A stretch of DNA of 64,000 nucleotides, taken from positions 1,270,510-1,334,509 of the forward strand of contig CAJFCJ010000007.1 in the NCBI GenBank assembly GCA_904063045.1, in the 5' to 3' direction. A program made the position numbers and the translations under genes. The DNA comes from Dimorphilus gyrociliatus. Lineage: Eukaryota; Animalia; Annelida. Each line of letters begins with the position of its first letter. Position 1 is the first letter of the stretch. The notes under the pieces were generated by a model that saw nothing but the letters and a program-made list of their open reading frames with translations, searched no databases and was not told the DNA's origin. Positions 1 to 64,000 of the stretch are shown piece by piece.

Positions 1-1776
1 AAAGCTTGCTGCTTGGAAACACGATAACATCTGTCAGATATATGGTGTTCAACTTTATCCGTTCAAAATCTTTTTGGAATATTCCGAACTTGGAAGTTTA
101 TGTAGTTATTTGGCAAGACCACCTAAAGATGTAACATTTTCTTTTTTGGTTAGCGCTGCTGAGCAAGTTGCACGAGCTCTAGAATATCTTGTAAATCTAT
201 AAGTATTTATAAATTCAAATGATTAACTAACTTTATTTTATTTAGTCGAACATAGAAGATTCTTTTCTACGAGTTCATGGCAATATACGATTACGTAATG
301 TTTTGGTTTTCGAAGAAAACTCTACTTTTACATTCAAATTAGCCGATAGTGGATGCGGCGAAGTTTATCAAAATAATAGTGAGAGAAAGCCACCAGAAAG
401 CATCATATCTCACTATTCAGATATATTCGCTTACGGTACTTTTCTGGTCGAATTGTTTAATCTTGGAAAATATAACATGTGGAGCGAAATGGGAAAATGC
501 CCTAAACATATCTATGATGATGTTGTTTCGAAGTGTTGTGATTTTGATATTTACAAAAGATTACCTGCTGAAAAAGCAGTAAACTATTTTGCGGAAGTTT
601 TATCAACTTTTTCACAAGAAAACCTCCAAAAAGTATGGGTAGTGGCGAAAAAATTTGAAGTTAGGGGAGTTAAAATGACTTTTTCGGAAGTTCCACAGGA
701 CTATCTAAATAGTTTACGGATAGACAAAAGTGATATCGTCATAAAAGGGAAACTCGGAAACGTTAATATATTTATATTTCATCAAAAAAAATGCTTTAAT
801 TCTAATATTTTCTTCTCTTTTTCAATTTAATAGGGTCATTTTGGAGAAGTAAATGAGGCTTTTATGGCTGCCAAAGACAAAAGTGTTGCCGTTAAACAGA
901 TTAGGATTGACAGAAATGAGTATGAGTTAATACTTGCTTTCGTTTTTTTTTTCTAATAATAATAAGCAACAATTCTTTTTTTGTTTTAGGAATTTAGAAA
1001 GAAGCATCCACGATTTCCAAAAAGAGTTTTTGATTATGTCAGAGCTACATCACGAGAATATTGTGAAAGCTATTGGATTTATGTCCGATGATGATGAAGG
1101 TTTGTAACGTCTTTTCTTTTCAATTTGGTTTCAAATATTCACTCTTTCAAATGTCTTAAAAGGTATGTCCAATCTAAAAATTGTTGTGGAGTTTCAAAAA
1201 CTAGGATCTTTAGAAAAGTATCTTAAGTCAAGAAAATCAGAAATTGCTTTGGATATGAAGTACAAATGGTTGAAAGAAGTTGCACAGGGTATGGCATATC
1301 TATCAAGTGAAGGAATTGTTCATCGAGATTTAGCTGCTCGTAATGTGCTTTTGAACGAGAATTTCACTGCAAAGATAACAGACTTTGGCCTTGCTAGATG
1401 CACAGAAGATGGATGCTATCAAATGGTAAATAACGAGATTCCAATGTTCTATTACTCTCCTGAGGTGCTATTAAATCGCAAGTATAGTACTGAAGGAGAT
1501 GTTTGGTCATACGGTGTATTTAGTTGGGAAATTATGATCGATTGTCAGAAAGCGCCTAAAACACATATAGTGGAAATGGACAGCAGATTTAGAAGTCACA
1601 TCACACGCGAAAATGTTGGAGAATACCTTTTAAACAATCCAGGTACATTTTACTTAACTGAGATTTATAAATTTGAAGATAGATTTAAGAATTTACTGGA
1701 CAAGTGCTTCAAAGTGGAAGAGAAGCAACGTGCAAGCTTCGACGCAATTGTTAAACATTTACAAAACAACTTTTGA
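1..1776 (+). CDS. JAK: Janus-type tyrosine kinase, 5'-partial (pseudokinase JH2 + kinase JH1)
   Basis: Exons 1-190, 246-761, 834-919, 990-1099 and 1163-1776 splice in frame at GT-AG sites. The first domain has the pseudokinase signatures [11 protein letters not shown] and KLADSG. The second has [24 protein letters not shown] and DVWSYG. A tandem pseudokinase + tyrosine kinase is the JAK architecture. Confidence 0.88.
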
Positions 1777-2207
1777 ATGCACCTTTTCTCGAAATATTAT
1801 TATGCTTGATGTAAAAGTTTTGTTCAAAACACTAACATTAAATACTTATCAATTGATAAATATGTATCCATAATATTACAAACTAGTAATATCGTCTTTA
1901 AAACCTTATATCAATTTTTAAGTATTTAATAAAAAAAATACTGAAGGATTTTTCCGTAATTATCAATTTCCAAGAAATTTAAAATAATACGCTGTAGATC
2001 ATAATAAGCTTATATCTTTATTTTATTAATAAATATCCGTTACTTATTTACAAAATGCATTAACTTATAATCCAAAAGATAACCGTTGTATACATCAATC
2101 AATGTCAACAGTTTTTAGCATAAAACTTATACAAACAGTTTTACATAGTGTAAATTTCTTTCGTTTTTTTTGTTAGATGAAAATATATTTGGTTGGTAAT
2201 TTTATTA

Positions 2208-2603
2208 TTATGTGTAACTACCCATATTACCTGCTCTCTCAGATTCTTCTATGGTATAGGGTTTTTCACCGCTTTCCAACTGTTTTACCTTTCTGCGATG
2301 CGGTCTCGATTTCTTATGATCCTCAAGTGCTTTTTCAGATATACAATATTTCCTGTTGAGATTAAATAGATAAGAATTTTCGAAAAGTAAGATATAATGT
2401 AAAACTGAGAGAGGCTAGTTTTATACTTACGCACACTCTACGCAATAAAATTGCGCATTTCCCGGCAAGTCGTAATCAACTGCCTGATTTTCAAGCTTCT
2501 GACGATTTTCTTCTTTAACATCTTCAAATATTTCATCCAATTGTTTAGTAATCCTTTTGGCTTTTAGCCTTTTTGCTGGTCTTTTATGCAATTTTCTACC
2601 CAT
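2208..2603 (-). CDS. ZNF593: Zinc finger protein 593 / Bud20 homolog (pre-60S export factor), 105 aa, 2 exons
   Basis: Exons 2603-2431 and 2352-2208 (GTAAGT...CAG intron) translate to [28 protein letters not shown]...[61 protein letters not shown]. This matches the Bud20/ZNF593 pattern LPGxxQFYCxxC...HxxSxxHxRxxKxL...PYTxEExERA. Not in the ORF track. Confidence 0.92.
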
Positions 2604-2827
2604 GTGTTTATCGAGTATCGTATCACGCTATACTATCGACGAAACGGTCAATTGTTAAGTATTAACCGGTGACTGGGATCCAAAGTGAAAGGTTTAAATG
2701 AAACTTGAAAATAATCGATCAGGAGCACGAAACCAGATCATGGTGTGTCATTCGTTTACGAATTGAGTCACTTCAACTTCCTTACTATTCAAAGTTATAA
2801 TAAAAGTAATTGGAAGAAAATTAAAAG

Positions 2828-5254
2828 ATGTGGAAAGCTCAAGTTGGTCATCAGGTTAATGCAAATGCAAATGCGGATGATGATGATTGGGAGACGGAGG
2901 CGGATTTTGAGGTTTGAATCTGTTTATATTATACCTATTTCCTTAAAACTACTCCACAGAATTATCTTAACTTAACAGAATACGGTTGATGAAAAGGCTC
3001 AGCGTTGGGGATCTACGACTGTAGCTGGGTCTGGTCATATTGACAGTGTAAAGTATGATTATTTTATTATTTTCCTTTTAAAATATTTCTTGTTTTGCAC
3101 ATTTTCCATGATATACAAAAACCAAAACAATTACGCCCTACAGTTTGAATGAACTAAATAAAACAGTTGTACAAGAGCACGCCAAAATGAAGGAGAAGGA
3201 AATGAAAGACGGACCAAAAGCATCCTACGGATACGGAGGAAAGTTTGGAGTAGAAAAAGACCGAATGGACTCGTGTGCACTGACTCACGATCACAAGGAG
3301 CAATTATCCAAGCACTCGTCACAAACAGATGCTGCTAGAGGATTTGGTGGAAAATACGGGGTGGAAAAGGATCGAATTGATAAAGTAAAATATAAAAATT
3401 ATCTCCTTACAAATTGATTAATAATATTTCTTCTAAAATTACAAAGTCTGCCAAAACTTGGGAGTTTCGAGAGCAACTACAGAAGCACGAATCGCAAAAA
3501 GGTCAGTAACCGAATAAGACTATTTTTCTCATAATAGAAAACTTAGAATAATCCTTCCATCCGCCTCTTCTTTAGACTACGCAAAAGGCTTCGGTGGTAA
3601 ATACGGCGTTCAGAAAGAAAACTTCGATAAAAGTGCTGTTGGTTGGGGATATCAAGAAAAAGTTGAGAAACATGCCTCGCAGAAAGGTTATAACAGTTCT
3701 TTAGAGATCAACAGCAAAAGTCTTTATCTCAAATAATTCTTTATTCAGATTATGCTCATGGTTTTGGAGGAAAATACGGTGTCGAAAAAGATAAGATGGA
3801 TAAGTCTGCTCAGGGTTGGGGAGAACAGAATAAAACTGAAGCTCACCCTTCTCAAAAAGATTACAGTAAAGGATTTGGAGGTAAATATGGTGTTGAAAAA
3901 GACAAAATGGACAAATCTGCTCAAGGCTGGGGAGAGCAGAACAAAACTGAGGCCCATTCTTCTCAGATAGACCATAGTAAAGGCTTTGGAGGCAAATATG
4001 GCGTTGAAACGGATCGCGTCGATAAATCTGCACAAGGTTGGGGAGAACAGAATAAGACTGAAGCTCATCCTTCTCAAAAAGATTACAGTAAAGGATTTGG
4101 AGGTAAATATGGTGTCGAAAAAGATAAGATGGACAAATCTGCTCAAGGCTGGGGAGAGCAGAACAAAACTGAGGCCCATTCTTCTCAGATAGACCATAGT
4201 AAAGGCTTTGGAGGCAAATATGGCGTTGAAACGGATCGCGTCGATCAATCTGCACAAGGTTGGGGAGAACAGAATAAAACTGAAGCCCATCCTTCTCAGA
4301 TAGATCATAGTAAAGGTTTTGGAGGCAAATACGGAGTTGAATCAGATCGCGTCGATAAATCTGCACAAGGTTGGGGAGAACAGAATAAAACTGAAGCTCA
4401 TCCTTCTCAAAAAGATTATAGTAAAGGATTTGGAGGAAAATATGGAGTGGAAGCAGCAACGGATGAGGTTTGCTCTGTCTCATTTTTGAATACAATTATT
4501 TTATCTAATTATGAATGATTTTTACTTTTAGTCAGCAAGAGGATATGATGATAGAGAAGAAAGAGAAGCACCGAAGAGAATAATAGAAAGTCAGTAAAAT
4601 ATTTATATCTTTAAATAGGTTGATTGGATGCCTTATAACAGCCTCAAGTAACACAAGTTCTATTCGAGCTCAATTTGAAAATGCTGCAAAATCAATTAAT
4701 CAACCTCCGCCTAGAGTGTCTCAAGCAAGGATAGGACAGCCAGTTATGCCTGTGCATAAAAGGTCTATACAGAATGAATTGGAAGAAAAACTAAAAATTG
4801 AACAGCAGGAAGAAATATATGAAGACGCTCAAGCAGTTCAAGCACCGGAAGAAGAGTACTCCGATATTGCACCAGAACGGAATTCGGCAATATATGATGA
4901 GGCTATCCCGCAAAGCAACCAAGAAGCAATTAATGAAGAATTATATGAAGAGATCAATCAAGGTCAAATGCAGCCACAGTCACAACCAAAACAAGAAACC
5001 TCTGGATCAGCAACTTTCAGGGCAATTGCCATGTTTGATTACCAAGCTGGCGACTCGGATGAAATAAGCTTTGATCCGGGTGAAGAAATTATCGATATTA
5101 TCGAGGTAAATTTTATTATTATTATTAATTTGCTTTTAACTAAACCGTAAAAATAATAAATGTAAACAAACAGGTAGCAGACGGCTGGTGGCAGGGCCAA
5201 TGCCGCGGAAAGACTGGCTTGTTTCCAAGTAATTATGTAAAAAGAAAAGATTGA
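2828..5254 (+). CDS. CTTN: Cortactin (NTA with DDW motif, ~9.5 HS1/cortactin repeats, helical region, SH3)
   Basis: Exons 2828-2911, 2979-3052, 3144-3384, 3447-3501, 3576-3686, 3749-4467, 4532-4589, 4643-5105 and 5174-5254 join in frame. The protein starts MWKAQVGH...[11 protein letters not shown], carries 37-aa GFGGKYGV repeats and SIRAQFEN, and ends in an SH3 domain (AMFDYQA...GWWQG...GLFPSNYV). Confidence 0.96.
3749..4452 (+). repeat. Coding tandem repeat, 111-bp unit, ~6.4 copies within one cortactin exon
   Basis: Units [37 protein letters not shown] / [37 protein letters not shown] recur with near-identical DNA. A 222-bp higher-order dimer is visible (~3861-4080 vs ~4081-4300). Confidence 0.93.
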
Positions 5255-6074
5255 TTATTATCATGTATTACAACAATAATATTTTTTATGTTATAAAATT
5301 ATTTTTAAGTGAATTTTAATTGCAATAAGACAAGAAAATTATACATCTTAAGAAGTTTTGTACCTAATTTAAATATGACGGTATTTTCACGCATGCTCCG
5401 TCGTTACTTCCGTCTTCTATTAATCCTAGAATATCGCAAACAAAAGGTAAACACAAAGTTTTCACAGTTTAATACAATAAAAACATCTAACATTGTTGCT
5501 TAACACGTATTTATAATTAGACTTATCAAATTACGTTTTATTGTTACTTTTTATTATGAATAAAATGGTATATTTTAAAGAAATAAAGAATGATTATTTT
5601 GTGAGTCAAATCTACCGTAGCCCCACCTTTTTTTAGATACTTATAAAATTAATATTATATAGGTAAAGCAGAGAATCTATTATCAATCTTCTGTCATACT
5701 CCGTAACCTAAACATTAGTTAATTTAACAAGCTTTTTAGGTAAGCAACGTGTTTATTTATTGGCATTAAAAAAAAACTTTAAAACTTGGTCACTTCACAA
5801 GGTAAACAAATGATTTACACAGAAAATTATTGTATATCTTATTATTCTTAATAAATCATTTGTTGTAAAAGAAAGAGAGATGTTAAGAGAATTTATTTTA
5901 TTTTATATTATATTTTCAACATTGTTCTAATAATAGACACTGTATTCAAACAATTTAGGGAGATAAGGTTACAATTTGGCCACTTTTCGAATGTCCGGTC
6001 CAGTTTTAGTCGAATAATTTTACGGAGAGGAGAACTGAAAGAGAATAGAGAATCTATTTTAATTTACTAGAAAA

Positions 6075-9000
6075 ATGACGTCCATAATTGTAAATGGAAG
6101 TGATGAGGAGGGCGAAAAGGGAGGCATCTCCGAATTCATGAAGGGTGCTGTAAAAAGTACACTTGAACCAGCTATGGCGATTGATCAACCAGGAATGAGA
6201 AGGACAGAAAGTTCTGAAGCCCTAAAATATATGACTTTGCATCAATTAGCTCGTGATGGAGACTCTGCTGTAATAATAATGAACAAATAGTATTATGAAT
6301 ATAAAAACAAAACTATTTTGTTTCAGGGTTTATCAACAGTTTTAGAAAAGCATTCAGGGCAAATGAACAGACTTAAAAAGTTTGTTAATACGAAAGACGA
6401 GGAGAAAATATCTCCCCTCCATTATGCAGCTCGTTACAATCATGCCGAATCCTGCAAAGTTCTTATCAAATATCAGGCTGGTTAGCTTTCTTTTAAGTTT
6501 TTATAATTTATCAACAAATTAAAATTAATCAACTAAAGTAGTTTTCTTTCTTTGTCCCCTTTTCTCCTTTCTTAAATAAAGATGCGAATTCTGTTGATGA
6601 GGATTTGGCTACTCCGCTTCATTATGCAGCAAGATATAAAAGACAACGAATAAAGCAATCCGAGTCTGGAACGCTTACTTCGAGCGATGATAATATTGCT
6701 GATCAATCTACAGAGAATGTAAGTTAATGCCTATACTGTATATATTAATATAAAAAAAGTTTATCTGATATATTGAAATAAAAATTTATAACAAGTTAGG
6801 CCTAAAAATCCCTTTATTTCGCATAAGATAAATAATAGTATCATTATATTATATTATAGTCATCAGCCGAACACTTTCGCACAATAATCGTAAGTTTCAA
6901 GGATTAACCAATTAAAATTCTTACTGTTTTTTTTTTTTCCATTCTCCATTTATTTTTTTTATTAAAAAAAAAAGAAAAACTAAAAAACTGCAAAACAGAA
7001 TGTCAGAAACTATAGAGATTTTGAATTAATTTATGTTGTCTTGGTATTTGGTACTATCTGTTGTTATTGATTTAGTTCTGTTAATATTAAGTTATTTCAT
7101 ATTTTTAAATACTCGTTAAACCTTATTGCATATTATTTGTTTTTTAGTTCTTTTAACTAAAATAATAGACTTTCTATTTATTTTCCTATTTATCAAAAAA
7201 GGTGAAAGATGAATCATCAATTGATAATAGCGTTATCCTGTTTTTAATTTCAAAAGGAGCTAACGTTAATGCCCAAGGTAAGGGAGAATGAATTGATAAG
7301 AAGATTACAACATAAAGAAATCTTATAATTTTCCTCATTAATTGCAGATAGGTACGGTTGTACTCCGTTACATTTTGCGGCTATGAGAGGAAATGAAGTT
7401 GCTACAGTTGAATTATTGAGTTGTCCATCAATTGATATTGAGGTATGATTCCTTCTTCCTCTAATTTATATCTAATCAATAGAAACGTTTGTAATAGATT
7501 GAGGACAAACAAAAAGTTAGAGCTTTACATTTAGCCGTTGCTCACTCGGAAAAGTACATAGTAGAATTGCTCATTGAGAGTGGTGCACAATTGGGTTGTA
7601 AGGATGAGGATGAAGGTACACCTCTTCACCTGGCTTGCATGGAAGGCAATTGTGAAATTGCTGAAATGGTTTGTTGATCATTGACATTAAACTAAGGGCA
7701 AACCTTTTAAACTTATACTTTCTCTCCTTCTTATTTTAGATTATTAATAAAGCGAACAATACATTTGGCTGGCCTATTGCTTTACAGGTTAGCGTAAAAG
7801 AGAGAAGAAAAACGCATTTATTGTCGTATTTTCTATATTTTTGATAATTTTTCTTAATAGTTAATACAAGATACGGATATGGAACAAAACACTCCACTTC
7901 ATTTGGCCGTTGAAAATGGTTCGCTGGAAGTTACTCAACTGTTATTGGTAACAGTCTATTTTACTATAATATTTTATAGTTTATTCTTTAAAATTTCCTT
8001 CAAACAATTATAGAACAGAAGTGCCGATGTTAATCTATTGTGTAAACAAGCAACATCCGCTTTGCATCTAGCAGCTCAATCTGGAAATGATGATATTGTA
8101 AAATTGCTCTTGACAAAAAATGCCAAACCAGATTCCCTGAATTCTAATGCCCAAACACCATTGCATATAGCTGCTTCTCATAACCGTTCAAATATTGTTG
8201 AATTGCTACTAGACCATGAAAAAGAGTCCTATCCCCATGCGAGCCGAAATTTAAGGAGATCACAGATTTCGAGACGAGATAGGGACGGTTACAGTCCTCT
8301 GCTATTTGCTGCCGAATTTGGTCATGCAGAAGTTATACATACATTAATGAGAAGGGGAGCCAGTTTGAAGGATACGGAAAAGAACGATCGTAATGCAATA
8401 TTCCTTGCCGCTCAAGAGGATCAGATGGACGCTTTAAAAGCATTGATGAATTACTTGGACGAAGAAAATGTTATCGATGATGGTGATCGCTACAGTAATA
8501 CTGCTCTACATGCAGCAGCTGAAAAGGGTTTTTTGAGATGTGTTAAAGTAAGTTTATAGAGGGAAGAACTTATTGGGCAATTATAATAGGCTTATTATTT
8601 TCTTTTCAATATTAGTTATTATTGGAAAATAACGCGGATATTGATGCTAAAAATGAGGAAGAACAAACGCCTCTTCACTTGGCTGCTAAGGCTGGTAAAA
8701 CGAATGTTGTCAGAGAATTGGTCAGAGTGGGCGGAAAGAGAGTTGTAGATGACGAAGACGAGGATTCAAATACTCCGTTACATCTAGCAGCCTTAGCAGG
8801 TAATAGTAAGGTTGCTCAGGTGTTAATTGAAGCTAATGCTAATATAAGCGCAAGAAATACTAGCCAGTGGACACCGCTAGATTGCGCAGCCGCTAAAGGA
8901 TGGCCTAAAACTTGCACAGTTTTATTGGAAAATGACGCCCCTGTCGATCCAAAAGATCGAATTAAGAGCACACCCCTTCATCTTGCTTCAGCAAAAGGTC

Positions 9001-9830
9001 ATTGTCAAGTTGTACATGTTTTGTTAAAATGGAAAGCCGATATCCAGGAACGACAGAGAAAAGTAGTGTTTCTGTTTTTTTCTATTTAATATGTAACACT
9101 TATTATTTTCATCTCATTTAGGAGGGTCAAAATGATGATAGCGGTGAGGGTGACAACTGTCTAGATTTAGCAATAGATAATGGTCACAAGGACGTCGCAT
9201 TGGCGATAATCGGTTCTGATAATTGGGAAGAGGCTTTAAAGAATGATACTACAGATTCGATGGGTAGAAGAACAACTCCCATGAGAAAACTTATTCGAAA
9301 AATGCCTGAAGTAGCAGAAAAAGTATTTTCCAAGTGCGTAGAAAAGAATGGAAACCCTGAAAGTCCTGAATATAGTTTAACATTCAATTGGGAATATCTT
9401 GATGATATGTACTCGCGATGGAGCGAAAATGTTAATACTAAGGACGATACTGTTAGTATATTAAGCGGAAATAGTTCACGAATGGATGAAGAAATTTGGG
9501 ACCACGACTTTAAAATACGTCCAGGTGTAAAACCTTACAGTGAAGACTCGAACATGTTAAAAGTAAATCATCCATTGATGATAATGGTAGAATCAAAACA
9601 AGAAGATCTACTAGGTCATCCACTAGTAACAAGCTTATTACGTCACAAATGGAATTCCTTTGGTCGGATTGTGTACTATCTGAACTTGTTGCTCTATTGT
9701 GTTTTCTTAGTATTCCTTACTGGATATGTTGTTGTTGCTAAACCTCCGTATTGGTACTTGTAAGTATTCTTTAAGAACTTATTATAAATAGATTTCAATT
9801 AAAAATCGTATATATACTATATACTATATA

Positions 9831-9875
<45 letters not shown>

Positions 9876-11256
9876 TATTTAGTAACGAAACTGACGGAGA
9901 TTTGCATGGAAAAGGATGTACAGTTCTTAAAAGTTCTCTCGCGTACAACAGCTGGAAGAACAACAAGGATGACGTTGCTTATAAAATATTCGTAAAAGCT
10001 GGCAAATGGATAATAATAGGTCTATCAGCTTTTAGTCTTGTAAGAGAAGTAAGTTGACGTTAGAATAGTAAAACGACATAATATTTTAATAATAATTTAA
10101 TCATTGTTACAAACAGATGATACAAATTTATCATAGTAGATGGCAATATCTGCTTGTTTGGGAGAATCTCTTGGAATGGGGAACAGGTATTACAGCTATT
10201 TTAGCTGTAATCGACGTATCAAGCTGTCAGGAGGGAACGGAAATTAGAGAGGTCCGACTAAAAACCTTTTTCTTTACCATTAACGAATGTTTGCCTTATT
10301 TTCTTGTTCTCTTTAGAGTTGGCAGTGGCAACTACTCACTGTGGCAATTTTTCTGGCATGGATGGAATTGGTGTTGTTCATCCGGAAACTACCTCGATTC
10401 GGCATATACGTTGTGATGTTTACCGATGTACTTCGCACTTTCACTCAATTCTTTCCAGTGTTTTTTCTCTTTATTGTAGCGTTTGCGCTAGGCTTCTTTT
10501 GCCTCTTTCAAAATCAGGTGCCGTTTCAAAGCTTTGGAGCGTCACTGATTAAAACATCTGTCATGATGATAGGAGAATTTGAGTTTGAGCAATTATTTCT
10601 AGGGCCACAAAATATCAATAAAGTAATAACAGCGGACAACCACAAGTCCTATCTATATTACCCTGGAATTTCCTATGTGCTTTTCGTCTTCTTTCTAATT
10701 CTCATGAGCGTTATCATCATGAATTTACTCGTTGGTTTGGCTGTTGATGACATTAAAGCCGTACAAGATCAGGCCGTCTTGAAGCGTCTTGCTATGCAAG
10801 TCGAGTTGGCTTTGGACGTTGAACGGATACTGCCAGAGTTTATACGAAGACGTTTTGTGGTAAAAAAGAAAACAATCAAACCTCAAGTATCCTCTAGTAA
10901 AAAAGCCTTCAATCAACTCCTTAATTTAAATGAAAATTTTCTGTCACCTGAGGAAATATCTAAGGCATTAGATGCTGATTTGGTAAGTTTGTCATTTGCT
11001 CTTGACGATATCTTCTTGAAAAAATGAATTGATGAAATTCCTAAATATCGTTTCAAAAATTATTCTTCCTTAGGATGAAATCGAAGTCGTACAAGAAAAT
11101 CAGCAGAAAATGATGAAAGATCTGACCAACATGAAACGAAAGATGAAAGAATTCACAGCTCAGACGGAAAAACTGGAAATGATGTTGGGGGCTTTGCTAA
11201 AGGCTCAAAATGTTGATTATCTTGAGGAAGATGTATGTGCGGATGAAGATATATAA
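6075..11256 (+). CDS. TRPA1: TRPA1-like transient receptor potential channel (~17 ankyrin repeats, 6 TM)
   Basis: Multi-exon gene with serial TPLHxAA ankyrin motifs, linker TPMRKLIRKMPEVA, pre-S1 LLGHPLVTSLLRHKW, pore SLIKTSVMMIGEFEF, TRP-like helix LVGLAVDDIKAVQDQAVLKRLAMQV and a coiled-coil last exon 11074-11256 ending in TAA. Confidence 0.92.
9834..9870. repeat. (TA)n microsatellite in a TRPA1 intron
   Basis: Direct reading. A (TA)n tract sits at the collinear position (~15738-15760) in the decayed TRPA1 copy. Confidence 0.9.
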
Positions 11257-12083
11257 ACATGATTTCAAAAACCTAAAGATCTAGCCAAGTAACAAAAGAA
11301 AAAATCATTATGATTGAAGCTTTATATATTTGAACAGTTTTCAAAATATTTTCTAGACCTTTTCCGGAAGAAGATCTTTTTATCTATCCTTTAAACAGAG
11401 TTACAAAAAATGAATCTGATCTTACTAAAATACTATTCTTTTTGTCAGTCTCTATTTTTATTTTACATTTTTATTTTCCATACTCCTCTTAAACAGTATT
11501 TTCTATTTTTTCTTCTTTTTATTAAGTAAACTATGTATATTTCTATTATTTTGCTTATTAACTCTTTTCTATATAAGCAGATTTTTATAAATTGTACACA
11601 AAACTCTATTTTGAATACGTTATTCAATATATTAAAATACTCTGCTTCTATTCATGTTTTTCAAAGTTAATTCACTGCTTCACATAGTTCATTGTAACAA
11701 AGCTAACATATTGAAATTTGTTACTAGGGTACTACGATACCTGTGATATTGTTCTATATTTTGAAATTTTTCTTATGATTTATTATAATTATGCAACACC
11801 TAACGTCAATCTGAATCTCTAAGTTCATAAATAAAACGCTTATTTTGTTTCTATTCTAATTCTATATTCAATTAATTATATTAATACATCACATAGTCGA
11901 AATTATAGACGAATTGTCAAAACATGCTTCATAACTTTACTTTAATTAATCATTCTCTTAAGTCTAAACTCTTGAAATATACATCAAATGCGCATAAGTG
12001 ACATTTTCAGGTTAGACCTTTCTCTTCTCTATCTATTACATCAATCATTAAAAAGATTCTTCTACATTGAATCTAAATTATAA

Positions 12084-12446
12084 CGAATCTAGATCAAATT
12101 GTCGATAAAATCATAATGATAGAGAGATTCCTTAAGCAGGAAGGAACTGAAAACAGTACAATTCATAAGAGAATCTCTTCAAGTTCCTTTACCTATCTGA
12201 GTAGACAATCAAGAAAGCGACGAATGAACGACAATTTGAGCACTATATCGTTTGGGTTAGGAAACGGCGAGGCAGGTTGCGAACTGCAAAAGGAAAGAGG
12301 CGACTTTACGCTAAATAATAATGTCATTGACCGTCGTATCCAATTGTTCTCTACTAACGCAAATGCTCAGGTAAGGAATTATCCTTTTTGTTTTGTCTTT
12401 AATCTCGAGAAAGCGGCTGCCTCTTCTGAAAAAAAGAGACACGAAG

Positions 12447-12482
<36 letters not shown>

Positions 12483-13128
12483 GATAGAAAAGAAAGAGAC
12501 ACAATATTTATTTTCTATATCTTTTTCATCTATTCATATACATTTAATGGATAACGGAAAAATCTATTTAGAATCATAAACGGCTATTCGAAACTCGCTC
12601 AATGAATTCTACTTCCGATTTGCCGATTCGGAGAAATCGACGATGTCATCAACAAACCAGGAAAGGATCTTGCTTTGTTAGCGAATTTCAACAGAGTACA
12701 AGTGACAAAGGCAGGTCGATGGGCAAAGTACCCAGAATTGCTCAACTTCAATTGGAAGAAGCCGAGTTAATGAATGATTTTAGGCCTAAGAGCGGTATTA
12801 CAATAACAAGTTTCATTCGTTCATTCTTAGCTAATAATTTGACCTCACTAGCGGCCCCACCTAATCAAAGACGTTTAACTGCTGTAGCTGCTCCTATCAC
12901 AAACGCTTTAAATCACTTGTTCTATTTTTATAAATGGCCTCCAAGGCGTCACTTATTCAACGCTCTCGGCTCTTTAGTTTTTCAGCAAAAGCTTCTTTCT
13001 GCACCACAAAGTATAGATTCCGAGATAAAGATAAGTAGTGAGAAGGAAAAAGAGGTAGACAGAGAGAAAGTGAAGAAGAAAAGAATTGAGATAAGAGAGG
13101 AAGAGTATAGCGAGAGAGATAGAGGGAG

Positions 13129-13160
<32 letters not shown>

Positions 13161-13575
13161 GAAGAGAGTGCAAATGATGATATAACAAAAACAACATTTT
13201 ATACAAAGATAGAAGTATAATATATATTCATCGATATTTCACAATGTTAAGATTTTGAATAAAAATCATATTTAAACGCCATTTTTAACGATTATTAATT
13301 GTAACACATAAACAAACAAACAAACAAACATATAAACAACAAGGAAAGACCACAATTTCATTTAGAGATGAAGAGAACCAAAAAGATATGTATGGTTGGA
13401 AGGTATTACTTAAGACCCTTTAAGTTTCCATCTCTCTTCATAGATTTTTATATAAAACATGAAATTGAATTTTATTCACTAAAGAGTTGAGACGAATAGG
13501 TGAGATATAGTTTCTCATTTTGGAAATAAACCTACATTATTGAATAACTCCCTACGTCTTTTACTTAAAATGACA
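12084..13575 (+). repeat. Segmental duplication, copy 1 (near-identical to 17365-18851)
   Basis: Line-by-line match with an offset of ~5.28 kb. The differences seen are a few substitutions (GAACTG/GAATTG; GACCAC/GACTAC; TTAGAG/TTAGGG) and (GA)n length changes. Confidence 0.95.
12116..13054 (+). pseudogene. Orphan duplicate of putative stum 5' exons (12116-12370, 12572-13054)
   Basis: Two open exons join in phase 0 (CAG|GTAAGG ... TTTAG|AAT). The downstream stum core exon is absent, and both acceptor AGs at the copy end are lost (TTACTTAAAATGACAA). Confidence 0.45.
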
Positions 13576-14829
13576 AAATATTCGCTCGGCATGCAATTGG
13601 ATTATTTCCCAGTAAAACAATAACATTAGACATTATTGGTACTGCAATGTTAACTCCATAGAAGTCAATTTAGAAAGGAAGATAGAAAATAGTGAAAATT
13701 TTGACTCCGAAAGGGAAAGAGAAGATGTGATCGAATGAAATATAAAGAAAAATTAAAGAGATGTTTTGTGTAAAATTTTTATAAGATTACGAATATATTA
13801 GTTTGTCGTTTAAGTATTTAACAATTTATGTAATAGAATGTATAGAAGCATTTTTTGTCATTATTTCATTTTCTTTTTGGAATATTCAATATTTTTTGAT
13901 ATGATACGGCGGTTTATCTTTAAGTTTTCGCTCTGTTTTTTAATTGGAAAATATATTTTTGTTTGAATGATAGAAACAGGATATTTTCTTTTCTGTCTCT
14001 CACATACACATACACACTCACTCAGTCACTCACTCACTCTCTCGCTCGCTCGCTAGCTCACTAATTCTCTCTTTCTCTCTCTGTTCCTTTTACTACTCTA
14101 CTCTTACTCTCTATCTTGCTAACTCTTTCCTGTTCTCCTCTCTATTTTGATCAATATATACATTTAATTATAGTTTTCATTTCCTACCTCTTGTTAAATG
14201 ATATATCATCAAATTCAATTATAGCTTTTAAATGAGTATAAAAAAGAAGTTTTTAAGGTATTTTTTTCAATTTCAACAGCTTTTGTTAAAGTAATTTCTC
14301 TTTCAGCAATATATTTTGATGATGGTAATATAAGGGTAATTAATTTTCAACCTATCTAAGAAGGTTTAAAATGATAGTTTTATCAAGAGAAATTGAGATT
14401 AATTTATAAGGTTGTTTCGAAACCTTATTATAAAAACTTAAAATATTATTAAATATTAAGAAAACTGTTGAAAGATCATCGGAACGCTTCTTCGAAAACG
14501 TTAACGAAAGCTATCAGAATTCCCAAGATACGTATAGATTCTTGTAGAACAATTTGGAATTTTATATTTATTTGTAGCAAAGAGGAGTATCTACTGATGA
14601 AACTCACAGGAGAATTCTGAAATAGAAAACCATAAAGGATGCTGTATATAGCTATCTATACGGAATATTTCCTTACTGAATAACTGGGTCGGTTTAACGC
14701 TTAACGAAAATGGATAATGTTTAATAGCAAACGATGATTACTGTAACGCTAGGTCTTAGAAAGCTTCTTTATTATTCATCTTTTTCTCTTTTTAACGATT
14801 ATTGAGTAACATTTCCATGGTTAATAAGA

Positions 14830-16530
14830 TGACTTTAGAAAAGCAGGCGCCATATCACTTAGCAGTAAAGGTTGGCAAAATAAAATTTTCAGAGAAATAG
14901 TCAGAGTGAGCTTATAGATGGAAACAAACGACATTGATGGAGGATTCCAATCCGCACCTTTACATTTTAACAATAAAATGTTCTTTTAATTGAAGATAGT
15001 TTGAGGGTCTTTTTTAAAAAAAAGATCATTAGCCAGTGGACACCGTTTGATTATTGTAAAAAGAATTGAAACCCTTCAAGTCTCCTCCCATAGTTAAGTA
15101 TCAAATTAAGAGTTCTATGTATGGAAGGGAACATAAACTTTTTTCCTATCAAATAACTAATATTACTTTTTTGTATACTACTATAAAAAGAGAGAGAGAG
15201 AGAGAGAGAGACAGAAAAAACCATTCAACTCCTTTCTGAAGCACTCAACTTGTTGAAAACCAATCTTTACTTAATGATAATGGTAGAATCAAAACAGGAA
15301 GATCTAGTGGATAATCTTTTTTTTGGTAAAAAGTTTATTACATCGCAAATGGAATTCCTTTGGCTAAAAATATCAACATTTTTCATCTTAATCTTATATA
15401 GCGTTTTCCTCCTTTTCTTTACTAGTTACATTATCCTCGGTAAATCATCCCCCATCCCCCTACCCCTTCCACCTATCCCCTCTGCCTCCATTCTCAATAT
15501 ATATATATATACTTGTAAGCGTTCTTTCAGCGTTTCTCTTGCATGTAATTTTTAATTAAAAAAGTAATTTATACCTTTTGCTTGTTTTGATATTTTTTGA
15601 TATCTTCACTTTAATAAAAATGGTGGTAACCATCATAAAGAAACCGTTTTCATTACTTAATAGTTATATATAGGATTAAAAACATCTTTACTAATAATCT
15701 AAAGATAACACAGTAAACTGGTAATTGGATAATAATGTATATATATATATATATATATATATTAAATAAGAGATAAGCGATAAGAATACCGGAAGTAAAA
15801 GGATGTTTAGCATAGATTTTATTTTTCTTTAAAAATTCATTTATAAAAAAAAGAGAATTTAATTTTGTATTTCCCAATTCAAAATCAGAGAGCGTTTAAA
15901 TCCTTTGGAGCGTCGCTAATTAAAACGTCTGTCACGATGATCGGAAGATTTAGGTTTCAGTAAAATATTTTTGGGGTCATGAGACGCTGACATACAATAT
16001 TGTTTTTTCTCTATTTTCTTTTTTTTTTAAACAAAAATGAGATATTTTATGAATCATGCCCATACTACCGCGGAGTATCTAATGTCCTATCCATCTTCCT
16101 TCTTAATCCTAATGAGTGTTATCATCGTTAATTTACTCGTTGGTTTGGCTGTTAATGTTATTAAAGCCGTATAAGAAGAGGCTGTCCTGAAGAGTCTTTC
16201 CTATATCGTTGACTTTTGAGCGTTAAATACTTAGTTTCTGACATTTGAGGAGAATAAATTTACCTCTCAAAAAAAGCTTAGATCCCTTCATTGCCCTAAG
16301 AACTTGACAAATAACCGTATGCAATAAAGCAAACATTAAGAAAAGGGCTCTAGCACTCTTCCAACTCCTACTATATTCTGGAGAAGGTTAATTACATTGT
16401 TTTGAAAAACTTGTTCCTCTATACCATGAAATGGAAGTCATATAAGAAAATTAAGAGAAGACGATGAAAGATTTGACCAACATGAAACGAAAGATGAAAG
16501 AATTGGTACTTCACTAGAAAAATTCGAAAT
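14830..16530 (+). pseudogene. Decayed duplicate of the TRPA1 3' half
   Basis: Collinear matches to TRPA1 include ~14840 (CACTTAGCAGTAAAGG vs 8675), 15030 (AGCCAGTGGACACCG vs 8862), 15270 (ATGATAATGGTAGAATCAAAACAGGAAGATCTA vs 9580), 15877 (pore region vs 10505), 16130 (AATTTACTCGTTGGTTTGGCTGTT vs 10722) and 16430-16530 (last exon). It carries indels and a nonsense change CAA->TAA at 16172. Fainter similarity may extend back to ~14470. Confidence 0.88.
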
Positions 16531-17364
16531 GATGCTCTTTTCTTCATCGAGACATTTATTTATTGAGAAGAACACTTCTTGTCTACAGAGGAACAAAGAG
16601 AAGAACATGAATACTTTCAATTCAAAAACATTTATACAATTATAGATTTAATAAAGAGAAAAAGAAGAAAATGATTAAGAGATAGTCACTATTTTTTAGC
16701 TCATTCTTTTGCTCTTCACATCAGTTTTTCATACAAAGGAGTTTCTTTCTTTCCACACTACAAATGAAATGATCTTTTGAAAGGGAAAAAAGTAGAGAAG
16801 AAAATTTCAATTCATTTTGTATCTTTTTAAAAAATTTGATTTTCCTTTCACAGAAAACAAGATTTTTTCATTTCTCTTTCAATATCTTCTCAATCCATTT
16901 TACACGTTATCATGTAATTATAATCTATACAAGATACCCCCTCTTTTCAACCTTAAATAAATTATAAGATTATAACCAGATTATCTAGATTATCATTAAA
17001 AGTCTAATGAATATTTTATAGATTTATAAATAATAAAACAATGGCTAAACTTGAAAAAAAAATCAATACAGCGCTTCACTTCCGTCCATTTTGTCTTCTG
17101 TCTCTTTTCGAATATATTCCTATAACATTCTCTTCAAATGACAAAATGACTAATTGCAACGTTCATTTATTTTTTAAATTATAGGCAAATAAATTAGATA
17201 TGCATTAAGACTTTTTAATTAATCATCATCCTAAGCCTACACACCTGAAATATTTATCAAATGCTTATAATTGACGTTTTCAGGTTAAATTTCTACTTTT
17301 TACTACGTGTAATATCTAATATCTATCATTAAAAAGATTATTCATATTTGAATCTAAATTATAT

Positions 17365-17727
17365 CGAATCTAGATCAAATTGTCGATAAAATCATAATGA
17401 TAGAGAGATTCCTTAAGCAGGAAGGAACTGAAAACAGTACAATTCATAAGAGAATCTCTTCAAGTTCCTTTACCTATCTGAGTAGACAATCAAGAAAGCG
17501 ACGAATGAACGACAATTTGAGCACTATATCGTTTGGGTTAGGAAACGGCGAGGCAGGTTGCGAATTGCAAAAGGAAAGAGGCGACTTTACGCTAAATAAT
17601 AATGTCATTGACCGTCGTATCCAATTGTTCTCTACTAACGCAAATGCTCAGGTAAGGAATTATCCTTTTTGTTTTGTCTTTAATCTCGAGAAAGCGGCTG
17701 CCTCTTCTGAAAAAAAGAGACACGAAG

Positions 17728-17765
<38 letters not shown>

Positions 17766-18851
17766 GATAGAAAAGAAAGAGACACAATATTTATTTTCTA
17801 TATCTTTTTCATCTATTCATATACATTTAATGGATAACGGAAAAATCTATTTAGAATCATAAACGGCTATTCGAAACTCGCTCAATGAATTCTACTTCCG
17901 ATTTGCCGATTCGGAGAAATCGACGATGTCATCAACAAACCAGGAAAGGATCTTGCTTTGTTAGCGAATTTCAACAGAGTACAAGTGACAAAGGCAGGTC
18001 GATGGGCAAAGTACCCAGAATTGCTCAACTTCAATTGGAAGAAGCCGAGTTAATGAATGATTTTAGGCCTAAGAGCGGTATTACAATAACAAGTTTCATT
18101 CGTTCATTCTTAGCTAATAATTTGACCTCACTAGCGGCCCCACCTAATCAAAGACGTTTAACTGCTGTAGCTGCTCCTATCACAAACGCTTTAAATCACT
18201 TGTTCTATTTTTATAAATGGCCTCCAAGGCGTCACTTATTCAACGCTCTCGGCTCTTTAGTTTTTCAGCAAAAGCTTCTTTCTGCACCACAAAGTATAGA
18301 TTCCGAGATAAAGATAAGTAGTGAGAAGGAAAAAGAGGTAGACAGAGAGAAAGTGAAGAAGAAAAGAATTGAGATAAGAGAGGAAGAGTATAGCGAGAGA
18401 GATAGAGGGAGGGAGAGAGAGAGAGAGAGAGAGAGGAAGAGAGTGCAAATGATGATATAACAAAAACAACATTTTATACAAAGATAGAAGTATAATATAT
18501 ATTCATCGATATTTCACAATGTTAAGATTTTGAATAAAAATCATATTTAAACGCCATTTTTAACGATTATTAATTGTAACACATAAACAAACAAACAAAC
18601 AAACATATAAACAACAAGGAAAGACTACAATTTCATTTAGGGATGAAGAGAACCAAAAAGATATGTATGGTTGGAAGGTATTACTTAAGACCCTTTAAGT
18701 TTCCATCTCTCTTCATAGATTTTTATATAAAACATGAAATTGAATTTTATTCACTAAAGAGTTGAGACGAATAGGTGAGATATAGTTTCTCATTTTGGAA
18801 ATAAACCTACATTATTGAATAACTCCCTACGTCTTTTACTTAGAAATGACA
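17365..18851 (+). repeat. Segmental duplication, copy 2
   Basis: Near-identical to 12084-13575. The homology ends exactly at the splice-acceptor region of the stum core exon. Confidence 0.95.
17397..18337 (+). CDS. Putative 5' exons of the stum homolog (17397-17651, 17855-~18337), or a separate small gene
   Basis: Two GC-richer open exons splice in frame (strong donor GTAAGG). A phase-0 donor at 18338 (GAG|GTAGAC) could join the phase-0 CAG acceptor at 18852 and read in frame into the stum core. No recognisable domain. Confidence 0.4.
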
Positions 18852-18951
18852 GAGGGCGGCAGATACGCGCTTGGAATGCAATTGGGCGATTGCCAGCAGT
18901 ACTGTAGCAAACAGCAGCGGCGGCTATCATTGCAGTTGCATTTTTAACGCT

Positions 18952-20280
18952 ATGGACGACACTTTAGAAACAACAGTACCTTTAGCCGGCCATAAGGCAG
19001 GACCGTCTCTTGGTAGCAAAAAACCCAGTGTTGTGATTAAAGAACCGGAAAGAACTACTTATGAAGTTGTTAAAATTGAAGAAAAACATGGCCCGCTCCA
19101 TAAAGCTATTCCAATCATGCCTTTACCATTTGCCGCTCTTTGCTGTTTATTAAATATAGGATGTCCAGGTTTAGGTTAGTAGAATCATTTCTATCTAATA
19201 ATTGCAGTAGCTATTGAAGTAGTTAATGTTTTTTTTTCCCTAGTCTTATCGCTATTGAAAATCTGTTTAAATAGAATTGAAAATTTTGTAAAGGCAATAA
19301 ATAATTTGGAGATGTTTGCTTTTATTTCTTGTTTTTTTTCTCCCCTCTCTCTCACTCTCTCTCTTCTTTCTCATTCCCTTCTCTATTTTCCTTTTCTATT
19401 AGTTCGTCTCCTTTTTTGTTATTATTATCATTTTTTTTCCACAGCCAATATTTCATCTCTTTTGATGATTTGTGTTGCGCCATCTTTTATAGTTTACTTA
19501 GTTTTTGTTACCTATCAGTGATAGTTTGTATAGGAAAAAGCTGAGTAGATATTTATATTTATTAACAGATATATTATATATATTATATTATCATTCATAT
19601 TTCCTTGGTTAGGTACGCTAATTTCTGCCTTCTCAGTATTCTGTTGTGCTTCGACTAGAATAGAAAAACCCATACACGCCTTTGGTTTAAATATTCTTGC
19701 TGGAATACTACAAGCCTTGACATTTATCGTGATAGTCGGCTGGATATGGAGTATCTTATGGGGAATGACATTTGTACAATTCTCCAGTAAGTATATTTTT
19801 GCAATGTAGCCTTCTGTAAATGTTCGTTCAAGGCAGCATGTTCTAGATATTCAGGTCGCTTGCTTATATTCTATCTGATACGTTTATGTTATGTAGTAGT
19901 CTCCTCATAGTATCCACATCTACACATACACTTTTTCTCTCCCTCTCCGTCTTTCTCTTTCAATAAATATCTCTCTTGCTCTCTTCACTCTAAATCTCTT
20001 GATATTTTTTATGTGAGATATATTCTTGTGTATATTAGTATATATATAGAAACGTAGTACAAAATGATAGCTTTACATTATATACACCGTTCTCACACTT
20101 ACTTGGAAGCACTTAGATAAATACCTCTGCACCTTAGTTCTCTCTTTCTTTTCCGTTCCCTCTTCTATTGCAGTTCAAAGAACGAAAAGAAACGCCTTAT
20201 CAGAAACACCGAGCAGGAACATTCCTTACTACGTTAGACGACAAAGCAGCGTTGATCCAGAATACTCTAGCAAATCCTGA
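18952..20280 (+). CDS. stum: Protein stum / SPEC3-family membrane protein (core exons ...-19174, 19613-19786, 20174-20280)
   Basis: KIEEKHGPLHKAIPIMPLPFAALCCLLNIGCPGLG|TLISAFSVFCCAS...AFGLNILAGILQALTFIVIVGWIWSILWGMTFV matches the stum/SPEC3 pattern (KGPLxxAIPxMP...PGLGT...GWIxSIxWG). The start is uncertain: ATG 18952, or an extension through an acceptor at 18852. Confidence 0.9.
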
Positions 20281-20808
20281 TTAAAAGCATGCATGGTCTG
20301 GCATTTTCTCTTTTTTATTTTGCTTTCTAGATATTTTTCGATTTGACTTTTACCATTGCTTAAGATTAATCGACCTATTTTAGACTTTGCATATATTTAT
20401 TAGTTGGCTTTATATAATAATCCTGTAAAGAAATATGTTTTTATTTTTTTGACGCCAACTAAAAGAGTAGAGTAAATTTTGGATACAAACAATCTAATTA
20501 AGTTGCGTCTATCGTACCGTTAATGATATCGATCAACTATTTGTATAAACCGAAATCGAAAAAGTTTAGAAATCAATTTGCGCTGTTGCTATATGATATT
20601 TGTATAGGATCTACACATATCTTACATATATATATATATATAGTATGTATATATATATACGTATATATGTTTATCTACTATATACGCCGCATGTACTTTA
20701 CTATTTGTTGGTCTACAGTATACCTAATAAATGTACATATATATATATGTATATATATACAGTATATATATTCGACATATAGTATATACATGGCCTCATA
20801 AAAAACAC

Positions 20809-20839
<31 letters not shown>

Positions 20840-21957
20840 AATACAGTACACGTTTTTAGTGTAAGTAGGAGGGAGAATTATCAATGTGCTTGCATCTACT
20901 TTTAGTTGTGTGCTTAGATTGTGGGCCTATAAAGCCATAGCTGTTGACTTTTAACCGTAAGGATTTTCCAATTTGCAATTTTTTCGCCGTATCCTCATCT
21001 TGTCTTTTTCCATATGTTTCCTTTATCTTGTTTTCTATGGTTTTTCCACTTCATTCATCTCTTTCTTCAACTCAAATCGAATGTTTTGAAAGAAAGAGAT
21101 AAAGAGAAAGAGGTAAGAAGAAAAACCGGTTAAATTCGTAGCCTGAAGTATTGTCGGACGAGTAGGCAAGGCAGTTTTTCGAATGGTACTGCATTTGCCT
21201 CTATCCATCATTTACAGCCGCTTCTGTCCCTTTTTTTTATACCGACACAAAATCACGTTTTGAAAGCAAACAGATTTTTTTTTCACGAAAAAAATTAGTT
21301 AAAGCTATTTGCATATATTTAAGATCTGTATTTTATTCTTTTTCCCCCCCCCCCATTCTTTCGGTTGTTTATTTGGGGTTTTTTTATGTAACATCTACTT
21401 TTTTTTTGTACTTTACCTAATTTTCTGAACGTATCTGCAACGCGGAAATCGATATATACGACTATACCAGCGCTTCTTTTTCTACCTTCAACCAACTGTA
21501 CATACTGACTTGTAATTGCATAGGTTATCTAGTGAAATTTTCCATAGATGTTTACATAGTTTTTTCCTGTTTTTTCAAAAATATATTCCCTAAATCTATA
21601 GAATGTGGTTGTATCTACTCAAAGATCGTAATCAATTATGTATACTTATACGGACGCAGTCAGCTATTTATGGGTCTATTGTGAGTTATTACTTATTAAT
21701 AAAGAAAATGAATATTCCGACGTTTATTGACGAGAGTATGTTCTCCCTCCCATAAGTAGTAGAGACGTCTTTTTCCGGGATTCGACGGATTTCCTAGGAC
21801 TTAATGAATTAAATCAAGCGTTTTACTCCAGATGAGCGTATAAAAAATGCATGACATATAGCACCGTATTTCTCCATACAGCTTTATACATTCTTAGCTG
21901 AAAAGATTTTGTTTATACCCTAATTAACCTAATTGCATAATTGATCTCACCCAACAG

Positions 21958-22043
21958 TGGCGTCCAGACAGAAGACGCCCGGACAAGCCGCATCGATGGC
22001 ACCCTACTTCGTTAGAAGACAAAGTAGCGTTCCTGGCGTATAA
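21958..22043 (+). CDS. stum: Alternative terminal exon of the stum homolog
   Basis: The acceptor CTCACCCAACAG with upstream CTAAT/TTAAC is phase-compatible with the donor at 19787. It encodes (M)ASRQKTPGQAASMAPYFVRRQSSVPGV*, paralogous to IPYYVRRQSSVDP in exon 20174-20280. Confidence 0.7.
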
Positions 22044-22283
22044 AACTACTCGTATTTTTTATTTATATACACCTGTATCTACGAATATGCATAATTTTTT
22101 TCTTCCTGTACAAACTATAAAAGTATACTTTTAAAGTCTACAATGAACCATCCGAATTATTAATGAATATCCATGTAGACAGACCTCTACTCTATCTGAT
22201 AAAAACTATGAACAGTTGTAATTGTTTCGTATTCCGTAGACTTTCTGGAAAATTTTTGCTGCCTGTAGTAAGCTGATATACTG

Positions 22284-22324
<41 letters not shown>

Positions 22325-22613
22325 TATACATAAATTTGTGTGTGTGTTAATATATCTTTATCACTTAATTTACATTTTGGAATGATAAGGAAAGATTATT
22401 TAAAGGAAATTTGTCTGCCATTTTGTCATCCTAGTTTATGCCTTACAAACGTTTTACATATATAGTTTATATATAATTGTATGTGTATATTGTATAAAGA
22501 ATTGACTAAGGAAGGCATGTAAATATATTCTTTAAAATTTTACCTATGCTAAAGACGTCAAGTGAACACGTCACTTTTTAAATATAATTTGAATATTAGA
22601 ATACAGATGGCGT

Positions 22614-23609
22614 TCAGCACATTTTTTGACGCCTAACAACGAAATCAAGGTCTGATTGAACTTCATGAGTAGTTTCGTCCGCTTTCAACTTTTTCCTCCT
22701 AGCCTTAGGAGAGTCGGTATTGAAAAAATGGCTAAAAACTGATTGTGTCTCCTTCGGGCCAGTATCGAGAAGTGCGTTAAAAAGATATCCAAAAATGATT
22801 AAAACCTCCTTTTCGTCCTTCAAAGCAAAGCCGACAGTTTGCATATCAATATAGTTTGGTAAAAGAAAAAATGCAAAAGGACGCCGTCTAGTGACGGTAT
22901 GCTGATCTGTAGATTCACTGTTCTTTCCTAACAGTATATCTATCCTGAAAATTTCTCTTAATTCCAGAGTTATATATCCCTTAGGAATCTTTCTCATATC
23001 GAGTGAGGCGACGAATTTTCCGTTTTGAATGCGTATAATTGCCAATTCGGATGAAATATCTTGCATCAAATTACTTTCGCATTCATCGTATTCTTCTCTT
23101 GTTTCTTGATTATCATCTGCTAATTGTACGTCAACTTCCCATTGATGAACCTCTTGTTTGACAGGTTTTGATTTACTAAAAAACTTGGGTAATAAACTGC
23201 GATTGACTGAGTCCTTGGCTGTTTCCGTTTCCGATTCGTCGTTTCTCAATGCGGACGCGTGTAACAATCTGGAGGTGGTAAAAGTTTCCTCCCCTAGTAT
23301 CCTATACAATTTAGCGTTCTTTAATGATGGTTTTGGTCCAACGTGAGGCTCTTTTCTCCTTATTGCAGGTTTCCGACCAATTATACTCTGTTCCACTGGT
23401 CGCATACGTAACCTATGTGGATCAATAAGTCTTCTAGCCTCTTCTTCATGATCCTCCTCTCTTGCAATTTTATTTGTATCTTCGTCACTGTCGTCATCAG
23501 TAGAAAACGACACTATCTTCCTTGAATGCTTCTGCATGTTCAAACAATTCCGGATAGTTTGGCAAATAGCATAGTTGGCATAAAGTAGTGTAGACTCGTT
23601 ATTTCCCAT
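22614..23609 (-). CDS. Intronless 331-aa protein with a divergent alpha-crystallin (HSP20) domain
   Basis: The segment IIRIQNGKFVASLDMRKIPKGYITLELREIFRIDILLGKNSESTDQHTVTRRRPFAFFLLPNYIDMQTVGFALKDEKEVLIIFG aligns by eye with the ACD pattern (F.v.LD...F.P..I.v......i.g......h......f....LP..vD...v...L...gvL.I.g). The N-terminus is long and low-complexity. Confidence 0.62.
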   Translation of the reverse strand: MGNNESTLLYANYAICQTIRNCLNMQKHSRKIVSFSTDDDSDEDTNKIAREEDHEEEARRLIDPHRLRMRPVEQSIIGRKPAIRRKEPHVGPKPSLKNAKLYRILGEETFTTSRLLHASALRNDESETETAKDSVNRSLLPKFFSKSKPVKQEVHQWEVDVQLADDNQETREEYDECESNLMQDISSELAIIRIQNGKFVASLDMRKIPKGYITLELREIFRIDILLGKNSESTDQHTVTRRRPFAFFLLPNYIDMQTVGFALKDEKEVLIIFGYLFNALLDTGPKETQSVFSHFFNTDSPKARRKKLKADETTHEVQSDLDFVVRRQKMC

Positions 23610-24278
23610 ATTTATATATTTTCTACATAACTCATAATAGGTACAGAGAGAAGGCCACTGTTTTACGTTTACGCTGTAAAAAGATATATAGGCCTACATT
23701 AAAAATTCTTTAGTAATAATAAAGGTTAAATTTTATATCAATGTTTTTTGAACAATATTAATAAATATCTACGTATACAAACATATCGTATTATTGAATT
23801 TTATAGGCCTACTATTCTATAAGTACTAAAGGTACACATTATATCGAAAGAATAGAGTTTTAAGATTATAACCCTCGAATTTTTTAATCTTCTATTCAAT
23901 TCTATTTTCTTTATCTCTTCCTCTTATGTTCCCTATCATTCCTTACTCTTCTCTTCCTTAGTTATGTAATAAAAAAAATAGAAGAAAACAAACTTCTGAA
24001 ACAATCCAGTTTATATTTCTCTCTTTTTCGAGCTACATTTCTGCCGTCTTTCCTATTTGCTTGGAAAAAGCAGAGAATTCGATTTTTTAGGCCTATTTGT
24101 AAGTTGTTTTCTATTATTTGTTATTTGTAATAAGAGACATTGTACGCTATCGTCGGACGTAAAGCTATTACTAACGTTGGAGGGAAAAGAATTGGAAGGA
24201 GAGGATAGGTCAAATCATTTCCTATAGCTTTATTTTTCTTACCTACGTTCCGATCGGTTACTCATTTTAACTTGTGAA

Positions 24279-24296
24279 TGACCTTAGCATAGGTCA
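24279..24296. promoter_or_regulatory. Candidate nuclear-receptor everted repeat (TGACCT-n6-AGGTCA, ER6 geometry)
   Basis: Two exact consensus half-sites spaced by 6 nt, ~670 bp upstream of the HSP20-like start. Sequence match only. Confidence 0.25.
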
Positions 24297-24671
24297 CACA
24301 CAAGTAGCAAGCAACTTGCTGCAATTTGTTGCATAGTTTTTATAATAAATAATACCTTTAAAGCACCAAAATAATAAGAAAAAGAGATTTCCGACGTCGT
24401 AGCGAAGGAGGAAGTTTGTTTAATGGTAAAGTTGAGAAAGGTCGAGAAACGGAAGTAGACTAGGCTGAATTTTTGATATGGTATACCCTTAGATTATATT
24501 TTAAAGTTGGCAAGAATTAAATAGGTATTTGTGGTATAGATTGTACGGATTAGTATATAGGCCAAAGGATAAACGATAAAAAATTTGTTTGTATTTTATT
24601 TTTATAGCTCCTTAAACTCTAATGAGGATAAAATACTGCGAAGGGAACATAAAAACAACGGAAGTTGTCAA

Positions 24672-27600
24672 TCAAGAAGAACGGAGTGTAATGATGAACG
24701 GAATTACGGCCAACCATTCAGTTTTCAATATATTGGTATTCTGTAAAAAAAATATTTTTTATCATCTCAATTGTTTCTTTCCGACCAGTTTACTTTTGTT
24801 AATTAAACAGTTCTATCACCTTGAACGAAGTCTTCAATAATTGTAAACCTTCAGAATCCATTTCTAGTCTGTCTAATTCTGCTAACAATCTGCATAAATC
24901 ATCCAGTTTTCCCTCACCTTTTCCTTCAACATCGACTTTTAAGAATAAAGCCTAACAATAGAAATAGAAGCCATCTTAGATAAATAATTAATTGAAGTAT
25001 TAAATGATTATGTGTTTGTTATGGCTAAGTACCATGTATTTTGAGATTTCCTCCTCTAATTGATCAAAGTTTACGGTGTCGAATGAATTAGAGAATGTTT
25101 TTTCCAGGTTTCTAATTGTCTCAATTAGTTTAAAGAATGGAACGAATTCCTTTTCGCCGAAAAAGGTCGTTTCAGATTCTACTTGATAAATATGTCGAAG
25201 ATATTTAATTTGTTGCTTTGTCATATCATTTAAATATTCCTTCTCAATTTTGTCAAATTGAACGTGGCTGTTAAAACGAGAGAAAATGTTCTTTTTTGTA
25301 TAAAGATTAATAAACTTTAGAGAATTAAGAACAACTATTTTAGTATTCTTTTCGTGTGTAACAAAAAAATCGTGTTTCTCTCACCCGTCGGCATCTGAGT
25401 CTAGACGCTTAAAAGTCTTTTGTAGCTGAATCAATTGCTCTGCATCCACTAATTTTGTATAATCCGCAAAGCCTTTTAAAGGTTTCGGTACTTTTTCAAC
25501 AGGAGGAGGAGGAGATGGTGGAGAAGGGGTAGGATTTGGAAAAAGTGTACCCTTTTTCTGACTATTATAATAGTAAAAAATGTTAAAATTATGGAAGATT
25601 GATATTAATTTATCATAAGTATTTTACTTGGGATAGTGATCGTTTTGAGATACTTGTTCCTCTTCCTTAGTTCCCTGTCTAATAAAAAATACACAATGAT
25701 TTATTACTATTTGCAATTTGGGACCTTTTTTTCCTGTAAAATTTTTATAGCATGTTTATATAGTATAAAAGAATTTTAATGTTTATTTAAATAGTATAAA
25801 ATTTAATGAAAATAAAAAAAAAAAAGAAAACCAACTCTCTAGTAAACTCTTCCACTTTTTCAGTTGGGGGTGATGGCTCTGGAAACTTTAAGGGAGCGGG
25901 CGAAGGCTTTGCTGTTAGATATTTAAAGAGAAAAACTCTTTTACTTATTTTACATTATTAAATATTTTTTCAGTTGAAAGAAAACTATGAAAATTATGAG
26001 TAAATTAAAAACTGAATGCAAACTAAATTGAATTAAACTAAATATAGTTTTTTTTTATAGCTGTGCTGATTTTGTTTAAGGCATAAAAAAAGTGTTATTT
26101 TCTTTTTATGCGTTAGTTGCACAGCATCACTGCACGCTCTGACGCACCGGCGACCGATGGAATTTGTTCAGGACTGTCGCTAGGTGCCGCCAGTCGCTTC
26201 GGATGAGAACTTAATTGGGTCTTCGCCTTAGCCGGCATACGTAAAGTCACCTTAGTTTTGTTTCTATGTATTCTAGAGACGTCTGTCTTTGAGCGTTGTA
26301 TATTAGGCGCTCTTTCCGTTGTAGTTGTCTTGTTAATTGATGATAAATCTGATGGGAATGATTAACACAATCTTGGTTAGGGTCACAGCAAAAAACAAAC
26401 AAACACATAACCAGGATAAAAGCAAGAAATTCTCTAACGAATAAAACGTTAAGTTAAAAACCACATTGAACTTGATTATTTCCATTTAGAATCGTGTTTA
26501 TGTGTTCAAAAATATTCATAATATTAAAGTATTGTTTACCATAAGAATTGGCAATTGGTAGTTTATGTTTAGGTCTATTAATAGTGTGATCACTATGTTG
26601 AAGAAAGAAAAATCAACGTAATTATTTATTAATATCTAAAATTATTTAGTAAACAACTAATCAAACGTACGGTGGGAGTCTAATACCGCGACCAACGTAT
26701 AAATCTTTCGCTCTTGTAGGTAATTCTACCTGCTTCAGACGGCGAATTTCCCCCAAAATATCCATCCTTTTATCAAAATTGCTTTATCAACGATACAAAT
26801 GAAACGATGCGAAAATATATTACTTTACCTCTCTGTCATAACCACTTTAGTACCCCCAAGTAACATATCAATTGGCAACCTATGCAACATCATCTCCCTC
26901 CTCCTTCTCCACAGCTTCATCTTTTCTTTATACTCCTTTTCAGCTTCAATTCTGTCTCGTTGACTAAAATTACTGAATTATTAATAAAAGATATTACATT
27001 TTCGCTGCCATTAACATGTTGTTTTTAGAACCAGAATACTCACAGCCCTTCTGGATAGCTCCATTTATCTTCCATCTGTTGGACAGATTCTTTTTATTTA
27101 TTAATAAAATAAATTATCCACCATTGATATTACTTCTTGCCTATCTCTGAATAGGAACATATCCCGATTTTTTGAGCCAAAGCTACTTCCGTCGAACTGA
27201 TGAGTCCACATATCGCCATGTCGAGCATTCATTAAAGGTACCTTTTTAACGACAGTCGACGACCTAATAACGATATATTCTTGTTTAATTCAGTATCAAG
27301 CGTATTAAAAACTTTATTAACAATTAGAAAAAAAAGGCATTAGTGTAACTCGTCGATAGACTTTTGAAGCTCATAGAGAGAGAATAAAAGAGTGGAGAAA
27401 AAATTGAAAAAAAAGGAACCCTCTAACGCAATTTATTACAGGCACTAGCCTTATCGTTAGTACATAACTTTCCTCCTCAATAAAAAATAGTGCTCATAAA
27501 AAAAATCGTGGAAAAGCTCTTCGACAGGTTGGATACCTGTTCTTTTTCTCATCTAACTCCAAATTACTATTATTCGTCTCCTTTTTGACGGTCGGAAGAT

Positions 27601-28853
27601 TCATTGGGGTACCAACCACTCGAACATTTTCCAAAGTCTTAGGCCTATTTATTCGTTTCAATTTTAGAAAAAGAAATTGAAAAAACAAAAAAACAAGATA
27701 TAAAACAAAAATTAAAAGCAACTTTATTGGAAGAGCGAGAGAGAGATAGAGAGAGAAAGAAAGAGAGATTCTACATATTTCCCTGCTTCTTTAATCATTT
27801 ATATTATTTAGAAAAAAAGGAAGAGTTATTAATTTGAATTATTAAGGGCAAAATATTTACTAACTTGAAGGATTGAGAGTGGAAGGGTAGGGCTATTGAA
27901 TTAAATTCCCGTTCACCATTTTGCACCTGCTAACAACAGCGCTTAAAAAGTATTAGGTTTTAATAAGGCAGCCAAAGCCTTTTTTTTTTCTTCTTACAAC
28001 TTCTGATCATTCAGAAAAAGAGATCAATATTTAACGGCAAGAAAGTAATATATCTAATATATTATACATATATATATATATTAAAGTATATGCGTTCATA
28101 AGTTATATATATATATATATATATATTAATTTATACAGTATAGATAGTATATTTAGATATCTTTATTCAAAATAATAGAACTTTATATCTATATAAATAT
28201 ATTTATATATTTAACGCATTATAATATTTTATTATATGTCTTGAATTATATATAATAAATCTGTGATTTATATCTAACCTCGATTAGGTTGGATATATGT
28301 GACTTATCTGCTAGACCATTGTAAATTGGCGATTTCGACGACCGCAGAGCCAATGGAAACATTTCCTAGGTTAATCAATGTTGGAAATAATTTTTCTGGT
28401 AATTGCTTGGGTGTAGAGTGTTTTATTCTTAAATGTTTGGCTGTGCAATCGTCACGCCTGCTTTAACTTGGCCGAAAATCCGAATGCAACAATTATTTTA
28501 ATCTGTTTTATTTCGATATTAAAACTAGTCAAAGAATATTGAATTTAGCTAGGATTCTTTTCTGTCTTTGTTTCGCGCAGTTAGACAATAAAGCTATTAT
28601 GCTCTCTTCTTACTCTAGCTAAAGATATACTTATAAAAGGCGTTACCTTATCGATTGGACGAGAGAGGGGGAAAAAACTTCTCTTTTCCGTTACGCCCTT
28701 ATCAAATGAATTTATAGGCAATTTTGGAAGATCTGTTGCATTTGGGGAGATAGAACCTTCACTTCTATGAACAGCTATTCTCTTCCCTATAGACTCCAAA
28801 GAAGCGAGAGAAGGAAGTTTCGAATCGTCTGACGCTCGTTTCATAATCGGCAT
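24672..28853 (-). CDS. Uncharacterised 16-exon gene, ~585 aa, with a Pro-rich linker and C-terminal EF-hand-like motifs
   Basis: Exons: 28853-28647, 28365-28279, 27926-27865, 27644-27537, 27263-27134, 27075-27044, 26963-26829, 26766-26671, 26592-26540, 26348-26241, 25911-25836, 25678-25628, 25561-25385, 25267-25033, 24951-24820, 24740-24672. All are GT-AG and all phases are compatible (1758 nt). EF-hand-like segments are FKRLDSDADGHVQFDKI and FLKVDVEGKGEGKLDDL. Confidence 0.8.
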
Positions 28854-31823
28854 TACAAGCCAGCCACCAATCCCTGATTTCCTGGTCTCTTTAGCAACTC
28901 TCTCGCGCTGGCTCTCACTTAGTTACTCTCTCTTCTCTAACAGATTTTATATACGACTGAATATTTAAATATAGTTATATTTTTATTTTTATACATAACT
29001 ATATACTTGTATTTCTGTCTATATCACAGTTCTAAGCAATCTTTATTTATGGCGGTGAAAGCTCGCCCTCTATAGTCATTAAATGCTTGCTTTTCATTGA
29101 ACGCAGCACTTGATAGGCTCCTTCTATTGTTTCTTTTTCTATAATTCCTCTTTAATTCATGTTTCTACCTTATTCATTTATCTATAAGCATGTTTCGCTT
29201 TAAATCATTCGGGACAAAGCCCTTAAAATTAATACGTACTACAAGAATTTGTCTAAAAAGAATTCATTTATTATTAGCAACCTCTCAATATTCAAAACAC
29301 CTCATAAGAACAATTTATTCTGCACTTGCCACAATACGCTCTTTTCTAGGCCGCAATCGAATTTTTATCTATAGTACCGCAATTCAGCTTAGCCTTTAGA
29401 ATGTTACATTTATAAAGTGATACAAATTATATTTTTCTATACATTTTTATATATTTTAGTATATACAGTATATATATATATACATAATAGCCGAAACTCC
29501 TTCATACCAAAAAGGTTCAAAGAAATAAAACCTACTCGAAATAAGTAGACTCCTGTAAAGCTAAATGGCTTGTAGAATATAGTATTTAATACATAAATGA
29601 ACATAGAATTTAACTAATTATTGGAAGATATTGTAATATTATAGTAATAATGATTAATTATTCAACGAATACATTAGAAGAATATTACGTAAATCGTAAG
29701 GGAACTACACTCATACTGTATAAGGAAGGGAAAGTAATTATTCGTGTTATTTTGAGGATATTGTTCCGTCATGACTTACTGACTACTGTAAGCTTACTTG
29801 GTAGAGTCTTGGACTCGAAAGCTACCAACTTAGATACTTAAGCAATTGAATAGATAAAATATTTTCGATAGACCCCTATTGGTTTATATAATTATTTTTT
29901 GATTAATGATTTATATTTTTTTTAAAAAACTACGCTTTTAGAAGAAAAAAAAGTGGCAATTAGCATCTTTTAGGCTGCCATTTGCGGGAAATACAAAGAG
30001 CTATTAACAAAAAATGATTTGAACAAATGATGCGTTTACGTGAGTATATATTAAACTTTTCACTGTCTATTAGTCTAAACGTGTTACTGAAGAAATTATT
30101 TAACCTAGTTTGATTTATGAGACTTTAACTGTTGGCAACTAGACGATACTGAAAAAATGGGGAAAGAATGTAGGCAGAATTGTAACAGTAATTATAGGCC
30201 TCAATACTCTTTAACAGCAATTAATAGTTTATCAATAAATAGCAAACAGACATAACCGATTTCGTCATTTCCTTTAATTAGCACAATATATGAATAATTG
30301 ATTATTCTCAGGTGTTGACTAAAAAAGTGAAAAAGCAAAACAAGAACCAAATAATATAAACATTTACTATTCATTCGTATATCATTCGCTAATAACAACA
30401 AAAAAGCAAATAAGGCCTATTTGTCAATTAGTACCTTCGTATTATTTATTTCAATCAAATATTCACTCACTGTTACTTTCATTACGTATATAAAAAGTTG
30501 AAAGTGTATAAAGCAACTATGTGTATAATGTTTACTATAAAATCAACAAATAAGCTTAATTTCTTTTAATTACTTATTTATAACTTATGAAAAAAAATGC
30601 TATAAAATTAAATTTAAGCACTTATTACTTAATGGTCAAACGATATTATATAAATACTTAAATTACATAAATTATACATAAAAATAATGAACGTTTTCCC
30701 ACAGAATTTAAACTTAATTTATAATTTATATAGAAATAATATAATTGAATATTTTTACTAAATAATTAAACAATAATAAATGATGGATAGATGATTAGTT
30801 CTCCATTTTAATGGTATTTTAGAAGAAAAATAGAATATTCTCACATATTTTTTTTCTATTGAATTTAGAAGGTTTACAAAGAATTTACTTCAGACTAAAG
30901 GATCATTGCGGATGTAATCTAACGTAATAAATAACGATTTAATGGGATAGTCAGTTTGCTATTTATAATAATCTTATTATTTTTCTGGGTTTTATTATTA
31001 TTATTATTGTATTGTTCTAAATAACAGACAAAGGGAATATTACGAAAAAGCTAACCTCCAATAATGCCATTGCTAATTTAGGAAAGAAAAAGAAAAGAAA
31101 GCATTCAAACGATTAAATTAACGTTATTTTTTACACTAAATGAACTTTGTACATCAAAGTACATTATACTTGTTTAATGATCAAAAAAGAGCATGCTGCT
31201 ATATTTTCTGGACTATATAGGATAACATAAAAATATGTTAATGTGGATTTTACTGCTCCTTTTTACGCCTAAAGAGACTGTTAATGCCACCTATCAGTCG
31301 GTTCTATTATTAAAAATAATAATTTTATTATTTATCGAATATTATATTCTATTTTGTTATTCTTATATTAAAATATTCTTTCCCTTCAGTAAATTGATAT
31401 GAAAAGTAAATAATTATTTTTAAGTGTTTACTCCAAAATGTAAATTATTGCCTAAACACATGTTTTACGCAATTAGGGGAAGAGATCTACTTAAAGAAAA
31501 TTTTTAAATAAATTACCCATCTTCTGTAGTGCCTTTCACAATATAAATATTGTTAAAAAAAAGTATCTATATATAAATTTATCTATTATTTAAATACTAC
31601 TCGGTATATATATATATATATTTATATATATGTATATATTTTTCAAAGAATGGTACTTTTTGAAAAGCATGAGTTAATTGGGAAGCCATTTTGTTTCTTG
31701 AACCAGTAAGGTAACAATTGACTCTTTAAAGTATAATCAACTTCATTTGGTAAAATTTTAACAAATAAAAAAGGTTACTACTGTATCGATTTTTATGACA
31801 GAGGCAAATATAAATTATTGAAT

Positions 31824-33489
31824 ATGGTAAGATAATTAGAAACGACACCTTCATGTTATAACCCATATACTAATACGATATCTATTTCTACAGCGACGCG
31901 ATCTATCTGACGAAGTTAATGAATTCAATTTCTATTCAATAAAAAGTAATATTGAGATAGTTGAATGCCAGCCAATTTTTTGTACATTGATAGAGCTTGT
32001 AAAAATTGGCGATTTGGCAACGTCAAAGCATCTTTTGAGTAATGAAACTATAAATAATAAAGAAGATTTATATCTTGTATGTAGTGAAGAAGCAATTACG
32101 TCAAATCAAAAAGACATGTTTATTTTCTACGTACATAAAAGGGTTTCACTTTTCGAAAGACAACGCCGATTTAGAAAACATATCGATAGTCTTGATCATT
32201 TCTTTGACAAAATGGCTTCCGAACTGATAGAGAGAGGGAAGGCATCATGGTTAAAATTTTTACGTGTTGCTCTGGGACAACATCTTAGTAGACGTAATCC
32301 CGAAAATTTAGAAAAACAACTACAAATCGCCGTCTCTAATAACCAAAGATCCTGTTTTGATTTGCTATTGAATGAATGTAACGGAATATTTGGGAAAGAT
32401 ACTTACGGTATCATTTTAAGAAGTGGATTCTGCGATAAGCTTAAAATTTTAAAAGATATCATATCTTCCGTATTGTTTTATCATTCTAAAGTTATCTCTA
32501 AAATAGTCTATTTATGCCTTAAAGCAAACACTTGTTTGGATGACATAAAATCAATTATACCATTCGATAGATTGAGCAACGAAACCGTTCAAAGCCTATG
32601 TTGTATTGCAATATCTTTGAATAGATTCGATTTTTTCAAATATTGCATAATTGAGAAAAAATGCGATCTATCCGACGATTTAATCCACAATACGTTAAAT
32701 CTATCAAGCGAATTGCAATTTTTCGATCGTTTCCCGAGAAGATACAAAAAGTACTTTGAAAGAAAATTGATTTTGAAGAAAGATACACTAGGATTAGAAG
32801 AGCTAAAAATTCTAACAAATCCACCTATTTTACTTTCTCTTATGAAAACTAAAGAATTTGATGATTGGCAATATTTAAAAAATATTATCTTCAAATATTT
32901 GTTTGTCAGGGAAGGAATAATCTTAGATTCGAAGGTGTCTTGGGAAAGGAAACGGCAGAGTTTGGAAATATTTTGCATATTGATCCATTATAGTGAAAAC
33001 AAACAGGGATTACAACAACAGGACGTTGATTCGGCAATCAACTCGATCATTCAAGCCTCGAATAATTCATACAGGAGATCATTTGTAAAGTATTGTGCAA
33101 GATTAATTGCAACGCTATATCGGTATGGTTACGGCTTACACGAAATAGCCAATAGTTTCGTCTATAGGTACTATTTCCTAATTGAAGATGCACATCAGCT
33201 ACTATTCAAGACAGTTCTTGCGGGATGCTCCCAAAAGAATTACAATTTATTAATGGAATCTCATACCACTTGTTTTACGGTTATGCCATTGTGGAAAATG
33301 TGCAGAATAGTAGTTAGGAATGCAATTCGTAAGCCTTATACTAAAAATCTAAATCATATGATGAAAATGGAGAATCTACCATTTTTTATTGAAAAACTCA
33401 TGAACTTTGAAAAGGAAATGGAAAGTATAGACATTCAAATTATAGATTTTTCAATTATCAACGATATTGTTCACATTTATAACTTGTAA
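31824..33489 (+). CDS. SOCS/BC-box family member 1 (ATG-only exon 31824-31826 + exon 31894-33489)
   Basis: ATG|GTAAGA...TTTCTACAG gives a phase-0 join into the 500-aa ORF. C-terminal motif MPLWKMCRIVVRNAIRKPY...LPFFIEKLM. Confidence 0.82.
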
Positions 33490-34222
33490 AATTTTTTTGA
33501 ATGAAGATTATTTCTATATTATTCTATACAAACAAGTAAACAACCGTAAAGAGCTTGTGTTTCCATTTGTTCTAGAAATTCTCTTATTATTTCGATTAAG
33601 CGTGAAGAGTCTTACAGTTGATTAAATTCTTATTGAAACTGTTATTAAGCTAAAAATATATGAAAATAATGTTAATTAAAGGGCGTTAATTCTTATATAT
33701 ACAATATAGATAAGTATTTTGGCCTATACATGTGTTTTTTTTTTAATTATATAACCGGATGTAGTATTATAACCTTAATTTAGTACTACCAATTGTTATT
33801 TTAGAATAAATTAACATAATAGTTAATAAATTAACTTGTTATTATTTTTATCACATTTTTGACGAAAAGTTTAGTGAAATATTTATTTTCTCTACTTATT
33901 AAAAAGTAATTGTTTCGTAGATATTCCCACTCCTATCTCATTTAATTTCCGTAAAATTTTACTCTAAGTAGTTGGACGAGACGCCATATATAAATAGAAA
34001 TATATTTTCATTAAGACTTTATTTACTTTGGGAAAATATACAAAAAAAAAATTACTTAATCATCATTTTCTCATGTTTTTCATATTATTTACAAACGGAT
34101 TTTAGTTAGCCTGACATATGCAGTTAAGTTTTCAACGAAACCTTGACTAACGCTTTACTCTCTTTAAAAGTAGAGGAATTGTGATTAAATTTGACTTTCC
34201 ATCTCAAATTATCAACTCCAAT

Positions 34223-36074
34223 ATGGTAAGTAAATTTGAATTTGTTAACATAATTGAAGTCAAGAGAGTCTAATACATTCATTAATTAGGAAAAGGCTAG
34301 AGAAAACCAAAAGGGTGAGAAAACAAGGTCACAAAGCAGTATTCAAGAAAAATTAAGTCAACTTGCCGAAGAAGGCGATTTAAATTCTATTATGACTTTC
34401 GTTGCTAATTCGCCTAGTTCAACTAGAGCGAGATACATCACAGTGTGTTTGAGAGAGCTAGCCGAGAGGGGTAATGAAATTACCTACCGACTCCTAATCA
34501 AGAGGACATTTGGCGAATTTCGTGCGAATCTAGAGGCAAAGTATGATGTTCTTGCAGCAATAAAACTTCTTAAAGCTTTTTATGAAACCGTATCTGTCGA
34601 TGTAATTTACATAGATAGGTCGTCATTTTTGAATATAATCAAAGAGGAAGCCTTAAAACTTGTCAAGCCTGGAAAAAAACTACCTAGTATAAATTGGGAA
34701 TTACATAAGGCAATTGCGTGCAAGATGAAACATTGTTTTTCTGCTGCAGTAAAATGTTTCATAGAAAGCAAAGATTGGGGAGCAATTTCTCTTATTTTAA
34801 GATCCAACTTTAGAGAAAAAATCAGCTTATGTGAAAGAATTATAGCAGAAATCCAAACAGAATATGATATAATGTCAAACGTTATACGCAAGTGTCTAGA
34901 GAACAAAGTAACACTTAAAGCTCTTGTTAAAATTATTCGCTTTGACCTATTGGATACGGAGAGTAGGAGGAAACTATTTTGCTCAGCTTTGAGTGAAAAT
35001 CGACCAGAAGTTATTCATTTTGGCATAAAAGAAAATTTATTCAAGTTGCAAGGAGATTTACTAGTTTTAACTTTCTCTTCTGAATGCTTTGAAGAATTAC
35101 TAAACAGCTATTTCGATATATACAGAAATTATATACATCAACTATTAACTGGTCGTTTTGGGTGTTGCTCGGACAGTAGGGCTTTACATTATCTAGTTGA
35201 TCCAAGAACTTTACAGATACTTTTCAAGCACAAAGAATTCGATAATAACCGAATCTATAAAGATGAAATGTTTAGATTCTTATTTGTTTCTTGCGAAAAT
35301 TTACTATCCCCATTCACTTGTATGGAAAATCGTTATACGGCTGTTTCAGCTTTTTGTATATTGCTTGATTATAGTAAAAACATTGGCGGACTCTCTCAGG
35401 ATGTTATCAATACCGCCTTTTCTACGATAGTTTTCGCTAATGGTACAAAATTCGAAGAATCTTTAGTAAACTTTCAAATATACGTCACCACAACTATGAC
35501 ATCACACGGTTATACTTTTACCGAATTGGAATTGTCTCAAGAATTTTTAGATGGCTTAAAAGGAAGTAAAAAACTTTCCAACTTATTAGATCTACTAATC
35601 GAAATATCGGATCAAACCCATTTCAATATCTTCAATAGGAAAATTAAAGGCAACAATACTATCATGACTTTAAAGGGAATGGCGAGACGAACTATAAGAC
35701 GGCATGTGAAAATACCATTTCGAAGAAATTTAAAACGTTTGATTAGACAATATTGTTTACCGTTTATTATAGAGCAGCTGTTAAATCTACACAATGAATT
35801 TGCTGAATTGGATGCACATCCAATCAAATTCGAAATAGACGATCAGGAGGGAGTAACGTTTGTCGACGAAGATGAGGCTATCGCTTCTCCCGACTTTATT
35901 CTTATAGAGAACTTTAGTTTTTTTAGAGATATAAATTGTTATTGCGTTAATAATAATAATAATATCATTGTTGAAGAATTCCCGCCATATCCAATTGAAC
36001 CGGAGGTTGTTGCGCCTGCAGTTCAGGAAATCGAACAAGAAGATCTTACAAAATTTTGCGAAGCATTTGTATAA
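34223..36074 (+). CDS. SOCS/BC-box family member 2 (ATG-only exon 34223-34225 + exon 34290-36074)
   Basis: ATG|GTAAGT...TTAATTAG joins in frame. Ankyrin-like start LSQLAEEGDLNSI; motif MTLKGMARRTIRRHVKIPF...LPFIIEQLL; acidic tail. Confidence 0.85.
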
Positions 36075-37655
36075 TAATTTATGAAGTTTGTATATGAAAT
36101 GGAAAGATATCAACTAAATGATAAACTAACAAAGTAACATAATTAAATCAACTATTTGCCGAAAGAACCTTTAACCTAACAGCAAACTATCGACAAACTC
36201 AAATTTATCCATTTGCAGTTGTGCACGAAAAGTAAATACATCTTTTGATATTGTTTCAGAATTAGATTAATTACATGATTTCTCTTGATTTTTATTATCT
36301 CTTGTATGATTCCTATTAGGAGTAGGGATAATTGTCATTTCCTTCTATAGAAATTATTCTTTCATTTTACGAATTGAGAGAGAAGAGAGAGAGAGAGAGC
36401 TACTCTATGCTGACTTAGGAGTTTGGTGCACTGCTTTCAACTGTAATAGAAATAATAATTACTTACTCTTAACATTATAGATGGCTCTCCGCTCCATAAC
36501 ATCGTAGCAAATCAATCAATAATTTTAATAACTAAAATGACAGTAACTTACAAAAAGGGGCAATCTAGATATATCATAATCTTTATTTATTAAGGCCTAT
36601 TAATAAGGCAATACAAATTCTTTTAACTGTCAATGATATTTAACTTTTTCACACATCGAACTTTTTTGTTTTTTCTAAAAAACAAATCTTCACTTGTTAA
36701 ACATAAATTGAGATGAGATTAATCAACAAATCATCAATAAATCATTCATTATCCATTGATTTCTTTAATTAGTCAAACAAAGATGATCTTAGCTTGTTCA
36801 TGTTTATAATTGTTACCTATTTTTCAATACAGATACTACTGTCACCAAAGTGAAAGTATTGTTTCACTATTTCCCCAGGTACTTGTTAAAAACTTTAGTT
36901 TTATAGGCGAAAACGATGCATTTATTTATATCTTCAGTTAATCTATAGAATTATGAATGAAGAATTTGAAAAATTTTATTAGAGACAATGATAGTCTATA
37001 TCGTAGGTTTTTTTTCTATATGAATGAATACAATCTATTGAAAATGAATAGTAAACGTCCATTTATAGACGCAAGGCATTTATTAGGTAAATCTCCATGG
37101 TGCTGGCTAGTTTGCAATGGCAATTATGCAAAACTTTGTACAAATTATAAAAGGATAGTAATATTTCTTATTTAATATTGAAAGAAAGACTCATTTATAT
37201 ACATATATATATAAATATAAATGTTGATACGTTTTCCATTATTACCACCATTCATGTCTCATTTATCACGTATGATTGATGAAATAATTGGAAAACATTC
37301 AAGCTATTTTAAGTTGTCATAAAACTAGTCTGAACCCTCTATTTTCGGTGACCTATGCATCTTATTAAGATGCCTAACGGTGCCTGCATAAATTTAATAT
37401 CATTCTATTCCATTAATCATATGATTAATGGTCCAAGTGACCTAATTATATGTTGTTTTTTCCCTCTGTATTTCTTTTTGTATGTATGTCTTTGGTCCAT
37501 ATTTGTAAATGAAACCAATTTGATATAATATATTTTCTTTCTGACGAAACGTATCGTTTAGAGCCTGCATGGAATTTCTCCTCATAAGTAAATAGGGATT
37601 AATGTCTCTTTGCTAGGATTACTAGAATCTTGATTAATAAGAAAAAAAATCTAAG

Positions 37656-37658
<3 letters not shown>

Positions 37659-37695
<37 letters not shown>

Positions 37696-37704
37696 ACTCA
37701 CTCA
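37659..37704. repeat. (CT)n/(CACT)n microsatellite
   Basis: Direct reading. Confidence 0.9.
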
Positions 37705-38239
37705 TATGTTCCCTTTTGCTCTCTCTCTCTCTATCTCTCTCTTTGTAATTGGTGGCCTTGAATCATTGCAATTTTGCAACATTTCTTCTCAGCAACAAAA
37801 TATTAAAAACAAAAAAATGTTTAGAATTTTTTTGAGAATCAAAAACAAATGAACGATGATTTTCGTAGATTTAGGCAATCTGTTTGTTATTATTATCTAC
37901 TTAAAACAATAACTTCAATATATATCTGAGAAATTTTGATGCTTTTATTCTAAAATATGGTAGAACAAAAATAGATACTTTTTGCTGAATGTTATTACTA
38001 GAATGTTTCAATTTTTATTTATTGTATTATGTGAAAGGTAATCTGTATTTTATAGAACGGTGGAGCATCTAGTTACTATTTAGTTTACATACTTTTAAGT
38101 TTTTATAATGGACACTAGATGGCTCTGTCTATTGGGTGGGAAAGTATAGTGTTTTGTCGAATGATAACTGGTAATTTTGTTTAACCGTCAAGTATTGTCG
38201 CCCAAGTAGTCTTCTTCGCTCATATTGTAATACTTAACA

Positions 38240-39957
38240 ATGGTAAGTTGTTAGAATCGCAACGAATGCAACTCGTTACTGACTTATACTTATTTCAGTC
38301 AGATCGTCCAAAGATTCTGAGCCTCTCTGATCTAGCAAAGGATGTGCTTCGTAATATTGCAATCGGCACTTTGTTAGAAGGAATTAGAAAACGTGATTTG
38401 CAAACCATCAAACAAACGATAAAGGATTATAACAACAACAAGAAAACTCTGAAGATAATCGATAATTCCGTTCTTCTCAGATGTTTAAAAGAGGCAGCCG
38501 AACAAGATAATGAAGAAATTTTTACGCTCCTCTTGAGATGCGAAGTAGGCTCTAATCTTCGTGGAAAAAGAGGAAATCGCTCATTTAAATGCCTTTATAG
38601 ATGCATAGCTCTGCACTTGATCAGATTAGGCAGAAAATACCTTTTGAAAAAGCTGCTTGAATTTACAGAAGGAGTTATTAATCCGAACAGAGAACCACCA
38701 TCAACAAATAAGCTTTTGAGAACAACATTAACTTTGGGCAGGCACGATTGTTTTCGAATTCTTCTAAACCATGTACAAGTTACAGAGAATAAAGAAGCTT
38801 TTGTCATAGTACTAAATAGCCCATTGGAAGACAAAGTTGAATTGTTTAAAAATATGCTTTCAAGAATGATTAAGGATGAAGATAGAGATCAAGCAATTCT
38901 AAAATATTGTCTGTTGGAAAATATTAGTACAGAGAACTTGAAATCCGTTCTACCATTTTTCTCATTATCAAGAAGAGGAAGAAATCATCTTTGTCATTCT
39001 ACCTTACTAAGTAATCATAAAGATTTCTTTAAATTCGCTGTAAAAGAGAAAATTTTCTCTTTTCGAAAGGAGCACGTGTACGATACTCTCTTTTACGAGT
39101 GTTCTTTTCTGGATGAGTTGTTGGAAGATTATACAACATATTATAAAGACTATTTAGATAAATTCTTCCTCCCTGTACAAAAATTCTATATTCTTCGTCG
39201 ACCATCAAAACTATATACAATCTTCACACACGATAAATTTGTTAATCAGTGTCAAAATCATATAAATGCTCTATTTGGAGGATTATTTAATTTAAACAAT
39301 TCATTTTCGGCAGATTTGGCTTGTAGAGTATGGAATATTCGTCAAATGTGGTTGACATCATTTTGTTTATTAATTCATTTTAGCCATAATCCAATTGGTT
39401 TATCTACAGACGCTATTAATCGCATGTTTGCTTGCTTGATTACGTTCTTTCTAGATGATGTTGAAACTTTAACATTTTTTGGATCACTTATAGCAACTGT
39501 CGTTTGGTATGGTTATACATACGATAACTTAACTTTAAATAATAGTTTCTTTTGGGCAATTGATGAGAAAAGTAGCTATGCATATTTTTACGAATTGTTA
39601 TTATGCATATCCGATCAAAAGTCTTTCAATCATTTGGTAAAAAGCAGAAATGGTCCTGTTTTTGTTATGCCACTCAAGTCTATGGCTAAATGGTGTGTAA
39701 GAAAGCAAATAGGGAGACCTTTTCCTCTTAGAGCTAAAAAATTGGTGGAAGATAGTAAATTACCTTTCGTTGTTACTAGTCTTCTCAATCTCGAAAAGGA
39801 AATGGAAAGCTTAGGTTTTCACAGGATTGTATTCACAGTTAAAGATGGCGAAGTAATCTTTGAAAAGAATTGTTACGAGAGTTTTGATAACGAAACAGAT
39901 ATTGGTGATGAATCTTACGATTCAACAAGTACTTTAACTAGCGAAGAAGAGTTTTAA
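38240..39957 (+). CDS. SOCS/BC-box family member 3 (ATG-only exon 38240-38242 + exon 38299-39957)
   Basis: ATG|GTAAGT...TATTTCAG is a 56-nt phase-0 intron. Motif MPLKSMAKWCVRKQIGRPF...LPFVVTSLL; acidic tail. Confidence 0.85.
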
Positions 39958-39980
39958 ATGAATTGTCAGTCTTTCACTCT

Positions 39981-40024
<44 letters not shown>

Positions 40025-40979
40025 TCTATAATAATTATTCAGGGATGCATTGTACTAAATGAATGTTTCTTTCCTTTAGTTTTTTATTCAATAATATACT
40101 TTACAAAAAATTCCCACTTGAATTAAAACATACAATTTCCGTTATTATGTTCTGTTTTTTTGTATATTACGTTATTCTTTATATTAATAAAATAACTAAT
40201 ATCATAAACTAGAGCTTTATATTGGGGGGAAGTGTACTCTGGAGAGATTTAATTCTGCTTTCTCAGCAATATAATAATGGAAATTCGTTCGTTATAAATA
40301 TCTCTCAATAATATGTCTACAAATTATCAAACACATTTACTATATAACTTTACTCCTACATTTCATTGGCTGTTTTACACTGTTTAAGTGTTATCTGCCA
40401 AAATATGATATGATAACTTATATAAGAAGATTTAAAGATCGATAACAATGTGTTTTCAAAATAATATTTTCACTATTTAAGAACTTAATGTTAAATAATA
40501 ATCATGTTATTCCTTGATTAGAAAGAGGAAATTTATTCTTGTGATATTTCGTATACGAAGGAATATTTTCGTATTTATAAAATATACTTTCATAACCAAT
40601 TGATACATTTTAAATCAGTTTAACGAAATTTGTGATTGAACAATAATAATAAAACGTAAGATAAATTCCTTAATTGAAATCACAGAGAGTTGCAATTGGA
40701 AAAGCAATACTTAGGATGTCACATGATATATATAATATTATTTGAAAATAAAGAATCCTTTGAAATCTGTTAGAAAATTTACAATTTTTGAAGATTTTAC
40801 TATGATTCTATGAAGTCGTCTTGCCTTTTGTTTTCGGCCTATAGAGTTCATCTATATTATTAGCAACGGCCATACGGAATATCTCTAGATTATTGATTAT
40901 AAAAGTGAATCATTAATAAAGCGGCTGTGTTTTTTACCTTCATGGGCAAGAAATTTACAGTTCAGTACATCAGTAAGGA

Positions 40980-42563
40980 ATGATAAAACTAGATTATTTA
41001 TTAAACCTTATTAAAGAAGATAATATAGAATCGTTGCATTTGATATTGTGTAATGGGTTAGAAGACACCAGTAGCGACATTTTAGGAAAATGTCTACAGG
41101 AATCTGCTAGGGAAAAAAGAGAAAAAATTTTTTATCTATTATCTGTCAGTTGGATTATCCAGATAAGTCGAAATTTATGCGACGAGGATCCGTTTATACC
41201 TCATTCTCCTGATAATCAACCAGCATATTTAAGCGAGTTTGCTGAACAATTGATCAATAACTTTCAAGAAAGGTTATTCTTTTTTTATAGAATTGTACAA
41301 AAGACTTTGATGACCAAAGAGCCAAATTCGTCTAATATCTCGCAAGAATTGTTGAAAAGTCTTTTAAAAGATGCTATTCACGATAAGAATTCGGATAATT
41401 TGGAAAATTCATTCGGGAATGAGCAATTGATATTGATTCTCTTTAAAAATGTTGTTAAACGAAATGATAGAGGCTGCTTAGAGATAATGATCAATTCAAA
41501 AAGAGTTGTTTATATTGCAGAGATTTTTCCAATCATACTTAAGAGCGATTTAGAAGATAAATTCGATATTTTTAAGAGAATGACAGATATTCAGCAATTT
41601 AAGCACATTAACGTCCTTGCAATTTTAAGAAATGCTATTTATAGACAGGTTAAAATTGATGTTTTGAAGAAGATTTTACCACTTTATAGATTTTCGGCAC
41701 CTGAAAAAAGAGTTGAATTGTGCAATGCAATGCTGTTGAATTCGTCTCTTGATCTTTTCCTCTACGGAGTAGGCCTAAATTTGTATGAGTTTACCGAAGA
41801 GAGTGCAATTTTCTCTATTAAAACGCCAAATCTTCCGTATTTAAAAGGTTTAATGTATAAATTTACAAACGTTTATAAGACTGCTCTGGAGAAACTACCA
41901 TTTACTATTAGTTTTAGAGTTACTTATGGCCTAATCTCACCACAGCACTTGGGTGTCATTTGTAGTCATCCACTCTTTCAAGACGACAGGAGATATTTGA
42001 ACATGTTCTTCTTAATTTTCTTCAAACCTAGGAATTTCTTCAATCTGGCTATTTATAGTTCATCTAGGCTAATTGCCCTACTGGAAGCGTTTTGGATTGA
42101 ATTAGAAAACAGTTCAGATCTACTTGGCCTCTCTCAAGAAGTATTAAACTCCGCCGTCTTATGCTTATTGAAAGATTTTTCATGTCCAAATGCTATTACC
42201 TATAGTAGAATAATTAGTGTTTTCCTACAAAATGGCTATTTGCTAAATGGTTTTAGTATTCCCAAAGAGTATCTAGATCGTAATAACGAGAAGAGTAAAA
42301 TTCAACAATCGTTACTGAACCTTTTACTGGAAAGCGCCGATCAAAGACAATATAATGAATTTATGCTTAAATCTGACGGAATCAATACCATTATGTCTTT
42401 AAAATCGATGACCAGATGGCTACTTAGAAACTTAATAAAAAGACCGTTCAAAGTCAATCTGAAGCGAATGATTAAAAGTCGTCACCTCCCTTTTTCTCTT
42501 GAATCTATTATTGCATTGGAAAAAGAGGCAAACTGTTTTGAAAGTTTGGTTTCACAAAATTAG
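40980..42563 (+). CDS. SOCS/BC-box family member 4, 527 aa, single coding exon
   Basis: Uninterrupted ORF with family motifs GLSQEVLNSA, FLQNGY, DQRQYN and MSLKSMTRWLLRNLIKRPF...LPFSLESII. Confidence 0.85.
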   Translation: MIKLDYLLNLIKEDNIESLHLILCNGLEDTSSDILGKCLQESAREKREKIFYLLSVSWIIQISRNLCDEDPFIPHSPDNQPAYLSEFAEQLINNFQERLFFFYRIVQKTLMTKEPNSSNISQELLKSLLKDAIHDKNSDNLENSFGNEQLILILFKNVVKRNDRGCLEIMINSKRVVYIAEIFPIILKSDLEDKFDIFKRMTDIQQFKHINVLAILRNAIYRQVKIDVLKKILPLYRFSAPEKRVELCNAMLLNSSLDLFLYGVGLNLYEFTEESAIFSIKTPNLPYLKGLMYKFTNVYKTALEKLPFTISFRVTYGLISPQHLGVICSHPLFQDDRRYLNMFFLIFFKPRNFFNLAIYSSSRLIALLEAFWIELENSSDLLGLSQEVLNSAVLCLLKDFSCPNAITYSRIISVFLQNGYLLNGFSIPKEYLDRNNEKSKIQQSLLNLLLESADQRQYNEFMLKSDGINTIMSLKSMTRWLLRNLIKRPFKVNLKRMIKSRHLPFSLESIIALEKEANCFESLVSQN

Positions 42564-43103
42564 TATAAATATTAATATAGGACCATTTATTTCCTTGTTA
42601 AAATAGTGAAATTTCTGCTGAAACTTAACAAAAAAAGAAAAGAAAACAGATTAGAGATAAACAGCACTCACTCTTATCATTTTCATTGTTTTGTTGTTTT
42701 ATTTTTCCTTGATTTTATCATATTAAATCTTCAGTTAAAAACAAAAGAAACTATCTATCTATCTTTTTATCTAGCTCTCTCTGTCCCTGTTATTTTTGGA
42801 GAATATAATTTAATTAAAACTTGAAAAAAGATAAAAGAAGAGAAACAATTGTTTTCGTTATGGAAATTTTTATATTTGTACAAATAGGTTCTTTTTCTTT
42901 TTTTCCTATAGAAAAAAGAAAAGATAAGATAATTAAGAAAAAGAATGAGAAAGAGTGAAAAAAAAAAAAGTTTCCTTTCTAATTAACTTTTGCAGATTTG
43001 TTAGAAAACAACTTGGCAAATTATTTACAATTTGAAAATATACATTATATAATATATGATTGTTTTTTTCTTTCTTTCTTTTTTTTTTCTTTCTTCCTTA
43101 TAT

Positions 43104-44657
43104 TTAAAATATTGAAATAAAGTTATCAAGTTCCTTTTGCACAGAGAGAATTTCTCTAAAAGAGAATGGTAGGTGTTCTTTCTCCATTAAATCATTTAAA
43201 TTCTTCTGAAACGGTCTACCAAGCGTACTTTTCACAGTCCACCTCGACATAAGTTTCAATGGCATTATTCTATTACTACCGATAATTTTCATATAGAGAT
43301 TATTGAATTGTCTTTGACTGGAAATTTCCAATAATAATTTAATGAGATTAAGTTGAAAATTATTTTTCGGATTAAGCCTTAGAAATTCATCGGTAATTTC
43401 AAAGTCATTTATTATATATCCTCTACAGATTAATATATATATTAATCTTATATATATATTCAAATAGGTTGAAAATGGATCTTCTAATATGGCTGATGTT
43501 ATTGAATTAAGTACTTCTTGAGAGAGTTCCAGTAGATTTTTATTATTTTCCAATTTGTTTAAGAGTAATTGTAGAAATTCTCTAAATTCTTCTTTGTAAT
43601 CGTTTACCAAAGTTGTATAATATTTCCCTTCGAATATGATTATTAGGAAGGAGTTTAAATAATTTTTCTCGCCTCTTATATAGCTAAATATTATCTTTAA
43701 ATTGGCGGGCGATAAGAGGCGAGGTTTTTGAAGTTGTGAATTGCTTTCCTCCTCAATCGACGCGTTATGAATGTTTTCGTAGGAAGCCATCATTATATTT
43801 AATGATTGATGATATGCGCTTAGAGAAGACATTGTTACATTTTCGGGAAGTTCAAATAACGCCAATTCAATACCTAATCGGAAAACTTGAAATGGTGCGC
43901 AAGTTAATATAATATTGCGCAATTCTGTTCGTGTATCCCTATCAGTATATTGATAATAAGGTAGAATTTTGGTAAGATTTTCAGGAGAAATGCTTCTAAA
44001 AATAACGTTACGTAGAATATTTAACACGCTTACTTTTTTAATGTTTTGATTAATAATTATCTTTTTTATAATGTCATATCTATCTTCTAATTCGCTATTT
44101 ATGATAATAAAAAGAGCTTCTCCAGTACAGATTATCTTTTTTGAGTTTATCATAATTTCTAAGCATTCTTTATCTTTTCGTTTGACGATATTCTTTAAAA
44201 GGATAAGAAGTAATCTTTCTCTATAAATCAATTCTTCTAAATGATTGGCGGTCTGGTCATTAATTGCTCTTTTAAAAATAAATAATATTTGCTCTTTTGT
44301 AAAATGGCTCTTAACCTTCATCTTTTCCTTAATTCGGCATATTTCACCCAAATTTACGTAGAGTACACGAAACCAATCTCCTAATTTATTAGTTAATTCT
44401 GTTGCGTATTCCTCAAGATATTCATCGGGGAAAGAATAAAAAAATGGGCTCTTTATCCATCCAACAAGACATATGTGAATCATCCAGCTCACAAATAGAT
44501 AATAAAATATATTTTCCCTCCCATCTTTAGCCGCCTCTTCCAAACAACTAATTAATAATTCCGTATCGATTATATCAATTTTCTCGCAAATTAAGGAATG
44601 TAAGGTTTTTATATCGTTACTTTTTATTAAATTCATCAAAATTTTCACTTCAGACAT
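43104..44657 (-). CDS. SOCS/BC-box family member 5, 517 aa, single coding exon
   Basis: Closest in sequence to member 4 (CLEIMINSK shared). Motif MPLKLMSRWTVKSTLGRPF...LPFSFREIL. Confidence 0.85.
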   Translation of the reverse strand: MSEVKILMNLIKSNDIKTLHSLICEKIDIIDTELLISCLEEAAKDGRENIFYYLFVSWMIHICLVGWIKSPFFYSFPDEYLEEYATELTNKLGDWFRVLYVNLGEICRIKEKMKVKSHFTKEQILFIFKRAINDQTANHLEELIYRERLLLILLKNIVKRKDKECLEIMINSKKIICTGEALFIIINSELEDRYDIIKKIIINQNIKKVSVLNILRNVIFRSISPENLTKILPYYQYTDRDTRTELRNIILTCAPFQVFRLGIELALFELPENVTMSSLSAYHQSLNIMMASYENIHNASIEEESNSQLQKPRLLSPANLKIIFSYIRGEKNYLNSFLIIIFEGKYYTTLVNDYKEEFREFLQLLLNKLENNKNLLELSQEVLNSITSAILEDPFSTYLNIYIRLIYILICRGYIINDFEITDEFLRLNPKNNFQLNLIKLLLEISSQRQFNNLYMKIIGSNRIMPLKLMSRWTVKSTLGRPFQKNLNDLMEKEHLPFSFREILSVQKELDNFISIF

Positions 44658-45011
44658 TATTTTAAAGCCTTAAAAATCGGCTTAATTCGTCTAACTGAAA
44701 ATTTTTATGACCAGCAAATGACCTCAAAAAAAAATAGTATTTAATAATATGTAACCACAATTTCAGAATTGAGTACATTTATAGATAAATCTAGAGAGGA
44801 GTAGTACTATTCCTTAAAAATCATATAATTCCATTGAGTCCTTATATTACTTATACATATTAAAATATATTATAATACATATATATATATGAACATTTTT
44901 ATTAAATTAACATAAATTGATAATTGATTTTATTGAAAGAATAAAGATTTTTGTAAGTTTAAGGTCATATCTACATAATAAAAATGGCGATTATAAGAAT
45001 TCTTTGTGTTT

Positions 45012-46493
45012 TTATATACTGTTCTTTATATTATCTAATTCTGTTCTAAAGCAGAGTATATTACAAAGTTTACTCCTCCACAGACCGTAACTTTGTAGAT
45101 AAGTTCTTAAATTCCTCCTTATAGGTTTTTTAATAGCTCTTAAAGTTTTCCATCTGGCTATTGAGAAGAGAGATCGTATTGAACATTTTCCATTATGTTG
45201 CTTAATGATTTGATGAAATGTCTTATCATTGCACATTTCTAAATAGGCGTATAAGAAGTTCATGTGTAAATTGTGTTTTCTTGCATGTCTATGGAATGTT
45301 AGGCTTAAACGGAAATCATCGAACAGAAAGCCGTAAAAGACTAGCTGAGCAAAAAACTTACAATAAAAACTGGCGTAGTACTGATAAGCTTCAGTTCGAC
45401 CGACAATTTTTAGATCAACTAATGAGGAAACATTGCGACTAAGAATTTGAAAGATAAAGTTAATCATTCTCTGAGAGGGTCCCGCTGCAGATTCGCTTTC
45501 TTTAAATATTACATCAAACATATCCAAAATAATATTAGGTGTATACTTTGAATTATTTGTCCAGGAAGGAAATATCTCCGGTTCTAGTAGTGGAGAAACG
45601 AAAGAATCCCATAAATCTTGACGGGGTTTGAATCTTGGGCATTGTAAGATATTTCGAAAAATTGGTAATTCCGGTAAAGCGGAACCCGAATCAAATTTTA
45701 TAACATAGATATTCTCAAAGATCTTCTCAAAAGCGTCAAAGTATATGTTCATTAAGTGATCAATAACGTTGCTCCCTTTTATGAGAAGATCAAAAGCTTG
45801 CTTTTCCGTAAGGTTTATTCTCACTGATGATTCCTCCATTTTCAAAAGCAAACGAACGTTAAATTCCCTTCCTCCGTCTAATAATAATTGAATAACTAGT
45901 AAAGTAAATTGATCTACAGTACTATCTTTGTTTAACACTTCCTTTAGACGCCTCAATTTGAGAGGTTTAGTCGTATACATAATATCTTTCATCCAATGAA
46001 ATATTTCATCATCTAAAAGTTCATCAGCTAGAACTTCGGCATTTGCAATTTTACGATATTTCTGAATTAAACAAGACGCTATGCCAACCAACCTCTCCGC
46101 TTTTGTTGAAATATCGTAACTATTCTCTTCATCTCTCACTACAACATCCTGAATTAGAGTTCTTCTCCAATCTACCGTATACATATTATCTAGAATATAT
46201 AGGCTTTCTTCTAATACTGCAACTGCAACATATTGATTTATATTCTTCTTGTGATCAAGTTTGTCAATATGATCGAAAGTTGTTGAAGGGCTACTCTTTA
46301 GAAGTTTTCTCCTTTTGGTTTTGGTCGAAGGTCTCTCGTACCAATCGGTCAGACTGAATAGTTTGTTATAGCTTTCCATAACGAACTGATTTGATTGATT
46401 AATTTTAGCTTGTTTAGGTTCCTCATCAATAATTCTTTTATAGACCGTTAATAATATAATACCAATTATTATTTTAGGTTGGAATATATGCAA
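45012..46493 (-). CDS. SOCS/BC-box family member 6 (divergent; 5' end unresolved)
   Basis: 493-codon ORF with GPSQRMINF, LVFYGF and RSLFSIARWKTLRAIKKPIRRNL. First internal ATG is at 46379. Possible upstream exons at 46831-46715 and 46613-46571. Confidence 0.75.
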   Translation of the reverse strand: MHIFQPKIIIGIILLTVYKRIIDEEPKQAKINQSNQFVMESYNKLFSLTDWYERPSTKTKRRKLLKSSPSTTFDHIDKLDHKKNINQYVAVAVLEESLYILDNMYTVDWRRTLIQDVVVRDEENSYDISTKAERLVGIASCLIQKYRKIANAEVLADELLDDEIFHWMKDIMYTTKPLKLRRLKEVLNKDSTVDQFTLLVIQLLLDGGREFNVRLLLKMEESSVRINLTEKQAFDLLIKGSNVIDHLMNIYFDAFEKIFENIYVIKFDSGSALPELPIFRNILQCPRFKPRQDLWDSFVSPLLEPEIFPSWTNNSKYTPNIILDMFDVIFKESESAAGPSQRMINFIFQILSRNVSSLVDLKIVGRTEAYQYYASFYCKFFAQLVFYGFLFDDFRLSLTFHRHARKHNLHMNFLYAYLEMCNDKTFHQIIKQHNGKCSIRSLFSIARWKTLRAIKKPIRRNLRTYLQSYGLWRSKLCNILCFRTELDNIKNSI

Positions 46494-47366
46494 TTGAGAT
46501 ATTAAATATCGAAGATAAGATACAGATAGTGAATTTTTTTTCTTAAAAAGTATAAATAAGAATTTATCACTTTCATTCCTAGGTTGAATTATACTCCGGA
46601 GAGTATCCTCTTCCTAGAAAAATAAAAAAATACTATACTTTTTGTATTTCTAAGAAATTTAGGGACGATATATAAAAAATATGGAAAAAAATAAGAAAGG
46701 AAATATATACGCACGTTTTCTGCATTGCAGATCTTTTGTAAATTTATATTGTCCATATCATCCTCTTCATTTAATTTACTCCCAAAACAATTTTCTAAAT
46801 ATTTTGTTATCGGTTTTGCTAATTTATTCATATTCTAATTAAGTGATAAAGATATTCTTTAAACTATATAAACTTAAAAAGGGAATTGATGCTTGTAAAC
46901 GAGAATAACCAAAAAGTCAAAAGGAATATAAAGATGAATAGTTGATTACATATGCAATTACAAAGTATATATAACAACTGTATAAGTAACCTTTGTTTAT
47001 ATATCGTATATATTGTATAAAAAAAGATTATTCACCATATAAAAAAGGTGTCAACGACTTTCGTTCAGAATCGTCTGGGTCAGCAGTTCTAGTTAATTAC
47101 ACATACAGTATATGTCTATATACATTAAATATACTGTATATGGTACATATACATATATTCAGATATTTAGATATATTCTGTGTGGATATACGAACTTTTT
47201 ATATGAACATTTAGCAACAGAAAGTGTTTTTATTTGAGTAAATGTCAGAAGAAAGTAAACTCGGACTCGGTGAAACACTATCCCTGTGTAGCAATGTAGA
47301 CCTTCTTTTTGCAATAAACTTTGATATTTGATTGGAAAACACGAATAATTATTACATAATTTTATA

Positions 47367-47397
<31 letters not shown>

Positions 47398-47720
47398 TAT
47401 GTGTGTGTGAAGATAATTTTTTCGTCGTTTGTTTAAAATCCCTAACAATATGTATTTATTAAAATAAATAAACAAAATAAAGTAATTCTTTTCCCAAAAT
47501 GTAATAAGAATAATAAACATAATCCCTGTCAAAAAAAATGATATGATTAGATAAGGTATCATTAGTAAAAGCTTTATAATATTCTAGTATAAAGGGAGAA
47601 GATGAAATAATGAACATAATAAGAAAATTAGAGGGCAAACGTGGAGAAAGAGGCAGCACGTGGAAGAAGATAATGATAAATATAGAAATCAGTAAAAAGA
47701 GCTTTTGACTTCTTCATATG

Positions 47721-49424
47721 CTAAATCATAATCCAATCCAATTTTCGTTTTTTAGAAAATAATAACTTATGTTTGTTTTGTAAGGAACATAATTTGAAAA
47801 AGTTATCCTGACCATCGATTAAAAGTTCATTTTCTAATACTTTATACTTAAATCTTTGTATATCAATTCCCTCTATTTCAGCATCTAAACCGAGTTGGCG
47901 TTTTGTTAAAATTGGCAAGTCTTCACCCAAAATATCCAGATTTTTACGAAATGGTCTCCTTATATGTTTTCTTATGAAAGATCTGACCATTCCTTTTAAA
48001 GACATGACAGAAATTCTCTTCTCTTTTTTCTTTACCATAAAATTAAAACTTCTTTGATCAACGGCGTGTAATAAAAAGGTAAATAAATAATTATGAATAT
48101 TATCTTCCCTTATTATTCTATAAAACACTTCTGGTAGTTTTAAGTCATCAACAGAATATCCGTACCAAATGAGAGTGACAATTAATCTATAGCATATAAT
48201 CATACCAGATTCGGAAGCTTTAATAGAACTTTGTAATAGTTTGTTGAATGCGTAATTAACAATATCCTGAGATAGTCCGGAGCTATTTTCACTGCAGTGA
48301 AGAGTTACACAAAATAGGCAAAGCCAATTATTTTCATCAACAAATGGTCCGTTAACAATTTTTGAAAAGACTTCCCTTCCGCATAAGAGTTTTAAGAAAG
48401 TATTACGATAATTCTGCTTTTGTTGAAAGTTTGGATGACTAAATATAGTAAGCATTGTAGACGCTTTTGGAAATTCAAAATTCTCAAATTTAAAAAGATC
48501 AGCATCTTCGAACAAACTTTGATAAACATTTGGATAATAAGTTAATAAGTCATTTAATATATAACATTTCCAAAGTAGAATTGAACATAGTGCGGTATCT
48601 TCGTCAAAATCGAACAATTTCAATTTCATACCGTATTGAAAAAATTCAAATTCGTGACAGCTAAATATTTTTACCGTTAAATTCTGTTTGTCTTCACCTG
48701 TGAAATCCATAAAACTTAATAAATTCTTTAAATTCTCCATAGAGACATTATGATTAACTAAATAGACAAGTAAATCCAAGTCCTTTGCATTATTTAATCT
48801 CCTATTGTTAATCATTCGTTTAATTATATCAAATTTATCTTTAATGAAGCTATTCAAAATGATATTAAAACTTTCATAAATTTTTTGAATGTTCAAACTC
48901 CTAGTTAAAATGTCTAAGCAACATCTATTGTTCCTCTCTACCGCATTATCTAATAGTAAAATAAGTAGGTCATTACTAGTCTTCCGAACATTTAGAAAGT
49001 TTCTTATTTGAAATCGAGTTTTAGTAATCGAAAGTAGGTATCGTTCCAATCGTCTTGGAGTATCCTCGACTGATAGGTTATTCGAGTCCATTTCAGCGAA
49101 TCTTAGCTCTTGCAATCTGTCGTATATGAATTTTAGGGACAACTCCACAGCGTCGCCTTCGTTAGCTTCTTTATAGAAAAACAAAAACCACCGGGCAGTT
49201 TGATATTGGAATTCTTCAACGTCACATAATTGGCACGCCCACGCCGTATAGAACAATTTAAATAGGTTCCATTTATTTCGCTTTATTGCCTCTTGCATAC
49301 CATTTAAAAGCATAAATTTATCAATAATATTATTACTTTCGATTAAACTCTCAGTTACTTTTTTATCATCCCCAAGCTTAATCGAAGAATATAGCCTATC
49401 GATAAGCTCCCTTTTAACGTCCAT
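47721..49424 (-). CDS. SOCS/BC-box family member 7, 567 aa, single coding exon
   Basis: Family motifs FSHPNF, GLSQDIVNYAF, LIWYGY, DQRSFN and MSLKGMVRSFIRKHIRRPFRKNL...LPIL. Confidence 0.85.
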   Translation of the reverse strand: MDVKRELIDRLYSSIKLGDDKKVTESLIESNNIIDKFMLLNGMQEAIKRNKWNLFKLFYTAWACQLCDVEEFQYQTARWFLFFYKEANEGDAVELSLKFIYDRLQELRFAEMDSNNLSVEDTPRRLERYLLSITKTRFQIRNFLNVRKTSNDLLILLLDNAVERNNRCCLDILTRSLNIQKIYESFNIILNSFIKDKFDIIKRMINNRRLNNAKDLDLLVYLVNHNVSMENLKNLLSFMDFTGEDKQNLTVKIFSCHEFEFFQYGMKLKLFDFDEDTALCSILLWKCYILNDLLTYYPNVYQSLFEDADLFKFENFEFPKASTMLTIFSHPNFQQKQNYRNTFLKLLCGREVFSKIVNGPFVDENNWLCLFCVTLHCSENSSGLSQDIVNYAFNKLLQSSIKASESGMIICYRLIVTLIWYGYSVDDLKLPEVFYRIIREDNIHNYLFTFLLHAVDQRSFNFMVKKKEKRISVMSLKGMVRSFIRKHIRRPFRKNLDILGEDLPILTKRQLGLDAEIEGIDIQRFKYKVLENELLIDGQDNFFKLCSLQNKHKLLFSKKRKLDWIMI

Positions 49425-50143
49425 TTTTCCTATCCTATAAGAAAAATAACATTTTAAAAAAATGACAAAAATAGATAATACGTGTTGGTTAATATTCTTA
49501 ACAACTATTTAGTTTTATTACCAGTTTAATTTATTTAAAAAGTATAGCTGTTACGATCTATTTTTTTAGAACGTAAAAAGAGAATAGCTCGAAAAAGAAT
49601 GTACTCAAAAATTTGTTCTTGTTTTTTTTTCTATAGTCTATAACATGTATGAAAAAACTTCGTCTTCGGATAGATGTATTTATAGTTAAATATGTATATA
49701 TTTCCATGTATATATAGTAAATCATATTGAACAGCTAAAGAGAGTAATAATACGAAACAATACTCTTTTTTTTTTCTAATGATGTTTTATTTCTTATCGT
49801 ATAAGCCATGATTGATCTTTTTTCCATTAACTAGGCTATATAGACATCTTTATACATACATATGTATTTTTTATGTACAATTTTCATTGTACCTTCTATA
49901 GATTTTCTTACAGAATACTAGTTTGAACATTAAAAACTGTTTTGTACTATCTTTACAAGATTGTAAAGATGATATCCTACGTCTCTTTTAAGAAAAGTGT
50001 CTATTATAGAAAATATGAGTAATTTATCCCTCTTGTATATCTATATCAGGTAATTTATTGATTTGAACAATTGCTATTTCATTCCTTTAAAAGCTAAGAT
50101 TATTTACTAATAGCTAATAAATTACTATATTCTGGATGGTAGG

Positions 50144-50344
50144 ATGAAATTGCAAAATCCAAAGAACATTATTGTATCCATAGTAACAACTAACTATATG
50201 ATACATCATAACAGCCTCCTGCTCTCAGTAATACAGGAAGCGTGGGTAGATTTTCGAATCTGCATTATACTTTTTTTTCTTCTCCCTGCCTCTTCCATCC
50301 CCTACCGAAACAGAACCGGAAAAACGTTTGCTTATTATGAATAA
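50144..50344 (+). pseudogene. Possible relic of the N-terminus of another family member
   Basis: KLQNPKNIIVSIVTTNYMIHHNSLLLSVIQEA resembles member 7 KLGDDKKVTESLIESNNIIDKFMLLNGMQEA. The ORF stops after 66 codons. Alignment by eye only. Confidence 0.3.
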
Positions 50345-50472
50345 TAATAAACACTTAAGAGAATTAAGAGTAAAAACTACGGAATAGTGTCTACTTTGAT
50401 TTTATTAGTTAAAAAGTCTAAAGAACAAAACCTACGATTGTAATATTTATAAATTTCTTATCATCATTATTA

Positions 50473-50503
50473 TCCTCCTCCTCCTCCTCCTCCTCCTCCT
50501 CCT
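50473..50503. repeat. (TCC)n trinucleotide microsatellite
   Basis: Direct reading. Confidence 0.9.
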
Positions 50504-51150
50504 CTTCTGCTCATTCTCCTTCTCCTTCCTCTTCTTCGTTTTAACAAAGTAACCATTTCATATTTTGATCTAATATATTAAAATAAATAGTTTAACCAAT
50601 AAGATCGACTTCGATCAGTGATTGGTAATACAATACTTTTTATACATTTTTCTTAAATTGTATTTAATACGACCTTCAACCAGAAGTAAAAATAATTCGT
50701 AGCTATTATTTTATTGTTTTATATTAGTCTGATATCTAAATATACAATAAATACATATTTCCTACCTTTCAAATTGTAGATATTTGATTTATATTCTGCA
50801 TTTTGTTATCAAATATAGATATTATCCATGCGGTTTCTTTTTTTCAATCAAAATAGCTTAGGAACGATTTTAGTCAACTTGATATTATGTAAAGGAAGAA
50901 GAGAACAAAAGTGCCGTTTGTTTTTACTTTTGAAACAGCTAAATTGAAAAAAAAAATAACAGTAGATCGAAAATAGCGACACCTTGTGTTTCCATTGTAA
51001 ACCACGGAGATTAAACAATCATATACTAAAATGTGTGGAAATGTTTGGTTTGAAATATTTTTTATCCACCAGGGGTGCTACTGTCTGTTTTTTACTGTTT
51101 AAAATATTTATGAACCGTCTTGACTTTAGCATTCTCTGTTAAACTAAAAA

Positions 51151-52939
51151 ATGGAGATTCAAAAAGAAGTTGAAGAAATACTATTCAATTTAATAGATAA
51201 TAATGATATTAGAACTTTACAATCAAATTTAATAGAAGGAAGAGGTAGTATCAACGATATTACATTATTGAAATGTATGGAAAAATCGGTTATCGAGAAT
51301 AAATGGGAGATATTTGAATTATTCTCGTCATCGTGGATTTATCAAATATTCAGCGTGACCAGAATACGTAGAGAGTTCTTCCAGGTTCAAGGGGATTATT
51401 CAACAGGTTAGAATTTCTATTAGTTTTAACAAATAGTTTCTAATCCGTTCGAAAATTAATAATAAACCAAAATAACAACATTTTTTTATTGTCCAAAAAG
51501 CCTATGAATACGATAAAAGTGTTGACGAACTTTGGTTGGTATTGAAAAACTTTTATGACAAACTCTTAGATAATTCAGAATTGAATCAAGCCGATGAAGA
51601 ACTTATTATTTTGAAAGAAAGTATTCTACCCAAATTGGAAATGATTATCAAGATAAGTAATCATTCTACAAATCAAAAATTAATTGGATCTGAGAATGGC
51701 GAAGAGCAAAATTGTCTTGTTGTCAACTCTTTGCGTTTGCTTTTGAGGTGTACGAATTGTGATAATAATATGGAAAAGATCAACGAATTGACAAATAAGC
51801 TTAGTGTTCAAAAGAATCCTGAAATATATGAGTTGCTTTTGAATAGTAATTTAAAAGCCAAATTTGCAGTTATTAAGAAAATGCTTGAAAATAGAAGGAA
51901 GAATGATATTAACGATTCAAGTTTAATTGAAAGTTTATCGAGATTTAAAGCACCATTGTATTCAGTTGCGACTATGCTAAAATTAATGACTTTTAACGTG
52001 GAAGAGAAGGAAAAGATTGGCGAAATATTTCTAAGGAATAGAGCGGAAGAACTATTCCAATATGGAGTTAAGAAAAATATTTTTCCTTTTACAATAAGAG
52101 CAGCACTTACGTCGTTAACGTGGAGCAATAGAATATTAAACAATTTTATTGATGATCATTTCTCAATCTATAGAGAACTTTTTAACAACAATAAGTTATT
52201 TATAATGAAAGATTATGATATTCCTAATCCAAATGCTATTCTGAAAGCTTTCAATCATCGCCGATTTCAAGATTGTCAACAAATTAAAAGTTTCTTTTTT
52301 AAAAATCTTTTCCAAGATCAAAATCTTTCGAATGGTCTTGTAGATTCAATTCGACACGGTAACGAATGGTTTACAGCTCTTTTTGCCGTAACTATCGGCT
52401 ATGATATGGGACTTCGACTGTCGCAGGGTGTCATAGATTTCGCATTCACTCAATTGTTAAACGGTTCGTCTCTACGATCTAAACATCATACTGCGTGGAA
52501 CTCAATTGATTATACTTCTCAAGAAGTTTTCTGGTGTTGTAGACTGCTTGTTACAATAATCTGGTGTGGATATACATTGTCAGATACGAATAACTTGAAG
52601 AATCTTTACGAAAAAACAAAAAGTAACTGCTCAGGTAGTGATACATTTGATCGCCTCTTGCATTTTATTGCCAATTCTAGTCAAAAACAATTTAGTTTCC
52701 TTATGCGAATTGCTAATAGAAATCACGAAATAATGACTCTAAAATCAATGGCAAGATCGACAATCAGATCAGAATTAACTAAACCATTTAGAAGAAATTT
52801 GGCGATTTTGTTGGATAAATATCCACATGTACAGTCGGACTTTATTAATTTGGAAAATGAAATAGTGGATTTAAAATTGGAAAGAATTAAATTCCGAATA
52901 CTTAACAATAAATTCCGCCTTATTCATCCAAAATTATGA
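51151..52939 (+). CDS. SOCS/BC-box family member 8 (exons 51151-51406 and 51501-52939)
   Basis: A 94-nt phase-1 intron (ACAG|GTTAGA...TTTTTTTATTGTCCAAAAAG|CC) fuses the 86-aa and 467-aa ORFs in frame. Motif MTLKSMARSTIRSELTKPFRRNL. Confidence 0.75.
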
Positions 52940-53534
52940 TAAGAAAGAAAGAGAAAAAGAAGGGAAAAGTAAAATATATAGTCATTCATAATCATCTAAT
53001 TTTATTCACTTTCCCTTTTCGTACAATTACAATTTGTTCAGATTCATATAAAAGCAAGTAAAAACAACAAAAGACTATTATAATTTAACGGAAACATTGC
53101 ATTTATTGTATATGTTAATTTTGTAATTACTGTTGTTCTTTTTTTTTATTGCATATATGTTTTCAGAGTATAATGTATACACATTTATTCAAATATATTT
53201 TAATTATAATTTTTATGTGTTTTAAAACTGAAAACGAAATTAGAAAACAAATTACGAATCCTACTTTCGTTTCTGTGCCAGCTGATATCAAATTTCCGAA
53301 ATTATTTTAAATATTATATTTTCAATATAGTATTACCCTGAACTATTTGTTATATGAAATCGTTCCTAGACGAAAACGAGATAAAAAAATAGCAATGGTT
53401 TTGCAGAAATGGATTGATATTCTTGAACTCTAAAGTCCATAAACTGGTTTGTGGTACATTGTTGTCATTGTCGTAACGAAAAGGGGAACTCATATACATA
53501 CGTTAGTTAATCGTGAAGAAACATATCCGTTGAA

Positions 53535-54932
53535 ATGGCAGCAGAGATTGGGTATCCTGATAAGAACGTAAAATTATCAACGATTTGGTATTATATTGAA
53601 AATGGGAAGACATGTTCATTGGAGAGTATTCTATGTTATCATCCTAATAAAATTAAATCATACGATTTAGCAACCTGTATAATAAAATTAGCGTTGAAAG
53701 CCGATTCTGATGATTATATAGACAGCGAAATAGAGAGAATTTTCTATTTACTCTGTACAACATGGATTCTATTAGTTATTAAAGATCCTTACGTTCAGAA
53801 TAGTTTTAAAGAAAACGAAAAAGGAATCAAAATACCTGTACCATTTAAAGTCAGAGATTTTATAGCTGCTTGGTTTCATTCTGCTTTTAAGGAAATAAAA
53901 GAACATTTCAGAGAAGAGAAACCTCTATTTAAAAATCTGCTTAATTTATTAGCAATAGCACCTAAACAGGTGACTAATGAGACGATCAGGAAACTTTGGC
54001 CCTTGTATTTTGCAAATGGGACACTCCTGTATGGTATTAGAGATAAGGCGTTAAAGGAGAACGATCAAGTTATCTTAATGATTATTAGTAAATATGACGA
54101 GAAAATATTTCATTCGTATGCCGTGCTTTCAACAGCAATTTCCAAAGATACTCAGTCGGATGACAGCAGAAGAGGATGGAAAAGATCAGCCAATGGGAAT
54201 TTATGTTTAAAAGATAGTATTAAAATGTTTAAGGCAAAATATTTTAATGCAGTTTTAAAATCTGAAAACGAAAGAGAAATTGAAGTCAACTGTTTTAGAT
54301 CTATTGTTAAAATAACTACACTGCTGATAGGAATTCTTCATCCAGACTTTTTAAAAAAGTTCATCACTTGGATTCATCGGGAGAAAATCTACAATCATCT
54401 TTGGGAAATTCAATTAATAAAAGCATGCCTAAAAGTTAGGAAAATAAAAGTTGATTTATCAATAATTTCACTCAGAGTCATTACTGAAACTCTACTTTAT
54501 TTTCAAAGCAAAAAATTATGGTACTCTACTTATCAAAATCTTCTATTCTTAGCAGTTAGGTGTGGATTCTATCTTGATGAATTGCAAATTCCAGAAGAGA
54601 ATTTACAAGGAATAGCTAGTCATTTTCAATGCTCCATTGAAATGCTGTTAAGTGATCGTTCTTATTATAGACTCATGAAAAAATTGGGAAATGTTGTATC
54701 TCCTTTATCTTTAAAAACTATAGCAATTTATTCTATCAGAAAGAGCATAAAACCGCCTTTCTCTATAAATTTTGAACGTTTAGGAGGTTATGATATCTCT
54801 CCAGGAATATTTGACCTTCTAAAAATTATTGACATAGAAGATGATACACAGAACTCCAAAACACGAAACGATGTTGTGAATAATTTTGATTGTTTGAGAA
54901 ACAAAACTAATAAAATTTTTACGATTATTTGA
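53535..54932 (+). CDS. SOCS/BC-box family member 9, 465 aa
   Basis: The most canonical BC box of the set, SPLSLKTIAIYSIRKSIKPPF. Shares AVRCGF and WPLYFANG with members 10 and 12. Confidence 0.85.
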   Translation: MAAEIGYPDKNVKLSTIWYYIENGKTCSLESILCYHPNKIKSYDLATCIIKLALKADSDDYIDSEIERIFYLLCTTWILLVIKDPYVQNSFKENEKGIKIPVPFKVRDFIAAWFHSAFKEIKEHFREEKPLFKNLLNLLAIAPKQVTNETIRKLWPLYFANGTLLYGIRDKALKENDQVILMIISKYDEKIFHSYAVLSTAISKDTQSDDSRRGWKRSANGNLCLKDSIKMFKAKYFNAVLKSENEREIEVNCFRSIVKITTLLIGILHPDFLKKFITWIHREKIYNHLWEIQLIKACLKVRKIKVDLSIISLRVITETLLYFQSKKLWYSTYQNLLFLAVRCGFYLDELQIPEENLQGIASHFQCSIEMLLSDRSYYRLMKKLGNVVSPLSLKTIAIYSIRKSIKPPFSINFERLGGYDISPGIFDLLKIIDIEDDTQNSKTRNDVVNNFDCLRNKTNKIFTII

Positions 54933-55031
54933 GAAACTGAAAGTGTAAATTCCAATCGAAAATGAAAGTAGGAAAAAAATTTTTTTATATACAAAAGTAG
55001 AATTACAGAGCCAATAGTCACAGTTTGTGTC

Positions 55032-55634
55032 ATGCAGAATACGAAGCTTTCCTTTCGTTGTCACGAAGAGAATTTAACTTTCGAGGAATGTTGCAGCAAT
55101 TTAGCGTCTATTCATGAATATGATGTAGCGATTAATCTAAAAGAGGTTTTAACCGAAGTTTCAACCAGGAATGATAAAGAGAACTGTGAAGCAGATTCTT
55201 TTGCCTTACGGGAGATGGATTATCACTCTTGTAAGATTTTACTGACTTCTCTCATTATTAAAATATGGAATAAAAAGTACACTGAACATTCTTTGCAAAT
55301 GATTGATTGTAATTATAAAACTTTGAGATTTCATCCTATACAAGAGGAAGTTGAATATCGTTTCCAGAATATTTCGGTCGATATCAGAAATTGGTTTTTA
55401 TATGTTTTTGAGAAAGTTGCCAATCTGGAAATTACGGATACTATTTTTAACGATATTATTAAAATTATGCTAGAACCTTTCGGAGAAAATCTTGATTGGC
55501 CGGAACTCTACAAAAATGGCAAAATCTTATCTTATTTGCTTTATATTGCAATGAAAAACAACGATGAAGATATCGTCCAATTACTAACGGAAAACATTAG
55601 TTTGTATACAAAACAATCTTCTTTATTTCAATAA
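55032..55634 (+). CDS. Truncated family member 10, 200 aa, N-terminal half only, no SOCS/BC box
   Basis: DIRNWFLYVFEKV and WPELYKNGKILSYLLYIAMKNNDEDIV align with members 9 (FIAAWFHSAFKEI; WPLYFANGTLLYGIRDKALKENDQVI) and 12 (HIDDWFTSVYERV; WPKLFASGALLMKIREKAFNDHDQML). Only ~180 bp remain before member 11. Confidence 0.65.
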   Translation: MQNTKLSFRCHEENLTFEECCSNLASIHEYDVAINLKEVLTEVSTRNDKENCEADSFALREMDYHSCKILLTSLIIKIWNKKYTEHSLQMIDCNYKTLRFHPIQEEVEYRFQNISVDIRNWFLYVFEKVANLEITDTIFNDIIKIMLEPFGENLDWPELYKNGKILSYLLYIAMKNNDEDIVQLLTENISLYTKQSSLFQ

Positions 55635-55812
55635 AGCTAACTTTTATAGTTTTTAAACATATTAAACTAATATATATATATACTGTATATTCAAATTCAA
55701 ACAACTCATAATAAGCTTAAATTATTAATAACCAACACGGAAAATAGAGCAAAAAACAAAATGATAGTAATGTTACAGATAATTATGTAAATCTTCAAGA
55801 TATCAATAATAT

Positions 55813-57526
55813 TTATAGTGGAAATAATTCTTGCGGTTCAAGATAATCGCTGAAATTTATACATCTTTCAATTTGTTGCGGAAGTTTGAAAACGCTTGTC
55901 AATTGTGTAAGATTCTTCCGGAAAGGCTTCTTAATATTACGTCTAATAGCTATTATTGCCATATCTTTTAATGGCTTAACTGACTTTTGTTCGTATAGCT
56001 TCAGAGTGATTTCATTGTAGTTCTTTTGATCGGACATAACTAATATTGAATTTATTACGTAGGAAATAACATTTTCCTTCCTCAAAGCATTCAAAAACGT
56101 ATTCGATAAGTCGAGATTTTTGAAAGTATACCCATACCAAGTCAACATTGACAAAAATGTCAATGAAGTTTTGACAAGAGATTTCATATTGACATTCTCA
56201 GATGTAAATTTCCCGTTGTTTATAATACGATTTATAGCGTAATCAACGACATCCTGCGAGAGTCCCACGGCATTATCACTACGAGAGATAATATAACGAA
56301 AGGCCTTTAGAAATTCATTAACAGACGATGAGATATTAGCCGACGACATGAGAAGTCTAAAAAAAAAGTTTTTAACATTTGCATTATGATAAAATCTTTT
56401 ATGATAGAAGACAACTTTGACACTTTTCAACGAGGGAAAACCTTTCGCTTCAAAATCATTAGACTGAAATAATTTCTGATAAACTTCACCGTAGCAGCTA
56501 AGCAAAGAGCACAATACTTCTTCGTCGTTGATAATACTTTGCAGAGCTAAATTTACGGTAAATTGATAATTTTCTTTCAGAAAATTCCAGACGGTTCTCG
56601 ATTGATTTTCAGTAGGATAAATCTTTCGAAATTTTTCACCAATTATAGCTATATGCACTATTTCGTTGTAATGATTAGATACGTCATCCTGATATTTATA
56701 CGAAGGCTCTATTCTACTTGCTTTTCTAGTTGTAAGATTTTGAAAAAAGCTAAACTTATCTGGATAATTGCATGATAACACCAAATAAAAGCTATATCTA
56801 ACATGTTGTAGTTTCTTTGAAGTCGCGATCACTTCCAATAGATATCGATTCTTTGCAACCAAAGCATAGGTTAGGAAAGATAGTAAAATCCTAACAGCAT
56901 CTTTATGATTTTTAGACCATTGATTATCAATATCTCCAACAATTGTAGTTAAGAATAATCTACTGAACCATTCGGGAGATTTATTCCATATAGATATATT
57001 CGCTGATCTAGTTGGTTGGTAAAATCGGTTTCGTTTATCCTTTTCCTTTGAATTGGAAGTTTGATACGTGTGAATAGTCTTAATGACTTTCCCAAACCAA
57101 TTATTCAACCAATTGTCAGTTATCTCCCTTAGTATATCAATGTTCCTTTGAAGATACCTCGAAGTATCATAAATATCGTTTCCACTTAAGTCAATTATTC
57201 GACAAATATACGCGACAGATAATAAATTGAATATTCTTTTGTTAGACTTCAAGAACGATTCCCTTGTCGATATAAAGAAAACCCAGTCACTAATATCATC
57301 ACGTCTCGTAGTTAAAATTTCTGATATGGCTTTCTCATCATTTAAATCTATACATTCCGTAAAAGTATTTAAATCCTTTTGTTCTTGGTCGGTGAGAGTC
57401 TCCTTCTTGATATCTTCATTGTAACTCTGCAATGGAAAAGTTAAGTTAAAAAATGTTTCATTAATATACGAAATAAGTGAACCGTACATTAGTATAGAAA
57501 AGTCTAAACATTTCCCTTTTCAACAT
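55813..57526 (-). CDS. SOCS/BC-box family member 11 (probable exons 57526-57488 and 57426-55813)
   Basis: Strong acceptor TTTTCCATTGCAG at 57427 with a phase-0 donor at 57487. Motifs GLSQDVVDYAI, LTWYGY, SDQKNYN and KPLKDMAIIAIRRNIKKPFRKNL...LPQQIERCI. Confidence 0.8.
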
Positions 57527-57981
57527 GACTGATTCTTAACAAAGTAATTATATAACAATTATATATATAATCGTTTTAAATCTTAATTTAATGAAAATTT
57601 TGCACGGGAGCCAGCAACAAATCTTATCATTTGAAAATAACCGATTAGTACTCGTGACCGTTACATGCCTACAACCACTTCCTATTATACTATTGAGTAC
57701 TTTCAATTACAACCACTCAAGCTCTAGTATAGAGTTGTACAATAAGAAAAACGGTATTTCAAAATATATGTAGTATCAACTTGAGATATTTGTCGTTTTG
57801 CTTCTCAATAATTTATTAAACGAACGGTAAAACTTAGTTTATATGTTAAATTTAGATTATAGTTAAACATTATATATTATTGCATAAACAGCAGATATTT
57901 ATACATATAAATATAAACTATACACTGTTTATAACTTGAGTGTTTTGCTAATTAAATTTATTCTATGCCAAAAAAGTTAAT

Positions 57982-59442
57982 ATGGAGGCTTACCAAAGAG
58001 AAACACAACTAAAAATCATTGAGGAGGATGTACTATGGCCAATAGTTGAGAAAAGAGATTTTGAGCAACTTTTTTGTCTTATAGAAGATAAAGAATTAGA
58101 CATTTCCGTGTATAGTCTAGCAGTTTGTATTAGAAGACTAATTTTGGGAGGAAATAGCATGATTATTGATAAAATAATGAAAAGGTTTGATATTGAGAGG
58201 AAAGAGAAGATGTTCCTCGCTTTATCAATAAGTTGGATAGCTAGAATATTTCGAGAAAAGTATGTTCAACATCAGGCTGAGATTATGGTTCCCAACGAAT
58301 TTAAAAATTTACATGTTCACGATGAGACTATATTCCAACATATTGACGATTGGTTTACTTCTGTTTATGAAAGAGTTCACAGGCATAGTTCAGAAGAGCA
58401 CACCCTCTTCTTTGACCTTATGTGCAAATTTATGCAGCCTCCTTCACCAGTTCCCTGTATAAACGCTATAACTGTTTGGCCAAAATTGTTCGCAAGTGGA
58501 GCATTACTAATGAAAATTCGAGAGAAGGCTTTCAATGATCACGATCAAATGCTTGTAACGATTATGGAGAGGAACGAGCGCTTTCTGCAAAAAGTTGTCG
58601 TAAACAATATAGTTAGTAATAATGCTGATATCTGGTTAAATGATAATTTTGCGCTGTCAGTTGTACCAATTGTAGAATGGATGAATCACGTTACTTTTGC
58701 TGAAACGCTTAACGCCGAAGGTGTATCGGACCTTTTATTTTTATCAAAGGTTGTAAATAGTCCATTTAATCAGTTCCTAGAAAGGAAAAGAGAATCGTCC
58801 AACACTCGTGTAACCCTATGCAGAACTTTGGCAAATAGAGAAAGAAGTCGAATGAATACGCTCGTAAATATTATCAGAATTCTTCCAATTGACTACGTCG
58901 ACAAAATTTTGAATCTCTTCTATAATAATATATTCAGCATGGACGAATGGGAGAGATATTTGATTGGTATAATCGGAACGCTAAACGCAAATTACGATCT
59001 TAGTTTCGTATCAATGAAATGTATTTCAATAGTAATATCGTTTCTTATGAAAGATTTAAGCTATTCATGGGATAAAGTAACTGTTGCATGCACAAAACTT
59101 TTGGCTCTTTTCATTAAAAGTGGATACCTCTTGGATAATTTAATTTTACAACCAGATAAATATCTTAGGTTGTACCTTCATTTGGGATGCGAACTTTGGG
59201 AAGTTTGTTCTCAAAAAACGTTTCATAAAATAAAATCAAGTTCTTATATCTTCCCTATGCCACTTGTTGGAATGAGTAGAAACGTTATTCGTCGTACGAT
59301 TAGAAAACCATTTATGGACAATTTGAAACTAATCGGGGAACAGTTCAACTTACCACCCTATGCTCAAGATCTAATTTCGCTTAAGACAATCTACGAGCCA
59401 ATTTTGATACCTTGTAAGATGAAACAATTCTCACCGAGTTAA
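57982..59442 (+). CDS. SOCS/BC-box family member 12, 486 aa
   Basis: Motif MPLVGMSRNVIRRTIRKPFMDNL...LPPYAQDLI. Subfamily of members 9 and 10. Confidence 0.85.
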   Translation: MEAYQRETQLKIIEEDVLWPIVEKRDFEQLFCLIEDKELDISVYSLAVCIRRLILGGNSMIIDKIMKRFDIERKEKMFLALSISWIARIFREKYVQHQAEIMVPNEFKNLHVHDETIFQHIDDWFTSVYERVHRHSSEEHTLFFDLMCKFMQPPSPVPCINAITVWPKLFASGALLMKIREKAFNDHDQMLVTIMERNERFLQKVVVNNIVSNNADIWLNDNFALSVVPIVEWMNHVTFAETLNAEGVSDLLFLSKVVNSPFNQFLERKRESSNTRVTLCRTLANRERSRMNTLVNIIRILPIDYVDKILNLFYNNIFSMDEWERYLIGIIGTLNANYDLSFVSMKCISIVISFLMKDLSYSWDKVTVACTKLLALFIKSGYLLDNLILQPDKYLRLYLHLGCELWEVCSQKTFHKIKSSSYIFPMPLVGMSRNVIRRTIRKPFMDNLKLIGEQFNLPPYAQDLISLKTIYEPILIPCKMKQFSPS

Positions 59443-59910
59443 ACACCTATTGGATTGGCAAAAGACTTTTGTAATTAAACTTTCATACTGACCTATTTTG
59501 CATTTGTGTTATTTGTGTAGTTAAATGTAAATTGATACTTGAATACATGAAGTTCTTGATAATATTGTTTAAGAGACTTGTAGAGAAGGTTAGCTAGATT
59601 ATTTTCGCTTGTTGAACGAATAGAATAATATTTTATTCAAGCGTCTCATTCCGTATCCAAAAACGAGATAAGAGATTAAACTGCTTTTGAGAATGTGCTC
59701 ATTAATTTTAATTAGTTCTCACTTAATTTCATTGCTGAATTGATTTTTATAAACCTATATAATATTGAATTGTCTTTTTTATATTCGAGCTGCTCATCAA
59801 CAAGATAGAGGTGATATAAGTATTTTAAAACCGCTGTTACAATTCTTAAGGTTTTAGCTTATTCGAATTGATTAAACGGACGAAAAGAAATGTAAGTTAA
59901 TTAATACATT

Positions 59911-59953
59911 TCATCATCACTATCATCATCATCATCGTCATCATCGTCATCAT
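59911..59953. repeat. (TCA)n imperfect trinucleotide microsatellite
   Basis: Direct reading. It lies in the probable 5' intron (59892-60036) of member 13. Confidence 0.85.
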
Positions 59954-60048
59954 GATAAAAACATATACAGATTTATCTTGAATAATAAATATCGAATGAC
60001 ATCTTGTGGGAATAAATAATTATTTTATTTTAATAGGCTAAAATCCTT

Positions 60049-61689
60049 ATGGATATGGATAATTTGTCAAATTGCATTAAATTTGATGATATATTTTCAA
60101 TAAAGTCAATTCTTTTGGACGGTAAGAGACTTAGCGCTTCGATCTATTTGAGTTGTTTAACTGAGGCTCTGCTATTAAGGAAAACATATATATTCAAAAT
60201 TCTCGGAGTTGCCTTCGTAACGCAAATGATTGATAGCGAAGATATTGATCCGATAGTTTCTAGAGATAAATCCGAATATAAATTTAGTAAAGCAAGGGTA
60301 AATAGTTGGTTAATTTCAATTTATAGAAGTATAATGAGAAGAATAAGATTTACAAATTGTACAAAAGATGAAATTTATAATGAGCATAAATCGAAAGAGG
60401 ATGAAATATGGAAAATATTAGAGAATCTATTAGATGAAGAATATTCAAATATTTTTCATGAGAATAGAATTAATAATTATGATTATGTTAAATATATATT
60501 TTGGTTAATGAACGAAGCCCTTCAAACAAACGATCAAATATGTCTCCTTATAACAACGAAATCTAAACGATTAACATTCGTTACGGACAGCTATTATTTA
60601 CTTATTAAAAGTAATTTTACAAATAAAGAAGAGCTTATAAATAAAATGGTATCTTTTCGAAGTATTTACGATAATAGTTATTACGAAGTTCTTAAAGAAA
60701 TTTCATCTGATAAGACGATTATAAAAGAAATTGAAATACAGAAAATCTTTTACTGTATAAAAATACCAGCAAAACAAAAAATGGAATTATGCGAAACGGC
60801 AATTATCAATCCAAATATAGAATTTATTAAACTTGCCGTTAAAAGTAATTTGTTTATTTTTACAAAGGCTTGCGCATTTTATATTATATTTCGACAATTT
60901 GATATTCTCTCCTATTTCTTGGACTATTTTCCAAAGGAATTTGTTAATTTTTTCGATCAAGCCCACTATTTTATAAACAAAGTTAACCTATTTCCCTATT
61001 CTTCTAGTTTGAAAATATTATTTGAGCATAAACTATTCAAGAAAAGTCGCAGATGCCGTAATTTCTTTTTCGATCTTCTATTTCAACCTAACGTCTTTCT
61101 ACCGTCGATTAAGAGGATTGGCGATAATGGTAATGAATTATTGAATCTATTGGATCTTGTATTAGCTCATAGCGAAACCATTGGCATCTCTCAATCTATG
61201 GTCGACATGGCATTTTATTATATTGTAAACGATTCTAGAAATCTGGACTTTGAATTAACTTTTTTGCTGAGTTTCGAAGATTTGAATTCGAGTTTTTATT
61301 TCAGAGGTAGAATACTAGCTACACTTATATCTTACGGCTATACATACTCAGTATTAAACCTAACTCATGGATTTATAAAAAAATTAGAGACAAATCCCTT
61401 GCAGCGCCATCTCTTTTCAATGTTAATAGAAATTTCAAATCAAATTCAACATTTCAATATATTTAGAGTATTCTTTGGAAAGTCTAAAATTCAACCACTA
61501 AAGTCAATGGCGAGGTTTATAATTAGAAAAAATATACCTAAACCTTTCAAACTTAATTTGAGAGCTTTTATTAATCATTATAATCTATCAAAATCCAATA
61601 TGTTCAACATACTTGAACTAGGAAGCGAAATAAGTTGGCTCGATACGAATGAATGTAAGAATAATCTATTACATTATTTTATAGATTGA
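60049..61689 (+). CDS. SOCS/BC-box family member 13, 546 aa
   Basis: Motifs FEHKLF, GISQSMVDMAF, LISYGY and QPLKSMARFIIRKNIPKPFKLNL. Confidence 0.85.
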   Translation: MDMDNLSNCIKFDDIFSIKSILLDGKRLSASIYLSCLTEALLLRKTYIFKILGVAFVTQMIDSEDIDPIVSRDKSEYKFSKARVNSWLISIYRSIMRRIRFTNCTKDEIYNEHKSKEDEIWKILENLLDEEYSNIFHENRINNYDYVKYIFWLMNEALQTNDQICLLITTKSKRLTFVTDSYYLLIKSNFTNKEELINKMVSFRSIYDNSYYEVLKEISSDKTIIKEIEIQKIFYCIKIPAKQKMELCETAIINPNIEFIKLAVKSNLFIFTKACAFYIIFRQFDILSYFLDYFPKEFVNFFDQAHYFINKVNLFPYSSSLKILFEHKLFKKSRRCRNFFFDLLFQPNVFLPSIKRIGDNGNELLNLLDLVLAHSETIGISQSMVDMAFYYIVNDSRNLDFELTFLLSFEDLNSSFYFRGRILATLISYGYTYSVLNLTHGFIKKLETNPLQRHLFSMLIEISNQIQHFNIFRVFFGKSKIQPLKSMARFIIRKNIPKPFKLNLRAFINHYNLSKSNMFNILELGSEISWLDTNECKNNLLHYFID

Positions 61690-64000
61690 ATCTTTGAATC
61701 TTTACAAAACATACTGTTTAAAAAATGAAAAAGAATTTTTTTAAAAAAAAAAAAATGATATCCACATAATAAAAAAAAACAAACAAGCCCAAGAGAATGA
61801 ACATGAATCAAAGGTAAAATATATTATTAACAATTTTTTTTAATTCTTCTATTGCTTCTTAGATATTGTCAAAAGTTTTGTAAAAAAAGACTCTTTTTTT
61901 TTTTTTTTTTTTTAAATAAACGATATTACCAGAATAAAGAACACTTAGCTAAATATTTCTATGAAATGTTCTTTTTTTTTAATATTTAATATTTCATTCT
62001 TTTTCCTTGGAGGAGGAAAGAAGAAATTAATTTTAAAAATATATTTTTAATATATGCATAATTACTAAGGGTTTTTAATTTTTGGCGGGGATATTTTGAT
62101 TTTAAAAAATTTGTACTTACAATTGAATTCTTTGTTTATTAATAAGCTTTCTAATAATATAATATTCTATCGCCATTTTATTTCGTGGCTTAGAACCAAC
62201 TAATAATCGCTTAACAGAGTACGTGTAACAACCAAATACGAAAGGATTAATACTAGTCACGTGATATCTTTTTTTTTTTAGTACATACATATTAATATAT
62301 ATACCCATATATTATAAAAATCAAGCTACGAATGCATATAGTCAATGTCTGAGTGAGAGAAAAGTAACGGGTAAGAATATTTGCATGTTTCCAGTGTATG
62401 GAATATTGAATGATTGACGAGAAAAGAGAGGAATATAAGATAAATATTAATATTATCACAATGGTTCTAATTGTACAATTAACAATAAATTTAAAAAAAA
62501 AAAACGACATACAAATTAAAAAAGTTTATATTTTTGTTTACAAAAAACTAGGTCATTCAACTTACTGTAGATTAAAAAAAAATATATCTAAAAAACTTAT
62601 TACATTCTTTCAAATATCTAATTAACTAACTGATTAATTAATTAGTCTATTAGTTAGTTGTGTGTGTGTGTTTTTTTTTCTTTTTAATTATTATCAACAG
62701 TTCGTCTATTTTCTTTCTATTAGTTAAGAAAGTACTGTATATTATTTATTCACTTTGAAAAGAAAATGACTTGTTAAATATCATTAAATTTAATGATGAA
62801 AAGAAATAAAAAGTAGTGAAAAATATTCATCGAAAGTTTACTTAAGTAAAAAACCTCTGTTACATGCGGTAGCATACATAGTATCAGTTTATTAATGTTA
62901 ATTATTGACCTATATCTTGAATTAAATACATTAAATTTAATATTATTATCATAATTGATTTAATATGCATTGATAAAAAAATAATAAAGGAGGAAAGCAA
63001 ATATATACAGAATACAAATATGCTGTTTATACATTGTATACTATAGATAAATGGTAAATATATATATATATATAAATTTATACTGTACATATTATAGAAA
63101 ATAATTATTAATAATTAAGCCTATATTTCCAATAGGAAAGAAGAATTTTGTAAATATATTACAGTTATTTTTTTTATATACAAATATTATAATAAATTAA
63201 ATTTTTTCTTTTTTTTATAATAAGAAAAAAACAGTAAATAGAAATCAATTTGTAACAGCTGTTACTCTCCAAACTAGCTTCCTTGACTAATTATTAATAA
63301 CTTACTTTATCAATTTGTTTCATATGATTTGTTAAAGATACTAGAAATGATACAATTGGTATTTCAGGTTATTGTTTTATTTGTTTTACACTTTTTTTGT
63401 ATCAGAAAATCTTTCTTCTCACTTAAATTATCAAGTTTTAGAGACATTTTTTTATATATTTAAGAATTATTGATGTCATGTGTTATATTTTGTGTTTTCA
63501 TTAAAAATAATCTCTTCCTGTATTCTTAAAAAACATTTGTATTTAATTTTATATTTAGGTCAACAGAATGTTATATATTTTAGTACAGTTGGCCTTAGAA
63601 CAAAGATCGGTTTACTACATCAATTTTAGAGAGGAAAAAAATGGAAAGTTTAAAAAACTATTCCATTAGTTTCTAAACATGATAATAGTTTATTAAATAC
63701 TATTAATAAACATACTATATATCTATATACTGTATATAACAAAAAAGAAACAATCTCTATTCAGGTACGTATTAAAACTTATTGGAAAATATATTCAATT
63801 TTTTAGTTTTTAATTCTATAAATACAGAGAGTACTGCGTATTGTACAGTAGTATACTGTATAGAGTTTTTTATTGTATTGTTATTATATTTTTTATATCT
63901 AGTGTATTGTAAAAATTTATGTCATATCAGTATATACAATATATACAGTTTATAAATATAGTAAATATATATATATATAATATAGGCCGTATTTTGTTTA

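What the first reader, a model, noticed from the sequence alone, without database searches (positions are those of the whole stretch)
31824..61689. 30-kb array of 13 fast-evolving SOCS/BC-box genes: a candidate undescribed E3-ligase receptor family
Seen in the sequence: twelve long ORFs that look unrelated at first share an ordered set of motifs. These are an N-terminal helical L..I..ND...L / LL.C..EA / IF.LL..SWI segment, a central IL.S...DK, HxxF, G[LI]SQxx[VIL][ND]xA, LxxYGY, [DS]QxxFN, and a terminal [PST]LKxM[ACS]RxxIRxxIxxPFxxNL...LP. Established: [STP]LxxxC/A/SxxxL/I/V followed by a downstream LP is the Elongin BC-binding SOCS/VHL box of cullin-RING ligase substrate receptors. Inference: this is a lineage-specific expansion of substrate receptors, with a conserved ligase-docking end and hypervariable ankyrin/helical-repeat-like substrate regions. 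That parallels the nematode and plant F-box expansions linked to pathogen defence. Extreme divergence with intact frames suggests diversifying selection.
Basis: partly seen in the sequence, partly recalled or inferred. Interest (0 to 1): 0.9.

Follow-up and report, generated by a model that had tools for sequence, protein, structure and literature searches.

The report
Worm-specific ankyrin-like SOCS-box gene cluster
A 30-kb stretch of the miniature annelid Dimorphilus gyrociliatus holds 12 old, very divergent copies (plus one truncated copy) of a gene whose protein looks like an ASB-type adaptor that hands targets to a ubiquitin ligase; it is a new branch of a known kind of protein, not a new kind.

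Summary
A 13th gene is a conserved copy with only the N-terminal part.

The SOCS/BC-box reading is supported, but only by sensitive methods.
- Pfam SOCS_box is the only family that recurs among 28 box pieces (8 of 28). One paralog on the same D. gyrociliatus scaffold passes Pfam's own cut-off (25.3 vs 23.5 bits).
- The isolated box model is closest to the ASB9 SOCS box, pVHL and SOCS1.
- The whole-protein model is closest to ASB8, ASB9, ASB3 and ASB10.

The family is therefore a sequence-orphan relative of the ankyrin-repeat-and-SOCS-box (ASB) receptors. An exhaustive search of 1.84 billion proteins gave only 24 hits. The hits I traced lie in D. gyrociliatus or in unnamed Logan samples taken here as related worms.

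"Fast-evolving" and "diversifying selection" are not supported as general claims. Nine of the 12 genes have a 1:1 ortholog in an unnamed related species, and those located lie in conserved order. Synonymous sites are saturated and dN/dS is 0.06-0.34. Protein rates do differ about tenfold between neighbours.

Elongin BC and cullin binding are inferred, not shown.

The scan had already noted the continuation of this cluster just past the window end (s1-080755, s1-082652).

The parts
31824..33489 (+). Gene 1: ATG at 31824-31826, a short intron, then the main exon (ORF 31987-33489). SOCS-type box at 33271-33423. The only window copy with the canonical BC-box Cys (PLWKMCRIVV).
   Evidence: ATG|GTAAGA donor; the annotated product P0001 starts MRRDLS. 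Pfam SOCS_box 12.8 bits, E 0.14. Ortholog P0002 is 69% identical.
34392..36074 (+). Gene 2. Box at 35652-35804 (TLKGMARRTI ... LPFIIEQLL). The annotated model P0005 adds 35 N-terminal residues.
   Evidence: The ortholog in L001 (P0015) is 46% identical with dN/dS about 0.29. The ortholog's box scores 18.1 bits on Pfam SOCS_box over model positions 2-38 of 39.
38239..39957 (+). Gene 3: ATG at 38239-38241, a 56-nt intron at 38242-38297, then the main exon. Box at 39655-39807.
   Evidence: A spliced RNA contig of run X2 shows the intron (donor checked). The ortholog is 82% identical with dN/dS 0.06. The box model has pLDDT 86.
40980..42563 (+). Gene 4, a single exon of 527 aa. Box at 42381-42533. 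This is the protein modelled in full.
   Evidence: AF2 model with pLDDT 78.6 and pTM 0.70. Best structural matches are ASB8 at Z 10.2 and ASB3 and ASB10 at TM about 0.5. Covered by contigs of X2 and X1.
43104..44657 (-). Gene 5. Box at 43125-43277. Convergent with gene 4.
   Evidence: Ortholog P0006 is 86% identical, with dN 0.08 and dS 0.97. Covered by contigs of X2 and X1.
45012..46613 (-). Gene 6. Box at 45033-45188, degenerate (SLFSIARWKT, no LP). The true start probably lies in an upstream exon.
   Evidence: Sister P0018 is 54% identical.
47721..49424 (-). Gene 7, 567 aa. Box at 47871-48017.
   Evidence: Identical to database protein P0003.
51148..52939 (+). Gene 8: an upstream exon within 51148-51408 plus the main exon from 51476. 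Box at 52721-52867, with no LP motif.
   Evidence: The family HMM hits both pieces in order, at HMM positions 6-67 and 79-503. Sister P0012 is 69% identical.
53535..54932 (+). Gene 9, of the divergent g9/g11 subtype that lacks the central ILxSxxxDK segment. Box at 54693-54842.
   Evidence: Sister P0023, in syntenic contig L006, is 30% identical.
55032..55634 (+). The 13th gene: a 200-aa ORF with only the N-terminal module and no SOCS-type box.
   Evidence: Collinear with residues 81-198 of gene 11, E 1.4e-6. An intact 186-aa positional ortholog lies in the relative at L006:11844-12404, E 2e-20.
55813..57489 (-). Gene 10. Box at 55837-55989.
   Evidence: Ortholog P0016 in L006 is 39% identical.
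57982..59442 (+). Gene 11, of the g9/g11 subtype. Box at 59245-59397 (LPPY).
   Evidence: No counterpart in the relative's syntenic contig L006.
60049..61689 (+). Gene 12. Box at 61480-61635, with no Pro in the cullin-box position (NLSKSN).
   Evidence: Ortholog P0009 in L006 is 60% identical.

Best explanation
The cluster encodes a family, so far seen only in D. gyrociliatus and an unnamed related worm, of ASB-like substrate receptors for Elongin BC-cullin-RING ubiquitin ligases. Each protein has a short N-terminal helical cap, a variable insert, and an all-alpha solenoid with a period of about 30-35 residues. The solenoid superposes on ankyrin-repeat domains, although no ankyrin signal is left in the sequence. 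A C-terminal three-helix SOCS-type box follows. Its first helix carries the BC box ([SPT]-L-K-x-M-[AST]-R-x-x-[IV]), which should insert its Leu into Elongin C. It is followed by an invariant Pro-Phe...Asn-Leu helix and, in most copies, an LPxxhxxhh cullin box of the kind found in ASB9. Shown here: the family, its age, its transcription and the fold similarity. Inferred: that the solenoid binds a different substrate in each paralog and that the box recruits EloB/C plus Cul5 (or Cul2) and an Rbx protein to ubiquitinate it. The duplications are old. Positional orthologs in a related species are under purifying selection, so most copies probably serve stable endogenous targets. A few fast copies (genes 2, 9, 10 and the box-less gene) could do something else.
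For: Family reality. Lineage restriction: HMMER against 1.84 billion representatives gave only 24 hits. Organism: paralog P0020 lies on GCA_904063045.1 scaffold CAJFCJ010000007.1, whose length of 4,620,838 bases equals that listed for the window's own protein; an AFDB paralog is named DgyrCDS5896. Box evidence: Pfam SOCS_box is the only recurrent family, in 8 of 28 pieces. P0020 scores 25.3 bits against a cut-off of 23.5, E 1.8e-5, over model positions 3-38 of 39. The BC-box pattern is present in 29 of 32 copies. hhalign against four verified human boxes aligns the BC helix in register, P 8e-4. The ESM atlas returns SOCS_box clusters at 0.91, then Vif and VHL. The box model (pLDDT 86) has ASB9 254-294 as rank 1 of 48,161 chains, with rmsd 2.0 A over 40 residues; SOCS1, SOCS4 and many pVHL chains follow. 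Whole protein: ASB8 in its EloB/C complex is rank 1 at Z 10.2 over 191 residues running into the box; ASB9 scores Z 7.8 and K1, AnkX and DARPin also match. ASB3 and ASB10 top the atlas shape search at TM about 0.5 over residues 11-522. Transcription: a spliced contig. Constraint: dN/dS 0.06-0.34 for the full-length genes, and nine 1:1 ortholog pairs.
Against: No window gene reaches Pfam's SOCS_box cut-off; the best is 12.8 bits. Profile searches of PDB sequences found no SOCS-box protein. All structural scores for the 70-residue box are individually insignificant (Foldseek E above 2, VIA Z 3.5). Z 10.2 for a helical repeat lies within the range the tool warns can be a common arrangement. Pfam finds no ankyrin repeat at E up to 1. 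The BC-box Cys is replaced by Ala, Ser or Thr in nearly all copies. LPhP is absent in 0 of 32 copies, and six of the 12 window genes lack even the LPxxh pattern. No partner binding was tested. The presence of EloB/C and Cul2/5 in this genome was not checked.
Confidence: 0.7

Rival explanations
1. The proteins bind Elongin BC but many do not recruit a cullin. They would act as sinks or regulators of EloBC, or as scaffolds, rather than as ligase receptors. The box-less 13th gene would be a natural competitor for substrates.
For: LPhP is absent in all 32 copies. Six of the 12 window genes have lost the LPxxh pattern altogether. A review (PMC3355856) reports that SOCS1, with an incomplete Cul5 box, shows no detectable Cul5 binding. 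The box-less gene is intact in both species despite saturated dS.
Against: ASB9 and ASB7, verified, also lack the fourth Pro, and ASB9 assembles with Cul5 (PMC3779351). The pattern LPxxhxxxh sits 20 residues after the BC box in 23 of 32 copies.
Confidence: 0.12
2. The C-terminal motif is only a helical cap of a lineage-specific solenoid, with a chance likeness to a BC box. The family has nothing to do with ubiquitin ligases.
For: All single-sequence and profile-versus-PDB searches with window genes are below significance. Short three-helix units are common folds, and the VIA and Foldseek scores are weak.
Against: Independent methods converge on the same family: the Pfam recurrence plus one member above cut-off, language-model features, and three structure searches that put ASB or SOCS proteins first. 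The box is the best-conserved part between paralogs, with 40% mean column identity against 23% for the whole protein.
Confidence: 0.12
3. The family is an arms-race family (immune or conflict-related) under diversifying selection. The solenoid surfaces would track fast-changing pathogen or selfish-element targets.
For: Protein rates differ about tenfold among neighbouring genes, with ortholog identity of 30-86%. The genome paper says the few expanded families in this species are mostly local duplicates tied to immunity (PMC7854359), but it does not name this family.
Against: All duplications predate the species split, and no recent birth-and-death turnover is seen. Gene order is conserved. Pairwise dN/dS is below 1 everywhere, and 0.06-0.11 for genes 3, 5 and 12. 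No expression or infection data exist.
Confidence: 0.06

Closest known systems
ASB family (ankyrin repeat and SOCS box proteins; human ASB1-18; structures of ASB9 and ASB8 with EloB/C)
   Same: The order of parts is the same: a helical repeat solenoid followed by a C-terminal three-helix box. ASB proteins are the best structural matches for the whole protein and for the box. The cullin-box pattern LPxxhxxhh, without a fourth Pro, is also that of ASB9 and ASB7. Sizes are like ASB3 and ASB10.
   Different: No ankyrin repeat is detectable by Pfam. No sequence homologs were found beyond D. gyrociliatus and a few unnamed samples. The BC-box Cys is replaced by Ala, Ser or Thr. An invariant Pro-Phe..Asn-Leu helix is present, and the BC-to-LP spacer is four residues longer than in ASB9. 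Many copies carry a conserved tail after the box. The genes sit in a tandem array.
VHL-box receptors of Cul2 ligases (pVHL alpha domain; BC box plus Cul2 box hPxxhxxxh)
   Same: The Cul2-box consensus, placed 8-23 residues after the BC box (PMC3355856), is met in 23 of 32 copies at +20. pVHL chains are the commonest Foldseek neighbours of the box model, at TM 0.47, rmsd about 3.7 A and 21% identity. A Pro starts helix 2, as in pVHL.
   Different: The Pfam hits are to SOCS_box. The abundance of pVHL hits partly reflects how many pVHL entries the PDB holds. The body is unrelated to the pVHL beta domain. The consensus does not discriminate, because ASB9, a Cul5 partner, also fits it.
African swine fever virus MGF505/MGF360 multigene families
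   Same: They are tandem arrays of about 500-aa, very divergent, ankyrin-like proteins with a VHL/SOCS-box-like motif whose Cul2 or Cul5 type is unclear. MGF505-1R binds EloB and Cul5 (PMC13342108).
   Different: They are viral, not animal, genes. The residue numbers quoted for the motif (P18, F20) place it near the N-terminus there. No sequence relation was found here.
Expanded F-box and BTB/MATH receptor families of nematodes and plants
   Same: They are lineage-specific tandem expansions of cullin-RING substrate receptors with a shared docking motif and divergent binding domains.
   Different: They use a different adaptor system (Skp1/Cul1 or Cul3). Those families show recent turnover and positive selection, which this array does not.

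Membership tests
SOCS box (Pfam PF07525) | Scores above the Pfam gathering cut-off of 23.5 bits | tested here: inconclusive
   Window genes: no hit at full length, and the best fragment scores 12.8 bits (gene 1). Family-wide, 8 of 28 box pieces hit SOCS_box and no other family recurs. Paralog P0020 on the same scaffold scores 25.3 bits, E 1.8e-5, over model positions 3-38 of 39.
SOCS box / VHL box | BC box [STPA]-L-x-x-x-[C/small]-x-x-x-[LIVA] at the start of helix 1 | tested here: met
   Met in 29 of 32 family members. Column counts in 28 boxes: S/P/T 28, Leu 27, A/S/T/C 26, I/V/L 27. Cys itself occurs only in gene 1; Ala is the rule. hhalign puts the helix in register with ASB9, ASB7, SOCS2 and SOCS4, P 8e-4.
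SOCS box (Cul5 type) | Cul5 box LPhP with Pro in the fourth position (Kamura 2004, as quoted in PMC3355856) | tested here: not met
   0 of 32 copies. However, the verified boxes of ASB9 (LPED) and ASB7 (LPIA) lack it too.
VHL box (Cul2 type) | Cul2 box hPxxhxxxh placed 8-23 residues after the BC box (Mahrour 2008, as quoted in PMC3355856) | tested here: inconclusive
   Met in 23 of 32 copies, almost always at +20, but in only 6 of the 12 window genes (genes 1-5 and 10). The pattern also fits ASB9, so it does not decide which cullin is used.
SOCS box / VHL box | Three-helix fold that superposes on solved boxes | tested here: met
   The box model has pLDDT 86 with helices at 11-23, 27-37 and 43-56. 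VIA rank 1 of 48,161 chains is ASB9 254-294, rmsd 2.0 A over 40 residues, Z 3.5; SOCS1 gives rmsd 2.1 A over 39 residues. Foldseek returns pVHL and SOCS1, all with E above 2. The scores are weak because the unit is small.
SOCS box / VHL box | Binds Elongin C/B and a cullin | not testable with these tools
   No complex modelling or experiment was available. The presence of EloB/C and Cul2/5 genes in this genome was not checked.
ASB (ankyrin repeat + SOCS box) | Ankyrin repeats recognisable in the sequence | tested here: not met
   No Ank family hit at E up to 1 in any of the 12 proteins. No ankyrin protein appears in the profile-versus-PDB searches.
ASB (ankyrin repeat + SOCS box) | Ankyrin-type solenoid directly followed by the box, as in ASB structures | tested here: met
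   ASB8 scores Z 10.2 (model 272-515 against chain 53-288) and ASB9 Z 7.8 (238-514 against 25-294); K1, AnkX, RNase L ANK and DARPin also match. ASB3 and ASB10 give TM 0.46-0.51 over residues 11-522. Language-model neighbours include Ank clusters and ASB17. The Z value is within the range the tool calls possibly generic for helical repeats.
F-box / PRANC (Skp1-binding end of ankyrin proteins) | Match to an F-box or PRANC profile | tested here: not met
   No such family appears among the Pfam hits at E up to 10 for the 28 box pieces.

The most novel reading that the evidence does not exclude
The box is a functional variant (Ala in place of the BC-box Cys, an invariant PF..NL helix, no LPxP) that couples an ankyrin-like receptor array to a different cullin or partner than ASB proteins use. 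The fast-evolving copies, together with the conserved box-less gene, would form a receptor/decoy system engaged in genetic conflict, for example with a virus, a symbiont or between the sexes.
Probability: 0.12. Interest if true: 0.65.

Novelty: new member of a known kind. Interest (0 to 1): 0.4.

Why it matters
The D. gyrociliatus genome is famously streamlined. Its genome paper reports only nine expanded gene families (PMC7854359). A retained, transcribed array of more than a dozen ancient ligase-adaptor-like genes is therefore notable in such a genome. It gives a set of natural, very divergent ASB-like scaffolds with one shared docking end.

The work also shows that standard annotation misses the domain entirely: there is no Pfam hit on any window gene. 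Language-model and structure searches recover it. If binding is confirmed, the family would extend the known sequence range of functional BC boxes and ankyrin-like solenoids.

It is not a new mechanism. Lineage-specific expansions of cullin-RING receptors are well known.

Tried and rejected
- Pfam on the full-length proteins gave nothing relevant.
- Three profiles (whole family A1 and A2, box A3) searched against PDB sequences found no SOCS-box or ankyrin protein; only chance hits such as the STAT2 N-terminus appeared.
- The word-indexed homolog search found only the window's own protein and one ortholog.
- hhalign of the box profile against the SOCS2 box alone misaligned, with probability 3.6%. 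SOCS2 has a much shorter spacer.
- Foldseek with the whole model against PDB, Swiss-Prot AFDB and AFDB clusters gave only generic ARM, HEAT, PPR and importin matches at E about 1e-2 and TM below 0.27. I therefore dropped the ARM/HEAT reading once VIA-align and the atlas shape search put ASB proteins first.
- I first read the LPxxhxxxh motif as pointing to Cul2. I withdrew that once the verified ASB9 and ASB7 boxes turned out to share the pattern.
- F-box/PRANC was rejected, with no profile hit.
- The idea that ORF 55032-55634 is a pseudogene fragment was rejected, because an intact positional ortholog exists.
- Site-wise dN/dS was not attempted. Only two species are available and dS is saturated.
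- Paper searches found no description of the family, and the identity of the related species could not be established.
- Read laying allowed a single call, so only genes 3-5 have RNA evidence.
Full report
**What is there**

The window is AT-rich, about 30% G+C. Between 31.8 and 61.7 kb it carries 12 long ORFs on both strands.

They align end to end at 14-26% identity to the first. A family HMM searched against a six-frame translation of the window hits exactly these 12 ORFs, with E from 1e-73 to 1e-166. It also hits an 87-residue upstream piece at 51148-51408 that supplies the missing N-terminus of the eighth gene.

It is collinear with residues 81-198 of gene 11 (E 1.4e-6) and has no box.

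The genes are not strictly intronless.
- Gene 1 starts with an ATG at 31824 that is followed directly by a GTAAGA donor. The annotated product (P0001) begins M-RRDLS, as expected from that splice.
- Gene 3 has the same layout, and an RNA contig shows its 56-nt GT..AG intron at 38242-38297.

**Organism and spread**

A paralog (P0020) lies on GCA_904063045.1, scaffold CAJFCJ010000007.1. That scaffold's length, 4,620,838 bases, equals the one listed for the window's own protein. An AlphaFold DB paralog is named DgyrCDS5896. The genome is therefore Dimorphilus gyrociliatus, as earlier scan notes said.

An exhaustive HMMER search of 1.84 billion cluster representatives gave only 24 hits. The hits I traced lie in this genome or in Logan assemblies of a few related samples. 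At the sequence level the family is an orphan.

**Transcription**

Contigs of run X2 cover gene 3 in spliced form and genes 4 and 5. They leave the intergenic 40.0-40.6 kb empty. A coral metatranscriptome (X1) holds near-identical pieces of genes 4 and 5. Only this 6-kb stretch could be laid, because the tool allowed one call.

**Is the end a SOCS/BC box?**

Standard annotation says no.
- Pfam finds nothing on the full-length proteins.
- Profiles searched against PDB sequences find no SOCS-box protein.

More sensitive tests agree with each other.

1. *Pfam on the box pieces.* I scanned the 28 box pieces of the family one by one. SOCS_box was the only family matched by more than one piece (8 of 28). 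The piece from P0020 scores 25.3 bits, above Pfam's cut-off of 23.5, over model positions 3-38 of 39. The orthologs of gene 2 and another member score 18.1 and 16.9 bits.
2. *BC-box pattern.* It is present in 29 of 32 members. In 28 aligned boxes the first position is S/P/T in 28, Leu in 27, a small residue in 26, and I/V/L in 27.
3. *Profile-profile comparison.* I confirmed human box sequences against PDB chains (SOCS2 and SOCS4; ASB9 and ASB7). hhalign places the BC helix in register with them, P 8e-4.
4. *Language-model features.* Residues 462-527 of gene 4 are nearest to SOCS_box clusters (0.91, 184 shared features). Vif and VHL, both BC-box proteins, follow.
5. *Structure of the isolated box.* An AlphaFold model of the gene 3 box (pLDDT 86) has the ASB9 SOCS box (residues 254-294) as rank 1 of 48,161 chains, with rmsd 2.0 A over 40 residues. 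SOCS1 and SOCS4 also appear. Foldseek lists many pVHL chains and SOCS1.

Each structural score is weak because the unit is tiny, but the agreement is not.

**Which cullin?**

The published Cul5 signature LPhP is absent from all 32 copies. The Cul2-box consensus hPxxhxxxh, placed 8-23 residues after the BC box (PMC3355856), is met in 23 of 32 copies at +20, but in only six of the 12 window genes.

This does not decide the matter. ASB9 and ASB7 have the same LPxx pattern, and ASB9 assembles with Cul5 (PMC3779351). The cullin partner stays open. The ASFV MGF505 study reached the same impasse for its motif (PMC13342108).

**The body**

The full model of gene 4 (pLDDT 78.6, pTM 0.70) is all-helical, with helix pairs repeating every 30-35 residues from about residue 146 onward.

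Foldseek gave only generic solenoid matches. Two other searches were more specific.
- VIA-align, which does not lean on Foldseek, puts human ASB8 (in its EloB/C complex) first. Z is 10.2 over 191 residues, running from the repeats into the box. ASB9 scores Z 7.8, and vaccinia K1, AnkX, RNase L and a DARPin also appear.
- The atlas shape search puts ASB3 and ASB10 first, at TM about 0.5 over residues 11-522.

Language-model neighbours of the body alone include ankyrin clusters and ASB17. Pfam sees no ankyrin repeat. I read the body as an ankyrin-derived solenoid whose sequence signal has been erased. The tool's warning that Z below about 13 can be generic for helical repeats applies here.

**Evolution**

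A related species (Logan samples SRR23372228, SRR23372229 and SRR23372231; name unknown) has syntenic contigs.
- L001 carries the orthologs of genes 1, 2 and 3 in order.
- L006 carries gene 9-like, the box-less gene, gene 10 and gene 12 in the same relative order and orientation, then two further members. Gene 11 has no counterpart there.

In a maximum-likelihood tree, nine of the 12 window genes pair 1:1 with a non-window protein at 100/100 support. For six of the nine the partner was located in the related species' contigs. All duplications are older than the species split.

Synonymous sites are saturated (dS 1 to above 2). Pairwise dN/dS is 0.06-0.11 for genes 3, 5 and 12, about 0.3 for genes 2 and 9, and about 0.5 for the box-less gene. 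Ortholog identity ranges from 30% to 86%, roughly a tenfold spread in rate among neighbours.

Between orthologs the box is no better conserved than the body. Examples are gene 5 (0.69 vs 0.87) and gene 1 (0.56 vs 0.72). Between paralogs the box is the best-kept part, with 40% mean column identity against 23% overall. That is the pattern expected if all copies share a docking partner and each keeps its own long-standing target. It is not the pattern of a rapidly turning-over arms-race family.

**Verdict**

It overstates the novelty, because this is the ASB architecture. It is unsupported on diversifying selection and on pathogen defence.

I found no paper describing the family. The genome paper mentions nine expanded families, mostly local duplicates linked to immunity, without naming them in the held text. 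Binding to Elongin BC and a cullin remains an inference.

The scan had already flagged the continuation of the array just beyond the window (notes s1-080755 and s1-082652).

Noticed in passing
window 55032-55634 (+); L006:11844-12404 (-): A box-less 200-aa relative of the N-terminal module of gene 11 sits between genes 9 and 10. It is intact at the same position in the related species (186 aa, 29% identity, E 2e-20). It is probably a real short gene and possibly a natural competitor lacking the SOCS box, as the ASB9-2 isoform does.
   Followed up: partly
window 31824-31826 and 38239-38297: Genes 1 and 3 have the start codon as the last three bases of exon 1 (ATG|GTAAG), followed by a very short intron. 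The 56-nt intron of gene 3 is seen in an RNA contig. Gene 2 has an ATGGT[AG] 67 nt upstream of its open frame.
   Followed up: partly
window, about 20-25 codons after each box, e.g. 39808-39852, 35805-35849, 47826-47870: Many copies (genes 1, 2, 3, 7 and 8, and several relatives) share a further conserved tail after the box, of the form NLExEhExh..h..h.F.h. It has no counterpart in canonical SOCS boxes. It had lower confidence and no regular structure in the box model.
   Followed up: no
window 57982-59442 vs L006:8638-10001: Gene 11 has no counterpart in the related species' syntenic contig, between the orthologs of genes 10 and 12. This is either a gain in D. gyrociliatus or a loss in the relative.
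   Followed up: no
window 41958-43720 (run X1): A public coral metatranscriptome holds 99-100% identical contigs of genes 4 and 5. This suggests the worm, a common aquarium inhabitant, was present in that sample.
   Followed up: no
window 1165-1776, 3796-5150, 8038-11027: The left flank holds exons of unrelated genes: a protein kinase domain, a cortactin-like gene (six HS1 repeats plus SH3), and an ankyrin-repeat plus ion-transport exon pair that looks like a TRP-type channel.
   Followed up: no
L002:10001-10996 (GCA_904063045.1 CAJFCJ010000007.1, about 3.92 Mb): A solitary, shorter family member (P0020, 331 aa as annotated) lies far from the array, between an SLC12 transporter gene and a zinc-finger gene. 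It has the most canonical box of the family and is the only one above Pfam's cut-off.
   Followed up: partly
window 60001-64000: G+C falls to 0.237 over the last 4 kb. No long ORF follows gene 12 within the window, although earlier notes place more paralogs shortly beyond the end.
   Followed up: no
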